A stretch of DNA of 64,000 nucleotides, from NCBI GenBank assembly GCA_965242865.1, contig CBDETK010000013.1, positions 5,152,001-5,216,000 on the forward strand, given 5' to 3'. This document shows, piece after piece, positions 1 to 64,000 of this stretch; the stretch's first letter is position 1; every line of letters begins with the position of its first letter. A model generated the notes under the pieces. It was not told the origin of the DNA and did no database searches. It worked only from the letters and a program-made list of their open reading frames with translations. The DNA comes from Candidatus Latescibacterota bacterium. GTDB lineage: Bacteria > Latescibacterota > UBA2968 > UBA8231. A program made the translations under genes and the position numbers.

Positions 1-2586
1 CTGCCGGTAGAACTGGTTGGCCAACTGGACATTGGAGTCGTGATAGCCGATGCGGGTCGCGCAAATCATGCCGATCACGCCTCCATCCTCCTTCAGCAGA
101 AGTCCCTCCGGCATGGAGAGGCGCACGGGATCGTCGAACACCCCAACTTGACTCGCAGCCGTAAAAAACAAGGGCAGGCGCCCGCCGTTGTTGAGCTTGT
201 CCAAATCGCGGGAAAGCAAGAACAGGCTCTCGTGGGCCAAGCGGTCAAAGCTGCCGTGCCCCAAGTAGGTCAAAATGAGCGAGCCTTTGTTGAAGAGCCG
301 GATAAACTCGTCCCGCGCCCGCGGCTTTTCCCGCCCCTCTAGGGGGAATTGGGCGACGTAGAGCTTGGTCAGGTCTAGCACTTCGGGCAGGACGCGCCGG
401 GCCATGTATTCGCTATCGCGGATGAAGAACGACTCGACCCGGCTCGGCTTGTCGCGATTGAGCAAATCGTCCGAGACCAGCAGCACTTGGCTCTGCCAAG
501 GCCCCCATTCGGGGGCGTGGTCGTAGGCGATGATTTTGTCGGCCAGCGCGTCGGCCGAGGCCGCCGTCTGCACCGGCAGCCGACCAATGGCCAGATCGGG
601 GTACAAATCGCCGCCCACCACGCGCGTGTACCATTCGTCGTATGTGCTGTCGCCGTCTTGGTATGCTGGGATCCAATTGCCTTGGCTAATGGACGAATTG
701 TTCTTGTAGTCGTACGAGCCGTCGCCCACCAAGGCCACGAACATGGGCGCGGGCTCCCAGTGCTCAACCGCGTACGCGAGAAAGTTGCGGATCGCGGCCG
801 GGTCCAACAGCCCGCCGGAAAATTCGTCGTAGATGTCTTGCACGTCGATCGCCACCGCTTGCAGGGGCCGGCCGAAGCGGTCGTCGGCCGCTCGCCAGCG
901 CGCCAAGCGCTCGGCCGCGGCGCGAAAATCGCGGTGGTAAATCGCCACCCAATCGGCTCCCCGCGCCGCGGTTGCCAAGTGGCCGGGCGCGTCGAGCTCG
1001 ATTCGCACCGGGCGCTTCCAAGTGCCGCCGACCGCGTACTGGCGCGGCTCATCCCCGGGCCGATCCTGAAACGCTACAACCCCGTCTTGCGCTCCGTACT
1101 CAAAATCCACGACCTCGGCCAACCCGGCCGAGACCTCAAAGACGCGCGGCCGCTCGGCGGCAAAACCAGTGAGGCGAAATTGGGTGGGGCCGGTCAGCGG
1201 ATAGGTGAAGAGCAATTGACCGCGCTCGGCGACAAAGCCGCGGCTGTACTCCACTTCGTACCAGTCGAAGCGGGCCGGACTACCCGAGTGAACGATCCCC
1301 AAGTGGTTCAGCCCCTCCTGCGCTCCGAGCGCGGCCCACAGCGTATCGGATGCAACGTAGCGCTGGTCCGGCAGTTCGTCTGGGGTAAAAGCCACCGTGC
1401 CGATGGCCGCTTCGTTCCAGCGCACCGAAAACCGCGGCTGCGCCTCCGAGCTCCTGATAAAACCCAAGCGCACCGCCACCGGCTCGGGCGCGGCCTGCCG
1501 CACCACCACCGGAAAATTGCGCGCATTGCCGCGAAAATCCTCCCAGTACCAAGTGTAGCCAGACTTGATGCTAAAGAGCTGGGTGAGGACGAACTGCTCG
1601 GCTTCCTCGTGGATTCGCACCCGATAACTCGTGGGCTGCTGCGGGTCGGACGCGGTTAAGGCGCCGCTCCGCTGCTCGGGCCGCCGCCCTGCTACCCCAC
1701 CGCCAAACCCCAGCCAGTACGCGTTCTCGTGCGTGTAGAGGTTGTGCCGATATTGGAATGAGCGGCTAGCTGGCGCGTATTCCCAGCGGCTGACCGGCTC
1801 GGCCCAAAACAAGACGAAATCGTCCGCGTCCAAGCGGCCATCGCCCCCGTCTTCTACGGCCAAGCCCACTTCCGACAGGGCCTGGGGCGGGGCCGCCTCG
1901 CTGAGGGACAAGGCTTTGCCGCCGCCGTAGTACAGGCGCAAACTCGCCGGCTCGATGTCGCCGAGCGCCACCCCAGCGGCCTCAAGGTCGGCGCCCGATA
2001 TGCGGTACATTCCCTCTTCCAAGACGAAGACCCGCAGCCACGTTCCGCTCTGCAACGCGGCCTTGGGTGCCGGACGTTGCTTGAGCGGCAAGCGCCAGTT
2101 CCGAGCTTGCTCGGGATTGACGAGCACCCCTCGGTAGAATGCTTCGCCCCAAGGGTCGGCAACGCGGGTGCCGCCGCTGCCGGTCACGTGTAAATCAACC
2201 ACGATGCGATCGTACAGGGTGCGCGTTCCGTCCGCCTCGACGCGGGGAGCAAACGCCACCGGAACGACGCGCTGACGCCGCGCAAAACCGCTCTCCCCGA
2301 GGACGACCGGCGCGGGCGTGGGCGCGTCGTCAGCCGCCGCGCGGTCGGTCCGCGCCACGTGGGCTTCGACCAACTCCAAGCGAACCTGTCCATCGCTGGG
2401 GACGCCGATTAAGGCACTGCGCCCCTGCTCCAATTCTCGGCCTTCGGGACGCCAAACCAACCGCACGCGCTGGGGCGTCTGCTCGCTTACGTGTAGCTCG
2501 GCTAGGGCCGCACTCCCGCAAAAAAGCGCGAGCACCCAAAAACAGCATTTGAATCGTATGAAAGTGGTATAGGTGGGATGGGTCAT
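1..2586 (-). CDS. C25 (gingipain/PorU-like) peptidase-family protein, 3' end outside window
   Basis: Absent from the ORF track because there is no stop in the window. Manual translation of both ends, which share one frame: ATG at 2586 gives a signal-peptide-like start (MTHPTYTTFIRFKCCFWVLALFCGSAALAE); the window edge reads KGSLILTYLGHGS...LPLFFTAASQVGVFDDP...GGVIGMICATR, typical of the C25/PorU catalytic region. Confidence 0.8.
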   Translation of the reverse strand, partial: MTHPTYTTFIRFKCCFWVLALFCGSAALAELHVSEQTPQRVRLVWRPEGRELEQGRSALIGVPSDGQVRLELVEAHVARTDRAAADDAPTPAPVVLGESGFARRQRVVPVAFAPRVEADGTRTLYDRIVVDLHVTGSGGTRVADPWGEAFYRGVLVNPEQARNWRLPLKQRPAPKAALQSGTWLRVFVLEEGMYRISGADLEAAGVALGDIEPASLRLYYGGGKALSLSEAAPPQALSEVGLAVEDGGDGRLDADDFVLFWAEPVSRWEYAPASRSFQYRHNLYTHENAYWLGFGGGVAGRRPEQRSGALTASDPQQPTSYRVRIHEEAEQFVLTQLFSIKSGYTWYWEDFRGNARNFPVVVRQAAPEPVAVRLGFIRSSEAQPRFSVRWNEAAIGTVAFTPDELPDQRYVASDTLWAALGAQEGLNHLGIVHSGSPARFDWYEVEYSRGFVAERGQLLFTYPLTGPTQFRLTGFAAERPRVFEVSAGLAEVVDFEYGAQDGVVAFQDRPGDEPRQYAVGGTWKRPVRIELDAPGHLATAARGADWVAIYHRDFRAAAERLARWRAADDRFGRPLQAVAIDVQDIYDEFSGGLLDPAAIRNFLAYAVEHWEPAPMFVALVGDGSYDYKNNSSISQGNWIPAYQDGDSTYDEWYTRVVGGDLYPDLAIGRLPVQTAASADALADKIIAYDHAPEWGPWQSQVLLVSDDLLNRDKPSRVESFFIRDSEYMARRVLPEVLDLTKLYVAQFPLEGREKPRARDEFIRLFNKGSLILTYLGHGSFDRLAHESLFLLSRDLDKLNNGGRLPLFFTAASQVGVFDDPVRLSMPEGLLLKEDGGVIGMICATRIGYHDSNVQLANQFYRQ

Positions 2587-2694
2587 TTTAGCGTTTTTAA
2601 GGTCATTCCAAGCCCCTTTTTTGTCAAGGGCGTCTCGCCTTGACTTATCGGCTCAGGGCCGCTACGTTTAATAGTTTCTTACAGGGAGAAACTC

Positions 2695-2922
2695 ATGGCC
2701 AGACAATGCAGCCTGACCAATGTTAAGGGCCTAGTTGGCAACAACGTCAGCCACTCGCAGCGCAAAACCAAGCGCGTCCAACAGCCCAACCTCATCAAAA
2801 AGCGCATCTTCATTCCCGAGAAAAACCGCACCATCACCCTCCGCCTGACCGCCCGCGCCCTGCGTACCTTAAACAAAAAAGGCGTCTATCAGTTCCTGAA
2901 AGAAAAGGGAATCGAGGTCTGA
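2695..2922 (+). CDS. rpmB: 50S ribosomal protein L28
   Basis: MARQC...GNNVSHSQRKTKR..PNL motif; RBS AGGGAG upstream. Confidence 0.97.
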   Translation: MARQCSLTNVKGLVGNNVSHSQRKTKRVQQPNLIKKRIFIPEKNRTITLRLTARALRTLNKKGVYQFLKEKGIEV

Positions 2923-2938
2923 GCGGCCCGGCGCGCTT

Positions 2939-4054
2939 ATGAACCGAGGCGACGACCCAGCCGACGCCATCCAAGAGCGAGTTCGCCAAGCCCTAGCCGA
3001 AAACGCGGCCTTAAAAATTTTTGCCGGCCGCACCAAGTCCTTTCTCGGACGCCAACACCCCGGCATCCCCCTCGACCTCTCCGCTCTAACCGGCATCGTC
3101 AGCTACGAGCCAGACGAGTTGGTCCTAGTGGCCCGCCCGGGCACCAAGCTGAGCGAAATAGAAGCCCTGTGCCATAGCGAAAACCAGTACTTTGCTTTTG
3201 AGCCGCCCGCTTGGGGTGCGGCTGCGACCATCGGCGGCACTGTGGCCTGCAACCTTTCGGGGCCGCGGCGGTTCAAGATGGGGGCCCTGCGCGATCACTT
3301 GCTCGGCGCCGAGTTGATCGACGGTCGCGGCGAGCGAATTCGCACCGGCGGCAAAGTCGTCAAAAACGTCACCGGGTACGATCTAGCCAAAGTGCTGGCC
3401 GGTTCCTTTGGAACGCTAGGGGTGCTTACCGAGGTTTGCCTCAAGGTCTGGCCCCGCCCGCAAACCCAAGCCACCCTGTTCATGCACCGGCCAACGCCGG
3501 CCGCGGCGTTGGAGCGAATGCTCAACTGGGCCGCGCGGCCCCTCCAAATCACCGGCCTAGTCTGCGATGCCGACCGGCTAGCCGCCCGCGTCGAAGGCCC
3601 GACGCCCGCGGTGCGGCAGCAGCTAGCCGCGCTGTGCGCCGGAGAATCCGCCGAGTCCGAGGTCGTGGAAGAAGCCGAATCACAAGCCTTTTGGCGGTGC
3701 TGGCGCGAGCTCGAATGGCTGATGCCGGCCACCGGCCAACAGCGCTGGCGCTTTTCTGGGCCGCCGACCCAGATGGTGCCGCTCATGGAAGCCTTAAAGG
3801 CCGAGGGGCTGAGCCGCTGGGGGTTGGACTGGGCCGGCGGCCTGCTGTGGGCACTTTTGCCGGTAGCCGCCCCAGCCGCCCGCTTGCACCGCACCGCAGC
3901 CCACCACCAAGCCCTCGGCTGGCGCTTTGCCGCCGACGAACGCAACGAAGACGCCTTTACCCCGCTCCATGCCGGCGCGGCGCGCATGAACCAAATGCTC
4001 AAGCGCGCCCTTGACCCCCAAGGCATTTTCAACCGCGGCAAACTGTACGCCTAA
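2939..4054 (+). CDS. glcE: Glycolate oxidase FAD-binding subunit GlcE-like
   Basis: GIVSYEPDELV, ATIGG..ACNLSGPRR, GGKVVKNVTGYDL, GSFGTLG, LDPQGIFN motifs. Confidence 0.85.
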   Translation: MNRGDDPADAIQERVRQALAENAALKIFAGRTKSFLGRQHPGIPLDLSALTGIVSYEPDELVLVARPGTKLSEIEALCHSENQYFAFEPPAWGAAATIGGTVACNLSGPRRFKMGALRDHLLGAELIDGRGERIRTGGKVVKNVTGYDLAKVLAGSFGTLGVLTEVCLKVWPRPQTQATLFMHRPTPAAALERMLNWAARPLQITGLVCDADRLAARVEGPTPAVRQQLAALCAGESAESEVVEEAESQAFWRCWRELEWLMPATGQQRWRFSGPPTQMVPLMEALKAEGLSRWGLDWAGGLLWALLPVAAPAARLHRTAAHHQALGWRFAADERNEDAFTPLHAGAARMNQMLKRALDPQGIFNRGKLYA

Positions 4055-5235
4055 TAGAGCTCGCCCGGGCGATAGTCTGGCGGGGGCATTTTTTGTTCGC
4101 TGAGCCACAAGGCCCGCCCGACCCGCGCCTGAACGTACTGGTAATCATAGCTCGCATCTGGAGCGGCGATGTTGCCTTGGGACGGATACTGGGCAATCGC
4201 CTCCTCGACGAGGTCCACGCCCAGCCCAGGCGCATCCGGCACCGCAATGTGGCTATCGACGACTTGGGGTTGGCCGCTCATCACCTCGTAGCGCTGCGGC
4301 ACATCGTCGGCTAAGTGCTCCAAGATCAAAAAGTTGGGCACCGTGGCCATTAGGTGGACAGCCGCCATTTCGGCCACCGGCCCCAACGAGCCGTCGTGCG
4401 GCGCGACCGTGCAGTAGTGCGCCTCGGCCAGCGCGGCGATCTTCTTCATCTGCCACAAGCCCCCAGCGCGGCCCGTATCCGGTTGAACCACGTCGATGAT
4501 TTCGCGCTCGATCAATTCCCTTACGCCCCAAATCGTGGCGTGGCGCTCGCCCGCGGCAATGGGAATATCTACGGCAGCGGCCACGCGAGCGAGGGCGTCG
4601 ATGTTTTCAGGGGCTACGGGATCTTCGTAAAACAGCAGGTCGTAGTCTTCGAGCGCGTGCCCCAAGGCCATGGCGTCGCGCGTCGTCAGCCAAGGCGGCC
4701 CGTGGACATCGACCATGAGATCTACCGCGTCGCCGACCTCTTTGCGGATGGCCGCGACCGTTTCGACGCAGTTTTTGATTCCCCCCGTCTTGATCGCCGT
4801 GTAGCCTTGATCGACCAAGGCGCGCGCCCGCTCTGTCTCGTGCGCGTGGGCATAGACCCGCACCCGGTCGCGCATCTTGCCGCCCAAGAGGTTCCACACC
4901 GGCAGCTCAAGGGCCTTGCCCTTGAGGTCCCACAGGGCCATCTCAATGCCCGTCATGGCGCCAGAGCCGACAATGCCGGTCATGCCGTGCCCCATCATCG
5001 CCACTTGCATCTTGCCCCACAGTCGCTCGATGTGGAAGGGGTCCTCGCCGATCATCAAGGGCGTCAGGTCGTGGATGGCCGTTTCAACGACGCGCGGCCA
5101 GCCCGACGCCTCGCCCACGCCGTACAGGCCGGCGTCGGTCTCGACCTTGACGAAAAGCCAGTTGCGCGCCGACCAACCGCTCGCCTGCGGAGGCGCACAC
5201 TGCATCAAATAGGTCTTGATCTGGGTAATTTTCAT
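4051..5235 (-). CDS. Mandelate racemase/muconate lactonizing enzyme family (galactonate dehydratase-like)
   Basis: NWLFVKVETDAGLYGVGE, EMALWDLKGK, VDVHG, YEDP, AGER, QPD motifs; ATG at 5235 follows GGGAG. Confidence 0.9.
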   Translation of the reverse strand: MKITQIKTYLMQCAPPQASGWSARNWLFVKVETDAGLYGVGEASGWPRVVETAIHDLTPLMIGEDPFHIERLWGKMQVAMMGHGMTGIVGSGAMTGIEMALWDLKGKALELPVWNLLGGKMRDRVRVYAHAHETERARALVDQGYTAIKTGGIKNCVETVAAIRKEVGDAVDLMVDVHGPPWLTTRDAMALGHALEDYDLLFYEDPVAPENIDALARVAAAVDIPIAAGERHATIWGVRELIEREIIDVVQPDTGRAGGLWQMKKIAALAEAHYCTVAPHDGSLGPVAEMAAVHLMATVPNFLILEHLADDVPQRYEVMSGQPQVVDSHIAVPDAPGLGVDLVEEAIAQYPSQGNIAAPDASYDYQYVQARVGRALWLSEQKMPPPDYRPGELY

Positions 5236-5317
5236 AGCGGTCTCCCGGTGTTGTGATGGAGCGACAAGTATAAGCCAGCGCACAAAATCAATCCATTGCC
5301 GGCCCGCCGAGCGCAAA

Positions 5318-5346
5318 TTGACAGGCATATTTTCAATACTTAGCTT
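5318..5346 (+). promoter_or_regulatory. Sigma70-type promoter for the ispB-apbE-secDF cluster
   Basis: TTGACA-N17-TAGCTT. Confidence 0.6.
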
Positions 5347-5378
5347 CTAAATTTTCTATTTAGCAAGATGCCTTGCTC

Positions 5379-6347
5379 ATGGATCCCTGCATAGGTCTGA
5401 TCGATCAAGAACTGGCCCAGTTTGAAAGGCGGCTCAACGCCGAGCTCAACGCCGATGTCGAGCTGGTCCACGTCATTGCCCGCTACATGGCTACCCTCAA
5501 GGGCAAGCGCCTCCGGCCGGCCCTTACCTTGCTCGTGGCAAAAGCGTCCGGCGACTGGAACGATCAGCTCATCGACTCGGCCGTGGCGGTCGAGATGATT
5601 CACGCCGCCACGATGGCCCACGACGACGTCGTAGATTCAGCGACCGTGCGCCGAGGGCGCGAGACGGTCAACGAGCGCTGGAACGGGCAGACCGCCGTCC
5701 TCATGGGCGATTTTCTCCTCGCGCGCGCCCTGCGCCTGCTGATCGAGGTCGGCAATTTACAGGTCCTGAGCGTCGTCGCGCACGCCACCGAGCGGCTGAG
5801 CATGGGCGAAATATTCGAAATCCAGATCGGCACTCAGTGCGATACACGCCAAGCGTCGTACTTTGCCATGGTCAGCGACAAGACCGCTTCCCTGATCTCG
5901 GCCGCAACCCGAATCGGCGCGATCTTGGCCGGCGCGTCGGACGAGGTCGTCCAATCCATGGGGTGCTACGGCGAATCGCTCGGCCGCGCCTTCCAAGTCG
6001 CCGACGACATTCTCGACCTCACCAGCGATCAGGCCACCATGGGCAAGCCCGTCGGGCACGACCTGCGCGAAGGCAAAATCACCTTGCCCTTGATACGCGC
6101 CTTACAGCAAGCACCCGCGGCCGCACGGGCCGAGATGGAGTCCCTGTTGGCCGGGCCGGACAAGGACGAAGCCGAATGGAAGCAGATCGTGGCCTTTGTC
6201 GAGCAGTACCGAGGAGTCGCCGCGGCCACCGAAATCGCGCACGAATACGCCACCCACGCTCAACAATGTTTAGAGGTCCTGGCCCCTTCCCCAGCGCGCG
6301 CCGCGCTAGAACGAGCCGTCCAGCTCGTCGTCGAACGCAGCAATTGA
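5379..6347 (+). CDS. ispB: Polyprenyl (octaprenyl-type) diphosphate synthase
   Basis: GKRLRP, HDDVVD, FQVADDILD, GKPVGHDLREGK motifs. Confidence 0.9.
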   Translation: MDPCIGLIDQELAQFERRLNAELNADVELVHVIARYMATLKGKRLRPALTLLVAKASGDWNDQLIDSAVAVEMIHAATMAHDDVVDSATVRRGRETVNERWNGQTAVLMGDFLLARALRLLIEVGNLQVLSVVAHATERLSMGEIFEIQIGTQCDTRQASYFAMVSDKTASLISAATRIGAILAGASDEVVQSMGCYGESLGRAFQVADDILDLTSDQATMGKPVGHDLREGKITLPLIRALQQAPAAARAEMESLLAGPDKDEAEWKQIVAFVEQYRGVAAATEIAHEYATHAQQCLEVLAPSPARAALERAVQLVVERSN

Positions 6348-6359
6348 CACGGCCAGTTC

Positions 6360-7403
6360 ATGCTCAAGCGCAGTCTGCTGGCCATCGGCGGTTTGGCCGT
6401 GGTGCTGTACTTTCTGCCGGCCCCCCAGCCCGCCGCGCCCGTGAGCGCAGACCGCCTCTTGTTGGGAACCCTCGTCACGGTCAAGCTCTACGGCGACGAA
6501 GCAGTGGTTCGCCCACACCTAGAAGCGGCGTACGCGGAAGTCGCCCGCGTCGATTCGTCGATGAGCCCCTACCGCGCCGACAGCGCATTGCGGCGGCTCG
6601 AACAGCAGGCGCGGCTCGCTCCAACGCGCGGCTCACCCGGGCTGATTGCGGTCTTGGCGCGCAGCCAGCATTTCGCCGCGTTGACCGATGGCGCCTTTGA
6701 CTGCACGATGGGGGCGTTGACGAGCCTGTGGAATTTTCCCGCTGCGGTCACACCGCCGGCCCCGGGGCAGATTGATTCGGCCCGGGCGTTGGTCGGCTAC
6801 GAAGCATTGGAGGTTGCGGCCCAGCCCCAGACGGTTCGGCTCCACCGGGCCGGGCTGCGGTTGGATTTGGGGGCCGCGGCCAAAGGCTACGCCGTGGACC
6901 GAGCGGTCGCGGCCATGCGGGCATTGGACGTGGAGGCCGGCGTGATCGAGGCCGGGGGCGACATTCGCTATTGGGGCACAAAGCCGGACGGGCGGCCTTG
7001 GCTTTTTGGGGTCCAGCACCCGCGCTCCCCAGCGCAATACATCGCCGTAGAGGACCTCGGGCTCGCGGCGATTGCGACCTCGGGCGATTACGAGCAATAC
7101 TTTGACTGGGAAGGCGTGCGCTATCACCACTTGCTCGACCCCAAGACCGGCCACCCCGCGCGGGCGAGCATCAGCGCCACCGTGTGGGCCGCGACAGCTC
7201 TGGACGCCGACATTTTATCCACCGCGGTCTTCGTCCTAGGGCCAGACCAAGGGCTCGCCCTCGTCGAGGGCCTACCGGACGTCGAGGGCTTCGTTTTCTT
7301 TCAGCGAGACGGGCAGCTCATGCACCGGGCCTCGAGCGGAATGCAGGGCCGCTTTCGCTTTTGCAATAGCAGCAAACTTTCGCCGGGCTGCGCCCGGCAA
7401 TAG
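6360..7403 (+). CDS. apbE: FAD:protein FMN transferase ApbE
   Basis: DLGAAAKGYAVD, ATSGDYE, YHHLLDPKTG, ADILSTA motifs. Confidence 0.92.
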   Translation: MLKRSLLAIGGLAVVLYFLPAPQPAAPVSADRLLLGTLVTVKLYGDEAVVRPHLEAAYAEVARVDSSMSPYRADSALRRLEQQARLAPTRGSPGLIAVLARSQHFAALTDGAFDCTMGALTSLWNFPAAVTPPAPGQIDSARALVGYEALEVAAQPQTVRLHRAGLRLDLGAAAKGYAVDRAVAAMRALDVEAGVIEAGGDIRYWGTKPDGRPWLFGVQHPRSPAQYIAVEDLGLAAIATSGDYEQYFDWEGVRYHHLLDPKTGHPARASISATVWAATALDADILSTAVFVLGPDQGLALVEGLPDVEGFVFFQRDGQLMHRASSGMQGRFRFCNSSKLSPGCARQ

Positions 7404-7421
7404 CGGAGTAAAGACCACTCT

Positions 7422-9953
7422 ATGAAACGCAACCGAAAACTCGTGCTAATCCTAGCCCTGATCGCCGTCGCCGTGTACTACCTGCTGCCAAGCGTGGAAT
7501 TTTACAGCATGACGGACGACGAGCGACAAGACTTAGGGCTAAAGTCCCCGGACCAGCTCGTCGATCTAAAAAACCGCTCGCTCAACTTGGGCCTCGACTT
7601 GCAGGGCGGCATCCACCTCGTCCTAGAGGTCAAGACCGAGGAGCTAGAGCCGCAGGCAGCCCAAGACGCGGTCGCCCAAGCACAGGAAGTCATCCGCAAC
7701 CGCATCGATCAGTTTGGGGTGGCCGAGCCGACGATCCAGCGCCAAGGCGACAACCGCATCATCATCGAGTTGCCCGGCGTCCAAGACGTCCAGCGCGCCA
7801 AGGACCTAGTGGGCCAGACCGCGTTGCTCGAATTCCAACTCCTCGAACCTGTAGAGGACCGCACTCGCCTAATCCAGCGCTTGGACCAAGCCCTAGCCCC
7901 GCCAGAAGAAGGCCAAGCGGAAGCAGACGCGGAAGAAGACCTCCTCCTTTCCTCCGCGCCAGACCGCGCTCCCCTCTCCTCCATGCTCAGCCCGGCCGGC
8001 GAAAACCTCACGGTCTCGGGCCGCGACTTGCCGCGCGTCAAGCGCTTACTCAACGCCCCAGAGGCCCAAAAGCTCATCCCCGCCGACGTGGAGTTTCTCT
8101 TCTCTAGCAAGCCCGCCGGCACGGCCGGCAATCCGTTCTACTTCCTCTACTTGGTGCGCAAAAAGCCGGAGATGACCGGGCACATGATCCAAGACGCCTT
8201 TGTCTCCATCGGCCAAGTCGTCGAGTACATGGGCCAGCCCATCGTCAATTTCTCGACCACCGACGAAGGGGTGCGGCTCTTCAGCCGCATCACGGGTTCA
8301 CACGTCGGCGAGCGCATGGCCATCGTCCTCGACGAATCAGTGTACTCGGCCCCGGTCATCCAAAACAAAATCAGCGAGGGGCGCGGCATCATCACCGGCA
8401 GCGGCACCCAAGAAGAGGCCAAAGACCTCGCCATTGTGCTGCGGGCCGGGGCGCTGCCGGCCGAGGTAGAGATCATCGAGGACCGCACGGTCGGCCCCTC
8501 GCTGGGGCGCGACTCAATCGAGCAAGGCAAGACCGCGGCGATCTACAGCATGGTGCTGATCGCGATCTTCATGGTCCTCTACTACCGCGCATCCGGGCTG
8601 ATCGCCAACTTCGCCCTCTTGCTCAACATGCTCTTCATCATGGCGGTGCTAGCCGGTTTTCACGCCACCTTGACCTTGCCCGGCATCGCCGGCATCATCC
8701 TGACCATCGGCATGGCCGTCGATGCCAACGTGCTGATCTTCGAGCGCATCCGCGAAGAGCTGCGCTCGGGCAAGACCATTCGCGCGGCCATTGATTCCGG
8801 CTATGGCCACGCGCTCTCGGCCATCATCGACGCCAATGTGACCACGTTCCTAGTCGGCATCGTGCTCTATCAGTTCGGCACCGGGCCGATTCGCGGCTTT
8901 GCCCTGACCTTGTGCATCGGCATCATCTCCAGCCTCTTTACGGCCTTCTTTGTAACCCGCACCATTTTCGAGCTGATCACCCGCAAGTCGCAGCAATCCA
9001 CCCTGAGCATCGGGCCGGTCGCGCTGTTTGCCAACCTGAAAATCCGCTTCCTCTCGCTCCGCAATATTGGTTTCGGCACCTCGGCCGCCGTGCTGCTGCT
9101 CGGCGTCGTCTCCATTTTGGGCATCAACGGCATCCGGCAGGGTATTGACTTTGCCGGCGGCACCTTGCTGGAGCTGCACTTCGACCCGGCCGTACAAGTT
9201 GAGGACATCCGCAGCCAGTTGGGCCGCGTTCCCGTGGGCGATGCCGAGATCGACCTGAGCAAGAGCGAGATCAAGCAGTTCGGCTCGGAAAACGACATCC
9301 TCATCCGCGTCAGCGAGAGCGGGGCCGGCACCGAGGTGGCCGACGGCATTATGGGGGTTCTCAAGGCTGGATTTGCCGCCAGCATCGAGGAGATGGAGTG
9401 GATTCGACGCCAAGAAAAGGTCGGGCCGAAAATCGGCAGCGAGCTGAGCAGCGCGGCCGTACGCGCGGTGTTGGTGGCACTGGGGCTGATTCTGATTTAC
9501 ATGGCTTGGCGCTTCCACCGCTTCCTCTACGGAATTGCCGCGGTGGTCGCGCTTTTCCACGACGTGCTCATCACCCTCGGGTTGCTCTCGTTCTTCGATA
9601 TTGAGATTACCCTCGCGGTGGTCGCGGCCCTGCTGGCCATTGTCGGCTACTCGCTCAACGACACGATCGTGGTCTTCGACCGCATCCGCGAGAATTTACA
9701 CACCGTCCGCCGACAGGGGTTTGAGGGCACGGTCAACCAGAGCATCAACGAGTGCCTGAGCCGCACCCTGATCACTTCGGCAACCACCTTATTGGCGGTG
9801 CTGGTGCTGATGATCTTTGGCGGCGAGGTCAACCGCGACTTCACGATCACTCTGATGATCGGCGTCGTAGTCGGCACCTATTCGTCTATATTCGTCGCCA
9901 GTCCCGTGCTTTACCTAGGCCACCAGCGGGCCGCGGCCAAAAAGACCGGGTAA
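7422..9953 (+). CDS. secDF: Fused protein translocase subunit SecDF
   Basis: LGLDLQGG, RIDQFGVAEP, GMAVDANVLIFERIREE (SecD), then GIDFAGG, GYSLNDTIVVFDRIREN (SecF). Confidence 0.97.
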   Translation: MKRNRKLVLILALIAVAVYYLLPSVEFYSMTDDERQDLGLKSPDQLVDLKNRSLNLGLDLQGGIHLVLEVKTEELEPQAAQDAVAQAQEVIRNRIDQFGVAEPTIQRQGDNRIIIELPGVQDVQRAKDLVGQTALLEFQLLEPVEDRTRLIQRLDQALAPPEEGQAEADAEEDLLLSSAPDRAPLSSMLSPAGENLTVSGRDLPRVKRLLNAPEAQKLIPADVEFLFSSKPAGTAGNPFYFLYLVRKKPEMTGHMIQDAFVSIGQVVEYMGQPIVNFSTTDEGVRLFSRITGSHVGERMAIVLDESVYSAPVIQNKISEGRGIITGSGTQEEAKDLAIVLRAGALPAEVEIIEDRTVGPSLGRDSIEQGKTAAIYSMVLIAIFMVLYYRASGLIANFALLLNMLFIMAVLAGFHATLTLPGIAGIILTIGMAVDANVLIFERIREELRSGKTIRAAIDSGYGHALSAIIDANVTTFLVGIVLYQFGTGPIRGFALTLCIGIISSLFTAFFVTRTIFELITRKSQQSTLSIGPVALFANLKIRFLSLRNIGFGTSAAVLLLGVVSILGINGIRQGIDFAGGTLLELHFDPAVQVEDIRSQLGRVPVGDAEIDLSKSEIKQFGSENDILIRVSESGAGTEVADGIMGVLKAGFAASIEEMEWIRRQEKVGPKIGSELSSAAVRAVLVALGLILIYMAWRFHRFLYGIAAVVALFHDVLITLGLLSFFDIEITLAVVAALLAIVGYSLNDTIVVFDRIRENLHTVRRQGFEGTVNQSINECLSRTLITSATTLLAVLVLMIFGGEVNRDFTITLMIGVVVGTYSSIFVASPVLYLGHQRAAAKKTG

Positions 9954-9987
9954 CGCCCGCTAGGCGTAGGCGGGGCCACCGCTCGCC

Positions 9988-11187
9988 ATGAAAACAATCG
10001 TCGTAGCGGTCTTTGTCCTGCTCTTGATTTACTACGGGCCGCTGCAAGATCGCGCCAGTCCCTTTGACCCGGCGTGGATGCTGGGTGCTCTGGCCCTGTT
10101 GGCCGTGGCGGGCGGCCAACTAGCACAGGCGATTCGCCTGCCGGCCTTGGTGGGGTGGGTCGGAGCGGGGATGCTGCTGGGCACTGGCGGCTTACAACTC
10201 GTCGATCTAGGCGCGTTCTCCCTACACCCAATGCTCTTTCTCACGGCGGGCCTCGGGGTCGGGTTCCAAGTGGGCCTACACGTGATATGGCCAACGCATG
10301 GTTGGCGCGTGCTCGGGCTGGCCGCGGCCGCGACCGCGCTGATCTTCGCGGCCGTAACAACGGCCACTGCCTTGCTCGGGCTGCCTTGGCAGCAAGCCGT
10401 ACTCCTCGGCGCACTAGCCAGCTTGTGGGGGGCCTTCACCGGCAAACCAGAAGTGGGCCGGCGCACCGCGCTGCTGCTGGCCGTGCTGGGGACGGGCTGC
10501 GCCCTCGGGGCGTTGGGCGGAGCAGCGATCGCGCTAAAGGCTGGGGCCGCCGGATGGGTCGGGCGCGTCGGCCTGTCGCTCGGGGCCGGCATCGGGCTGG
10601 GGTTGGGGTTGCGCTTCTTGGGGCGGTTCGCTGTCCCGAGCGCGCCCCTAGTCTCCGGCCTAGTGGGGGCTTTTTTCTTGGCGGCCCTCGCGCTCGATGT
10701 CCTCGGGCTGATGGCCCTGCCCTGCGGGCTGGTGGCGGGACTCGTGCAGGACAAACAGCAAAGCCGCCGCGTGCGGCTCCTGCTGCACCGGGGTGCGCCG
10801 GTAGCCTTCATGCTCTTTTTCGCGCTGGTGGGCACCTCGCTCGATCTCGGCGCCCTGTGGCCTCCCGTGCCCAAGCTGTACGAGGTGGCACTCGTGCTAG
10901 TGACCGTGCCCCTAATTTTGCGGGGGCTGGCCCCGATGGCGTACCAGCCATTGCCCGGCCCCCATCCGGGCTTTGGCTGGCGGCTCCTGCCGCGCGGCGC
11001 GTTGCTATTTGAATTGTTCTACGGCCCGCACGGACTGGCCCCCTACGTAGAGGCCGGAGGTCTGTTGGCGCAGGTCGTGCTCTTGGACATTCTCTTTTCG
11101 ACCCTGCTTTTCTCCTCCTTGGCATCGCTCGTAGATGCAAGCCTTTTGGCCGCGGCCCGGCCCTCAGAAAATGGGGCGGCGGCCTAA
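9988..11187 (+). CDS. Polytopic membrane protein, divergent cation:proton antiporter-like
   Basis: About 12 hydrophobic segments; RLPALVGWVGAGMLLG and FMLFFALVGTSLDL resemble CPA2-type segments. Confidence 0.55.
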   Translation: MKTIVVAVFVLLLIYYGPLQDRASPFDPAWMLGALALLAVAGGQLAQAIRLPALVGWVGAGMLLGTGGLQLVDLGAFSLHPMLFLTAGLGVGFQVGLHVIWPTHGWRVLGLAAAATALIFAAVTTATALLGLPWQQAVLLGALASLWGAFTGKPEVGRRTALLLAVLGTGCALGALGGAAIALKAGAAGWVGRVGLSLGAGIGLGLGLRFLGRFAVPSAPLVSGLVGAFFLAALALDVLGLMALPCGLVAGLVQDKQQSRRVRLLLHRGAPVAFMLFFALVGTSLDLGALWPPVPKLYEVALVLVTVPLILRGLAPMAYQPLPGPHPGFGWRLLPRGALLFELFYGPHGLAPYVEAGGLLAQVVLLDILFSTLLFSSLASLVDASLLAAARPSENGAAA

Positions 11188-11248
11188 GGGTGCTGCTCGT
11201 TTGTGTCCAACTAGGCCGAGTTGTATCTTTGATGGTTTGGCATTTTGC

Positions 11249-11941
11249 ATGGACCACATTCGCAAAAACTGGGAATTGCTGAGTGCCCGCATTGAGCGGG
11301 CGGCCGAGCGCAGCGGGCGCGCAGCGGGTGAGATTGAGGTCGTCGCCATCGGCAAAACGCGCAGCGTCCGCGAAATCGAGGCCGCTTACGCCTGCGGCTT
11401 GCGCCTCGTGGGCGAAAACCGCATCCAAGAAGCAGCGGCCAAGCACCCGCAGGTCGCCGCACCGCTTGCTTGGCACTTCGTCGGCCACTTGCAGACGAAC
11501 AAAGCCGGGCGAGCTGTCGAGCTTTTCGACCTCGTCCACTCGGTCGATTCCGCGCGGCTAGCGACGGCACTCAGCCGCCGGGCCGAGCAGGCCGGTCGCA
11601 CCATTGAGGTGCTCTTGCAGGTAAATACGGCCGGTAGCCCAAACCAAGCTGGAGTGGTGCCCGACCAACTCGTCGATCTAGTCGCAGCCCTCGCGCCGCT
11701 GCCGCACTTGCGGATTCGCGGCCTAATGACCATTGCCGCCCACAGCGACGACGAAGCCACCGTCCGGGGCTGCTTTCGGGCCTTGCGTACGCTCGGCGAA
11801 AAAGTCGCCGATGGCCAATTTGCGGGGGTGTCCATGGACTACCTGTCTATGGGCATGAGCGGCGACTTTGAACTCGCCATCGCCGAAGGAGCCAATCTGT
11901 TGCGCCTCGGCACGGCGATCTTCGGCCCGCGGCCGACCTGA
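11249..11941 (+). CDS. yggS: YggS family PLP homeostasis protein
   Basis: GENRIQE, WHFVGHLQTNK, GLMT, LSMGMSGDF, RLGTAIFG motifs. Confidence 0.95.
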   Translation: MDHIRKNWELLSARIERAAERSGRAAGEIEVVAIGKTRSVREIEAAYACGLRLVGENRIQEAAAKHPQVAAPLAWHFVGHLQTNKAGRAVELFDLVHSVDSARLATALSRRAEQAGRTIEVLLQVNTAGSPNQAGVVPDQLVDLVAALAPLPHLRIRGLMTIAAHSDDEATVRGCFRALRTLGEKVADGQFAGVSMDYLSMGMSGDFELAIAEGANLLRLGTAIFGPRPT

Positions 11942-11957
11942 TTCACAGGAGACAATC

Positions 11958-12251
11958 GTGTTCGATTACGGCGGTTTTTTTACAGACGTCAAGGGCCTCA
12001 TCATCAGTTTCATCCGGATCTACAGCTATGTGGTCATCATCCGGGTCGTACTCTCGTGGTTCAACCCCAACCCCCACAACCCACTCGTCCAATTCCTGCG
12101 CGGCGTCACCGATCCAGCCCTCGACACCGTGCGCTCCTTTTTGCCGCGGTTTTTTTGGTCAACCGGAATCGACTTTACGCCGATCGTCCTGTTTTTCCTC
12201 CTCGAGCTAGCCATCAGGTTTCTCCATCACATCTTTCCCGCAGCAGGCTGA
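11958..12251 (+). CDS. yggT: YggT family membrane protein
   Basis: RVVLSWFNPNPHNP...TDP...GIDFTPI; GTG start after AGGAG. Confidence 0.9.
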   Translation: MFDYGGFFTDVKGLIISFIRIYSYVVIIRVVLSWFNPNPHNPLVQFLRGVTDPALDTVRSFLPRFFWSTGIDFTPIVLFFLLELAIRFLHHIFPAAG

Positions 12252-12253
12252 GC

Positions 12254-15200
12254 ATGGCCCCCCCAACCCCTTTTGCCCCGGCCCCGGCCCGCGTCGATTT
12301 TCCCGCGCAGGAACGCCGCATCCTCCAGTTCTGGCGCGACGGCAACCTGTACCGCAAATCCGTCGATGCCCGGCCCGTTGAGCGGCCCTTTCGGTTCTAC
12401 GACGGGCCGCCCTTTGCCACGGGCCGGCCCCACTACGGCCATCTGCTGGCGTCCATCACCAAAGACGTGGTGCCCCGCTACTGGACGATGCGCGGCTACC
12501 GAGTGGAGCGCCGCTGGGGCTGGGACTGCCACGGCCTGCCCATTGAAAACGAAGCCGAGCAGCAGCTCGGGCTCCGGTCGCGGCGCGACATTCTCGAATA
12601 CGGCGTGTCCCAGTTCAACGAGTTCTGCCGAGGTTTGGTGCTCCACTACACGGCCGAGTGGCAGCAGCTCATCGAGCGGCTGGGGCGTTGGGTTGACTGG
12701 GACGACCAGTACCGGACCATGGACCCGGATTTCATGGAATCCGTGTGGTGGGTGTTTAAGTCGCTGTGGGATCAGGGGCTTATCTATGAGGGCTACAAGT
12801 CCCTCGCTTACTGTCCGCGCTGTGCGACCCCGCTGTCGAACTTCGAGGTCAATCAAGGCTACCAAGACACTCAGGACCCCTCGATCACGGTGCGATTTCG
12901 CGTCGCCGGCGAGCCGCGCCTGTCCCTGCTCGCTTGGACGACGACCCCGTGGACCTTGCCCGCCAACATGGGCTTGGCCATTGGCCGCGACATCGATTAC
13001 GTGCGCGTCACCACCGGCGACGGGGAGCAGTTGATCCTCGCCGCGTCCCTCGTCGAAAGCCACTTCCGCCAGCCCGCCAGCGACATCGCCGACGCAACGC
13101 CCGTTGCGGTCGAAGACCTCGTCGGGCTGCGCTACGAGCCCTTGTTCGACTACTTCGCCGATCGCGCCGAGGAGGGCGCGTTCCGCGTCGTGCCGGCCGA
13201 CTTTGTGTCCACCGACGACGGCACCGGCATCGTCCACATTGCCCCGGGGTTTGGCGAGGACGATTACCAACTCGGGCTGGCCCAAGGCTTGCCCGTAGTA
13301 TGCCCCATTGACGCGGACTGCTGCTTCACCGCCGAGCTTCCGGACTGGGCCGGCACCTTCGTCAAGGACACCGATGCGCCCATCATCCGCCGCTTGCGCG
13401 CCTCGGGCCAGTTATTTTCCGCCAGCACCATTGAGCACTCGTACCCGTTCTGCTGGCGCTGCGACTCGCCCCTCATCTACCGCACGATCTCCACGTGGTT
13501 CGTAAAAATCGAAGGGGCGGTCAAGGAGAAGATGCGCGCTGCCAATCAGCAGATTTGGTGGATTCCCGAGCACATCCGCGATGGGCGCTTTGGCAAGGGC
13601 ATTGAGTCCGCCCCGGACTGGGCCGTCAGCCGCAACCGCTACTGGGGAACGCCGCTGCCGATCTGGCGCAACCAAGAAACGGGCGAAGCCGTGTGCGTCG
13701 GCAGCCGCCGAGAATTGTGCGAACTCACCGGCCGCGACATCGAGGACCTGCACAAGCACTTCATCGACGACCTCGAGATTCCGGCGCCATCGGGCAACGG
13801 CTCGCTGCGCCGCGTACCCGAAGTCCTCGACTGCTGGTTCGAGTCTGGGTCCATGCCGTACGCGCAGACCCACTACCCCTTTGGCCGGCCCGAGGATTTT
13901 AAGAGGTCTTTCCCGGCCGACTTCATTTCTGAAAACCTCGATATGACCCGAGGGTGGTTCTACACCCTGACGGTCCTCGCCGCGGCCCTGTTTGACGAGC
14001 CGGCGTTCCACAACTGCATCGTCGGTGGCATGTTGCTGGCCGCCGACGGCCGCAAGCTGAGCAAGCGCTTGAAGAACTATCCCGACCCGGCTGACATGCT
14101 CGACACCTACGGCGCCGATGCCGTGCGTCTCTACCTGCTCAACTCGCCGGCCATGAAGGCCGAGGAGCTGCGCTTCACCGAAGAGGGCCTCAAGCAGAGC
14201 CTGCGCGATGTCATCATCCCCTTGTGGAATGCCTATAGCTTTTTTGTCACCTACGCGGCCATTGACGGTTGGACGCCGGCCAAAGACCGCGCCCGGACGC
14301 TCGACCACCACCTCGACCGCTGGATTCTCTCGGAGTTGCAGACCTTGCTCCGCGACCTCAACGCCGAGATGGAAGCCTATCGGCTCTATCGCACGGTCCC
14401 GGCCATGGTGGCCTTTATCGAGAAGCTGACCAACTGGTACATCCGCCGCAGCCGCCGGCGCTTCTGGAAGTCCGAGGACGACCAAGACAAGGACGCCGCG
14501 TACTACACCCTCTATCGAGTGCTAACCACCTTCATCAAGGCCCTCGCGCCGGTCTTGCCCTTTATCACCGAGGCGATCTACCAAAACTTGGTGCGCCGCG
14601 TGGATGCCAAAGCACCCGAAAGCGTCCATCTGTGCGACATGCCGCAGGCCGACGAGGGCTTGCGCGACGCGGCCTTAGAGCAGCAAATGGGGCTGGCGAC
14701 CAAAGCCGTGGTCTTGGGCCGCTCGCTGCGCAGCAAGCACGCGCTCAAGGTGCGCCAGCCGCTGCGGCGTCTCTGGCTCCTGCCCCCCAATGGGCACTCC
14801 CACCACGGGCTGGAGCAGATGACCGATTTGCTGGCCGACGAGCTCAACGTCAAAAAAGTGGTGTTGGTGGAGGACGCGACCGAGTTCAGCGAGGTCTCCT
14901 ACCGGCCCGACTTCCGCGCCTTGGGACCGCGCTTCGGCAAGCAGATGCCAGCGGTCGTCGCCCGCATCCAAGCCCTGACGGCCGAGGAGGTCCACCTCCT
15001 CGAGCGCGGGGGCCAGCTCGCGGTGGCCGGCGGCCAGCTCGGGCTAGCCGACATCGTCGTGCAGCGCCGGGAGAAAGAGGGGGTGGTGGTAGCTCTCGAC
15101 AACAACCTCGGGGTGGGGCTAGACATCCAGCTCGACGACGAGCTGATCGCCGAGTGTACGGCGCGCGAATTTGTCAACCGCGTCCAGTACATGCGCAAAG

Positions 15201-15418
15201 ACGCCGGCCTAGCCGTGGCCGACCGCATCCACGTCTGGGTGCGCGGCGCGGCCGCTTTAGAGGAGGCGGTTCAGCAGCACCGTCCGTACATCGCCGCCGA
15301 GACCCTAGCGCGGGCTCTCTACCTTGGGGAATTGCCCCAAGCGGCACTCGTACAACAGGAGTGGCAGGTCAACGGCCACGACGGCACGATTGCCATTGCT
15401 AGAGTAGAGCCTGCGTGA
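12254..15418 (+). CDS. ileS: Isoleucine--tRNA ligase, type 2
   Basis: DGPPFATGRPHYGH, GWDCHGLP, WTTTPWTLP, KLSKR, WYIRRSRRRFW motifs. Confidence 0.97.
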   Translation: MAPPTPFAPAPARVDFPAQERRILQFWRDGNLYRKSVDARPVERPFRFYDGPPFATGRPHYGHLLASITKDVVPRYWTMRGYRVERRWGWDCHGLPIENEAEQQLGLRSRRDILEYGVSQFNEFCRGLVLHYTAEWQQLIERLGRWVDWDDQYRTMDPDFMESVWWVFKSLWDQGLIYEGYKSLAYCPRCATPLSNFEVNQGYQDTQDPSITVRFRVAGEPRLSLLAWTTTPWTLPANMGLAIGRDIDYVRVTTGDGEQLILAASLVESHFRQPASDIADATPVAVEDLVGLRYEPLFDYFADRAEEGAFRVVPADFVSTDDGTGIVHIAPGFGEDDYQLGLAQGLPVVCPIDADCCFTAELPDWAGTFVKDTDAPIIRRLRASGQLFSASTIEHSYPFCWRCDSPLIYRTISTWFVKIEGAVKEKMRAANQQIWWIPEHIRDGRFGKGIESAPDWAVSRNRYWGTPLPIWRNQETGEAVCVGSRRELCELTGRDIEDLHKHFIDDLEIPAPSGNGSLRRVPEVLDCWFESGSMPYAQTHYPFGRPEDFKRSFPADFISENLDMTRGWFYTLTVLAAALFDEPAFHNCIVGGMLLAADGRKLSKRLKNYPDPADMLDTYGADAVRLYLLNSPAMKAEELRFTEEGLKQSLRDVIIPLWNAYSFFVTYAAIDGWTPAKDRARTLDHHLDRWILSELQTLLRDLNAEMEAYRLYRTVPAMVAFIEKLTNWYIRRSRRRFWKSEDDQDKDAAYYTLYRVLTTFIKALAPVLPFITEAIYQNLVRRVDAKAPESVHLCDMPQADEGLRDAALEQQMGLATKAVVLGRSLRSKHALKVRQPLRRLWLLPPNGHSHHGLEQMTDLLADELNVKKVVLVEDATEFSEVSYRPDFRALGPRFGKQMPAVVARIQALTAEEVHLLERGGQLAVAGGQLGLADIVVQRREKEGVVVALDNNLGVGLDIQLDDELIAECTAREFVNRVQYMRKDAGLAVADRIHVWVRGAAALEEAVQQHRPYIAAETLARALYLGELPQAALVQQEWQVNGHDGTIAIARVEPA

Positions 15419-15447
15419 CAATCAGACGACGCGAAGAGAGGAAAAAA

Positions 15448-15852
15448 ATGGACGACCAACCTAAACGGATGGACAAAGAACAGCTCGATTTTTTTAAGCA
15501 GTTATTACTGAAAAAAATAGCCCAGACCGCAGACGACGTCGAAGCCATTGAAAACACGGCACGCAACGAAGCCCGGGAAATGGCCTCTGAAGACCGCTCC
15601 ACGTACTCCCTACACATGGCCGACCACGGGACCGACGCCATGGAGCGCGAAAAATCCCTGCTCCTCGCCCAGCGCGGTGGCGATTACATCGACTACTTAA
15701 ACGAGGCCCTGCAACGCATTGACGACGGCACCTTTGGCATCTGCCGCACCTGCAAGCGGCCCATCGGCCGCGGCCGCCTAGAGGCCGTGCCCACCGCCAC
15801 CCAGTGCATTAGCTGCAAGTCCAAGCGCGAGGAGGCGTCGGACTTAGAGTGA
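15448..15852 (+). CDS. TraR/DksA C4-type zinc finger protein
   Basis: HMADHGTD plus CRTC...RLEAVP...CISC. Confidence 0.9.
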   Translation: MDDQPKRMDKEQLDFFKQLLLKKIAQTADDVEAIENTARNEAREMASEDRSTYSLHMADHGTDAMEREKSLLLAQRGGDYIDYLNEALQRIDDGTFGICRTCKRPIGRGRLEAVPTATQCISCKSKREEASDLE

Positions 15853-16313
15853 CATTTCTGTGGATCATACCGCTGGCCGTGGCCCTCGATCAAGCCAGCA
15901 AACTCATCGTCCGCGGCTCCATGACCCTGTACCAGTCCGAGCCGGTGCTGGGCGACTTTTTCCGCCTGACGTACATCCACAACCCAGGCGCGGCCTTCGG
16001 GCTGAACCTGGGCAGCCCGCTTTTGCACACCGCCTTCTCGGTCCTCGCCCTCGGCGTCCTCATTTATCTCTATCGCTCGCTCGCCGCCGACGAGCGGCTC
16101 TCGCGCCTAGCCCTCTGCCTAGTCCTAGGCGGCGCCGTGGGCAACATCATCGACCGCCTGTACTTGGGGGAAGTGGTGGATTTTTTCGACTTCGGCCTCG
16201 GGGATTTGCGCTGGCCGATTTTCAACGTGGCTGATTCCTGCGTCACCGTCGGCGTCTTGCTCTTGGCCTTGGGGTACTCGCGCCGCGACAAGACCCCGGC
16301 CGCCCCCGGCTAA
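15849..16313 (+). CDS. lspA: Lipoprotein signal peptidase II
   Basis: NPGAAFG, GAVGNIIDR, VVDF, FNVAD motifs. Confidence 0.95.
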   Translation: MTFLWIIPLAVALDQASKLIVRGSMTLYQSEPVLGDFFRLTYIHNPGAAFGLNLGSPLLHTAFSVLALGVLIYLYRSLAADERLSRLALCLVLGGAVGNIIDRLYLGEVVDFFDFGLGDLRWPIFNVADSCVTVGVLLLALGYSRRDKTPAAPG

Positions 16314-17266
16314 TGCACCTCGCCGTGGCCGCGGGGACGCCCGAGCGGCTCGACCTGTTTCTGCGCCGCCGCTATCTCCAGCTTTCTCGCAACCGCATCC
16401 AAACGCTGATCAAATCTGGGGCGATTCGCGTCAATGGCGCGCCGACGCGCCCGGCGTATTTGGTCCAGCCCGGGGACGAAATCGCCGTCGAGCTGCCCGC
16501 GCCCGCGCCGCTCGCCGCGCAGCCCGAGCCCCTGCCCCTGTCCATCGCGTACGAAGACGACGACCTGCTGGTCGTGAACAAGGCGGCCGGGATGACCGTG
16601 CATCCGGCCCCGGGCGCGGCCGAGGGGACGCTCGTCAACGCGCTGTTGCATCACTGCCGCAACCTGTCGGGCATCAACGGCGTGTGCCGGCCGGGGATCG
16701 TCCACCGGCTCGACAAGGACACCAGCGGCTTGCTGCTAGTGGCCAAGCGCGACGCTGCCCATCGGCAGCTCGCCCACAGCCTGCAAGCGCGGCAGATTGA
16801 GCGCTGTTATCTCGCTCTCGTGTGGGGGGCGATGCGGGAGGCCGAGGGCCGGGTCGAGGCCCCGATTGGCCGCCATCCCAAGAATCGCAAAAAAATGGCG
16901 GTGGTCGCTGGCGGGCGAGCCGCGGCCACGCGCTTCAAGGTGGCCGAGCGTTTCCCCTTTACCAACCTAGTCGAATGCCGCCTAGAGACCGGACGGACGC
17001 ACCAAATCCGCGTGCATCTGGCCCATATCGGCCACCCGGTGTTCGGCGACCCGGTGTATGGAGGCCGCGATCAAGCGCGGGGCATTCGCCCGGAATACCA
17101 GCGTCAAGCCAAGTGGATGCTGACCCTGATCAAACGCCAAGCCCTGCACGCGTACGCGCTGCGCTTCACCCATCCGACGACCGGGGAAGCCCTGGCGTTT
17201 AGGGCCGAGCCGCCGGAGGACATGCGGGCGGTGGTGGCCGCGGCGCGGGTGCGCTCGCTACCCTAG
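16313..17266 (+). CDS. rluD: RluA/RluD family pseudouridine synthase
   Basis: N-terminal S4 domain, HRLDKDTSG, LETGRTHQIRVH. Confidence 0.92.
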   Translation: MHLAVAAGTPERLDLFLRRRYLQLSRNRIQTLIKSGAIRVNGAPTRPAYLVQPGDEIAVELPAPAPLAAQPEPLPLSIAYEDDDLLVVNKAAGMTVHPAPGAAEGTLVNALLHHCRNLSGINGVCRPGIVHRLDKDTSGLLLVAKRDAAHRQLAHSLQARQIERCYLALVWGAMREAEGRVEAPIGRHPKNRKKMAVVAGGRAAATRFKVAERFPFTNLVECRLETGRTHQIRVHLAHIGHPVFGDPVYGGRDQARGIRPEYQRQAKWMLTLIKRQALHAYALRFTHPTTGEALAFRAEPPEDMRAVVAAARVRSLP

Positions 17267-17310
17267 CCCTCGTCACCGTTGAGGCTGTATCGCTACATTG
17301 CGTTGGGGAA

Positions 17311-19704
17311 TTATTCGTTCCGGATCGTCTGCACTGGATTTGTCTGCACTGCTTTGCCGGTTTGCAAAACGACGGTGCCGATAACGGTCAGGCCCTGAAT
17401 CAGACTACCCAACAAAAACTCCCACCCAACGGTATCAATCCGATACGCAAAATGCGGTAGCCAAGCCTGATTGGTCATATAGGCGACCGGCCAAGCAATC
17501 AAATTGGCGACGACCAGCCAGACCAGAACGGGTTTCATCAGCAAATACACCAAACCGGAGGAAGAAGCCCCCAGCACTTTGCGAATGCCGATCTCCTTCG
17601 TGCGCTGTTCAACCGAAAAAGAGGCGAGCCCCAACACACCCAAGCAAATGATTGCAATCGACAAGGTGCTGAAAAAGCCGATCAGCCGAAAAATTTGCTC
17701 TTCTTCGCGGTAGAATTGGTCGAACACTTCGTCGAGAAAGTAGTATTGAAAGGGCTCGTTGGGCACGAACTCGTGCGTCTTGGCTTCGAGGAACGCCAAG
17801 GCACCGGACAAGTCTCTTGGGTCGATTCGGACCGTAAGATATTTAATAATAAGTTGGTTCCGCTCCCACCGTAGACCAATTACCAGCGGTTCGATAGGAT
17901 GGTGCAAGGACTGGTAGTGAAAATCCTTGACTACGCCGATCACCTTGCTCGAAGCGGACCGACGCTGTGGCATAGAGATGTATTCCAAGCGTTTGCCGAC
18001 CGGGTTTTTCCACCCCAAGAACTGGGCGGCCGATTCGTTGATGATGAAGGCCTCATGCTCATCTGAGGGAAAGTCGGCTGAAAAATCGCGCCCGGCGATG
18101 AGCTTCAAACCCATGGTTTCCAGATAGGTATAACCGCCCTGAATATTATTCATAGTTACAGCATCCTGTCCCTCCGGAATAAATCTGCCCGAACCATCCG
18201 CGACACCGGGAGGTCCGTAAGTACCGGATATGTTCAAAATCCTCGGATCCTGCAAATACTCTGCAATGGGCACTGGATGGAAGACCTTCGCGGGAATTAC
18301 GACTACCTGTTCCCGATCAAACCCCAAGTCTTGGCTTCGCACGAATTCCAATTGGTGGCGCAAGGCGAGCGTGGTGATAATGAGGACGATGGAGAGCACG
18401 AACTGGAAAATGATCAGCGTTCTTCTTAGGAGACTGACCGAGGCTCCACTTTGGTTGTGTCCTCCCAAAGTGGCCGAGGGGTTGAACTTGGCCAAGAAAA
18501 AGGCGGGATACAAACCAGCAATCAGACCGATGCACGCGATAGCAGCGAATAGCCAGAGACCATATTCTATCGCAAGGCGGAAAGCATCTATCTCTACATC
18601 CGGCCCAATAAACCTACTTACATAAGGCCACGAACACAGCACCAACACCAGACTGACCAAGAAAGCAAAGAACGTCAAAAAAAGTGTTTCACCCAAAAAC
18701 TGCTGAACCAACTGCGACTGCACACTGCCCAGTGCCTTCCGCAGCCCCACTTCTTTCGCCCGTGTGGTAAACCGAAAGGTTGAAAAATTGACATAATTGA
18801 TACACACAATAAGCAAAATGACCAGCGCAATGCCTATCAAAAGGTACAGGTATCGGACATCTCGGTTGGGGCTCAATTCCTTCTCAAAAGGGGGCTGGAG
18901 GTGGATGTCTTGTAAAGATTGAAGAAAAAGTTGCTTCTCCCAGCCCCATTCTTCCACGTTGTATTTGTGTCGTTCCAAAAAATCGGGAAATTTGTTCTCT
19001 AAAACCTCTGGCGAGGCGTTTTCGGCCAGCCGAATGTAAGTGTGGTACCAAGATTCACTCATGCCCCTGCGGAGCCTAAGGCTGTTTATCGACGCGACAA
19101 AATCAAAATTGAAGTGGGTGTTAGACGGAAGGTCTTGGACCACGCCCGTAACAAGGAACTCTTGTGTACTAATTCCACCTACTCCCATGTGCAGGGTTTT
19201 ACCCACAGGGCTGTCGTTCCCGAAGTACTTCGCGGCAGTCTGTTCCGTCAATACAACGGAATAGGGGGCCTCCAGCACCGTCTGTGCATCGCCTTCTTTC
19301 AGAGGAAAGGAGAAAAACTCAAAAAACGTCGGGTCTGTGAAATAAACCTGATCCTCCAAGAAGTATTTGTCTTGATAATGGACGGATACGACCGCTAGGT
19401 AGCGATGGACGCGTACAATGTCTTCGATTTCTGGAAAATCGCTTTTCAATAAAGAGGCCATGGAGTGCTCGGCTGAAGCATAACTAGACCGCGTACCTGT
19501 CCGTTTTTCGACCATGTCACTTCTAACTCGATACAGCCGCTCTGCGTCTTTGTGGAAGGCGTCGTAGCTCATCTCATGCGCGATAAAGACAAATACTATA
19601 ATGAAGCAGGCAAAACCGATCGCGAGGCCCAACACACTGATCGACGAGTGCATTTTGTAGCGAAAGAGGCTCCGCAGTGCCAACGTCAAGTAACTTCGCA
19701 GCAT
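17311..19704 (-). CDS. MacB/FtsX-type ABC transporter permease (duplicated MacB_PCD+FtsX)
   Basis: MLRSYLTLALRSL, RAKEVGLRKALG, VIGVVKDFHYQSLH, RTKEIGIRKVLGAS; visibly lower GC than neighbours. Confidence 0.92.
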   Translation of the reverse strand: MLRSYLTLALRSLFRYKMHSSISVLGLAIGFACFIIVFVFIAHEMSYDAFHKDAERLYRVRSDMVEKRTGTRSSYASAEHSMASLLKSDFPEIEDIVRVHRYLAVVSVHYQDKYFLEDQVYFTDPTFFEFFSFPLKEGDAQTVLEAPYSVVLTEQTAAKYFGNDSPVGKTLHMGVGGISTQEFLVTGVVQDLPSNTHFNFDFVASINSLRLRRGMSESWYHTYIRLAENASPEVLENKFPDFLERHKYNVEEWGWEKQLFLQSLQDIHLQPPFEKELSPNRDVRYLYLLIGIALVILLIVCINYVNFSTFRFTTRAKEVGLRKALGSVQSQLVQQFLGETLFLTFFAFLVSLVLVLCSWPYVSRFIGPDVEIDAFRLAIEYGLWLFAAIACIGLIAGLYPAFFLAKFNPSATLGGHNQSGASVSLLRRTLIIFQFVLSIVLIITTLALRHQLEFVRSQDLGFDREQVVVIPAKVFHPVPIAEYLQDPRILNISGTYGPPGVADGSGRFIPEGQDAVTMNNIQGGYTYLETMGLKLIAGRDFSADFPSDEHEAFIINESAAQFLGWKNPVGKRLEYISMPQRRSASSKVIGVVKDFHYQSLHHPIEPLVIGLRWERNQLIIKYLTVRIDPRDLSGALAFLEAKTHEFVPNEPFQYYFLDEVFDQFYREEEQIFRLIGFFSTLSIAIICLGVLGLASFSVEQRTKEIGIRKVLGASSSGLVYLLMKPVLVWLVVANLIAWPVAYMTNQAWLPHFAYRIDTVGWEFLLGSLIQGLTVIGTVVLQTGKAVQTNPVQTIRNE

Positions 19705-19832
19705 AATAATTTAGCTCCTTAGAGGCTATATGAAGTGGCCAGCCGTCATTGACGCGGTGTATGAAAAGCGTCTAGCGCTATCAACACCCCGTAGAGGCTG
19801 TTGCGGAAGCCATGCTACCAGCCACAGACCGG

Positions 19833-20579
19833 CTAGCCGAACAGTTTTAAGGCCCCGATTAGGCCCCACGTCGCCACGTGCAGGACAATGATCCACCGCA
19901 AGAGCTCTTTGCGCGTGTCGTCAATGGCTTGGTGGTTGGCGTCAATCTTCGTCTCAAGCTCTTGGCGCGTGACGTCGATCTTCGTTTCGAGCTCTTGGCG
20001 GTTGGCGTCGATCTTCGTCTCAAGCGCCTCCCGCGTGTTGTCAATGGCTTGGCGGTTGGCGTCGATCTTCACTTCAAGCTCTTTGCGCGTGACGTCGATC
20101 TTCGTTTCGAGCTCTTGGCGGTTGGCGTCGATCTTCGTCTCAAGCGCCTCCCGCGTGTTGTCAATGGCTTGGCGGTTGGCGTCGATCTTCACTTCAAGCT
20201 CTTTGCGCGTGACGTCGATTTCCGTTTCAAGCGCCTCCCGCGTCGCCTCAATGGCTTGGCGGTTGGCGTCAATCTTCGTTTCGAGCTCTTGGCGGTTGGC
20301 GTCGATCTTCGTTTCAAGCTCTTGGCGCGAGACTTTGAGCTCCGTTTCAAGCGCCTCCCGCGTGTTGTCAATGGCTTGGTGGTTGGCGTCGATCTTCGTT
20401 TCAAGCTCTTGGCGCGAGACTTTGAGCTCCGTTTCAAGCGCCTCCCGCGTCGCGTCCAGCTTCGTTTCGACGCGGCCTAGCCGGACATCGACTTGCTCAA
20501 TAATGCCTTCGAGTCGGGCGATGCGCCCTTCGTGATCCAACGGATAGGGCCGCGCCGGCGGCAAAGAAGGTTCAGTCAT
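19833..20579 (-). CDS. Tandem-repeat coiled-coil protein with C-terminal membrane anchor (DUF1640/CCDC90-like)
   Basis: Repeats RQELETKIDAN, REALETKIDAN and RQAIDNT; C-terminus LLRWIIVLHVATWGLIGALKLFG; RBS AAGGAG. Confidence 0.75.
   Translation of the reverse strand: MTEPSLPPARPYPLDHEGRIARLEGIIEQVDVRLGRVETKLDATREALETELKVSRQELETKIDANHQAIDNTREALETELKVSRQELETKIDANRQELETKIDANRQAIEATREALETEIDVTRKELEVKIDANRQAIDNTREALETKIDANRQELETKIDVTRKELEVKIDANRQAIDNTREALETKIDANRQELETKIDVTRQELETKIDANHQAIDDTRKELLRWIIVLHVATWGLIGALKLFG
19905..20460. repeat. Coding tandem repeat built from 33-bp and 21-bp units
   Basis: 19981-20099 is identical to 20101-20219 (120-bp period). A second repeat with 87-bp period lies at about 20295-20450. 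Confidence 0.95.
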
Positions 20580-20656
20580 AATCAAAGCTCCTTTTGATAG
20601 AGAACATAAGGACCAGTGGTTAGAATCATAGGGGGGCGCGTATCAAGCACCGCGCC

Positions 20657-21385
20657 TCACGCCTCCCCTTCCTCATCGCCGTACGCATGGCCGCCGAAAA
20701 TGGCCCGCAGTTCGGCCGCAGAGGTGGCTTGGCGCATCTTAGCCATGCGCTCGGCCTCGTGCTTTTGCAGGGCGCGGACGTTTTCCAACACCGCGCCGAG
20801 CTGGTCGGCGGGGAATTTCACCGCGCCGTTTTCATCCATGTGGACGATCTCGCCCGGGGCCACATCCATCCCAGCGACCGAGACCGGCACATTGACCGCG
20901 TGGACGGCTTGGGCACCGTGCCCCGCGGTGACGCCGCTGAGCAAGTACTGGAACTTCATCGGGCGAATTTCGTCGATGTCGCGCGAGGGGCCGTTGGAAA
21001 TCGCCCCGACACAACCGAGGGCCTGCATGGCAGTGGTCATGTTGCCGCCAGCCAAGCCGACCTTGCCCGCAATTTCGGGCGGAAACTTCTGCTGAAAAAC
21101 CAAGATCGTCGGCTTGGGCGAGGCGTCGAGGGCATCGAGGATGTCCATGAAGCTAACGCCGCTGTAATTGGGGTCGGGCAGGCCAAAGGTGCAGGTGACC
21201 GCGTAGCCGACCGTAGGGCCTAGCTCGGGATACATGCAGCGCAGCGACTGGTCGGTGTACCAGTTTTCGCTCCAAGGATTGTACAGCCCCAAGCACAAAG
21301 GGTCGCCCGGGTAGGTGGCGACGACGTTGGTAATGGAGGGCGTGTCAAAGTTCTTTAGCTCGGCGAGCATTTCTCGAGGGGTCAT
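20657..21385 (-). CDS. RraA/HMG aldolase family protein
   Basis: FDTPSITN, VGYAVT, GGNM, GPSRDIDE, PGEIVHMDENG motifs. Confidence 0.85.
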   Translation of the reverse strand: MTPREMLAELKNFDTPSITNVVATYPGDPLCLGLYNPWSENWYTDQSLRCMYPELGPTVGYAVTCTFGLPDPNYSGVSFMDILDALDASPKPTILVFQQKFPPEIAGKVGLAGGNMTTAMQALGCVGAISNGPSRDIDEIRPMKFQYLLSGVTAGHGAQAVHAVNVPVSVAGMDVAPGEIVHMDENGAVKFPADQLGAVLENVRALQKHEAERMAKMRQATSAAELRAIFGGHAYGDEEGEA

Positions 21386-21442
21386 TGAAGGCTCCTGATT
21401 GGGGAATGGAACGTTGCGTTTTTCAATCGCGCACAGTACGCG

Positions 21443-22255
21443 TCAATGCTGGTCGCGCCGCGGCAAGATCGGCTGATTCTTCAGCTCGCGGATTAGCTCT
21501 ACAAGCCCCTCGGTCGCCGCGGCTAAGAATTGTTCGCCCTTTTCCCGCGAGGCTTTGGTCGCGTCGCCCACCACGCCGCTGGCCGTCTGCTGGCTCCAGT
21601 AGGGTATCAGCCGCGCCCCCGATCCCTCGGGATGCGTACCGGCCAACAGATCGGTGCGGAAGCTCGGCGACAGAGGCGAGCGCTCGTCAACGGCCTTGTC
21701 CATTTCGACGAGTTCCGGCTTGAGCGCGAGATAGAGCGAGGTCTCGTATTCGCCGGCGTGCGAAGTGCCGCCGTAGGACGAGTCGCGCAACTGGTTGCCC
21801 ACAGTTTTGGCGCGGCGCAAATCCCAGTGATTGACTGAGGCGCAGAGGATCCGGCCCTCGTATTCGAGGATGGTGAGGCGGGCTGCGAGATCGAGCGGCG
21901 AGGCGTTGGAGCCGTGGCCATTGACGATGAGGATGCGCTCAAAGCCGTGGTGGGCCAAGCTGCAACACACGTCCTTGACGTAGCGGATAAAGGTGTCCCA
22001 AGCAATGGTCAAGGTGCCGTGGAAATCTATATGGTGCGGGCTGTAGCCGTGGGTGACCGGCGGGGCGAGCACGGCTTCTTCCGGGATGCGGGCCACGGCG
22101 CGCTCGCATATCCCGTGGCACAGCACCACGTCCGTATCCACCGGCAGATGCGGGCCGTGATCTTCGTGAGTGGCAACGGGCAGCACGGCGACGCGGCCTT
22201 GTTCGGCGGCTTCTTTGGTCTCGTTCCAGATCATTTCAGCGTAGCGGTACTTCAC
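21443..22255 (-). CDS. Creatininase/MftE-like amidohydrolase
   Basis: EDHGPHLPVDTD, GYSPHH..FHGT, NGHGSN, HAGEYETS motifs. Confidence 0.9.
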   Translation of the reverse strand: MKYRYAEMIWNETKEAAEQGRVAVLPVATHEDHGPHLPVDTDVVLCHGICERAVARIPEEAVLAPPVTHGYSPHHIDFHGTLTIAWDTFIRYVKDVCCSLAHHGFERILIVNGHGSNASPLDLAARLTILEYEGRILCASVNHWDLRRAKTVGNQLRDSSYGGTSHAGEYETSLYLALKPELVEMDKAVDERSPLSPSFRTDLLAGTHPEGSGARLIPYWSQQTASGVVGDATKASREKGEQFLAAATEGLVELIRELKNQPILPRRDQH

Positions 22256-22439
22256 AGCAGGTTGCTCCTTGGCGGGTAGGTGGAAATAGGGATGCGGAAA
22301 GAGATACGCAATGGGTCCAGCAGGGGCAAGCGGCGTTTGTGTTTAGTAGGAGGGATGCCTAGTTTACAAGCAGAGAACGACAGCGAAGGGGACAGCGTCG
22401 TTCAAAAGAAACGAAACATCTCATGGAGAAACCAAGAAA

Positions 22440-23534
22440 ATGAGCCGCAAGCTACGGGTGGGCGTCCTCTGCGGCGGGCGCTCGGCCGAACACGAGGTCT
22501 CGGTGATTTCAGCGCGGTCGATGTTGGAAGCCATTGACGAGGACAAGTACGAGCTGGTGATGATCGGCATCTCCAAGGAAGGACGCTGGCTGTCGACCGC
22601 GGACACCCAGCAGCTTCTGGCGTCTAGTCAGGTCCACGAGGACGGGCTGACGCCGGTGGTGCTGGACTATCTGGGGACGCGCACGCTCGTAGCGCAGCAA
22701 GGCGACGGGCAAGGCCAAGCCCTCGACGTAATTTTTCCGCTCTTGCACGGGCCTTACGGCGAGGACGGCACCGTGCAGGGCCTGATGGAACTGGCCAATA
22801 TCGCGTATGTGGGGGCCGGGGTCGTCGGCTCGGCCGTGGGCATGGACAAGGAGATGATGAAGCGGGTCTTTAAGGCCGAGGGGTTGCCGCAGGTGGCCTA
22901 TCAGGTGGTGCGGCGCAGCCGTTGGGAAAAAGACCGCGCCGGTGTGCAGGCCGCAATCGAGGCCGCGCTGGCCTATCCCGTCTTTGTCAAGCCGGTCAAT
23001 CTCGGTTCGAGCGTCGGGGTGAGCAGGGCCGGCGATGGGGCCGAGCTCGCGCAGGCCATTGACGAAGCCGCGCAATACGACTACAAGGTCGTAGTTGAGG
23101 CCGAAGCGAGCGGCTGCCGCGAAGTCGAGGTGGCGATCTTGGGCAATGAATCGCCCGAAGCGTCCATCGCCGGCGAGATCGTCCCCGGCAATGAGTTTTA
23201 CGACTACAACGCCAAATACATCGACGACAATTCCGATCTGATCATTCCAGCGCGGATCGCGCCAGCCACCCAAGCGGCCGTGCGCGCATTGGGCATCCGG
23301 GCCTTTCAGGCGGTGGAAGCTGCGGGGTTGGCGCGGGTCGATTTTTTTGTGCGCGAAAGCGACGAGGCGATTTTTGTCAACGAGATCAACACCATGCCGG
23401 GGTTTACGCCCATCAGCATGTATCCCAAGCTGTGGGAGGCGAGCGGGGTGAGCTACGGGGCGTTGATCGACCGGCTGATCCAGCTGGGGATCGAGCGGCA
23501 CGCGGACAAGCAGAAAACGAAGACGGCGCGGTAG
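22440..23534 (+). CDS. ddl: D-alanine--D-alanine ligase
   Basis: GGRSAEHEVS, LHGPYGEDG, GSSVG, FYDYNAKY, NEINTMPGFT motifs. Confidence 0.97.
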   Translation: MSRKLRVGVLCGGRSAEHEVSVISARSMLEAIDEDKYELVMIGISKEGRWLSTADTQQLLASSQVHEDGLTPVVLDYLGTRTLVAQQGDGQGQALDVIFPLLHGPYGEDGTVQGLMELANIAYVGAGVVGSAVGMDKEMMKRVFKAEGLPQVAYQVVRRSRWEKDRAGVQAAIEAALAYPVFVKPVNLGSSVGVSRAGDGAELAQAIDEAAQYDYKVVVEAEASGCREVEVAILGNESPEASIAGEIVPGNEFYDYNAKYIDDNSDLIIPARIAPATQAAVRALGIRAFQAVEAAGLARVDFFVRESDEAIFVNEINTMPGFTPISMYPKLWEASGVSYGALIDRLIQLGIERHADKQKTKTAR

Positions 23535-23538
23535 CTCT

Positions 23539-24246
23539 ATGCAGAAAGTGCGCTGGGAAAAGGGCCACGTCAGCAACCTGATTGCGCTCGCCCTGTTGGG
23601 GGGGGGCCTTTGGGGGCGCGGGGCGGGCGTCGGCGGCAGCGAGTGGGTGCTGGCGGTTGGGTTGTTTGGCTTTGCCGGCGGGGCGACCAACTGGTTGGCG
23701 GTAAAGATGCTCTTCGACCGAGTGCCGTTGCTGTACGGGTCGGGGGTGATTCCAGCGCGGTTTCGCGCCATCAGGGAAGCGGTCAAAGACGCCATCATGC
23801 GCTACTTTTTCGACGAGGAGTATCTAGCGCGCTTTTTCGCCGGGCAGGTCGCTGGCGAGGGCATCGAGGAAAAAGTGCAAAAGGTGCTAGCGTCCGCGGA
23901 GGTTGACGCGATCATCGACCGCAAGCTAGCCGAGTTGGCATCGTCGCCGCAGGGAATGATGATCCAGCTCGTGGGGACCCAGAAGGTCAAGCCGCTGGTC
24001 AAGCGGTTTGTGCTCGGAGTTGGGAGCGAGCTCGCGCCGCTGTTGACCGCAGGGGCCGGCTCCGAGGTCCAAGCAATCCGGGCGCAGGTTGACGAACTGC
24101 TAGAGACCAAGCTAGCCGAGCTGACGCCCGAACGAGTCAAGGCGATGATGGAGGAAGTAATCCGCGAGCACTTGGGCTGGCTGATCGTCTGGGGCAATGT
24201 GTTCGGCGGCACGATTGGACTGTTATCCAAAGCACTGGGGTATTGA
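23539..24246 (+). CDS. DUF445 family membrane protein
   Basis: GATNWLAVKMLF...YGSGVIP and HLGWLIVWGNVFGGTIG. Confidence 0.8.
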   Translation: MQKVRWEKGHVSNLIALALLGGGLWGRGAGVGGSEWVLAVGLFGFAGGATNWLAVKMLFDRVPLLYGSGVIPARFRAIREAVKDAIMRYFFDEEYLARFFAGQVAGEGIEEKVQKVLASAEVDAIIDRKLAELASSPQGMMIQLVGTQKVKPLVKRFVLGVGSELAPLLTAGAGSEVQAIRAQVDELLETKLAELTPERVKAMMEEVIREHLGWLIVWGNVFGGTIGLLSKALGY

Positions 24247-24248
24247 TC

Positions 24249-25055
24249 ATGAGTCAATGGAATTTGCGCGGCCAAGTGGTGGCCGTCATCGGCGGCACGG
24301 GCGTACTGGGCGGGGCCATGGCCCAAGGATTGGCTGAGGCCGGGGCCGCTGTGGCGGTGTTGGGGCGCGCCCACGACCGGGGGCACGAGCGGGTGGTGGC
24401 GATAGAGGCCGCTGGCGGCACGGGCGTTTTCGCGGCCTGCGACGCCACGGACCAAGCGTCGCTCAAGGCCGCCCACGAAGCGGTTGTCGCGGCGTTGGGG
24501 CCGGTCGCGGTGCTCGTCAACTCGGCTGGCGGCAATCAGCCACAGGTTACTCTGACCGACGACCTAGACTTTACCGCGATAGCACCCGACGATTGGCAGC
24601 GTTGTTTCGACCTAAACTTGGGGGCCGGCGCGCTCTTGCCCTGCCAAGAATTTGGGGCGGCCATGGTCGCGCAGGGCCGGGGCAGCATCATCAACATCGC
24701 CTCGGTCGCGGCCCACCTGCCGGTTTCGCGGGTGGTGGCGTACTCTGCGGCCAAGGCCGCCGTATTGAACCTAACCCAGTTCCTCGCCCGGGAGTGGGCC
24801 GACAAAGGCGTCCGGGTCAACTCCATCACGCCGGGCTTTTTCCCCGCCGAGCAGAACCGCCGCTTGCTCTTTGCGGACGACGGCACCCCAACCGAACGCG
24901 GCCAACAAATCCTTTCCCACACGCCCATGAACCGCTTTGGCCGCCCTGCTGAGCTCGTGGGCGCGGCCGTGTTCCTCGCGTCGGACGCGGCCAGCAGCTT
25001 TGTCACCGGCACGGACATCCGCGTTGACGGGGGTTTTTTGGCGACGACGATTTAG
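24249..25055 (+). CDS. SDR oxidoreductase (D-mannonate oxidoreductase-like)
   Basis: GGTGVLG, YSAAK, PGFFPAEQNR, VDGGF motifs. Confidence 0.88.
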   Translation: MSQWNLRGQVVAVIGGTGVLGGAMAQGLAEAGAAVAVLGRAHDRGHERVVAIEAAGGTGVFAACDATDQASLKAAHEAVVAALGPVAVLVNSAGGNQPQVTLTDDLDFTAIAPDDWQRCFDLNLGAGALLPCQEFGAAMVAQGRGSIINIASVAAHLPVSRVVAYSAAKAAVLNLTQFLAREWADKGVRVNSITPGFFPAEQNRRLLFADDGTPTERGQQILSHTPMNRFGRPAELVGAAVFLASDAASSFVTGTDIRVDGGFLATTI

Positions 25056-26437
25056 ACCCACACCGTTTTGTATTCAAAAAAAGGATCCAGCCCCAGCTCG
25101 CCGTAGCGTCGGCCCAAGCCGCTCTGCTTAAAGCCGCCCCAAGGCGTGCGATGGCTCAGCATACTGGCGCTGTTCACGGCCACCACCCCCACTTCCAAGC
25201 GCCGCACAAAATAGCGTTGTCGGTCGGGATTGAGCGTCCAGAGCGAAGCGAGCAGCCCGTAGTCCGTATCGTTGGCCAACGCCAGCGCCTCGTCGTCGCG
25301 AGCAAACGTCAGCACGGATACGACCGGGCCGAAAATTTCGTCGCGGCAAACCGGGCTGGACTGATCGGCAAAGGCAAAAGCCGTAGGCTCAAAGTAGCAA
25401 CCCTTTGCGTACTCGGCGCCCGGTGGACGGGTGCCGCCAAACAGTAAATCCCCCTGTGCTTTTCCCAGCTCGACATAGCGTTCCACGCGCTCTACCGCCG
25501 CCCGGTCGATCAACATACTCGGCCCGGCGGCCCGCGCCTTTTCCTTTAGCAACGCGATAAATTCGTCGCGCAGGGATTCGTGCAGCAAAACCCGACTTAT
25601 GGCCGAACACGCTTGCCCGGGGAAGGCCGAGCCCACGGTCGCGGTCGTGGCCGCTGCTAAGTCGGCGTCGGGCCAGACGATCTGCGCCGTTTTGTTGCCC
25701 AGATTTAGCTGCACTCGCTTGAGGTCCGCGGCGGCCGCGACCATGATTTTCTTGCCCGTTGCCGTGCTGCCGGTAAAACTGATCATCCGGGTAGCGGGAT
25801 GCGCGACGAGTGCCTCGCCCACTTCAGGCCCTTGGCCGCTGAGCGCGTTGACTACCCCAGCCGGGAAACCGGCTTCGTGGAATGCCTGCATGGCCTTGAG
25901 CGCCTGCGGTGCTTCTTGGTCGGGTGCTTTAAGCACGACCGTATTGCCGGCGACCAGCGCCGGCACGGCCGATAAAAGAGTGCCCAGCAGCGGCCCGTTG
26001 AACGGGGCAAAAACGGCAACGGGACCCAGCGGTTCCCTATATACATAATTGGTGCATTGGTCGCTGTGCTCAATGAGCGTGCCCGCTCCGTCGTCTAGTT
26101 TGCCCACGTAGTAGTCGATGACGCGCTCTACCAGCGGCGGGATGCCCGGCCCTCCTTGGGGCTGGACCTTGGCGGTCGCCAGTTCGTCGGCCATGGCATA
26201 GAGCACCTCTTTCAGTTGGGCAAATAACGCGCGCTTGCGCTCAAGGCCGCAGAACTTCCACTCGGCGTAAAACGCTTCGCACGCCGCCGCAACGGCCCGG
26301 TCCACGTCGGCCCGACTGGCATCGGCGACTTCGGCGACTAATGCGCCATCTACGGGGCTGTACAGGGGATAGTAGCGTCCAGACGCTGGGGGACGCAACT
26401 GGCCCCCGATCAGCAAATCACTTTTTTTGACACACAC
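25052..26437 (-). CDS. Aldehyde dehydrogenase family protein (atypical)
   Basis: PFNGP, FTGSTATG, GQACSA, DEIFGPV, PWGGFKQSG motifs; GTG start 8 nt after GGAGG. Confidence 0.88.
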   Translation of the reverse strand: MCVKKSDLLIGGQLRPPASGRYYPLYSPVDGALVAEVADASRADVDRAVAAACEAFYAEWKFCGLERKRALFAQLKEVLYAMADELATAKVQPQGGPGIPPLVERVIDYYVGKLDDGAGTLIEHSDQCTNYVYREPLGPVAVFAPFNGPLLGTLLSAVPALVAGNTVVLKAPDQEAPQALKAMQAFHEAGFPAGVVNALSGQGPEVGEALVAHPATRMISFTGSTATGKKIMVAAAADLKRVQLNLGNKTAQIVWPDADLAAATTATVGSAFPGQACSAISRVLLHESLRDEFIALLKEKARAAGPSMLIDRAAVERVERYVELGKAQGDLLFGGTRPPGAEYAKGCYFEPTAFAFADQSSPVCRDEIFGPVVSVLTFARDDEALALANDTDYGLLASLWTLNPDRQRYFVRRLEVGVVAVNSASMLSHRTPWGGFKQSGLGRRYGELGLDPFFEYKTVWV

Positions 26438-26465
26438 TTCATCTTCCTCCTTGTTGAAACGGCAT

Positions 26466-26711
26466 TTAGAAGCGTTTTCGGCCTGTACCTTGTGCATTTG
26501 CGAGCTGCCAAAAGAGCCCTTTCTCGGCGATTAGCTTTTCAGGAGGCCCTTTCTCAACGACGCTTCCCGCAGAAAGAACAATTACTTCGTCAACTTCGAG
26601 CACGGCAGCTATCACGTGACTCACCACGATGACGGTCCGATTGGGCATTACTTTTTTTATCGCGTCAATTATCTCTGTCTCTCGGATGGCATCCAACGCC
26701 GAGTCGAGTAT
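26466..26711 (-). pseudogene. C-terminal remnant of an ABC exporter ATPase domain
   Basis: ILD-SALDA...RTVIVVSH...DEVIVLSAGSVVEKG.PEKLIAEKGLFWQL; in-frame stop just upstream; no Walker A; AT-richer. Confidence 0.75.
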
Positions 26712-26771
26712 AGTAGGTCATTTAAGTTGAAGGACCAATTAGCACCGTCCCGAATCACCGAGGAATTCACC

Positions 26772-28757
26772 TTGCCATCAACCCTACCCGAAAATTACGA
26801 CGCCCAAGCCCATCTAGTCACCCATCAGGTGCGCGGGCGCGTCTTTCACGCTACCATCCCCTCGGCTCAACTGGCTTCTGAGCTAATGACCCGCGGCACC
26901 CCCGCCGACATCGCCGAAGCCTCCGCCATCTTTCGCGCCGTGCTCGCCTGCCAAGAAGTGCGCGACACTGCACCGCACCGCGGCAATTTTCGCTGGGAGC
27001 GCGAAGCCGAAGTCGTCGAAGACCTCAATGCCGTGCAGTTCGTGCTCTTTTACTGCATTCCCGTGCTGTGTAAAACGCCAGACGCCCTGCCGCCGGACTT
27101 GGTCTCGTCGATGCGCCACGCCATCGCGCTGGGCCTAGCGGAAATAGCGCGCATCGACGTGGCCTTGGCCTATACCAACATCGTCCTCAAGGACATCGCC
27201 AACTCCTGCCTCGGCGGCCAGTTGTTGGGCGACAACACCATCGGCCAGCGCGGCCGGGAAAAACTGGTGCGCTGGATGGCACACGTGAACACCTACGGCC
27301 TGCCCGCCGAGTACAACAGCCCCAACTACGCCTCGGTCGCCGTGCGCGTGTTGGGCCGCTTGGCCGAACTGACCGCGGACCCACCTACCCGCATCCGCGC
27401 CCGCACCATGCTCGCTCGCCTCGGGCTTTCGGCCGCGCTGCACATCCACCCCGGCCTCGGTTGCTGGGCCGGCCCCTTCAGCCGCGCTTACAGCCATGCT
27501 GTCTTGAACGCCAACGCCTTTAACGCCGATGACGTGCGTGCGTGGGTAGATGGCGGGCAGGTGCCCGCTTGGATCAACGACCTGCTGCTGCGCCCAGACG
27601 TGCCGCAGCAAATAGACGAAACGGCCCACGGCGAAGAGCCGGTGGCGCTGAGCACCTACCACAGCCCCTCGTTCAGTTTGGGCGTGGCCTCCTGCGAGCT
27701 CAAGACCCAAGAAATCGTCTTTATCGCCCTGCAATCCAGCGTATTTCACGCGCAGTACCGGCGTTCGCATGGCGCGCCCGGCGTGCTCTTTTCGCGTTAC
27801 ATCCTCGACGACCAGTGGCTCCGCTTCGAGACGACGCCATCGCGCACGCCCGGACAGGTCGTTCCCGAAGAGGGCCACTTCTACGGCCTGCACGAGCGGG
27901 GTCGCGCCATCGGCCTCTACGCCCCGCGCGGGTTGGACGCTTGGACGCGGCGCACGAGCGCCAAAGCCGTGCTCGTGTGGACCGAGATCGAGCCGATCGA
28001 CGCGATCTGGATCGGCCAGCGCAAAGTACATTCGCTGCCGGCGGCCGTGCCCCAAGGGCAGGTGATCGTCGTCGGCAGCGGCGCGCTGTGGACAGCTGTC
28101 AGGCCGCTTGAGCGGACCGATCTGGGCGGCGGAGCCCCCATCCGCTTAGTCGAGCTGGACGGGCACCTAGCCCTAGAGATGTACAACTACACGGGACCGG
28201 CCAAGACCTTCTGGGAAATGGCTAAACCCGGCTCCTTTTACCAAGGCCAGCCCCGCTGCGGTTTCTACGCCGAACTGGCCGAGCGCACCGCCTACGCCAG
28301 CGGGGCCGATTTTGCCGCCCGAGTAGCGACCGGCACGCTCATCGACGAGGCAGCCCCGCCCGCCACCTATGCTGCGGGAGACGAGCGCCCGCTCCGCGTG
28401 GAGTACGCACGCGACGACCGCATCCTCGGCATTGAAGTCGATCTGTACGAGTGGTCGCTAAAGCGGCGTTGGACCCAAGATGGCCCCCTCAACTGGCCCA
28501 TGCACGAGTCGCCCTACGCCCGGCAGTGCGCGGCCGGCCCAGTCTCCATCGGCGGGGCCACGCTCACCTGCGACGAGGGGCCGGTATGGCTCTGCGCCTG
28601 CCCGGGGGGCAAAAGGTACGTGGCCGCTTACAGCGGAGTTGGGACGACCTCGTTGCGGCTGGAGGTGCCCAGCGATGCGGTCGAGCTCCCTGAAATGGGC
28701 ACCGGCACGGTGATGTGGGACGAGGGCCAAGTAACAGTAGAAGCCATCCAGCCCTGA
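26772..28757 (+). CDS. Hypothetical protein of about 660 aa
   Basis: Long ORF with host-like codon use; probable TTG start after GAGGA; family not recognised. Confidence 0.75.
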   Translation: MPSTLPENYDAQAHLVTHQVRGRVFHATIPSAQLASELMTRGTPADIAEASAIFRAVLACQEVRDTAPHRGNFRWEREAEVVEDLNAVQFVLFYCIPVLCKTPDALPPDLVSSMRHAIALGLAEIARIDVALAYTNIVLKDIANSCLGGQLLGDNTIGQRGREKLVRWMAHVNTYGLPAEYNSPNYASVAVRVLGRLAELTADPPTRIRARTMLARLGLSAALHIHPGLGCWAGPFSRAYSHAVLNANAFNADDVRAWVDGGQVPAWINDLLLRPDVPQQIDETAHGEEPVALSTYHSPSFSLGVASCELKTQEIVFIALQSSVFHAQYRRSHGAPGVLFSRYILDDQWLRFETTPSRTPGQVVPEEGHFYGLHERGRAIGLYAPRGLDAWTRRTSAKAVLVWTEIEPIDAIWIGQRKVHSLPAAVPQGQVIVVGSGALWTAVRPLERTDLGGGAPIRLVELDGHLALEMYNYTGPAKTFWEMAKPGSFYQGQPRCGFYAELAERTAYASGADFAARVATGTLIDEAAPPATYAAGDERPLRVEYARDDRILGIEVDLYEWSLKRRWTQDGPLNWPMHESPYARQCAAGPVSIGGATLTCDEGPVWLCACPGGKRYVAAYSGVGTTSLRLEVPSDAVELPEMGTGTVMWDEGQVTVEAIQP

Positions 28758-28771
28758 TTCAGCGGCCGCGC

Positions 28772-30013
28772 TTACTTCCACAGCAGCCGCAGATAAAACA
28801 GCGGATTGGTCAGCATCTTGCGCGGCACGGCGTTGGCCATCATGCCGCAGATTAGGTCGCTGATCTCGGCATTTTTGGCAGCCTTGCCAATGACCCAGTT
28901 CATTAGATAGGGCCAGCGGCCCAAATTGTGGAGTTGGGTGCTCACCTTGAGTTCGCTGCCCAGCGCGTCCCACAGCCGGTCTTCATAGCGGCGCAAAAAG
29001 CCAGCCGAATAGTCCCCGGCCTTCCGCGCTTGTGCGGCGGTCTCTACGGCAAAGCGCGCCGAGTACAGGGCATTGCCAATGCCCTCGCCCGTGAACGGGT
29101 CAATCAGGCCGGCCGCGTCCCCCAACAGCAAAAAGCCGTTGCCGTGGGCCGGTCGCCGGCGCGAGCCAACCGGCAGATTCCAGCCGACCGGGGCTTCGAG
29201 GGGCCGGGCGTCGCTAAAGCGCGCTCCAAAGGTCGGGCTGGCCACGGCGACCGCGAGCACTTCCTTGAGGTCAATGCCGCGCGTCTTGATGGCTCGGTGA
29301 TCCATGCCGATGCCCACATTGGCGCGGCGGCCTTCTAGGGGGAAAATCCAAAAATAGCCGGGCCGCACCTCGTCTATAAAGTGCAATTCAATCTGATCGC
29401 TCAGGCCGGCTACGCCCTCGAAGTACTGCCGCAAGGCCACCATCCAAGCGCGGCTCTCGTGGCGGTACAACCCGCTCTGGCGGGCGACGATCGAGTTGAA
29501 GCCATCGCACCCCAACACCAAGGGGGCGCGAAAATCCAAGCACGTGCCGTCGGCGGTGTGCCCCCGCACCCCGCAGACCTGCTCGCCCTCTCGCAAGAGC
29601 GTGCGCACGGCAAAGCCCTCCAGCGCGTGGGCGGCCGCGGCCCGCGCCTTGGCAAAGAGAAAGTCGTCGAAAACCGCACGGCGAATGACAAAGCCCTCCA
29701 TCGGCAGCACCCGGCCGGTCAGGGCGTCGCGCAGGTCGTAGCGGCGCAAGTCAATGGACGCGGCGGTCGCGTCTGGGCTGCCGAACACAATGCGGGTAAT
29801 CGCCGCCCCAGGCAGGTTGCACACCTCCTCAAACAGGCCCAACTCGTGGAGGATCGCCACCGTCTTGCCGGAGAGGGCGTCGCCGCAGATTTTGTCGCGG
29901 GGGAAGCACTGCTTGTCCAGCAGCAGGGCCGCCAGCCCGTTGCGCTGGGCATACAGCGCGGCCGCAGCACCGGCCGGACCGCCGCCGACGATGATCAGGT
30001 CGTAGGTTTGCAC
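28772..30013 (-). CDS. Geranylgeranyl reductase family FAD-dependent oxidoreductase
   Basis: GGGPAG, FPRDKICGD, GYFWIFP, GDAAGLIDPFTGEGI motifs. Confidence 0.9.
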   Translation of the reverse strand: MQTYDLIIVGGGPAGAAAALYAQRNGLAALLLDKQCFPRDKICGDALSGKTVAILHELGLFEEVCNLPGAAITRIVFGSPDATAASIDLRRYDLRDALTGRVLPMEGFVIRRAVFDDFLFAKARAAAAHALEGFAVRTLLREGEQVCGVRGHTADGTCLDFRAPLVLGCDGFNSIVARQSGLYRHESRAWMVALRQYFEGVAGLSDQIELHFIDEVRPGYFWIFPLEGRRANVGIGMDHRAIKTRGIDLKEVLAVAVASPTFGARFSDARPLEAPVGWNLPVGSRRRPAHGNGFLLLGDAAGLIDPFTGEGIGNALYSARFAVETAAQARKAGDYSAGFLRRYEDRLWDALGSELKVSTQLHNLGRWPYLMNWVIGKAAKNAEISDLICGMMANAVPRKMLTNPLFYLRLLWK

Positions 30014-30129
30014 AGGCCCCAGAAAATAGCCCGTCTATCCCTTGCTACAAGAGCGCGGGCCAAACTTGCTTTGTAAGTGATCTTCCTTACCTTTTTGAAA
30101 TTGTCAACGCAATCCACGCTTTATAGCTA

Positions 30130-30375
30130 GTGGATGAATTCACAGTGCAGAAAAAAACATCACAATTTGCGATTTGTCTCAACAATGAGGGCTATGAGGC
30201 TTCGCTCGAAATCGGAAAAGTGTATCGCGCAATTCCCGATCGGGAGGCCGCTGCGCTCGGGTATATTCGCATGGTGGACGAAAGTGGCGAAGATTACGCA
30301 TTTGCGGCCGACCGTTTTTACGAGGTCGAGCTTCCGCCCCCGGTTGAAGCAACGCTGGCTGCTGCGCTGCACTAA
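30130..30375 (+). CDS. Small hypothetical protein
   Basis: FAICLNNEGYEASLEIGKVY...IRMVDESGEDY resembles a widespread ~70-aa unknown protein; lower GC. Confidence 0.7.
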   Translation: MDEFTVQKKTSQFAICLNNEGYEASLEIGKVYRAIPDREAAALGYIRMVDESGEDYAFAADRFYEVELPPPVEATLAAALH

Positions 30376-30408
30376 GTCATAAACGCAATCCAGAGGAGTT
30401 GCACCAAG

Positions 30409-32307
30409 ATGTCCCAAGACGTTCAAACCGAAACCCCGCATGTCGAAAAGCGAACCTTTCAAACCGAGGTCCAACAGCTACTTCACCTGTTGGTCCACTC
30501 TCTGTACACCCAAAAGGAAATTTTCTTGCGCGAACTGATTTCCAATGCCTCAGACGCGCTCGACAAAATCCACCACCGCTCGCTGACTGACCGCAATATC
30601 CGCGACCCAGACGCCGAATTGCATATTGCGATCGAGGTGTCGAGCAGCAGCAAGACCCTGACGATCCGCGACCGCGGCATCGGCATGACCCGCGACGAGG
30701 TCAACGAAAACATCGGCATCATTGCTCGCTCCGGCTCGGCCGAGTTTGCCGCCAAGCTGGCCGACGCCAGCAACGAGCAAGAAAAGCTCAAGCTGATCGG
30801 CCAATTCGGAGTGGGATTCTACTCGGTCTTCATGGTCGCGGACCGAGTGGTGCTCACCACGCGCTCGGCCGACCCAGACGCCGACGGAGTGCTGTGGGAA
30901 TCCACCGGCGATGGCGCGTACACCCTATCCCGCGCCGACAAGGCCGACCGCGGCACCGAGATCAAGCTCTACATCCGCTCGGACTGCGAGGAATTTCTCA
31001 ACGCCCACCGGCTAGAGGCCATCATCCGCAAGCACTCGGATTTTGTCGCGTATCCCATCCAAGTCGCCGGCAAACAGGTCAACGACACGGCCGCGCTGTG
31101 GACCCGACCGCGCAACGAAATTACCCCCGAGCAGTACCGCGAATTTTACACCCACCTGACCGGCGACCCGGACGAGCCACTCGCGCACGAGCACATCGTC
31201 GTGGACGTGCCGATCCAATTCTACGCCGTGCTCTACATCCCCAAGCACACCCCCGTCCAATGGCTGCATGCGGAGCCGACGATCGCGCTCAACCTGCACG
31301 TCAAACGGGTCTTTATCCAAGACGACTGCAAGGAGCTTTTGCCGCTGTGGCTGCGCTTTGTGCGCGGCGTGGTTGACTGCGACGACTTGCCGCTCAACGT
31401 CGCGCGCGAAACCCTCCAGCAAAACCCCATCGTCGCCAAGATCCGCGCCACCTTGGTGCGGCGCATCCTCGGCGTGTTAGAAGGCTTGGCCAAAAAGGAC
31501 GAAGCCCAGTACCTGGCCTTTTGGCATGCCTGCGGCACCATCCTCAAAGAAGGCGTGGCCACCGATGCTGCCCACCAAGGCCAGCTCGCCCAGCTTTTAC
31601 GCTACCGCTCCTCGCTGGCCGACGCCGACGCGCCGTACATTTCGCTGCAAAACTACGTCGATCGGATGCAGAGCGAGCAGGACAAGATCTATTACCTCGC
31701 CGGCGAGAGCCAAGAGGCCATCGCCCAAAGTCCCCTGTTGGAAGCCTTCCGCAAGCGCGGCCTTGAGGTGCTCTACCTCGATGAGCCGGTCGATGAATGG
31801 GTCGTCCAAGGGCTGCAAAAGTTTGCCGACAAAGAGTTCGTGGGCGTGGATGCGGCCGAGCTCGACTTGGGCGAGGACACCGTCGAGTTGGCGGGGGTCA
31901 ACGAGCAAAAGGCCGAGACTATTGAGCTGATCTCCTTTCTCAAGCAGAAGCTCGCCGGTCGGGTCGAAGACGTGGTCGAGTCCAAGCGGCTGACTGACAG
32001 CCCTTGCCTGCTGGTCGCCAGCCAAGGCGGGTTGAGCCGCAACATGGAGCGGCTGATGAAAATGACCGACCGCGAGTTCAAAGGCTCGCTGCGCACGCTA
32101 GAGATCAATCGCCAGCACCCCATCATCCGCAACATGGCCGCCGTGCTCAAGCGCGACCGCGACTCCGACCAGTTGGAGCAATGGGCGCACTTTCTCGTTG
32201 ATTTCGTCTTGCTGGGCGAGGGCACGGTCGCGGACCCGCAGCGGCTGGGCCAGAGCTTGCAATCGATCATGGGCGCGGTCACCGCACACGCGGCCGAGGA
32301 GCGGTAG
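30409..32307 (+). CDS. htpG: Molecular chaperone HtpG (Hsp90)
   Basis: EIFLRELISNASDALDK, IGQFGVGFYS, DLPLNVARE motifs. Confidence 0.97.
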   Translation: MSQDVQTETPHVEKRTFQTEVQQLLHLLVHSLYTQKEIFLRELISNASDALDKIHHRSLTDRNIRDPDAELHIAIEVSSSSKTLTIRDRGIGMTRDEVNENIGIIARSGSAEFAAKLADASNEQEKLKLIGQFGVGFYSVFMVADRVVLTTRSADPDADGVLWESTGDGAYTLSRADKADRGTEIKLYIRSDCEEFLNAHRLEAIIRKHSDFVAYPIQVAGKQVNDTAALWTRPRNEITPEQYREFYTHLTGDPDEPLAHEHIVVDVPIQFYAVLYIPKHTPVQWLHAEPTIALNLHVKRVFIQDDCKELLPLWLRFVRGVVDCDDLPLNVARETLQQNPIVAKIRATLVRRILGVLEGLAKKDEAQYLAFWHACGTILKEGVATDAAHQGQLAQLLRYRSSLADADAPYISLQNYVDRMQSEQDKIYYLAGESQEAIAQSPLLEAFRKRGLEVLYLDEPVDEWVVQGLQKFADKEFVGVDAAELDLGEDTVELAGVNEQKAETIELISFLKQKLAGRVEDVVESKRLTDSPCLLVASQGGLSRNMERLMKMTDREFKGSLRTLEINRQHPIIRNMAAVLKRDRDSDQLEQWAHFLVDFVLLGEGTVADPQRLGQSLQSIMGAVTAHAAEER

Positions 32308-32308
32308 C

Positions 32309-33616
32309 ATGTCCGATCCTGTGCGCCAACAAGCCCGCGCGGCCCGCGCGGCGTCGCGCACTCTCGCCGCGACCTCCGAGGAAGAGCGCAACCAAGCCCT
32401 CGAAGCGATTGCCGTGGCCCTTGAAGCAAACCGCGCCCGCATCTTGGCGGCCAATGCCGAAGACCTGAAAGCTGGCGAGCGCGATGGGCTGGCGTCGCCC
32501 TTGCTCAAGCGGCTCGATCTGAGCGGGCGCAAATTCGCCAGCACGGTGGACATGGTGCGCGACGTCTGCGCTCAACCCGATCCTCTCGGCCAGACCCAGC
32601 GCGCCACCGAGCTCGACGACCGGCTCCACCTCTACCGAGTGACCGTGCCCATCGGCGTGATCGGGGTGATCTTTGAATCCCGGCCCGACGCCTTGGTGCA
32701 AATAGCCGCCCTGTGCCTCAAGGCTGGCAACGCCGCCTTGCTCAAGGGAGGGCGCGAAGCCACGGCGACCAACCAAGCCCTCGCCGAGGTCATGCGCCAA
32801 GCCACCGCGGACCTCCTTTCAGACGGGTGGATGACGCTCTTGCCCGGCCGCGAAGAAGTCCGCGCCCTGCTCGGGGAGGAGGACCTTATCGACCTCATCA
32901 TCCCGCGCGGCAGCAACGAGTTTGTGCAATACATCATGCACAACACCAAAATTCCGGTCATGGGCCACGCCGACGGGATCTGCCACGTGTACATCGATGC
33001 CAGCGCAGACCTAGACAAGGCCGTGTCGATCGCGGTCGATGCCAAGACCCAGTACGTGGCCGTGTGCAACGCGGCCGAGACCTTGCTCGTCCACAGCCGC
33101 ATTGCCGCGGCGTTTTTGCCGCACGCCGTGCCGGCACTGCTGCAAAAAAACGTGGAGCTGCGCGGCGACGAGCGCACCCTCGCCCACGCCAACGGGCAAG
33201 TCAAGCCGGCCACCGAAGCCGACTGGTCCACCGAGTACTTGGACTTGGTGCTGGCGATAAAAATCGTCGATAGCGCGGCCGAGGCCATTGACCACATCAA
33301 CGCCTACGGCAGCCATCACACGGACGCGATCGTGGCCGAAGACCGAGTCGCGGCCCGCGCCTTTTTGCGCGAGGTGGATTCCGCCTCGGTGATTCACAAT
33401 GCCTCCACGCGCTTTGCCGATGGCTTCAAATACGGGCTAGGGGCCGAGGTCGGCATCAGCACCAACCGCCTACACAGCCGCGGCCCGGTCGGGTTGGAGG
33501 GCCTCGTCATCTACAAGTACATTCTCCAAGGGGACGGCCACATCGTCGATCGGTACGATGGCCCGCAGCAGCGCCCCTTCACCCATCGCCCTCTAGACCA
33601 GCACTGGCAGGACTGA
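32309..33616 (+). CDS. proA: Gamma-glutamyl phosphate reductase
   Basis: [48 protein letters not shown] motifs. Confidence 0.96.
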
Positions 33617-33617
33617 C

Positions 33618-33974
33618 ATGAGCGAGCGCACCACGGACCCAACTTATACCCCGGTTGAGCGCCACATCTTTTTGTGCGCCACTCCCACCAAGCCCAAGTG
33701 CCACAGCGACGGCACCGGGGCCGATTGCTGGGAGTACCTAAAAAAGCGGTTGTCCGAATTGGGCTACGGCCATCCGGGCCGCGGCGGCATTCACCGCACC
33801 AAGGCCGATTGCTTGCGCGTCTGCGAGTCCGGGCCGACGGCCGTGGTGTATCCCGAAGGCGTCTGGTATCACTCCATGACCGTCGAAAAGCTAGAGCGCG
33901 TCATCCAAGAACACTTGATCGGCGGACAGGTCGTAGAAGAGTGGGTCCACCGCGAGCCGTTCCGCAGCCTATAG
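33618..33974 (+). CDS. Thioredoxin-like [2Fe-2S] ferredoxin
   Basis: [29 protein letters not shown] motifs. Confidence 0.88.
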
Positions 33975-33995
33975 ACCTCAGCGGCGCAAAAGCGC

Positions 33996-35183
33996 ATGGC
34001 GCGCAACAAATCCAAATCCAAGCACATCGACCTAGAGATCAAGGACTCTCGCCTGATCTTCGACCGCGTCTGGGGCGACCTAGAGCAAGAGTTCGGGCGC
34101 GCCCAGCTCTTGTTTCCCGGGGAAATTATCTGGCTCGGCGGCGCACCCGGTGCCGGCAAGGGCACCAATACCCCCTTCATCCTCAAGGCGCGCGGCATTA
34201 CGGCCGCGGCCGTGGTGATCAGCGACTTGCTCGACAGCCCGCGCGCCCAAGAGATCAAGACGGCCGGCGGCTTGGTCGGCGACGAGGAGGTCACCTCGCT
34301 CCTCTTGCACAAGTTGCTCGACCCGATCTACGAGCGCGGCGTGATCGTCGATGGCTTCCCGCGCACCCAAGTACAGGTCGAGTGCCTCAAGCTGTTCTAC
34401 GACAAGATGACCGAATTGCGCGAGGAATTTCGCGACCGCAACTTCCCGCGCCCCCTCTTTCGCACCGTGTTGCTGTTCGTCGATGAAGAGGTCAGCGTCG
34501 AGCGCCAGCTCCACCGCGGCCGGGTAGCCCAAGAGCACAACCGCAAGGCCACCGAGCTGGGCGTCGGCCCGCTCACCGAAATCCGCGCCACGGATCTCGA
34601 CCCGGCGGCCGCACGCCAGCGCTACCAAGTCTTCAAGGAGACGACCTTTGAGGCCCTGCGCTCGCTGCGCGCCATTTTCCACTTTCGCTTCATCGACGCC
34701 GGGCAGCCGCTCGTCAAGGTGCAACAGGAGATCGAGGAGGAGTTTTCCTACCAGAGTTCGCTGGAGCTTTCGCACGACACCTTTGACCGCGTCCGCACGA
34801 TCACGCCGGCCAGCCGCCTCGTGCTCTACGCCCGCCAAGAGCTGGTCAAGCGGCTGGAGATTTACAACGAAGACCATCCCCAGCTCTTCCAGCAGGTCAT
34901 CGACAAAATCAACTTCAAGTTCATGCCCATCGTCACCCGCTACGCCATCACCGGCATGACGCTCGTCAACTCCGAGGACTCCCTGTTCGACGATCCCATG
35001 GCTTTGGCCATGCTGATCGACATCTTTTCCGAGCGCGGCTATCAGGCCCTCGTCGATGTCAACCGCATTGAGGTCCCCTGCCGCTTAGACCCCCGCACGC
35101 ACGAAATCGTCTGCCAGCACAAGCGCGTCTATCGCTTTCAGATTCGGTTCGCGGCCTCGGCCATCCGGCGCGGGTACGACTGA
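33996..35183 (+). CDS. Adenylate kinase-family protein with long C-terminal extension
   Basis: GAPGAGKGT, GGLVGD, DGFPRT..Q motifs, followed by about 140 extra residues. Confidence 0.82.
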   Translation: MARNKSKSKHIDLEIKDSRLIFDRVWGDLEQEFGRAQLLFPGEIIWLGGAPGAGKGTNTPFILKARGITAAAVVISDLLDSPRAQEIKTAGGLVGDEEVTSLLLHKLLDPIYERGVIVDGFPRTQVQVECLKLFYDKMTELREEFRDRNFPRPLFRTVLLFVDEEVSVERQLHRGRVAQEHNRKATELGVGPLTEIRATDLDPAAARQRYQVFKETTFEALRSLRAIFHFRFIDAGQPLVKVQQEIEEEFSYQSSLELSHDTFDRVRTITPASRLVLYARQELVKRLEIYNEDHPQLFQQVIDKINFKFMPIVTRYAITGMTLVNSEDSLFDDPMALAMLIDIFSERGYQALVDVNRIEVPCRLDPRTHEIVCQHKRVYRFQIRFAASAIRRGYD

Positions 35184-35276
35184 GGCCCTAGCCTAGGGGC
35201 CTTTAAGCAGCCCCTCCATTCCGTCCCACCCCCCGTTTTTCAAACAAGTCCGCCTTTTTTGCGGTTCCCGCTGCAT

Positions 35277-35304
35277 CCGGGATCGAGGGCGTCCCGCCCT
35301 CGAT
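35277..35304. repeat. REP-like palindrome, copy 1
   Basis: CCGGGATCGAGGGCGTCCCGCCCTCGAT is the exact 28-bp reverse complement of 48522-48549. Confidence 0.85.
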
Positions 35305-35328
35305 ACGTGGAACTTAGCCGCTGCAAAA

Positions 35329-35368
35329 GTGTATCACCAGCGGACAGTAGGTGTATCACCAGCGGACA
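35329..35368 (+). promoter_or_regulatory. Tandem upstream activating sequences (candidate bEBP sites)
   Basis: GTGTATCACCAGCGGACA occurs twice (35329-35346, 35351-35368), 22-bp period, TGT-N11-ACA form. Confidence 0.7.
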
Positions 35369-35434
35369 CTCTCGACGCGCCTGTCGCCGGGGTGATTCGG
35401 CTCATCTCCTTGTTTTCTAAGAGGTTGAGTGTTC

Positions 35435-35450
35435 TGGCACACATCTTGCT
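35435..35450 (+). promoter_or_regulatory. Sigma54 -24/-12 promoter
   Basis: TGGCAC-acatc-TTGCT matches TGGCAC-N5-TTGCW; IHF-like TAAGAGGTTGAGT at 35418-35430. Confidence 0.85.
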
Positions 35451-35493
35451 TTTATTTGAGCAAAGACCACTACTCGGTGAGGACGAAAGAGAC

Positions 35494-36825
35494 ATGCATG
35501 CCAATATCCAACCTTTCCCCCAAACGGCCCCCGACGCCCCCGGCCTCGGCGATGGAGTTGGCATGGACCGCAAGCTCGAAAAGCCGCGGTTCTCGCCCAA
35601 GCGCATCGCCCTAGGCGCGGGTGTGTTGCTGTTTGGCGGGCTGTGTGGATACGCCCTGCTCGCGGATTTCGGGGTGCGTAAGCTGAATGTGCAGCGCGAC
35701 CGGCTGACGATTTCAACGGTCGAGTTCGGCCCGTTTCAGGAGTACATCCCGGTGCGCGGCACCATCCTGCCGCTGCGCACGGTGTACCTCGACGCCCTAG
35801 AGCGCGGTCAAGTGGAGCAGGTGTTCGCCGAAGAAGGGGCTTCCGTAGCTGCGGGCGATCCCCTGCTGCGCTTGGCCAACCCCGATCTGGAACTGAACGT
35901 CCTGCAACAGGAGGCCGAGCTGGAGCGCAGCCGGGAGGAGCTGCGCAATGGCCGGCTGACCATGCAGCAAGAGCGGCTGCGGGCGCGCAAGGCATTGCTG
36001 GAGATCGAGTACCAACTGGCGATCAACAAGCGCAACTTTGAGCGCTACGAGAACCTGTCGGCCAAAGATCTGACGGCCATCCTGTCGCGGCAGGAGTACG
36101 AGCGGCTGCGCGACGAGTACCAGTACAGCGTCCGCCGCATGGCCCTGACCCAACAGACCCAGACCCAAGACTCGCTGCTGGCGGCGAGCAAAGTGGTGCA
36201 GCTCGTCTCGGCTGTTGAGCGCATGGAGCGCAACCTGCAAATCGTCCGCGGCCGGCTCGACAACCTGACGGTGCGGGCCCCGGTGTCCGGGCAGCTAACC
36301 ATGCTCGCCGCCGAAGTCGGCGAGAGCAAGGGGACAGGGGTGCGCTTGGGCCAGATCGACCGGATCGACGGCTTTAAGGTGCGCGCCGTCATCGACGAGC
36401 ACTATATCGACCGCGTGGGCCGGGGGCAGCGCGGTCAGTTCAACAGCGGCGACGCACCCTACCGCTTGGTAATCCACAAAATTTACCCAGAGGTCAAAGA
36501 AGGCCGGTTTGCGGTTGATCTGGTGTTCGAGGGCCGAGCGCCCGAGGGCATCCGGCGCGGCCAGACCCTGCACATCCGCTTGGAGTTGGGCGATCTGGCG
36601 GAAACCGTGCAAGTGGCGCGGGGCGGATTTTACCAAGCGACCGGCGGGCACTGGGCTTACGTTCTCGACGCGGCCGGCGAGCGGGCCACGCGGCGTTCCA
36701 TAGCCTTGGGCCGCCAGAATCCCCGCGTGTACGAAGTGCTGGAGGGACTGGAGCCGGGGGAGCAGGTCATTACCTCGAGCTACGAGACCTTGGGCGAAAA
36801 CTTGGATGTGCTGGTATTGCGCTAA
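35494..36825 (+). CDS. Efflux transporter periplasmic adaptor (HlyD/MacA family)
   Basis: N-terminal TM, GDPLLRLANP, coiled coil, VRAPVSGQL, EVLEGLEPGEQVITS. Confidence 0.9.
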   Translation: MHANIQPFPQTAPDAPGLGDGVGMDRKLEKPRFSPKRIALGAGVLLFGGLCGYALLADFGVRKLNVQRDRLTISTVEFGPFQEYIPVRGTILPLRTVYLDALERGQVEQVFAEEGASVAAGDPLLRLANPDLELNVLQQEAELERSREELRNGRLTMQQERLRARKALLEIEYQLAINKRNFERYENLSAKDLTAILSRQEYERLRDEYQYSVRRMALTQQTQTQDSLLAASKVVQLVSAVERMERNLQIVRGRLDNLTVRAPVSGQLTMLAAEVGESKGTGVRLGQIDRIDGFKVRAVIDEHYIDRVGRGQRGQFNSGDAPYRLVIHKIYPEVKEGRFAVDLVFEGRAPEGIRRGQTLHIRLELGDLAETVQVARGGFYQATGGHWAYVLDAAGERATRRSIALGRQNPRVYEVLEGLEPGEQVITSSYETLGENLDVLVLR

Positions 36826-36865
36826 CGCGCCAACCGGCCACCCCAACCACAAAGGAGCGAACACC

Positions 36866-37603
36866 ATGACTGAGCACACCAACCCGGAAAACGGCTACGC
36901 GCCCCTGATCCGCACGGTCGGGCTACGCAAGCTGTACGCGACCGAGGAGGTGGAGACGACCGCCTTGGACAACGTCAATCTCGAAATCGCCGAAGGCGAA
37001 TTTGCCGCCATCATGGGGCCGTCGGGCTGCGGCAAATCCACCCTGCTCAACCTGCTGGGCCTGCTCGACAGCCCGACCGCCGGGGAATACTACCTGCTCG
37101 GCGAGGAGGTGGCCACCTATGCGGAGCGCACGCGGGCGAACCTGCGCAAGGGGACGATTGGCTTTGTCTTTCAGTCGTTCAACCTGATCAACGAGCTGAC
37201 CGTGTACGAGAACGTCGAGCTGCCCCTGCTCTACATCGGCGTCCCGGCCAAAGAGCGCAAGCAACGGGTGCAGTCCATCCTCGACTACATGCAGATCGCC
37301 CACCGCGCCAAGCACTTTCCGCTCCAGCTTTCCGGCGGCCAGCAGCAGCGCGTGGCCGTGGCGAGGGCCTTGGTCCCGGAGCCTAAGCTGGTGCTGGCCG
37401 ACGAGCCGACCGGCAACCTCGACTCGCGCCACGGCGACGAGGTCATGCAGATGCTCACCGAAATGAACCGCCACGGCACGACCGTGGTCATGGTGACGCA
37501 CTCGCCGGCCTACGCGGACTTTGCGCACCGCATCATTCACCTGTTCGACGGCAAAATCGTGACCGAGAACATCGCCAAAAGACGAGGAGCGAGGAGCGAG
37601 TAG
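36866..37603 (+). CDS. ABC transporter ATP-binding protein (MacB/LolD-like)
   Basis: [27 protein letters not shown]; RBS AAGGAG. Confidence 0.95.
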
Positions 37604-37636
37604 GGCCGCTCTTTGCGGAGAAAATGGAGCCCCAAG

Positions 37637-40072
37637 ATGCTTCGCAACTACGTCGTAATCGCACTCCGCAGCCTGCTGCGCGACAAAGTGGTGACCAGCA
37701 TCAACATCGCGGGCTTGTCCATCGCCATCGCCGTCAGCACCATCCTCGGTCTCGGCGTCCACGGTGCGCTGACCGCGGATTGGAACCTCCGCGACGACGA
37801 CCGCCTCTTCCGCGTGGTGACGCACGAGATCAGCGCTTCGGGGCACATCCAGCACCCGGCGTACCAGCGCGAGGAGCTCGCCGTGGCACTCGCGGCTGCC
37901 TTCCCCGAAATCGCTCGCACCACGCGCGTCATCAAAACGGACATCTTAATGACGGTCGGCGAGCGGCACCTTGAACACGCGGTGGTCGAGGTCGATTCCC
38001 AGTTTCTGCAAATGTTCCACTACCCACTCGCGGCCGGCAATCCCGCCACCGCGCTGGCGGACCTCGATCAGGTCGTCATTTCCAAGCGACTGGCCGAGCG
38101 GATGTTCGGTGCTGAATTCGCGGCCTACCCGGTGCTCATAGGCCGGCCGATCGTCTTGCACGGCAACGAAGGCCCCGAGACCTACACCATCTCCGGCGTC
38201 TTCGCCGAGCTGCCGAAAAAGCGGAGCTTGGACTTTGATGCGGCAATTCGCTTTGAGAACCGAACCAAGTATGGCATGGCCAGTTACTGGGGTTCTACGG
38301 CTTCTACGTACATCGCGCTTCAGCCCCTGGCCGCGCGGGAGGCACTCGAAGCCAAGCTCCCGGCGTTCTCCCGCACGTTCATCGCCCCGGTCTGGGAACG
38401 CTACAAGGGCATTCGCTGGCAGGACGACCCCAATGCCTTCCAATTCAAACTCCAAGACGCGCGGACGATTTACCTCAACCCGCAAAGCCAAGCCTATTAC
38501 GGCTATGAAAACTCCGTGGACCTCGAATCGATTCTCGCCCTCGTCGCCTTGATTGGCGTCATGCTGACCGTCGCCTGCCTCAACGCCACGACCCTCGCTG
38601 TAGCGGGTTCCATCGGCCGGAGCGCGGAAGTCGGCATCCGCAAAGCACTCGGCGCTAGCAAGGCACAAATCGCCCTGCAGCTTTTGGTCGAGGGGGTCCT
38701 GCTGGCCTTCTTCGCCCTGATCGCCGGACTCTTTCTAGTGCCGTTAGGGCTGCCCGCCTTCAACGCGCTTTATGGAATTGACCACTGGGCCGGGCTGGCG
38801 CTCGGCGATCTGGGCCTGCCAATTATCGTCGGCGGAGGCGTCTTGTTGGCGTTGCTGCTCGGCGTCGCGGCGGGCACCTATCCGGCCCTAATCGCGGCGC
38901 ACATGCCGCCCGCGGCGGTCGCCCGCGAGGTCGGGCCGGGGCGAAAAAATAGGCTGACAAACGCGCTCCTGACCTTGCAGTACGGCATGGCGGTCTTCCT
39001 GATCTTCTGCACCATCGCGATTCATCAGCAGTTGGCTTACATCCAGTCGCACGACCTCGGATACGCGGTCGATCAAGTAGTAGTCGTCAAGCTCCGCGGG
39101 GCAGACCCGACGCGCCTCGGCAAACGCTTTAAGGAGGCCGCCCTTTCCCAGCCGGGGGTCGCGAGTGTGGCCTTGGCCGATCGCGAGTTTTCGCTCGGCG
39201 TCCGCACCAATTACATCAAACGACCGGACGGGGAGCGCGTGAGCGTGTACGTGTATGCCGTTGACCCCGACTTCTTCACCACTTTGGGCATTGACCTCGC
39301 GGCCGGTCGCTCCTTTGCGGCTGACCGGCCGGTAGATCGGACGGAAAGTGTCGTCGTCAACCAGCGTCTCGCAGAAGTCTTTGGCTGGGGAGAAAATGCC
39401 GTTGGGGAATTCCTACCGGAGTACGGGGCTTACGGCGTGAGCAAAACGCCGGCTGTCATCGGCGTCACCCCGGACTTCCACTTCCGCTCGCTTAGGGAGC
39501 CGATCAAGCCGGCCGTGTTCCACTATGGGCCGGAAGGGTCCTTTGAGCGGGCGCTGGTGCGGCTGCGCGGGGACAACGACGCCCTCGCCGGCTTGGAGCA
39601 ACTATGGGAAAAGGTGGCACCCGAGCAACCTTTTGAGTACGAGTTCCTCGACCGGGCTTTTGCTCGTCAGTACGAGAACGAGCAGGAAATCGGCCGCACC
39701 GTTACGCTGGCGTCGGTCGTCGCCGTGCTCATCGCCGGCATGGGCTTGTTTGGCCACGCGACCATCGTCCTACAGCGGCGCACCAAAGAGATCGGCGTCC
39801 GCAAAGTGCTCGGTGCCACGGTAGCAGAGATCTTCGCTTGCTTGTCGTGCGACCTGACGAAAATGGTCGCCTTGGCCTGCCTGCTGGCGTTTCCGCTGGC
39901 CCACTTCGCAATAGGCCAATGGCTGTCGCAATACGCCTATCAGTTCGGATTGGGCCTGACGACCTACTTCCTCTGCGGGGCCCTCGCTTTTGCGATTGCC
40001 CTCGGCGCGGTGGCGTACACCGGCCTCCGCGCCGCACATGAGAACCCCGTCCACGCGCTGCGCTGCGAGTGA
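37637..40072 (+). CDS. MacB/FtsX-type ABC permease
   Basis: MLRNYVVIALRSL, EVGIRKALGAS, DFHFRSLRE, RTKEIGVRKVLGA. Confidence 0.92.
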   Translation: MLRNYVVIALRSLLRDKVVTSINIAGLSIAIAVSTILGLGVHGALTADWNLRDDDRLFRVVTHEISASGHIQHPAYQREELAVALAAAFPEIARTTRVIKTDILMTVGERHLEHAVVEVDSQFLQMFHYPLAAGNPATALADLDQVVISKRLAERMFGAEFAAYPVLIGRPIVLHGNEGPETYTISGVFAELPKKRSLDFDAAIRFENRTKYGMASYWGSTASTYIALQPLAAREALEAKLPAFSRTFIAPVWERYKGIRWQDDPNAFQFKLQDARTIYLNPQSQAYYGYENSVDLESILALVALIGVMLTVACLNATTLAVAGSIGRSAEVGIRKALGASKAQIALQLLVEGVLLAFFALIAGLFLVPLGLPAFNALYGIDHWAGLALGDLGLPIIVGGGVLLALLLGVAAGTYPALIAAHMPPAAVAREVGPGRKNRLTNALLTLQYGMAVFLIFCTIAIHQQLAYIQSHDLGYAVDQVVVVKLRGADPTRLGKRFKEAALSQPGVASVALADREFSLGVRTNYIKRPDGERVSVYVYAVDPDFFTTLGIDLAAGRSFAADRPVDRTESVVVNQRLAEVFGWGENAVGEFLPEYGAYGVSKTPAVIGVTPDFHFRSLREPIKPAVFHYGPEGSFERALVRLRGDNDALAGLEQLWEKVAPEQPFEYEFLDRAFARQYENEQEIGRTVTLASVVAVLIAGMGLFGHATIVLQRRTKEIGVRKVLGATVAEIFACLSCDLTKMVALACLLAFPLAHFAIGQWLSQYAYQFGLGLTTYFLCGALAFAIALGAVAYTGLRAAHENPVHALRCE

Positions 40073-40105
40073 CAAGGGAGAGTTGGGGCCGGAACCGCCC
40101 TTCGC

Positions 40106-40366
40106 TCAAGCGGCTGTGTTCTGTTTGACCTCCCAACCGGGGAAGACCAGAACAGCCGGATGGCACTGCAAGGCTTGCGCTAGCACTTTGGCGCGCTCAA
40201 CCCCAAGCTGGACGCGGTTGTTCTCGATGGCTGAAATAGTAGATTGGGGAATGCCAGTGCGTCGGGCGAGTTCATTTTGGCTCAGCTCCTGAAGCTCGCG
40301 GATAATGCGGACGGATTCACCTACAGACACCTCAATCTGCTTCTTGGCGCGACGGTAATTTTCCAT
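40106..40366 (-). CDS. XRE-HTH antitoxin (HigA-like)
   Basis: LSQNELARRTGIPQSTISAIEN HTH; lies directly downstream of the toxin. Confidence 0.85.
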   Translation of the reverse strand: MENYRRAKKQIEVSVGESVRIIRELQELSQNELARRTGIPQSTISAIENNRVQLGVERAKVLAQALQCHPAVLVFPGWEVKQNTAA

Positions 40367-40367
40367 T

Positions 40368-40649
40368 TCATGATCTCCGATAGTCGTGTGCCGTCAGGCT
40401 GACAACCTGCACGAGGATTTCCCTAGCTTCAATTTTGTATATGACGCGATAGTGAAGGCCGAGCCGGGACGACCTATGTCCTTTCCATTGGCCCCGCAGT
40501 GCTTCGTCGTGAAACCCTCTGATGAGCCTCAAGCCTTCAAGACCAGAGAACACGACGATATCCTTCCACTTTTCGTAACGTTTGAGGATTTCTTGGGGCA
40601 TGGATTGTAGCTGCTTATCCACCCTTCGATGTTCGAGAATACGCCACAT
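40368..40649 (-). CDS. RelE/HigB family mRNA interferase toxin
   Basis: GFHDEALRGQWKGHRSSRLGLHYRVIY; toxin-first gene order. Confidence 0.85.
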   Translation of the reverse strand: MWRILEHRRVDKQLQSMPQEILKRYEKWKDIVVFSGLEGLRLIRGFHDEALRGQWKGHRSSRLGLHYRVIYKIEAREILVQVVSLTAHDYRRS

Positions 40650-40685
40650 ACCATATATAATATAGATTAGTTATGGTATGTCAAT
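40646..40685 (-). promoter_or_regulatory. TA promoter with inverted-repeat operator
   Basis: TTGACA-N16-TATTAT on the minus strand; inverted repeat ACATACCATA (40646-55) / TATGGTATGT (40672-81). Confidence 0.65.
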
Positions 40686-40699
40686 TTCCAGCCAGCTTC

Positions 40700-41292
40700 T
40701 AGGACTCTTCCAGCCGCGTCCGTTCATTCGTCTGGATCGATCCGAGCGGCTTCAGGCTGCAACCGACCCGTCGTAGGACGTGGGCATTGTCGGGGCACAC
40801 GCCGGTACACAAGGCGTGGGGGTGCCCCGATCGCTTGTCGGTCCAAGCCGCCGTTACCTTGCCGCCAAAACGCCAGCGGTTGGGCGTTTATTTTCGGTTG
40901 TATGAGCAGAATATCCATACGCAGGATGTGGTATCCTTTGTCGGTCATATGATGAGCATGATACGCCGATACGCCGTACGATCGGGCTCATTTTGGATCG
41001 GTGGAGTGTGCATCGTGCGGCGGTGGCGACCCGGCAAAAAAGATACGCGGATCGACCCACCATCGAAAGGTTACCCGCCTATGCACCCGAATTGAACCCG
41101 GTCGAACAGGTCTGGAATCATACCAAGTATGGGGACTTGGCCAACTTCATCCCCGATCCCATCGAGCACCTAGCCGACGGGGTCATGCCGTCGATGACCG
41201 CCCAGCATCACGATAACCACCTGATCCGAGGCTTCTTCAAGTACGCTCAACTACCCCTGTAACGTATTCCTTTATTTTTGCAGAACTCAATA
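40700..41292 (+). mobile_element. IS630 family transposase remnant (3' half, frameshifted)
   Basis: WIDPSGF...RRTWA..G.TP, then in another frame LDRWSVHR...LPAYAPELNPVEQVW; probable right end TATTCCTTTATTTTTGCAGAACTCAATA. Confidence 0.85.
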
Positions 41293-41325
41293 AACCACGG
41301 AATCAGACCAACAATAACCAACGCG

Positions 41326-42354
41326 CTAGGCAGCCAACTCGCCCTTGCGATAGGCGCGGAGGAAGGCGGCGCAGTACTCGTCGCGGCCCAGCAGCATATC
41401 CTCAGCTAGTTGGTAGGGACGGGCTTGGCGGTCGATGGCAAAGAGGGCGGCCAGCGAGGTGGTCGTCGGGTCCATGATCGCGCTGTCGGCACCCGCTTCG
41501 ACGGCCAGCAATAGAAAAACGTCGTTGATCAAGTGGCGGCAGGGCAGGCCAAAGGAGACGTTGGAGAAACCGCCGGTGATGTGGACCTCGGCCCCCAACT
41601 CGCCGCGCAGTTGGCGAATGGCGTCAAAGGCGTGGTGGCCGAATTGCGCGTCAACCGAGATGGGGAAGATCAAGGGGTCGATGTACAAATCGGCGAGCGG
41701 CAGCCCCAAGGCCAGGGCCTTGTCAACCATTTGCCGAGCGTGATCGACCCGCTCTTGCGCGCTTTGCGGCATGCCGGACTCACCCGCCGCCGTGATGACG
41801 ACTTGGGCGTTGTACTGTTGGGCCAGCGCGAGGGCTTCGGGCCGCTCTAAAGACGCGGAGTTGAGCAGCAGACGCTGGGGATGGTCGGCCCCGGCGTTGA
41901 GGCCGACGGCGAGGGTATCTAGCTGGGAGGAGTCAATGGCCAGTGCCGTCGGCGACATGGCCGCTACCGCCTGCACCAGCCAGCGCATGGCCTCTTGCTG
42001 CTCGGCGGGCTTGAGGGATATTTCATCGACATTGAGGTCGAGGAAATCGGTGCCGGCCGCTTCTTGGCGTTGTACTTGGCGGCGCAGGTAGTCGAGGGCA
42101 TCCGCGTTGCCGAGCATGGCTTGTTGCACGGCGATCTTGAGGTGTTTGACGCGGCCTTCCTCGTAGTCTTGGGTCGTTTTGACCGCGTCGGGAATTTGGA
42201 GGAACCGGCGCGTGTTGTTGGCGTCGCGGAAGCGCACGGCCTCGACGCCTTGAGGGTCTGGGCCGATGAGCTTGCCTTTGCGCAAGACGACGCGGGTAGT
42301 GTGGATGTTTTCGCCGATGACGACGAAGGGACGGTCTGTACCGGGGATGTTCAT
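41326..42354 (-). CDS. Pterin-binding protein (methyltetrahydrofolate:corrinoid methyltransferase/MetH pterin domain-like)
   Basis: VIGENI, DFLDLNVD, AIDSS, LNS, YIDPLIFPIS, GGFSNVSFGLP, DSAIMDP motifs. Confidence 0.85.
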   Translation of the reverse strand: MNIPGTDRPFVVIGENIHTTRVVLRKGKLIGPDPQGVEAVRFRDANNTRRFLQIPDAVKTTQDYEEGRVKHLKIAVQQAMLGNADALDYLRRQVQRQEAAGTDFLDLNVDEISLKPAEQQEAMRWLVQAVAAMSPTALAIDSSQLDTLAVGLNAGADHPQRLLLNSASLERPEALALAQQYNAQVVITAAGESGMPQSAQERVDHARQMVDKALALGLPLADLYIDPLIFPISVDAQFGHHAFDAIRQLRGELGAEVHITGGFSNVSFGLPCRHLINDVFLLLAVEAGADSAIMDPTTTSLAALFAIDRQARPYQLAEDMLLGRDEYCAAFLRAYRKGELAA

Positions 42355-42517
42355 TGGAGTTCCGTATTGGGGTGAATGGGCGTTGGTTGTTGGACGAAGT
42401 TGAATGAGATAAGATAGGCTCTAGGGACGCGCTTCGCTGCTTAGAATATCGCCTCCTCCATTTTGGGTCAACCCTTGTCGTCCTCGCGCTCTGGGGCGAG
42501 AATTCAACCTATTCAAT

Positions 42518-43237
42518 CTAGAAGTGGGCGTCGCCAAGGTGTCCTTTCATTTCGAGTTGTAGAGAGCGGCAGAGCCTGTCCGCGAACCTCTCAACGCCGG
42601 GCAGTTCTGTGTAGTTGTGGGAATACACCGCCACGTTGAGTTCGCGGTGCCGGGCGTATTCGAGGAGATAAACATTGGTTTCTCCCGTCAGGTACAGGTC
42701 GATGTCATGGGCCATGGCATCCCGAATGTAACTGGTGTAGATACCGGCTCCCGTGACGCAAGCTATGCGTTGGACTGTTCTATGCGCGTCATACATGCTG
42801 CGTGGTTGCTCTTGCAGGAGCGAATTCAATGCCGAGCAAACCGCTTGGAAGCTCGTCGGGGCAGGCAGTTTGCCGATGCGAGCCTCGCCTGCTGAAGGTT
42901 TATAAACATGGTGACACCCGATTTTGGCGAGCAGGGTGGACGAGGTGCCAAAGTCTGCTAGATCCAACGGCAGATGAGCCCAGATATGCGTTAAGCCTTT
43001 GTCTTGGAGCAGCCCATAAACCGCATCTCTTTGCTCAAACATGAATTTCCAAGCGTCGTGATGGGTCGCAATTACATCTACGCGGAGATCAACGGCCTTA
43101 TAGATCGTCCTCGGCGTAATCGTGGTCGAATAGCCCAACGAGGTCGGCTGGTCGCAGTGCTCTACGATTCCCCATTCATCCGGGTGATCGTCGAGAAATT
43201 CTTTGGAAAAAAGATCATCCAACACAGCGCGAATCAT
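42518..43237 (-). CDS. Nif3-like dinuclear metal centre protein
   Basis: ATHH, AHLPLD, ACVTGAG, YLTGE, HNYTE motifs; lower GC. Confidence 0.8.
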   Translation of the reverse strand: MIRAVLDDLFSKEFLDDHPDEWGIVEHCDQPTSLGYSTTITPRTIYKAVDLRVDVIATHHDAWKFMFEQRDAVYGLLQDKGLTHIWAHLPLDLADFGTSSTLLAKIGCHHVYKPSAGEARIGKLPAPTSFQAVCSALNSLLQEQPRSMYDAHRTVQRIACVTGAGIYTSYIRDAMAHDIDLYLTGETNVYLLEYARHRELNVAVYSHNYTELPGVERFADRLCRSLQLEMKGHLGDAHF

Positions 43238-43301
43238 ATAGCCATCCTAAATGACTTGAAAGCGTGGAACGTTCATCGGCACCGTCTTTTTGCATAGAGG
43301 G

Positions 43302-43353
43302 GTCATCCCGCGAAAGAACGTCACCCCGTGCTCCGACACGGGCGGGAATCCAG
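43302..43353 (+). repeat. Nested REP-like element, copy 1
   Basis: GTCATCCCGCGAAAGAACGTCACCCCGTGCTCCGACACGGGCGGGAATCCAG; near-identical direct copy at 48100-48153. Confidence 0.85.
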
Positions 43354-43378
43354 TCTTGAATGATGTAGAATTGCTATA

Positions 43379-43795
43379 TCAGTGTTTCCCGCTCCAGTAC
43401 GTTACTTCGAGCTTGATACCGTCGGGGTCAAAGAAGAACGTCGCGTAGTATCCCTCGCCGTACTCAGGACAGTCAATTGGCGGATCTTCGATGTCCACAT
43501 GCTCTAGGTTTTTGATCACCTTTTCGTAGATTCTTTCGACTTCTGCGCGTGAGTCCACAGAAAAGGCAAGATGGTGCAGTCCCGGCTTGCCCCGCTCGTG
43601 GCGGCCCGCCTCCGTAGTGCGGCCAATCAGCAGGATCATTCCATCCTTCTCGAATCGCAAACGGTCGATCTCGCCCTGCTCTGTCAGTCGCGGGGGCAAT
43701 GCTCGGAATCCAAGTTCTTCTAGCAAGGGAGAGTAAAACCTCGTCGCAGTATCTAATTCGGAGACTGATAACCGGATGTGATGGATGGCTGCCAT
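43379..43795 (-). CDS. VOC/glyoxalase family protein
   Basis: IHHIRLSVS...FY..L, GLHHLAF, YATFFFDPDGIKLEV motifs. Confidence 0.9.
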   Translation of the reverse strand: MAAIHHIRLSVSELDTATRFYSPLLEELGFRALPPRLTEQGEIDRLRFEKDGMILLIGRTTEAGRHERGKPGLHHLAFSVDSRAEVERIYEKVIKNLEHVDIEDPPIDCPEYGEGYYATFFFDPDGIKLEVTYWSGKH

Positions 43796-43858
43796 CTATT
43801 CTTCAGATGTTTGTCATTTGATGGTTGGTGCTACGTCGATCCTGTGTCGGCACACTGT

Positions 43859-43942
43859 CTCCCGATTCTTGGTCGAAGCCGGAGCCGCCACAATCGTCGC
43901 ATCTACAATCGTCCCTGTGTGCATCAGCAACCCGCGTTCCGA
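43859..43942 (-). mobile_element. IS5 family transposase internal fragment
   Basis: Manual translation ERGLLMHTGTIVDATIVAAPASTKNRE matches the IS5 GTIVDATII.AP.STKN motif. Confidence 0.75.
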
Positions 43943-44115
43943 ACTCTGTCTCTCGTGTAGTATCCATTGAGCCACCTTCCTTCTGCATCAAATGCGGTGA
44001 TTAGACGATAGAGCGGCAAATTTTCTTCGGAGCAAACAATGGCTAATGCCGACTCGTCCCAAAAGCCTGTCTCGCTTAACGTTTCGTATCGCCCAAACTC
44101 TGTCAAGAGACGCAT

Positions 44116-47100
44116 CTACACCGCGACCCTCGTCTCCGTATCCCCCGCTGTGAGCGCGTTCATATAGGCCAGCGTCATATCGCGGGTGCGGTAGGTGCCG
44201 AAGGCGGCTTCGTCGTCGCGGCGGACGATGGGGAAGGTGTCGAGGATGTATTCGGCGTCGTCCCGCGATAGGCAGTAGAGGTGGAAGTAGAGCGCGTCGA
44301 GGCGGGCACGTAGGTGGCGGCGTTCTTCTTCGTCCCATAAGAAGGGCTCGCCATCGTAGCCGAGGTCGCGGGCGAAAGGGGCCATGTCGTGGGCGGTGTA
44401 TGTGAGGCGGAGGACGTGGTCGCGGACGAGGTCGCGGGCGGTTTTATGGCCGAATTTTTGGTCGTATGCGTCGGGGGCGAGGACGGGGAGTTGCTCGACG
44501 ATGTACCAATTCAGGTGCGTGCCTTGAGCCTTCTGTCTTGCAACAAAGTCCACACATATCGCATTCAGGTTGGCCATGAGATACGCGGTGGCCAAGGGGT
44601 CGGCACTGAGGAGTAGAGGAATAGTGTTTCCATACCCCGCCCATGGGACGATGGAAGCAATGACTGTTCTCTCATTTGTAGGATTGGTGATGTCGCGGAA
44701 GCCCAAGGCGTACCCGCGACTTTGGGGCAAAGTTTTCTCTACGTTGTGGGCTGGCACCCAATACTGTGTTTGGGGCAGGAACCGGGGGTCGGCGTGTTGC
44801 GCTTGGGTTACTTCCTCGCTGAGGTACGGGTTGTGTGTGCTCTCTGGGTTGACGCGAACCGAGTTGGCGCGGTGGTCAAAGTGCCAAATCATCCGGCCTT
44901 GATACAGCGGCAAATACAGTTCCGCGCCTCTCTTCCAACGGTTGCCTTCGATGGGATAGAAACCTTCCGCATCGAGTTGTTCGGCCGTTCTGAAGAGATG
45001 AGAGTCATTGGTCATGTGAAACATTGTGTTATACCGCACCGGCCACACCTTGCGCTCTTTTCTTCCCGCACGATTCACCAACACCGGATACCACTCGTAG
45101 ATATATCGCGTGATCTCCGCGTCCTTCCGGCGGCGGAACACGGGCGCGGTGCTGGTATTCGGATTCACGCGGGCGAAGTCGTCTGGCGTCAATGGAAAGC
45201 AGCGGTCCTCGTCGTGGACTGTTTTTGTGTCGTGGAGGAAGAACGCGCATTCGGCGTGGTCGAATCGGCGCTCCTCGCCGCCCAAGATGAGGGCGCAGAA
45301 TTTGAATGAAGCGTGAACATCCTTGAAGAAAATTTTCTTGTTCTCAAAATCAAACAGACCGCCCACTTGACCTTTGGTCGAAACCGACTTGAAGAACCGG
45401 GCCGCGGTCTTGTCGGCGTAAATGCCCGACGGCGTCAACAAGCCAACAAAGCCATCCGGCTTAATCAGGCTCATCGCCCGCTCGACAAACAGCGAATAGA
45501 GGTTGATGTCGCCGCCACTGAGCAACGGATAATCGCCAGACGCCCGAACCAAGCGCCCGAGCGTGTCGGCTCGTTCCTTGGCTGCGTCGAACTCAGCCGC
45601 CAAAGACGATCTCTGATCGCGCAGATTCTGAATGCCTTTTCGTCGCGCCGCCGCTGTCGGCGCTAGCGCGAGTTCCGGGGCGCGGCTGGCAAACCACTCG
45701 ACTTCTTGCAACTTGATGCGATCCCACGGCGGATTGCCAATAACCGCGTCAAAGCCGCCCTGCGGACAGCGGTCTTGCCATTGATGCCACACCCCGGGAA
45801 AGGCCACCTCCCAATGCAGAAAGCCTTCCTCGTTAGCAATTTTTCGCGCCGCGTGCCACAACTCGGCAAACCGCGCATCGTCGTCCTCCGGCCCACGCGC
45901 CAATAGCTCATACGCATCCGCCGGATGCTGGCCGATCGTCGTGCCCAGCGGCCCCTCAAACGCATCGCGTTCCTGCTTCTTCATGCCAGCCGTCAGCCAA
46001 CGCCAACCGCACAAAAAATTGAGCAAGCCGCGAAGGTCGGCGGTCGTCTTCTCCACCCCGTCGAACAGCGCGGCAGACGCCTGCACCTCGGCCACATCCG
46101 CGTCGGACATCTCCTCAATGCGCTGCATCCCTTCGGTGGCCATCTCCGCCCCGGCAATGGCACTGCCAGCGAACATCCCACCGAGCCGATGCAACTCATC
46201 GGTGGCGTCGCGCACCCGCAAGCCGACCAGCGAGTCGCCGCCGCGCAGGTGGTGGTCGAGGAAAGACAGCGGCGCACCCACCGTAAAGCTGTGCAGCCAC
46301 AGCGACACTTTGGCCAACTCGACCGTCAGCCGATTCTTGTCAACCCCGTAGATGCAACGCTTGAGCACCATGCGGCGAATGATGGCTTGGTCGGTAAGCT
46401 GAGCCTCGTCCAAGACCCAATTCGATGCGGTGGCTCGCTGGCGAATGTCGTCCCGAATTGCCGCCACGCGCCCCACCAGCGGCGACGTGTACTCGCCGTC
46501 GAGCCATTCGGGAACCGCGGGAACGCGCTCGATCAACTCGGCGATGTAGTCCGACAGGAAATCTACGGCCGTGACGAGGAAGTGGCCGCTGCCCATGGCC
46601 GGATCCAAGACCTTGAGGTCCAAGACAGCCACCGCCGGATCAAACCGCTCAAGCTCAACGCGCCGTTCCTGCTTGGATCGGCGGTCGCTTTGGAGCGCCG
46701 CCGCCTTTTTTGCAAAAGCATTGAGCCGCTCGTCGGCCAGCGGTCGCAAGGTCCGCTCGACGATCAGATCGACCAGTTCCTGCGAGGTATAAAAACTGCC
46801 GCTGTCCTTGCGAGCATAGGGATTGAGGCGAATGGAAATGTTGCCGTCGGCGCGCACTGGCTCGCGCTCCAGCAGCCGCTCGTAGATCGAGCCAAGCTGT
46901 TGCACGGACATGTCGCGGTAGTTGACAAAGCGGCCTTCGACGTGGCTCAGGTCATGGATGATCGGCGCGAGGGGCGCGTCGGCGAGGCGAGTGGTTTCCA
47001 ATAGCGGCGCGGCATCCGCCGCGAACAGCCCGCCGTTGTAAGGCGGCAGCCCAATGGACTCGTCGCCTTGGTTGATGAGCTTGAACAACGTCGTCAGGTG

Positions 47101-48078
47101 GTCGTAATAGTTCGTCGCAATAGCCGAGAACGTGTCGTTCGCCGCCATCCGCCGCGCAATGTGGTCGCGGACGGGCTTGCGCAAACCATAATCGTCGTAC
47201 CGGGCATCGTTGACCGGCAGCAGATTGCGGTCTTCGGCGTAGAGCACAAACAGCAAGCGATAGAGGAAAATCAGCGCGGCATCCCGGCTCTCGGCGAGGG
47301 TTTGCCCCGACGCCTCAGCTAGCGCATCGACGAGACGGGGAAACACGCGCTCAAACACCACCCCAGAAAGGTCGTGCGCGACCTGTTCCTCATAGCGGCG
47401 ACCCTCGGCCAACGCCGCTTCGAGGAACGTGGTCGTGGCCCCAGCTTGGAGCGCGAAGGACGCACGGCAAAACAGCAGGTGAAAGACGCGGAGATCGTCT
47501 TCCCTGCCGGGCGCGAGCAATTCGCCCAAATCGACTTCAAAGTAGCCGCTGGCACGCGGCCGGGCGCGGTAATCGTAGAGCCGCCAGACCCGGCCATTGG
47601 TCAGAATGCCCCAGCGAACGCGCCCTTCCGACGCGATCTCTGCTGTCGCCAAGTACCGGAGGATTTGCCCGTGCGGCGACCCGCTCCGCTCCCGGCTGTC
47701 AAGCGAAAGCCCAAAGCGTTTGCTCTCTTCAACGACCGCCGCGTAGCCAAGGCGCGCACCGGCATTGCGCTCGGCCGCAGCCTGCTGCTTGGCATCGGCG
47801 TCGGCGAAAAGCAGGTGATCGGGAATGTCCTCGTTGCCCGCTCCGCTCTGCTGCGGCAAATAATCAACCCAGCCGAGCAACGCCAAAACCGGACGGATCA
47901 AGTCCTGCTCGGTCGCCGCTTCGTTGGGCTCTTGGGAACGGCTGAGCGCGTCGTACCGCAGTCGGACGCCATCCCGAAACGCAGCAAACGCCTCCGGCTG
48001 AGCACAAGACGCTTGCCACTCGGCCGTGGCCTTTATGCCGTCGGTGAGGAAGTAATGAGTGAACAGTTGGCCGGGCAT
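44116..48078 (-). CDS. Type IIG restriction-modification enzyme (fused endonuclease-amino-MTase-TRD)
   Basis: IPD...VEESK nuclease motif, WGILTNG, LGSIYERLL, RKDSGSFYT, DPAMGSGHFL, GNPPW, C-terminal TRD-like region. Confidence 0.9.
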   Translation of the reverse strand: MPGQLFTHYFLTDGIKATAEWQASCAQPEAFAAFRDGVRLRYDALSRSQEPNEAATEQDLIRPVLALLGWVDYLPQQSGAGNEDIPDHLLFADADAKQQAAAERNAGARLGYAAVVEESKRFGLSLDSRERSGSPHGQILRYLATAEIASEGRVRWGILTNGRVWRLYDYRARPRASGYFEVDLGELLAPGREDDLRVFHLLFCRASFALQAGATTTFLEAALAEGRRYEEQVAHDLSGVVFERVFPRLVDALAEASGQTLAESRDAALIFLYRLLFVLYAEDRNLLPVNDARYDDYGLRKPVRDHIARRMAANDTFSAIATNYYDHLTTLFKLINQGDESIGLPPYNGGLFAADAAPLLETTRLADAPLAPIIHDLSHVEGRFVNYRDMSVQQLGSIYERLLEREPVRADGNISIRLNPYARKDSGSFYTSQELVDLIVERTLRPLADERLNAFAKKAAALQSDRRSKQERRVELERFDPAVAVLDLKVLDPAMGSGHFLVTAVDFLSDYIAELIERVPAVPEWLDGEYTSPLVGRVAAIRDDIRQRATASNWVLDEAQLTDQAIIRRMVLKRCIYGVDKNRLTVELAKVSLWLHSFTVGAPLSFLDHHLRGGDSLVGLRVRDATDELHRLGGMFAGSAIAGAEMATEGMQRIEEMSDADVAEVQASAALFDGVEKTTADLRGLLNFLCGWRWLTAGMKKQERDAFEGPLGTTIGQHPADAYELLARGPEDDDARFAELWHAARKIANEEGFLHWEVAFPGVWHQWQDRCPQGGFDAVIGNPPWDRIKLQEVEWFASRAPELALAPTAAARRKGIQNLRDQRSSLAAEFDAAKERADTLGRLVRASGDYPLLSGGDINLYSLFVERAMSLIKPDGFVGLLTPSGIYADKTAARFFKSVSTKGQVGGLFDFENKKIFFKDVHASFKFCALILGGEERRFDHAECAFFLHDTKTVHDEDRCFPLTPDDFARVNPNTSTAPVFRRRKDAEITRYIYEWYPVLVNRAGRKERKVWPVRYNTMFHMTNDSHLFRTAEQLDAEGFYPIEGNRWKRGAELYLPLYQGRMIWHFDHRANSVRVNPESTHNPYLSEEVTQAQHADPRFLPQTQYWVPAHNVEKTLPQSRGYALGFRDITNPTNERTVIASIVPWAGYGNTIPLLLSADPLATAYLMANLNAICVDFVARQKAQGTHLNWYIVEQLPVLAPDAYDQKFGHKTARDLVRDHVLRLTYTAHDMAPFARDLGYDGEPFLWDEEERRHLRARLDALYFHLYCLSRDDAEYILDTFPIVRRDDEAAFGTYRTRDMTLAYMNALTAGDTETRVAV

Positions 48079-48099
48079 ATTCTTTTTTCTCTATGAGGC

Positions 48100-48153
48100 G
48101 TCCTTCCCGCAACGGAACGTCACCCCGTGCTCCGATACGGGGCGGGAATCCAG
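48100..48153 (+). repeat. Nested REP-like element, copy 2
   Basis: GTCCTTCCCGCAACGGAACGTCACCCCGTGCTCCGATACGGGGCGGGAATCCAG. Confidence 0.85.
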
Positions 48154-48197
48154 CGAGGGCCTCCTCAAACACAAGCCCCAGCGTTTGCCGACAACTT

Positions 48198-48500
48198 CTA
48201 ATTCCCTTCTAGTTGCCGCTTCCCCTGCTCAAAAACCTCGTCGGCCCATTCTAGCAACTCCTCACCCCACACCACGGCCTCGCTCCCTACCGCTTCAACC
48301 CGTTTCCACCAGTCTGCGTCGTCGCGATCTGTAAAGTACAGGCCGACCAGCAAGACCACCGCGCACACCACCGCGATCTTGAAAACCTTGCGCAGCAAGC
48401 TGCCTAGCAAGACTACCGCGGCCAACAACAACAAGACGCCAATGAACGGGTGCGCCTCCGCATATTCGATGATCGTCTCTAGGGAAAAATCGTCCAGCAT
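48198..48500 (-). CDS. Small membrane protein, hypothetical
   Basis: Two TM helices and an acidic amphipathic tail; RBS AAGGGAG. Confidence 0.7.
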   Translation of the reverse strand: MLDDFSLETIIEYAEAHPFIGVLLLLAAVVLLGSLLRKVFKIAVVCAVVLLVGLYFTDRDDADWWKRVEAVGSEAVVWGEELLEWADEVFEQGKRQLEGN

Positions 48501-48521
48501 AGCCAGCTCCCTTTCCTAAGG

Positions 48522-48549
48522 ATCGAGGGCGGGACGCCCTCGATCCCGG
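48522..48549. repeat. REP-like palindrome, copy 2
   Basis: ATCGAGGGCGGGACGCCCTCGATCCCGG is the reverse complement of 35277-35304. Confidence 0.85.
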
Positions 48550-48615
48550 TCGCATCAGGAACACCAGAAAAGGTATGTGCAAAGTAAGTGTCGCGTACTT
48601 AGGCCAGCTCCTAAA

Positions 48616-50046
48616 TCAGGCCAACGACGCAAACTCCCATTCCTCCAATGCCACCATCTCGTCCACCGCCACCGGCATCCCCACGCCCAAACCCGCCACT
48701 TGCAGCGATTCCACCGCAATTTTTCCTCCCCGCACATCGAGGGCCACCAACCCGCTTTCTACCTCCCGATAGAGCGGCCCATGCGCGACCAAGCAGGTCG
48801 CCTGCTCGTGCGCGGTCAGGTGATCCAACCCCCGCACGTAGTGATGCCCGTTGCGTTCGACATGCTCGATTCCCAGCGCGGCCACATGCGCCAAATCTTG
48901 GTGCAGCGACACCACCGGCAGGTTCATTAGGTCCTCGCCCGAAAGGAAACAACCCTCTCGCCGCCGCGCCAACGCCTGATTCGCCAGTGCCTTGACCAGC
49001 CCTTTGCACGCCTTGGACGAAACGCCTTTGTAGCCCAACGCCAAGGCTTGGCGGAAGGTGTCCAACGCGTCGTCCGACTCGTCGATGAGCAAGGGACGCC
49101 GCGCCGCCGCGGCGCGAATGCCCGCTTCTAAGGCCGCGTCCAACGCCACGCTCCGCTCCAGCGGTTGCTCAACGTAGAGGACGCGCTCGTACAGCCGCGG
49201 CTGTTTGGCTGCAAGAGCATCGAGCAAGCCAATGAGCGAGTCCAGCTCTCGATATTGCTCGTTGCCATCGAGCGTGATCTGGTACTCGGCAGCGCGGCCG
49301 TCCAACAGCTCGGCAATTGCGGCCAACCGCGCCAAATCGGTCGCCAAATCGCCGTTTACCTTGACCTTGAAGTACGTCAGCCCTTGGCGCTCGACGCAAT
49401 CGGCCAGCGACTGGGGCAACCCGTCGTCCAACCGCTCTTCGGGCGCAACATCGCTAATCGGATCGGCCAATCCCACCGTGTGCCGCACGTGTAGCTGCCT
49501 CAGCGGCGTCGCCCCGATCACTTGGCCGGGCGTCACCCCTTGCAGCTCGGGGTGAATCGCCCCCAACTCCAAGCCGAGGAGATTGGCCTTGAGCAACTCA
49601 AAGTAGCTCGCGCCCACCCCGCAGCCCACCGCGTCGATCAGGGCGCGCTCCATGAGCGTACTGCCGTGGACGGCCGTCAACCGATTCAGGCCGTGCGCGT
49701 CGCCCGCGGATACCGTCTGCGCGTACCCGGCTTGCCAGATCGCAAAGAAGGGCTGGGGAGATCTCGCCGCATCCAAATACGCCGACCGCGCCGACCGTGC
49801 CGCCCACAGCAAGTCGGCGACATTGTCTTGGTAGCTTTTGGCCGGGTCCTTGTCAAACCACTTCGGCGGGAGGATGTCGGCGGCCACCCCTCGTACCGGA
49901 GTGCCGTTTTTTAACGCGCCCTGAGCTACCACGTGGAGAATCGGCACGGCGGTCAGCACGGCCGCGCCGTATTTGAAGGGCATGCGGGTATGCACATTCC
50001 GCATGTAAAACCGCACATCTTCGAGCCTTATTTCTACGGCACTCAC
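48616..50046 (-). CDS. Uncharacterised enolase-superfamily protein, paralog 2
   Basis: RMPFKYG, PKWFDK, RHTVGL.D, YFKVKV, LDGNEQ, EQP, IDESD, SSKACKG, ERNGHHY motifs. Confidence 0.8.
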   Translation of the reverse strand: MSAVEIRLEDVRFYMRNVHTRMPFKYGAAVLTAVPILHVVAQGALKNGTPVRGVAADILPPKWFDKDPAKSYQDNVADLLWAARSARSAYLDAARSPQPFFAIWQAGYAQTVSAGDAHGLNRLTAVHGSTLMERALIDAVGCGVGASYFELLKANLLGLELGAIHPELQGVTPGQVIGATPLRQLHVRHTVGLADPISDVAPEERLDDGLPQSLADCVERQGLTYFKVKVNGDLATDLARLAAIAELLDGRAAEYQITLDGNEQYRELDSLIGLLDALAAKQPRLYERVLYVEQPLERSVALDAALEAGIRAAAARRPLLIDESDDALDTFRQALALGYKGVSSKACKGLVKALANQALARRREGCFLSGEDLMNLPVVSLHQDLAHVAALGIEHVERNGHHYVRGLDHLTAHEQATCLVAHGPLYREVESGLVALDVRGGKIAVESLQVAGLGVGMPVAVDEMVALEEWEFASLA

Positions 50047-51470
50047 GAGAGTCGCGCCTCCTCAAGCGGCTGCATGGCCGCACCATTGACCGCGCCCTCC
50101 ACCCCGAGACCCGGCCGTTGCAGGGAGCCGACCGCGATTTGGCCGGCGCGAATGTCTAAAAAGCCGCTTTGGCTCTCAAAACGGTACAGGTCGCCGTGCC
50201 GCTCCGAGCACCACGCCCGCTCCGCTGCCGACAAGTGGTCCAGCCCCCGCACGTAGTGGTGCCCATTGCGCTCGACATGCCCGATTCCCAGCGCGGCCAC
50301 GTGCGCCAAATCTTGGTGCAGCGACACCACCGGCACCGCGGTCAAATCCTCGGCCGAGACAAAGCAGGGGCGGCCCGCAGCCGTGCGCTGCCAAGCGAGC
50401 GCGTAGTTGGCCAGTGCCTTGACCAACCCTTTGCAAGACTTGGACGAGACGCCGCTGTACCCCAAGTCCAAGGCGAGGCCGAAGGAACCCAAGGACCCGT
50501 CCGACTCGTCGATCAGCAGGGGGCGTTTCCTCGCCAAAACCCGGATGTCTCTCGCGAGCGCGGGGTTGAGGGAAAGGGCGCGGTCCATGGGCTGCTCAAC
50601 GTAGAGAATGCGGTGGTAAAACGCCCCTAACCCCTTTTCAATCCGCTCTAACAAGTCGAACAAATCGACCGCGTCGCTGTACTGTTCATTGCCGTCGAGC
50701 GTGATGTGGTACTCCACGCCGCTTTCGTCCAAAAGCGCGGCGATCTCCGCCAAACGCTCAAAATCGGCCGCCGGGTCGCCGCCGATCTTGAGCTTGAAAT
50801 AGCGCAGGCCCTGCCCCTCAAGGCACTCCTCCAAGGACTGGGGCAACCCGTCGTCCAACCGCTCCTCGGGCGCAATCGCAGCCGTGCGGATGGGATCGAC
50901 CAAGCCGACCGTGTGGCGGACGTACAGGGAGCGCAACGGAGTAGCCGGCAGCACGGTCGCGAGCTCCAACCCCGCTAACTCTGGGTGAATTTTCTCCAGC
51001 GCCAACCCGAGGACATTGCCCTGCAACATCTCGAAATAGGGCTGCTCCAGCGCGATCCCCAAGCCGTCGATGAGCGCCCGCTCCATCAGGGCCGCGCCGT
51101 TGGACGCCAGCAGGTCATTCGCGCCCCGCGCCCGACCCCACGCCCGACTAGCCTCGTAACCCGCCTCCCATATTGCAAATGGAGTCTCGCCAGTGCGACC
51201 TGCCTCCCGATAAGCGGCTGCGGCCGCACGCGCTCCATCCACCAAGTCGCGGATGCCATCGGCCATCGTCTTGCTTGGGTCTTTGTCGAACCATTTAGGC
51301 GACAGCATGTCTGCGGCCCAGCCCCGCGCCCGACGACCATTGCCCAGCTCTAGGTCCATGGCCATGTGCAGCGCGGTCAGGCTATCGGCGACCACGTTGC
51401 CGAACTTAAACGGCATCCGCATCCGCATCGCACGCACGTAAAACTCAATGTCTTTAATCGCCACTAACAT
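50043..51470 (-). CDS. Uncharacterised enolase-superfamily protein, paralog 1
   Basis: Same motif set as paralog 2; ATG at 51470 (MLVAIKDIEF) overlaps the argH end. Confidence 0.8.
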   Translation of the reverse strand: MLVAIKDIEFYVRAMRMRMPFKFGNVVADSLTALHMAMDLELGNGRRARGWAADMLSPKWFDKDPSKTMADGIRDLVDGARAAAAAYREAGRTGETPFAIWEAGYEASRAWGRARGANDLLASNGAALMERALIDGLGIALEQPYFEMLQGNVLGLALEKIHPELAGLELATVLPATPLRSLYVRHTVGLVDPIRTAAIAPEERLDDGLPQSLEECLEGQGLRYFKLKIGGDPAADFERLAEIAALLDESGVEYHITLDGNEQYSDAVDLFDLLERIEKGLGAFYHRILYVEQPMDRALSLNPALARDIRVLARKRPLLIDESDGSLGSFGLALDLGYSGVSSKSCKGLVKALANYALAWQRTAAGRPCFVSAEDLTAVPVVSLHQDLAHVAALGIGHVERNGHHYVRGLDHLSAAERAWCSERHGDLYRFESQSGFLDIRAGQIAVGSLQRPGLGVEGAVNGAAMQPLEEARLS

Positions 51471-52861
51471 TCGGCTTGGGACGCGGCCCAGGCCCGCCGC
51501 GCCTTCTCCATCTGTTCGGCCACGGCTTGGGGGCCTGTGCCGCCCTCTATATTGCGGCGTTCCAAACTGTGCCGCACGTCGAGCAGGCCGAGGGCGTCCG
51601 CGCCAAAGTCCGCGCTGTGGGCGCGCAGATCGTCCAAGCAGAGGTCGGTCAGCGCCCGGCCTTGCTCCAGCGAGGCCCGCACCAAGCGGCCGACGACGCC
51701 ATGGGCCTCGCGGAAAGGCACCCCTCGGCCCACTAAGTAGTCGGCCAAATCCGTGGCCAAGGCCGTGGAATCCACCGCGGACTCCATCCGCTCGACGCGC
51801 AATTCCATGCTTTCCCACACACCGGCGAAAACCGCTAGGCAAAGGGCCGCCGTTTCCAGCGCGTCAAAGAGCGGCTCTTTGTCCTCTTGCAGATCCTTGG
51901 CGTACGTCAACGGCACGGCCTTCATCGTCGTCAGCAGCGCCATGAGGCTGCCGTACACCCGGCCGGTCTTGCCGCGCACCAGTTCCAGCGCGTCTGGATT
52001 TTTCTTTTGCGGCATCATGCTAGAGCCGGTGGCAAAGTGATCGTGGAGCTCGACAAAGCCAAACTCGGCCGACGACCAGACGATCAAATCCTCGCAGAAG
52101 CGGCTCAAGTGCATCATGAGGATCGCCAGCGCGGCTAGGGTCTCTAGCAAAAAATCGCGGTCGCTGACCGCGTCGAGGCTGTTGGGGGTCACCTGCGAAA
52201 ACCCGAGTTCGCGGGCGAGGAATGCCCGGTCGAGCGGAAACGCGCTGCCGGCCAACGCCCCGGAACCCAACGGCAAAGCGTCGGCTCGCCGCCAAGCGTC
52301 TCCCAGCCGCTCGCGGTCGCGCTCCAACATCCAAAACAGCGCCAGCGCGTAGTGGGGAAAGAGAATGGGTTGGGCCTGCTGGACGTGGGTGTACCCGGGC
52401 AGCACCACGCGGCTGTGCTGCCCGCCCGACGCGATCAGCACGCCTTGCAGGTGGCGAAGGTGCGCTTGGAGCGATGCGATCTCGCCCCGCAGGTAGAGCC
52501 GCTCATCTAGGTTTACTTGGTCGTTGCGGCTGCGCCCGGTGTGCAGCTTGCCCCCGACCGGCCCGATCAGCTCGGTCAGCCGCTTCTCCACCGCCATGTG
52601 GATGTCTTCGAGCGCGTCCGGGAGCGCGCAGTCCGGGGCTGAAAACTCTTCCTGCACCTGCTTTAGCCCGGCTTCGGTTTGCTCCAGCTCCCCAGCGGTG
52701 AGCACGCCGGCCCGCTGCAGGGCGCGGGCGTAGGCCACGCTGCCGGCAACATCGGCCTCCAACAGCTTGCGGTCGAAGCCAATTGAGGCGTTGAACCGCT
52801 CCATCAGCTCGGCCGGTGCCCCCCGAAACCGACCGCCCCAAGGCGTTTGCACCTCGGCCAT
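51464..52861 (-). CDS. argH: Argininosuccinate lyase
   Basis: WGGRF, EDIH, LHTGRSRNDQ, GSSMMPQKKNPD motifs. Confidence 0.97.
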   Translation of the reverse strand: MAEVQTPWGGRFRGAPAELMERFNASIGFDRKLLEADVAGSVAYARALQRAGVLTAGELEQTEAGLKQVQEEFSAPDCALPDALEDIHMAVEKRLTELIGPVGGKLHTGRSRNDQVNLDERLYLRGEIASLQAHLRHLQGVLIASGGQHSRVVLPGYTHVQQAQPILFPHYALALFWMLERDRERLGDAWRRADALPLGSGALAGSAFPLDRAFLARELGFSQVTPNSLDAVSDRDFLLETLAALAILMMHLSRFCEDLIVWSSAEFGFVELHDHFATGSSMMPQKKNPDALELVRGKTGRVYGSLMALLTTMKAVPLTYAKDLQEDKEPLFDALETAALCLAVFAGVWESMELRVERMESAVDSTALATDLADYLVGRGVPFREAHGVVGRLVRASLEQGRALTDLCLDDLRAHSADFGADALGLLDVRHSLERRNIEGGTGPQAVAEQMEKARRAWAASQAEC

Positions 52862-54057
52862 CAGACCCCTTGGCGCAAGATCTCGTCGAATACATCTACC
52901 GCTTCGTCGAGGCGGTCGCGCTCGACGACTAGCGGCGGCAGGAAGCGCACCACATCGGCCCCGGCCGTGGCCACCAAGATGGCGCGCTGGCGGAAGGCGG
53001 CCAGATAGCCGGCGGCTGGCTGGCTGGTGACCGCACCGGCGATCAGCCCTTGGCCGCGGATTTCGGTAATGTGCTCAGGCCAGCGCTGTTGCAGCTTTTG
53101 CAGGCGGCCAATGAGGTGCTCGCCTTTTTCGCGCACCCCGTCGATAAAGCCCGGTTCGAGCAGCTTGCCCAAGACGGCGGTCGCCGCCGCACAGGCTACG
53201 GGATTGGCGCCGAAAGTCGCGGCGTGGTCACCGGCCTCGATGGCGTCGGCCACCTGCTGCCGCAACAGCGCTACGCCGATGGGCAAGCCGCCGCCGAGGG
53301 CCTTGGCCAAGGTCATAATATCCGGCTCCACCTCGTATTGTTGATAGGCCCACAGCGAGCCTAAGCGCCCGCAGCCCACTTGGATCTCGTCGAAAACGAG
53401 CAGCATCCCCCGCTCGTCGCACAGACGCCGCAGCCCAGCGAGAAATTCCCGCGTCGCGGCGTGGATGCCGCCCTCGGCCTGCAATGGCTCGACCAAAATC
53501 GCGCAGGTCTGCTCCGTGACCAGTGCCTCCACAGAGGCCAAATCGTTGAATTGGGCGAAGGCAATGCCCGGCAGCAGCGGCTCAAAGCCCCGGTGGTACT
53601 TGGGCTGGCCGGTCGTCGAGATGGAGCCATAGGTCCGGCCGTGAAAGGAATTTTCAAAGGCGATGAGGTGGTTTTTGGGCGGGTCGTGGGTGGTGTTGCC
53701 CCACTTGCGGCAGAACTTGAGCGAAGCCTCCCACGCCTCAGTGCCGCTGTTGCAGAAAAACACTCGGTCGGCAAACGAGTGCTCGACCAACTGCTGCGCC
53801 ACCGTTACCGAAGGGATGGTGTGGTAGAGGTTTGACACGTGCATCAGCTTGGCGGCTTGGGTCTCAATGGCCTTGAGGACCTCGTAGTCGCCGTAGCCCA
53901 ACGCATTGACCGCCAAGCCGCTGACAAAATCGAGATAGCGGTTGCCGTCTAGGTCGAAGAGATAGACCCCATTGCCCCGCTCTAGTACGAACTCGGGCCG
54001 GCCGTAGGTCTGCAAAATGTATTGCGCTTCGCCCTTGATGATGTCTTCGGTTTTCAT
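52861..54057 (-). CDS. argD: Acetylornithine aminotransferase
   Basis: FFCNSGTEA, SFHGRT, DEIQVG.GR, TLAKALGGG motifs; ATG after GGAG. Confidence 0.93.
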   Translation of the reverse strand: MKTEDIIKGEAQYILQTYGRPEFVLERGNGVYLFDLDGNRYLDFVSGLAVNALGYGDYEVLKAIETQAAKLMHVSNLYHTIPSVTVAQQLVEHSFADRVFFCNSGTEAWEASLKFCRKWGNTTHDPPKNHLIAFENSFHGRTYGSISTTGQPKYHRGFEPLLPGIAFAQFNDLASVEALVTEQTCAILVEPLQAEGGIHAATREFLAGLRRLCDERGMLLVFDEIQVGCGRLGSLWAYQQYEVEPDIMTLAKALGGGLPIGVALLRQQVADAIEAGDHAATFGANPVACAAATAVLGKLLEPGFIDGVREKGEHLIGRLQKLQQRWPEHITEIRGQGLIAGAVTSQPAAGYLAAFRQRAILVATAGADVVRFLPPLVVERDRLDEAVDVFDEILRQGV

Positions 54058-54074
54058 GGTTTTCTCCGTTGTCC

Positions 54075-54962
54075 CTACTGGACGATTTGGGTGCCAATAC
54101 CCTGCCGGGTGTAGAACTCGAGCAACATCGCATGCGGCACGCGCCCATCGACGACGTGGATTTTGCGCACCCCGGCTTTGACCGACTTGACCCCGGCTTC
54201 GACCTTGGGAATCATGCCGCCGTAAATCACCCCGCGGTCGATTAGCTCGCCCACCTCGCAGACGCGCACGGTGGACAGCAGGGACGCATCGTCTTTGAGA
54301 TCGCACATAATGCCCTGCACATCCGTTAAAAAAACCAATTTCTCCGCGTGCAACGCCGCGGCGATTTCCCCGGCCGCCGTATCGGCATTGACGTTGAAGC
54401 TCTCGCCCTGCGGGCCGCGGCCAATCGGCGCGACCACCGGGATCATGCCCTTGTCTATCAGGCCCAACAAAGGCGCGGTATCCACGTGCTCCACATCGCC
54501 GACATAGCCGATGTCCAGGGGGCCGCCCGCGGTTTGCGCCCAGTGCTTGCGCACCTGCATGACCCCGGCGTCCTTGGCCGAGACGCCCACGGCCCGCCCG
54601 CCCAACTCCCCGATCGCGCAGACGATGCGAGCGTTGACCTCGCCAAATAGCACATCCTCGACCACCCTCATCGTCGCCGTGTCCGTCACCCGCAACCCAT
54701 CTACGCGCCGGCTCTCAATGCCCACGGCTTGCAACCGGCGCGTGATGGCCGGGCCGCCGCCGTGGACCACGACCGGGCAGATGCCGACCGCCTGCATGAA
54801 GACGATGTCCTTGTGGACGGTGTCCCCGCTGCCCATCGCGCTGCCGCCGTATTTGACGACCATCACTTTGCCGCGGAATTCCCGTAGGTACGGCAGGGCC
54901 TCGATCAGGGTCTCGGCTTTGCCGATCTGGCCCTGCAAGTCCAGCAAGACCTCGGCGTCCAT
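54075..54962 (-). CDS. argB: Acetylglutamate kinase
   Basis: VVKYGGSAM, VHGGGP, GLRVTD, NVNAD, GGMIPKV motifs. Confidence 0.96.
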   Translation of the reverse strand: MDAEVLLDLQGQIGKAETLIEALPYLREFRGKVMVVKYGGSAMGSGDTVHKDIVFMQAVGICPVVVHGGGPAITRRLQAVGIESRRVDGLRVTDTATMRVVEDVLFGEVNARIVCAIGELGGRAVGVSAKDAGVMQVRKHWAQTAGGPLDIGYVGDVEHVDTAPLLGLIDKGMIPVVAPIGRGPQGESFNVNADTAAGEIAAALHAEKLVFLTDVQGIMCDLKDDASLLSTVRVCEVGELIDRGVIYGGMIPKVEAGVKSVKAGVRKIHVVDGRVPHAMLLEFYTRQGIGTQIVQ

Positions 54963-55429
54963 CACTCCGCCTCGCCGCATACCGCGTCGATCTTGGCGAC
55001 CAATGTAGCCGCATCTCGCTGGGAACGGGTGACGACGAAGATCATGTTTTCGCCGGCCAGCGTGCCCGCGACTTCGGCCCAACCAATGCGATCAATGGCC
55101 TCGCAGACGCTCTGGGCGTGTCCCGACGCGGTCCGCACCAAGACCATGTTGATCACCTGTTCGGCTTGGACCAAGAAGTCCTGCAACTCTCGCTCTAGAA
55201 TGTGCAGGTCGCGCAGCGTAGCCCCGGCTTCGGGCAGCGTGTAGCGAAACCCTCCGTTGGCCTGCGGCACCCGGACCACGCCTATTTCGCGCAAGTCTTT
55301 CGACAAGGTCGACTGGCTGACCCCAATGCCCTGTTGCTGAAGGACCTCGGCCAATTTCTCGTGCGTATCAATGGCTTTGCTGGAAAGCAATTCCCGTATG
55401 CGGGTCTGCCGCATCTGTTTATTACGCAT
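54962..55429 (-). CDS. argR: Arginine repressor
   Basis: SQSTLSKDLREIG winged helix; GTLAGE arginine-binding region. Confidence 0.92.
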   Translation of the reverse strand: MRNKQMRQTRIRELLSSKAIDTHEKLAEVLQQQGIGVSQSTLSKDLREIGVVRVPQANGGFRYTLPEAGATLRDLHILERELQDFLVQAEQVINMVLVRTASGHAQSVCEAIDRIGWAEVAGTLAGENMIFVVTRSQRDAATLVAKIDAVCGEAE

Positions 55430-55495
55430 AATTTTTATTATTTAATTGAAATAAAAATTTCAAATTAGAGTAGAGTACCGGCGGGCCGGTGTCAA
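55430..55495 (-). promoter_or_regulatory. argR operon promoter and candidate operator
   Basis: TTGACA(55495-90)-N17-TACTCT(55472-67); AT-rich palindrome TTGAAAT-N4-ATTTCAA at 55446-55463. Confidence 0.7.
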
Positions 55496-55516
55496 GCAGG
55501 AGTCGCTGCCTACGGC

Positions 55517-56299
55517 CTACGCCTGCCCCGAGGCCATGAGCTCTTGCAGGCGCAGCTTGAGTTGCCGACGGTCCAGCCCCCGCCAGAAAACCCCGCCAAC
55601 GGCCAGCGAAATGGTGCTATTCTCCTCGGAGACGACGATAATTACCGCGTCCGATTCCTGCGATAGCCCCAAGGCCGCCCGATGGCGGGTTCCCAGCCGC
55701 TGGTCTTCGACCTCTTCCGCCAGCGACAAGGTGCAGCGGGCCGCGACCAAGCGCTCGCCTTGGATGACGACGGCTCGGTCGTGCAGCGGGGTGCGCGGGC
55801 TGAAGATCGTGGCGAGCAAATCGCCCGACACCTCTGAATTTAGGGGCACCCCGGTATCAATGACCGGCCTGATTTGGACTTGGCGCACCAGCACGATGAG
55901 CGCCCCGTACCCCAACTCGGCCAAGCGTTCGACGCCGCTGACGACCTCGTCGATGACCCGCGACGGCTCGGCCTTGTACAACCAGCGGAACACCGGGGTC
56001 TGCCCCAAGGCTTGGAGGAGCCGGCGCAGTTCGGGCTGGAAGAGGATGACCAGCAGGATCAGCAGAATGGAGCGCACCTGTTCCAGAAGCCAAGACAGGG
56101 CGTTCATATTGAGCCAAGGCGCGGCCAAGGCCACGATCACCATGAGCAGGAGCCCGGCGACCATGTGGGCGGCGCGGGTTTCCTTGATTAGGGAGAGCAA
56201 GCGGTAAAAGATAAAGCCCACCAGCAGGATATCCGCCACAGAGGTCAGGGAGACGGGCAGAAAGCCAAAGAGGGTAAACAGGACCGGGTCTTTTAGCAC
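55517..56299 (-). CDS. cdaA: Diadenylate cyclase CdaA
   Basis: Three TM helices, FQPELRR, TPLHD, LGTRHRAALG, VVSEE motifs. Confidence 0.9.
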   Translation of the reverse strand: MLKDPVLFTLFGFLPVSLTSVADILLVGFIFYRLLSLIKETRAAHMVAGLLLMVIVALAAPWLNMNALSWLLEQVRSILLILLVILFQPELRRLLQALGQTPVFRWLYKAEPSRVIDEVVSGVERLAELGYGALIVLVRQVQIRPVIDTGVPLNSEVSGDLLATIFSPRTPLHDRAVVIQGERLVAARCTLSLAEEVEDQRLGTRHRAALGLSQESDAVIIVVSEENSTISLAVGGVFWRGLDRRQLKLRLQELMASGQA

Positions 56300-57126
56300 G
56301 GCACTTGGCCCCGCACGGCCTCGACAAAGCGGACCGCCCGCAGCGTCTCGGCCACGTCGTGGACGCGCAGGATGTGGACGCCCGCCCTAGCCGCTAATGC
56401 CGCGGCCGCTAAGCTACCTGCCAAGCTCTCAGCGGCTGACAGCCCGAGAGTCTTCCATATAAAGGATTTGCGCGAAGCCCCCACGAGCAACGGGCGCTCT
56501 AAGCGCGAGAAACGCTCTAGCATCCCCAGCAAGGCGAGGTTGCCCGCTGGCGACTTGCCAAATCCCAAGCCCGGATCCACGGCCACGCGCTCGACGCCTT
56601 GGGCTTGGGCGAAGCGCACGCGCTCTGCTAGAAAGGAATACACTGTCCCGGGTGCGTCGTCGCAGGGGGCCGACGCCGTGTTCCAGCCGTGCATCAGGAC
56701 CACCGGGGCTTTGGCCTGTGCGGCCACCGCGACCATGGCCGGATCGCAGCGCAGCGCACTAATGTCGTTGATGATGTCGGCCCCGGCCTCAAGGGCCTGC
56801 TGCGCGACTGGGGCTTTGACCGTGTCGACCGAGATGGGCACCTCGCTCTGGCGGCGAAGCTCCTCGACGACCGGGAGCACTCGGGCGCATTCCTCGGCCA
56901 CCGAGACGGCCTCGGCCACCCCGTACAGCGGCGGCCGGGACGATTCTCCGCCTATATCGACAATCGCCGCCCCTTCCTCCACCATCTCCAAGCCGCGCTC
57001 CACCGCGACCTTGGGGTCGCAGTAGCGACCTCCGTCGTAAAACGAATCGGGCGTCGCATTGAGGACGCCCATGATCTGCACTTGGTGGTTAAAGCAAAGG
57101 GGGCGACCCCTCAGCTCCCAGATCAC
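56293..57126 (-). CDS. folP: Dihydropteroate synthase
   Basis: MGVLNATPDSFYDGG, DIGGESSRP, DPGLGFGK, SRKS, LRVHDV motifs. Confidence 0.96.
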   Translation of the reverse strand: MIWELRGRPLCFNHQVQIMGVLNATPDSFYDGGRYCDPKVAVERGLEMVEEGAAIVDIGGESSRPPLYGVAEAVSVAEECARVLPVVEELRRQSEVPISVDTVKAPVAQQALEAGADIINDISALRCDPAMVAVAAQAKAPVVLMHGWNTASAPCDDAPGTVYSFLAERVRFAQAQGVERVAVDPGLGFGKSPAGNLALLGMLERFSRLERPLLVGASRKSFIWKTLGLSAAESLAGSLAAAALAARAGVHILRVHDVAETLRAVRFVEAVRGQVPC

Positions 57127-59060
57127 GCCTCGTCCTCGGCGCTCAAGGCGCGCACTGGTTCGCGGGCGAGCGGCTCGCCGGCCAAGACTTGGTCGATCTC
57201 GGCGTCGTCGAGGACCTCGTACGCGAGGAGGGCGCGGGCCAACGAGTGCAGCTTGTCCGCGCCCTCTCCGAGGATGCGCAGCGCGGTCTCCTCGGCCTCC
57301 ATCACCAGCTTGCGAATCTCGCGATCAACGGCTTGGGCCGTCTCTTCGCTCAGGTGGCGGCTGCGGGTAAATTCCTTGCCGAGAAAGACCTCGTCGTCGC
57401 TGCCGCCCAACGAGAGGGGGCCGAGCTCTTCGTTCATGCCCCAATCGCAAACCATGGAGCGGGCCAAGCGCGCCACTTGCTGGTAGTCGCCTTGGGCGCC
57501 GGTGGAGCGCTCGGCAAAAACCAACTTCTCGGCCGCGCAACCGCCCAGCGCCGTAGCCAGATGGGCCTTTAGCCGCGTCTCGGTCAGGGACCGCCGCTCG
57601 TCGGCTAAAAAGGAAACCATGCCCATGGCCTGCCCTCGCGGAATAATGGTGGCCTTGCCAATGGCCGGGCCGCCTTTGAGGCTCTTGGCGACCAAGGCGT
57701 GGCCGGCTTCGTGGTAGGCCGAAAGCCGCTGATCCTCCTCGGTCAGGACCATGCTGCGGCGCTCGGCCCCGAGCATCACCTTGTCTTTGGCCGCTTCAAA
57801 ATCGCCCATGTCAACGGTCTTGCGATCGCGCCGCGAGGCCAGCAAGGCCGCCTCGTTGACCAAGTTCTCCAAGTCGGCGCCGGAAAGCCCAGGCGTGCCC
57901 TGCGCCACCTTTTGCAAATCGACATCCGGGTCCAGCGGCACCTTGCGCACGTGGACCTTGAGGACGCCCTCTCGCCCCCGCACATCGGGCAGGTCAACCA
58001 CCACCCGGCGGTCGAAGCGGCCGGGCCGCAACAGCGCGGGATCGAGTACGTCCGGGCGATTGGTCGCGGCGATGAGAATGACGCCATCGTTGGACTCAAA
58101 TCCGTCCATTTCTACTAGGAGCTGGTTGAGGGTCTGCTCGCGCTCGTCGTGGCCGCCGCCAATGCCGGCCCCGCGGTGCCGACCTACCGCGTCGATCTCA
58201 TCGACGAAAATGAGGCACGGGGCATTGGCCTTGCCTTGTTCAAAAAGGTCGCGCACGCGCGAGGCGCCGACCCCGACGAACATCTCGACGAAGTCCGAGC
58301 CGCTGATCGAAAAGAAGGGCACGCCGGCTTCGCCAGCCACCGCCCGCGCCAAGTGCGTCTTGCCCGTGCCGGGCGGGCCGATCATTAAGACGCCCTTGGG
58401 AATTCGCCCGCCGAGCCGCTGAAACCGGTGTGGATCCTTGAGAAATTCAATGATCTCCTCCAGCTCCTTCTTGGCCTCGTCCGCCCCGGCCACATCGGCA
58501 AAGGTCGCCTTGTGCTTGTCTTCCAACAGGAGCTTGGCGCGGCTTTTGCCAAAGGAAAACAGCCCGCGCGCCCCGCCCTGCATCTGCCGCAACATGAATA
58601 CCCAGAAGGCGATAAACAGCAGCCACGGCAAAAAGCTGAAGAGGAAATTGTACCACCGGAAAGGTTCTTCCTCAAAGCGAAAATCAACCCCTTTTTCCTC
58701 CCACTCGCGCTTGGTCGCCCCGTCTATCGGCCCCAAGTTGACCACAAAGCGGGTTCGGTCGTGCAACACGCCTTCAAACTCGCGCTCCCCCACGATGACG
58801 GCCTCGGAGATGCGCTCCTCCTCCAAGTATTGGCGGTATTGCTTGTACGAGACGAGTTGCGGGTCGGAAGGTTTGCTGGCAAAGAACTTGGCGACGAAGA
58901 TCATCACTAACACAAAGAAGAGCCAGAACGCCTGAGTCCGCGAAGGGCGGCGCCAGCGCCGCGGCTTGTCGTCGCCATCGGCCTGCGGGCGCTCCGACCC
59001 GCGGTCCTCTACAAGGCGCTTGGGGCGTTCCTCTGGGGCCTGCTTTTTTCGTCCCTCCAT
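57123..59060 (-). CDS. ftsH: ATP-dependent zinc metalloprotease FtsH
   Basis: [29 protein letters not shown] motifs. Confidence 0.98.
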
Positions 59061-59073
59061 AAGATGCTCTAGG

Positions 59074-60456
59074 TCAATCGCCGTCCCAATGCCTCAGCGT
59101 ACACAAGGCAATGCGGCGCGTAGTGGGTTTTATTCTGAAGGCATGACTAGAACGCAGCGGTGCGACCCAAGCTATTTCCTCTCCTCGGGCCAGTACGAGC
59201 ACTTCGTCGCGCGAGATTTTTGGCCACTTGGCGTCGATGAGAAAGTCGCTCAACTTCTTGTGACCTTCCATGCCCAGCGGCTGAAAGCGATCGCCGGCCC
59301 GCAGGCTGCGCACTTGCACCCGCGCACCGAGGCGGTCTGCGTCTAAAGCCACCTGTGCGCCTCCTAACTGGGCCTTGTCGAAGTGTTCCGGGGAAAAGAC
59401 TTGGACGCGGATTTTCACGCCGTGCTCTCTTAGCACGAGCGCACCGGGTATATCGAAGCCGCACGCGACCGACGGGCGTCGGCCGCGGCGCAGGATATAG
59501 CGCGTACCGCAACCCTGCCCTCGCAGCCCAGCACCCAATACCCGCAGGCGCTGGTCGCCGGCCCCAATCCAACCCCGCACTTGCTCAACGCGGGCAAAAT
59601 CAAAAGGGCTTTCGGCCACGGCGAGGCTCTGGAGCGCGGCGCGCAGTACGCGTCTTTGCATGGCTATATGATAAGCGAGAAGCCTAGTACTATCAAGGGC
59701 CACCTTGTCGTTGCAACGCTCACAACTCACTGTATCTAAAGCCTCTTGGGTTAGTTCGGCGAGCAAATCATCTTCGGCTTTGAGCAGCGCGGCCGTGCGA
59801 TTTAGAACCTCGGCGATGTTGGAATTATAGCTCCTGAGCAAGGGCATGAGTTCCCCGCGCACCCGATTGCGCAAAAAGCGCGGGTCGCGATTGGAAGGAT
59901 CCGCTCGGTAGCGCAAGCCCTGCTGCTGCGCGTACTGTTCGATCTCAGCGCGCCACACGCGCAGCAGCGGCCGCAGATAGCGGCCCGCGCGCACGATGTC
60001 CATCCCGCCTAAGCCGGTGGCCCCGCTGCCGCGCAACAAGCGCAAGATCACGGTCTCGGCTTGGTCGTCAGCGTGGTGCCCCAAGGCGATGAACTCGGCC
60101 CCGGTCCGGTCGGCGATTTGGTCGAGAAAGGCGTAGCGTTGCCGCCGCCCCGCTTCCTCCAACGACAGGCCCTCGCTTCGAGCGTATGCCCCCACATCGC
60201 GCCGCTCTACCGAGCAAGGCAGCCCGCGCCGCTGGGCCTCGCTGGCGACAAAGCGGCCATCGGCGGCCGAATCCGGCCTGAGCGCGTGGTCTAAGTGCGC
60301 CACGTGCAAGCGGTACTTTAGGCCATCCAAGACATCGAGCAGCGCACTCGAATCGACGCCGCCCGACGCGGCCACGACCAAGCTGGCCCCGCCCTCCACG
60401 CCCGCTTCCCGCAGCACTTGCCGCACCCTCGAAACGATGGATTCCATAGCAGTCAT
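59074..60456 (-). CDS. tilS: tRNA(Ile)-lysidine synthetase
   Basis: SGGVDS, HLDH.LR, HHADDQAET, RNRVR, KKLSDFLID motifs. Confidence 0.95.
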   Translation of the reverse strand: MTAMESIVSRVRQVLREAGVEGGASLVVAASGGVDSSALLDVLDGLKYRLHVAHLDHALRPDSAADGRFVASEAQRRGLPCSVERRDVGAYARSEGLSLEEAGRRQRYAFLDQIADRTGAEFIALGHHADDQAETVILRLLRGSGATGLGGMDIVRAGRYLRPLLRVWRAEIEQYAQQQGLRYRADPSNRDPRFLRNRVRGELMPLLRSYNSNIAEVLNRTAALLKAEDDLLAELTQEALDTVSCERCNDKVALDSTRLLAYHIAMQRRVLRAALQSLAVAESPFDFARVEQVRGWIGAGDQRLRVLGAGLRGQGCGTRYILRRGRRPSVACGFDIPGALVLREHGVKIRVQVFSPEHFDKAQLGGAQVALDADRLGARVQVRSLRAGDRFQPLGMEGHKKLSDFLIDAKWPKISRDEVLVLARGEEIAWVAPLRSSHAFRIKPTTRRIALCTLRHWDGD

Positions 60457-60528
60457 CCCCGGCGCGCAAAGCCAAAAAGGTACCCTGAGTGCGCCATGAG
60501 GAGGGCAAATTAGACGAAGAGGGGTCCC

Positions 60529-60565
60529 TTGACAAATGAACTAATGTGCAGTATATATAAGTTCA
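60529..60565 (+). promoter_or_regulatory. lexA promoter with candidate LexA box
   Basis: TTGACA-N17-TATATA; TGAAC-TAAT-GTGCA at 60537-60550 and a GTTCA half-site at 60561-65. Confidence 0.65.
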
Positions 60566-60608
60566 CGTCTATTCTCACCTTTTTTCCCTAGTTTATAGAG
60601 GTTCACTC

Positions 60609-61235
60609 ATGCCCAAGCCCCTAACCAATCGCCAACAAGCAATTTACGACTTCATCGCCGACGCCATTCGCTCTGGAGGCCCCCCCACAATCCGCGAGAT
60701 CATGGACGTCTTTGGCATCAACTCCACCAATGGCGTGCGTACGACCTTGGAAACTTTGGAGAAAAAAGGCTACATCCGCCGCCGGGCGCGCCGGTCCCGG
60801 GGCATCCAACTCGTCGATTGCGCCAAGCCCACCGCCCTTGCCACAGACCTGCGCGAAGTCCCCCTAATTGGCCGGGTCGCCGCGGGCACCCCCATCCTCG
60901 CCACCCAAAACATCGAAACCACGCTCAACGTCGATGCCTCGCTCGTGCCCGCTTCCGGCGAAGTCTTCGCGCTGCGCATCCACGGCGAGAGCATGTCCAA
61001 CGCCGGGATTCTCGATGGCGACATCGTCATTGCCCGCCAGCAAGACCGCGCCGAGCGCGGCGACATCGTCGTCGCGCTGCTCGGCGACGAAGCCACAGTC
61101 AAGCGCTATGCCCCCGCGCCCGACGGCATCCAGCTCCTGCCCGAAAACGAAGCGTTCGCCCCCATCGTCGTCCCGCCCGACGCCGACGGGTTCAGCATCG
61201 CCGGCAAAGTTGTGGGCCTTATGCGCCGCTTCTAG
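60609..61235 (+). CDS. lexA: LexA repressor
   Basis: PPTIREI HTH, GRVAAG cleavage site, GESM, EATVKR. Confidence 0.96.
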   Translation: MPKPLTNRQQAIYDFIADAIRSGGPPTIREIMDVFGINSTNGVRTTLETLEKKGYIRRRARRSRGIQLVDCAKPTALATDLREVPLIGRVAAGTPILATQNIETTLNVDASLVPASGEVFALRIHGESMSNAGILDGDIVIARQQDRAERGDIVVALLGDEATVKRYAPAPDGIQLLPENEAFAPIVVPPDADGFSIAGKVVGLMRRF

Positions 61236-61246
61236 GGGGTGCTTAG

Positions 61247-62575
61247 GTGGAGGCTGCTTTGCGGCGCGCCCACGCCCGCGCCATTTTTGACGCCGGGGTC
61301 GCGGCCGCCGATCCCGGCCGTTGCGTTCACCAAGCCCTCGCGGTCACCGGCGCTGAGTTGCGCTGCGGCCCGCTCCGCTTCCCGCTCAACACCATTTCCA
61401 GCCTGCGCCTAGTGGGCGCCGGCAAGGCCACCCCGGCCATGGCCACGGCCGCTGAAGCGATTCTCGGCGACCGCATTGACTGCGGGGCTATCAACGCCCC
61501 ATCCGGCTCTGCGCGACCGTTGGCGCGGGTCGAAACTTTTGCCGCTGGGCATCCGGTCCCAGACGAAGCCGGCGTAGCCGGTGCGCGCCGCCAACTCGCG
61601 CTGCTAGCTGGCTTGCCGCCCGACGCGCTGGTCCTCGGCCTCTTCTCTGGCGGCGGCTCGGCCCTGCTGCCCGCTCCGGCCGAGGGCCTAACCCTCGCAG
61701 AAAAGCAAGAAACCACCCGCCTCCTGCTCGCCTGCGGCGCGCCGATCGACGAAATCAACGCCCTGCGCAAACACCTCTCGGCCATCAAGGGCGGGTTGCT
61801 CGCCCGCGCAGCCGCGCCAGCCCGCGTCATCGCCCTCTTCCTCTCAGACGTCATCGGCGACCCCCTCGACACCATCGCCTCCGGCCCCACCCATCCAGAC
61901 GCCACGACGTTTGGCGATTGTCTGGCCATCGTCGATCGCTACGACCTGCGCCACCAGCTCCCCGCCTCAGTCCGCCAGCACCTCGAAGCCGGCGTCCGCG
62001 GTGAGCGACCGGAAACCCCCAAGCCTGGGGCCCCTTGCTTTGCCCGCGCCGAGAGCTTGGTCATTGGCAACAACCGCTTGGCCCTAGACGCGGCCGCGCA
62101 CCGAGCCCGGGCATTTGGCTACGAGGTGCTCGTCCTCACCAGCCGCTTACAGGGCGAGGCGCGCCAAGCCGCGGCCGCCTTGGTCGCCATCGCCCAAGAA
62201 ACGGCGGAAACCAACCGCCCCATCGCTCGGCCCGCCTGCCTCATCGCCGGCGGAGAGACGACCGTCACCCTGCGCGGCAACGGCAAGGGTGGGCGCAACC
62301 AAGAATTGGCCTTAGCCGCGGCCCTGCAGCTCAGCGGTTGGTCCGCCATTACCCTGCTCTCCGGCGGCACCGACGGCACCGACGGCCCCACCGATGCGGC
62401 TGGGGCCCTAGCCGACGGCCAGACCTTGAGCCGCGCCCAAGCCCAAGGGCTCGACGCCCGCGCCTTTCTCGATCGCCACGATTCCTATTCCTTCTTTGCG
62501 GCGTTGGACGACCTCGTCATCACGGGTCCTACCGGGACCAACGTCATGGATCTGCAAATCATTCTCATCGCCTGA
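61247..62575 (+). CDS. Glycerate 2-kinase (MOFRL/TtuD family)
   Basis: GAGKA, SGGGSAL, IKGG.LA, GGETTV, GGRNQE, GPTGTNVMD motifs. Confidence 0.92.
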   Translation: MEAALRRAHARAIFDAGVAAADPGRCVHQALAVTGAELRCGPLRFPLNTISSLRLVGAGKATPAMATAAEAILGDRIDCGAINAPSGSARPLARVETFAAGHPVPDEAGVAGARRQLALLAGLPPDALVLGLFSGGGSALLPAPAEGLTLAEKQETTRLLLACGAPIDEINALRKHLSAIKGGLLARAAAPARVIALFLSDVIGDPLDTIASGPTHPDATTFGDCLAIVDRYDLRHQLPASVRQHLEAGVRGERPETPKPGAPCFARAESLVIGNNRLALDAAAHRARAFGYEVLVLTSRLQGEARQAAAALVAIAQETAETNRPIARPACLIAGGETTVTLRGNGKGGRNQELALAAALQLSGWSAITLLSGGTDGTDGPTDAAGALADGQTLSRAQAQGLDARAFLDRHDSYSFFAALDDLVITGPTGTNVMDLQIILIA

Positions 62576-62579
62576 ACAT

Positions 62580-62608
62580 TTGACACTCGGCCCCCCTTCC
62601 GCTAGCTT
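62580..62608 (+). promoter_or_regulatory. Sigma70-type promoter, near-leaderless
   Basis: TTGACA-N17-TAGCTT with 8 nt before the ATG at 62617 and no SD. Confidence 0.6.
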
Positions 62609-62616
62609 TTTACACC

Positions 62617-63543
62617 ATGAGCAAGAGCCTTCTTCCGCTTGCACTCGCCCTGTTGCTGACCGGGGCGGCCCACGCGGCCTCGCGCTACGCCGGCGAGTTC
62701 CTCGGCTTGGGCGCGGGCGCTCGCGCTGCGGCCTTGGGCAGTGCTTATGTGGCTCTAGCAGACGACGCTACGGCCGGCTATTGGAATGCGGCCGGCCTAT
62801 CCGCCCTCCGCGACCGCCAAGTTCACCTGACCCATGCCGAGCACTTCTCCGGCCTCGTCCAGCGCGATTTTGTCGCCATCGCCCGGCCGGGTCGCCTGTT
62901 GCACGGCATGGCCCTGAGCTTGGTTCGCCTGGGCCTTGACGGCATTCACTTTACCGAACTGCCGGACCCGCAGCAGCCCCCCAGCACCGACAACCGCCCG
63001 CTCATTGCCTCGACCGAGCAAAGCGCCGATTACGCCCTGTATCTGTCGGGCAGTCGCCGGCTCGGGGCGCGTCTATCGCTCGGGCTCAGCGCCAAGGCCA
63101 TTTACCGCCACGTCGCCTCCATCAACGCCTACGGCTTCGGCCTCGACCTCGGGGCACGCTACCAGTTGAGCCACCAGATCGCGCTAGCGGCTAACGTGCG
63201 CGACGCGGTCACCACGCCCATCGTCTGGAATACGGACCGCACGGACCGCATCCGGCCCTCGCTGCTGCTGGGCGTCGCGTACGCCGTCCCCGTGGCCGGG
63301 GGCCAGACCACCGCCCTCCTATCCACCCGCTCCGGCGGCGATACAGCGGCCGCCGACGTCCCGCTCAACGCCGGCCTAGAATACCGCCACCCTTACATCG
63401 CCCTGCGGGCCGGGCTGGAGGAAGGCCGCCCGTCCTTTGGGCTGGGGCTTACTCCCCACCGCAACCTCGACCTCGACTTCGCCTACTTGCAGCACGATGC
63501 GCTCGAAGCAACCTACCAGTTGTCGGCCGGCTTCCGCTTCTGA
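62617..63543 (+). CDS. PorV/PorQ (UPF0164)-like outer-membrane beta-barrel
   Basis: Signal peptide; FLGLGAGARAAALGSAYVALADDATAGYWNAAGL motif; C-terminal aromatic ...SAGFRF. Confidence 0.8.
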   Translation: MSKSLLPLALALLLTGAAHAASRYAGEFLGLGAGARAAALGSAYVALADDATAGYWNAAGLSALRDRQVHLTHAEHFSGLVQRDFVAIARPGRLLHGMALSLVRLGLDGIHFTELPDPQQPPSTDNRPLIASTEQSADYALYLSGSRRLGARLSLGLSAKAIYRHVASINAYGFGLDLGARYQLSHQIALAANVRDAVTTPIVWNTDRTDRIRPSLLLGVAYAVPVAGGQTTALLSTRSGGDTAAADVPLNAGLEYRHPYIALRAGLEEGRPSFGLGLTPHRNLDLDFAYLQHDALEATYQLSAGFRF

Positions 63544-64000
63544 GCAACCCCGCGTCGGCTACGTAGCCCTAACCGGCCGCCCCAACGCGGGCAAATCCAC
63601 CCTCTTCAACGCCTTCTTGGGGCAGCGACTCTCCATCGTCACCGCCAAACCGCAGACCACTCGCAGCCGCATCCTCGGCATTCTCACCCGCCCCCAGAGC
63701 CAGATAATTTTTTTGGATACGCCGGGCCTGCTCAACGCCTCCTACAAGCTGCACGAGACCATGCTGCACCAGATCGACCAAGCCGCCCGCCAAGCCGACC
63801 TAGTCTTGCTGCTGTTCGACGCGACTCGCCCCAAGGACCGCAGCGCATTGGTGCAGCACTTCCTAGCGCACACCCGCGCCCCCGTTTTGGCCGCGCTCAA
63901 CAAAATTGACCTAGTCCAACCCACCCAGCTAGACGCCTTGCAAAAAAGTCTGGCGGACGAGTTCGGCATCGCAAGCCCGATCCCGGTTTCCGCGCGGCGC
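63497..64000 (+). CDS. era: GTPase Era, 3' end outside window
   Basis: Manual translation GYVALTGRPNAGKSTL...SIVTAKPQTTR...FLDTPG...NKID. The start is uncertain; the nearest in-frame ATG at 63497 overlaps the upstream gene. Confidence 0.9.
   Translation, partial: MRSKQPTSCRPASASEQPRVGYVALTGRPNAGKSTLFNAFLGQRLSIVTAKPQTTRSRILGILTRPQSQIIFLDTPGLLNASYKLHETMLHQIDQAARQADLVLLLFDATRPKDRSALVQHFLAHTRAPVLAALNKIDLVQPTQLDALQKSLADEFGIASPIPVSARR

Follow-up and report, generated by a model that had tools for sequence, protein, structure and literature searches.

Why are CCWGG sites so scarce in this stretch of a Candidatus Latescibacterota chromosome, and what removed them? The window, by which we mean the whole 64,000-nt stretch analyzed, lies on contig C13 of the genome under study (G000). 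A first-pass annotation had noticed by eye about a dozen CCWGG sites where ~240 were expected, and had attributed the shortfall to a long-resident CCWGG C5-methyltransferase acting without VSP repair. Counting gave 15 sites (7 CCAGG and 8 CCTGG), including those at 1881, 4226, 6278, 15984, 17191 and 31512 named in that annotation, and arithmetic from the window base counts gave about 226 expected.

1881, 4226, 6278, 15984, 16007, 17191, 29808, 31512, 38326, 41712, 51488, 54515, 57889, 62024, 62928; no strand assigned; the 15 CCWGG sites in window 1..64000

The deficit extends to the whole genome (5.997 Mb, 13 contigs), which contains 2,428 CCWGG at an observed/expected ratio (O/E) of 0.12 against base composition and 0.16, 0.15 and 0.19 against Markov models of orders 1-3. 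In coding sequence, 1,925 sites were observed versus 17,849 expected from a synonymous-codon shuffle of 4,072 ORFs (O/E 0.108), the coding/noncoding split depending on ORF calls made by our own script. CCWGG is the most depleted of all 5-mers genome-wide, with the runner-up at 0.68; the Markov and codon-shuffle ratios that had been proposed as a check thus lie far from 1. Stretches outside called ORFs gave 0.16-0.17, every 10-kb segment of the main contig held 14 sites or fewer, and the remainder of contig C13 has the same density as the window, 0.345 sites per kb. Overall, approximately nine tenths of the CCWGG sites have disappeared from this bacterium and from those closely related to it, almost all by C-to-T change at the inner C, the position methylated by Dcm/EcoRII enzymes. 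That no site-specific process was at work, and that a codon-usage accident, dinucleotide bias or mis-binned or foreign DNA produced the pattern, is hardly credible. In its favor, TTG and CAA are generally frequent (24% of Leu and 44% of Gln codons genome-wide) and the 4-mers CCAA, TTGG and CTTG are enriched in the genome. Such an origin was nevertheless ruled out, as depletion persists under Markov order 3 and codon shuffle, is just as marked in non-ORF sequence, varies with the base on either flank, stays even along 5.6 Mb and is absent from outgroups of similar G+C content.

Loss of CCWGG has visibly altered codon choice. With hyphens marking codon boundaries, C-CTG-G makes up 2.3% of Leu codons versus 36% for G-CTG-G, and C-CAG-G makes up 6.8% of Gln codons versus 65%, bearing out the suggestion that CTG and CAG use would depend on flanking bases. 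Replacement codons are readily seen in one gene of the window.

7422..9953; plus strand; 843-aa ORF from our own gene calls, named secDF in the first-pass annotation, with in-frame replacement codons in context

The examples cited earlier from 7441-7920 of this gene (atc cta gcc, aac ttg ggc, gtc cta gag, gcc caa gac and gac cta gtg) are all present and in frame. Genome-wide, deficits and gains were expressed relative to the expectation from identical codon pairs when the next base is A, C or T. Where Gln followed by G is preceded by a 2-fold NNY codon, C-CAG-G shows a deficit of 1719, C-CAA-G a gain of 1494 and T-CAG-G a gain of only 23. After 4-fold codons the corresponding deficit is 3630 and the C-CAA-G gain 2951, with CAG itself changing by -212 after T, +330 after G and +298 after A. 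Thus, 81-87% of the C-CAG-G deficit is recovered as C-CAA-G and about 1% or less as T-CAG-G. For Leu after 4-fold codons, a C-CTG-G deficit of 6052 is accompanied by gains, again after C, of TTG (2025), CTC (2135), CTA (421) and TTA (417), and G-CTG-G falls by 147. About a third of lost C-CTG-G is now C-CTC-G, a transversion that needs a second step via CTA and a point against methylation-driven decay. The C-ending share of preceding codons is unchanged, and G- and T-ending ones are not raised.

Reading frame governs the severity of loss. O/E is 0.06 for C-CTG-G, 0.11 for C-CAG-G, 0.10 for xCC-TGG and 0.25 for xCC-AGG, and the Pro-Gly sites CCA-GG (0.40) and CCT-GG (0.51) are least depleted, there being no synonymous inner-C route. 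Before TGG, NCC falls to 4.1% versus 54-60% before TGC/TGT, and NCT rises to 53% versus 15-17%. These patterns bear on a rival account in which selection alone removed the sites as incomplete methylation exposed the chromosome, or incoming DNA of relatives, to EcoRII-type cleavage, with any site-destroying change favored and methylation playing no mutational role. Under that account the outer-C exits should have been taken, yet they are unused although synonymous and of similar codon-preference cost (the T-CAG-G gain of 23 against 1494 for C-CAA-G), and CCW-GG is depleted only 2-2.5 fold even though Pro codon preference is for CCC and CCG. Contrary to pure avoidance, the use of site-destroying synonymous changes did not follow their supply and the preference among codons.

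The predicted decay products are only partly in evidence. CCAAG/CTTGG is enriched, as had been claimed, with O/E of 2.34 against composition, 1.27 at Markov order 3, 1.64 under codon shuffle and 1.34-1.72 outside ORFs; the gain of 9,888 compares with about 15,900 missing coding CCWGG sites (codon shuffle). The same claim did not hold for CTAGG/CCTAG, which is unenriched under all nulls (0.42 composition, 0.83-1.14 Markov, 1.07 codon shuffle, 0.90 outside ORFs). Nor is CTAG common in the genome, as the annotation had it: O/E is 0.45 against composition, 0.81 at the top Markov order and 1.09 under codon shuffle. Both words are raised only relative to the non-depleted outgroup relatives, in which order-1 O/E is 0.23-0.66 for CTAGG/CCTAG and 0.29-0.50 for CTAG, the latter standing at about 0.8-1.2 in the depleted clade. 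Because CTAGG/CCTAG is unenriched outside ORFs as well, codon constraints are unable to explain the product asymmetry there, and we infer that the noncoding shortfall reflects a low CTAG baseline like that of the outgroups. In E. coli, VSP repair has reportedly been linked to low CTAG, by Bhagwat and McClelland in 1992, a link that bioRxiv 10.1101/070839 cites.

Relatives allowed the direction of change to be examined. All 26 loci at 84-92% identity are depleted (CCWGG O/E 0.06-0.48), and the four at 70-75% identity show no depletion (1.2-1.9); larger samples of the four non-depleted genomes, 44-118 kb each, gave 1.4-1.7, and their G+C content is similar to that of this genome. CCWGG depletion is therefore limited to one clade. 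A C5-methyltransferase was not found in the genomes searched, G015, G016 and G017. We aligned 396 CCWGG of the four non-depleted relatives with this genome, using eight 5-mer classes as controls. Only 4 of 396 sites (1.0%) were kept versus 1217 of 4349 controls (28%; Fisher p = 7e-47), a comparison in which polarity comes from the outgroup state alone and sites and genomes are non-independent. Single inner transitions occurred at 0.333 per aligned site versus 0.095 in controls, or 3.5 times as often, and inner transversions were also up (0.136 versus 0.064), which counts against the decay reading. Outer transitions (0.043 versus 0.060) and centre changes (0.050 versus 0.077) were at or below control rates, which again tells against selection alone. 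Inner relative to outer transitions gave an odds ratio of 4.9 (p = 9e-12), and the products were CTTGG (71), CCAAG (46), CTAGG (13) and CCTAG (2). It is specifically the inner C:G pair that is lost, and other site-destroying changes are not raised; the equal enrichment of all neighbors of CCWGG, named beforehand as a sign of site avoidance, was not seen.

A search for a dcm-like gene, as had been advised, found a candidate source outside the window, about 435 kb past its start on the same contig (window-equivalent 435175-437693).

G000:C13:5587175-5588560; minus strand; EcoRII-type nuclease, 461 aa, outside the window, by PF09217/PF09019 and 1NA6 matches
G000:C13:5588461-5589693; minus strand; Dcm-type C5 methyltransferase, 410 aa, outside the window, by PF00145 and Dcm identity

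The two ORFs are intact and adjacent. The nuclease covers the full profiles of PF09217 (EcoRII-N, E 4.6e-54) and PF09019 (EcoRII-C, E 1.8e-62) and matches the solved EcoRII structure 1NA6 at E 1.5e-103; by homology it is a relative of EcoRII, a Type IIE restriction endonuclease, with N-terminal effector and C-terminal catalytic domains, and a putative CCWGG cutter. Its partner matches PF00145 at E 7.7e-81 (profile positions 1-320 of 324) and shares 47.6-47.7% identity with E. coli K-12 Dcm across residues 34/35-452 of 472. The recognition-domain block RTLSARYYKDG..EIL and its neighbors match Dcm at 26 of 40 positions, and the remaining C5 enzymes of the genome show at most 36% identity to E. 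coli Dcm. The translation contains FAGIGG, PCQ, ENV, QxRxR and GNAV, which we take to be the C5-methyltransferase catalytic motifs. Judged by sequence, this is a Dcm/EcoRII-family C5 enzyme with a Dcm-like recognition domain, and it would be expected to methylate the inner C of CCWGG in vivo. The postulated C5-methyltransferase gene was thus found, as half of an intact restriction-modification pair rather than as an orphan, so that selection against self-restriction may have played a part. Consistent with the supposed lack of VSP repair, a profile search for Vsr (PF03852) picked up the control genomes but none of the 31 genus genomes, and E. coli Vsr as a tblastn query had no match in this genome, whose 93.6% completeness falls short of proving the gene absent. 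The restriction-modification-like gene within the window does carry the NPPW motif ascribed to it.

44116..48078; minus strand; 1320-aa RM-like ORF with NPPW at residue 781, from a motif scan of ORF calls

This gene, putatively of amino-methyltransferase type, does not account for the CCWGG signal.

The EcoRII-type pair occurs in 5 of 31 genus genomes (G000, G036, G038, G012 and G034), and G013 has a nuclease fragment only. In four of the five carriers (G000, G036, G038 and G034) the same TIM-barrel gene flanks the pair, marking one locus, and carriers at this locus are found in both branches of the depleted clade's basal split. Nucleotide identity is 88.7-93.1% for the methyltransferase, 83.3-87.8% for the nuclease and 86.8-90.7% for a core locus, with the same ranking and G000 most distant. 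Given the shared flanking gene and divergence parallel to the core genome, the pair looks long-resident, with vertical, clade-deep inheritance. The claim of long residence is qualified by the pair's patchy distribution: the cognate methyltransferase is absent from the majority of depleted genomes, as only 5 of 31 carry the pair, yet all 26 clade loci are depleted. Presence of the pair is no predictor of depletion depth among the genomes, of which about 80 kb each was sampled (36 kb in G013). Carriers have CCWGG O/E of 0.15, 0.33 and 0.35, and non-carriers 0.07 (G041), 0.11 (G007), 0.19, 0.25, 0.27, 0.28, 0.32, 0.36, 0.36, 0.41 and 0.47. Depletion in pairless genomes can be squared with methylation-driven decay only by assuming repeated loss of the pair once the sites had decayed.

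Another agent might instead have driven the decay, whether a C5-methyltransferase of unrecognised specificity, a mobile or phage-borne one, or one since lost, with the present pair incidental. We consider this unlikely. It would accommodate G041, the closest relative, and G007, which lack the pair and show the deepest depletion, and candidates are plentiful, with 1-12 PF00145 matches per genome of mostly unknown specificity. A Dcm-type recognition domain was not recognised in G041, where a C5-methyltransferase adjoins a 244-aa ORF without a Pfam or PDB match. However, by-eye comparison of translations indicates that the G041 and G039 enzymes share recognition-domain sequence with the enzyme beside a HaeII-family nuclease here, and they are therefore probably not CCWGG enzymes. 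Vertical, clade-deep inheritance of the pair also fits the age of the depletion, and its recent loss would explain G041 and G007, recovery being slow. We infer that in all lineages the decay was the work of this pair and not of some other enzyme.

Avoidance of palindromes, familiar in prokaryotes, is shared by this genome, which also has a cognate CCWGG nuclease by homology. Many 6-bp palindromes are strongly avoided (e.g. TTTAAA 0.12, GTATAC 0.14), and since these are not explicable by 5mC decay, selection clearly does act on restriction sites in this lineage and removes them, a point against decay as the whole account. For selection as sole cause speak the intact EcoRII homologue and the 3-16 fold avoidance of many 6-bp palindromes, some without cytosine, in the genome and clade but mostly not in outgroups. 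Of the strain-level differences in run X1, 76% are transitions (summed counts), and palindromes such as CTGCAG and GTCGAC accordingly show transition-rich exits too. An excerpt of PMC2770665 states that EcoRII requires a second site for cutting, by which fewer sites would be protective. Against it, spacing ratios of surviving sites to an exponential (1.19, 1.17 and 1.10) resemble the control means (1.22, 1.14 and 1.09; 60 control words), and there is thus no deficit of close pairs. The avoided palindromes, too, differ 2-3 fold between reading frames, a point against methylation-driven decay. Changes at these palindromes are distributed over the third positions of both codons, whereas those at CCWGG are confined to the inner pair. 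With the codon and aligned-site evidence given above, selection alone appears rather unlikely.

The explanation we consider probable is 5mC deamination without VSP repair, driven by an EcoRII-type pair long present in the clade and probably aided by restriction avoidance; homology and sequence comparison thereby support the earlier interpretation in every element testable in this way, its observation being confirmed in part. The clade would long have carried the pair, the Dcm-family enzyme methylating CCWGG at its inner C in both strands. Deamination of 5-methylcytosine would yield thymine, and without Vsr the T:G mismatch would go unrestored, so that sites decay to CTWGG or CCWAG. Such decay may have removed about 85-90% of sites during the clade's existence. 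Survivors in coding sequence would be synonymous routes only, namely CAG to CAA, CTG to TTG, CTG to CTA (then CTC) and NCC to NCT before TGG, which is why CCAAG/CTTGG would accumulate; CTAGG/CCTAG would not, owing to stop codons and rare CTA. Deamination, not selection, presumably fixed the CCWGG changes. Selection against self-restriction is probably a further contributor, as the lineage also avoids many 6-bp palindromes, and if contributing it would have acted on a mutation supply dominated by methylated cytosine.

As a new instance of a known process, the case is a strong one. On methylation-induced motif loss in bacteria, PMC10333322 lists Cherry 2018 (J Bacteriol 200:e00371-18) among its references. 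At vertebrate CpG, methylated C decays to T, leaving CpG depleted and TpG/CpA enriched. The logic here is the same, with CTWGG/CCWAG in place of TpG/CpA; unlike CpG, the target is the 5-bp one of a bacterial restriction-modification system, the effect shows itself by way of codon constraints, and most descendants have since lost the enzyme. The E. coli Dcm and plasmid EcoRII systems resemble the present one in a 48% identical methyltransferase with a conserved recognition block and in both EcoRII nuclease domains, and differ in that Dcm is accompanied by Vsr, which was not found here. The genomic outcome is opposite: E. coli K-12 has an excess of CCWGG of about 26%, according to passages of bioRxiv 10.1101/070839, and here the word is depleted 5-9 fold. 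The same passages describe VchM of Vibrio cholerae, where under-representation of RCCGGY was put down to C5 methylation and 5mC deamination without VSP repair, the cause proposed here for CCWGG. Depletion in that case is about 30% versus 81-89% here, and the present case further offers a phylogenetic contrast that spans the clade and products that leave a clear signature. An excerpt of PMC10333322 reports depleted methylation motifs in the Bacteroides fragilis group without a matching rise of transition products; unlike there, CCAAG/CTTGG products do rise here.

The window contains 7 CCAGG and 8 CCTGG sites where base composition predicts about 226, and these 15 include all six positions named by the first-pass annotation. 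Across the 6.0-Mb genome, 2,428 CCWGG sites correspond to an observed/expected ratio (O/E) of 0.12 under base composition and of 0.16, 0.15 and 0.19 under Markov models of orders 1 to 3. Genome-wide, CCWGG is the lowest of all 5-mers, the next lowest standing at 0.68, and a compositional artefact is an exceedingly improbable source of the deficit. Within 4,072 open reading frames (ORFs), called by a simple codon-score script and covering 83% of the genome, 1,925 CCWGG were found versus 17,849 expected (O/E 0.108) when synonymous codons were permuted within each gene, and sequence outside these ORF calls gave 0.16-0.17. Density was even along the 5.6-Mb main contig, C13, at 0.345 sites per kb with a maximum of 14 in any 10-kb window. 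The effect is not local to the window.

The first-pass annotation had also proposed that all four transition products of CCWGG are enriched, a claim that was borne out in part. CCAAG/CTTGG exceeded expectation under every null (O/E 1.27-2.34) and every in-frame replacement codon cited from the ORF it called secDF was found, but CTAGG/CCTAG were not enriched under the null models (O/E 0.42-1.14). CTAG, described as common, is not so in absolute terms (0.45 under composition, 1.09 under codon shuffling) and is so only relative to non-depleted outgroups. These outgroups came from a DNA search with window positions 1-20000, which recovered syntenic loci from 30 genomes of the genus. All 26 loci at 84-92% identity were depleted (CCWGG O/E 0.06-0.48), and four at 70-75% identity (G031, G015, G017 and G016) were non-depleted (1.2-1.9). 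Larger outgroup samples of 44-118 kb each gave O/E of 1.4-1.7 for CCWGG, 0.68-1.5 for CCAAG/CTTGG, 0.23-0.66 for CTAGG/CCTAG and 0.29-0.50 for CTAG. Both product classes are therefore higher in the depleted clade than in its nearest non-depleted kin.

Codon choice allowed us to ask which base changed. CTG makes up 2.3% of Leu codons in the context C-CTG-G (hyphens mark codon boundaries) versus 36% in G-CTG-G, and CAG makes up 6.8% of Gln codons in C-CAG-G versus 65%; both flanking bases govern the choice. Two synonymous C:G-to-T:A transitions destroy C-CAG-G at similar codon-preference cost: NNC to NNT alters the outer C, and CAG to CAA alters the inner C on the opposite strand. The two routes were compared in codon-pair tables with the same pairs before A, C or T as the baseline, which replaced a quasi-independence fit that in two-column tables cannot show which margin shrank.

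Gains and losses of codon pairs before G relative to the external baseline
2-fold preceding codons: C-CAG-G -1719; C-CAA-G +1494; T-CAG-G +23; G-CAG-G and A-CAG-G not applicable
4-fold preceding codons: C-CAG-G -3630; C-CAA-G +2951; T-CAG-G -212; G-CAG-G +330; A-CAG-G +298

For Leu after 4-fold preceding codons, C-CTG-G lost 6052 pairs and G-CTG-G 147, with gains confined to the C row (TTG +2025, CTC +2135, CTA +421, TTA +417). Because gains fell in the C row and the fraction of C-ending preceding codons did not change, the outer cytosine was essentially never the changed base. Codons before TGG behaved similarly, NCC falling to 4.1% and NCT rising to 53%. Reading-frame values agree with change at the inner position, with the caveat that depleted 6-bp palindromes likewise spread 2-3 fold between frames. 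The two CCW-GG frames offer no synonymous inner-pair transition, although the preferred Pro codons CCC/CCG would be free escapes.

CCWGG O/E by reading frame
C-CTG-G: 0.06
C-CAG-G: 0.11
xCC-TGG: 0.10
xCC-AGG: 0.25
CCA-GG: 0.40
CCT-GG: 0.51

Direct comparison with the outgroups pointed to the same base. BLAST placed 147 kb of outgroup sequence on this genome and yielded 396 outgroup CCWGG with well-aligned flanks, superseding a MAFFT alignment of oriented loci that gave only 24 usable sites; eight 5-mer classes served as controls.

Fate of outgroup sites in this genome (changes are per site)
Kept: CCWGG 4/396 (1.0%); controls 1217/4349 (28%)
Single inner transitions: CCWGG 0.333; controls 0.095
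Inner transversions: CCWGG 0.136; controls 0.064
Outer transitions: CCWGG 0.043; controls 0.060
Outer transversions: CCWGG 0.063; controls 0.083
Centre changes: CCWGG 0.050; controls 0.077

Conservation differed at p = 7e-47 (Fisher), and the odds ratio for inner versus outer transitions was 4.9 (p = 9e-12). Among the products, CTTGG (71) and CCAAG (46) outnumbered CTAGG (13) and CCTAG (2), an 8:1 asymmetry expected in genes because C-CAG-G to C-TAG-G and CC-TGG to CC-TAG create stops and CTA is rare (7.5% of Leu codons). The extra inner transversions and the CTC gain would be consistent with a further substitution replacing the poor codons CTA and NCT. In contrast, 16 depleted 6-bp palindromes, followed at 429 outgroup sites, changed at both third codon positions, with single changes at 0.24 for folded position 1/6 and 0.20 for 3/4. 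Variant types within the clade carried a weak signal in the same direction, with 61 inner versus 22 outer transitions among 176 single-step CCWGG types and 105 versus 95 for the control CCSGG. Surviving CCWGG are mostly young: 56/90 columns were singletons versus 32-35% in two control classes, and 1/90 was common to at least 18 genomes versus 12-14%. This site-frequency spectrum is compatible with erasure in the ancestor and later regain by mutation, and does not separate ongoing removal from that history; singletons in genomes carrying the candidate enzymes described below (2, 1, 1 and 1) were too few to set against non-carriers.

Restriction avoidance is a real force in this lineage. Many 6-bp palindromes are avoided 3-16 fold, including GTGCAC (0.06), TTTAAA (0.12), GTATAC (0.14), CATATG (0.15), AAGCTT (0.16), TTCGAA (0.16), GTCGAC (0.17) and CAGCTG (0.21), as is the asymmetric word GTAGAC/GTCTAC (0.11), and this avoidance is common to clade relatives (L113-L152) and mostly missing in the four outgroups (L093-L112). 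According to PMC2770665, EcoRII needs a second site for cutting, so thinning of sites would protect, and restriction avoidance may have added to the loss of CCWGG. Selection alone is nonetheless an unlikely explanation, as it leaves unexplained why loss bypassed the outer C and the centre; surviving sites are, moreover, spaced as control words are, with no deficit of close pairs. We consider that CCWGG was probably lost through methylation-driven decay in the absence of very-short-patch (VSP) repair, likely helped by restriction avoidance. Enhanced deamination by a base-flipping nuclease was set aside, PMC1557792 stating that PspGI protects cytosines in its cognate CCWGG.

Consistent with the suggestion of the first-pass annotation that a CCWGG C5 methyltransferase acted without VSP repair, a Dcm-like candidate was located on C13 and the repair endonuclease Vsr was absent from the matches in 31/31 genus genomes, including this one. 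The genome holds nine full-length C5-methyltransferase matches, only one of them close to E. coli K-12 Dcm (reference from NC_000913.3). Loci bearing on restriction-modification are as follows.

C13:5588461-5589693, minus strand: Dcm-like C5 methyltransferase, 410 aa
Directly downstream of it: intact 461-aa ORF with full-length EcoRII-N and EcoRII-C
C13:631097-633100: C5 methyltransferase with G+C of 45.7%, then a HaeII-family nuclease in two reading frames, with an SPPY-motif methyltransferase ORF just downstream
Window 44116-48078, minus strand: NPPW-motif ORF of about 1320 aa
C13:5594582-5598550, plus strand: second NPPW-motif ORF of about 1320 aa, some 5 kb from the Dcm-like gene and its neighbor
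Locus L154 of genome G041, 765-1499, minus strand: 244-aa ORF overlapping the end of a C5-methyltransferase gene

The 410-aa ORF shares 47.6-47.7% identity with Dcm over residues 34/35-452 of 472 and conserves the recognition-domain block, and the 461-aa ORF matches the solved EcoRII structure 1NA6 (E 1.5e-103). Together the two make up a complete restriction-modification pair of the EcoRII type, located about 435 kb from the start of the window. The pair is free of CCWGG and has a G+C content of 53-55% versus 60.6% for the genome. Its surroundings (L056, C13:5585399-5590628) are variable, with an adjoining T5orf172-domain ORF, a 125-aa N-terminal piece of a TIM-barrel gene duplicated on the far side, and some 280 bp (L056 5831-6108) of which relatives have several copies per genome. 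A second type of C5 methyltransferase, typified by locus L001, was rejected as a CCWGG enzyme because it adjoins a frameshifted HaeII-family nuclease; at 36% identity it ranks second in closeness to Dcm. The C13:631097-633100 genes look like a decaying restriction-modification pair. The recognition domain of the G041 methyltransferase is L001-like, judged by eye. The overlapping 244-aa ORF, with zero Pfam or PDB matches, may be an uncharacterized restriction endonuclease; G039 has the methyltransferase at this locus and lacks the ORF. Both NPPW ORFs look like fused restriction/amino-methyltransferase enzymes, and one of them might underlie GTAGAC avoidance.

Orthologs of the pair occur in 5 of 31 genomes (G000, the genome analyzed here, and G036, G038, G012 and G034), and G013 has a nuclease fragment. 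Four carriers share the same TIM-barrel gene beside the pair, and non-carriers have the locus minus the pair. On the syntenic-locus tree the carriers are scattered, with G000 on the basal split. Pairs of genomes share 88.7-93.1% nucleotide identity in the methyltransferase, 83.3-87.8% in the nuclease and 86.8-90.7% in the core locus; all three rank alike, G000 being most distant and G038-G012 closest. This pattern is predicted if the pair was inherited vertically from the clade ancestor and lost repeatedly, and not if it was transferred recently. Depth of depletion, sampled over some 80 kb of each genome (36 kb in G013), bore no relation to presence of the pair, with O/E of 0.15, 0.33 and 0.35 in carriers and of 0.07 (G041, the closest relative), 0.11, 0.19, 0.25, 0.27, 0.28, 0.32, 0.36, 0.36, 0.41 and 0.47 in non-carriers. 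That another agent acting on CCWGG, rather than this pair, caused the loss appears improbable. If methylation-driven decay is correct, one speculative and rather doubtful extension is that a restriction-modification system erased its own target and left a clade-wide "ghost" footprint beyond the life of the enzyme. An EcoRII-type methyltransferase, unbuffered by Vsr, would have nearly eliminated CCWGG in the ancestor of the clade; with sparse sites, the two-site nuclease would become largely ineffective against kin DNA and largely cost-free; the pair could then have been lost repeatedly, down to its present carriers, while the footprint would outlast the enzyme and still shape codon choice. Were this so, vanished methylation systems of uncultured lineages could be inferred from motif footprints.

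Decay of methylated motifs is a textbook feature of vertebrate CpG and in bacteria is usually weak or ambiguous. A 2016 preprint (10.1101/070839) reports that bacteria without Vsr tend to under-represent C5 targets and that RCCGGY is about 30% under-represented in Vsr-less V. cholerae, compared with a CCWGG loss of 81-89% here. Methylation motifs of the Bacteroides fragilis group are depleted without a matching rise of transition products, according to PMC10333322, whereas the signature here is clean and at one position. We found no report of a comparable CCWGG collapse in the open-access literature. The process is thus known and the clade is a strong new example of it by virtue of its effect size, clean positional signature, natural controls and apparent persistence after enzyme loss. 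The controls comprise sister lineages that have normal CCWGG and yielded no C5 methyltransferase, together with carriers beside non-carriers, and the codon effect is measurable, C-CTG-G and C-CAG-G being cut 10-15 fold. The large loss at one position, these controls and the codon effect make the clade a good natural system, suited to measuring 5-methylcytosine mutagenesis without VSP repair, to telling mutation and selection apart where restriction sites are avoided, and to asking how long footprints persist after enzyme loss.

Binning by codon usage or k-mers and detection of horizontal transfer in this clade should allow for the missing word. Contigs C10 (24 kb) and C3 (17.5 kb) stand out with near-normal densities of 3.8 and 2.7 CCWGG per kb, and C1 and C8 are intermediate at 1.2-1.4; all four may stem from recent acquisition of mobile DNA or from mis-binning. 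Window positions 1-20000 are also present in public sequencing runs X1, X5, X19 and X20, labelled sponge metagenome or with coded organism names; X1 contigs span 30/30 bins at about 1.5% difference, and transitions account for 255/337 of the differences. One of the chromosome's two highest concentrations of CCWGG lies in a mosaic locus (L183 12660-12772, equal to C13:2387660-2387772), where a tandem repeat with an 18-bp unit encodes YNQGQG units within an 897-aa minus-strand ORF. The repeat, presumably a young expansion, holds seven CCWGG in the C-CAG-G frame, and the flanking unit has CAA.
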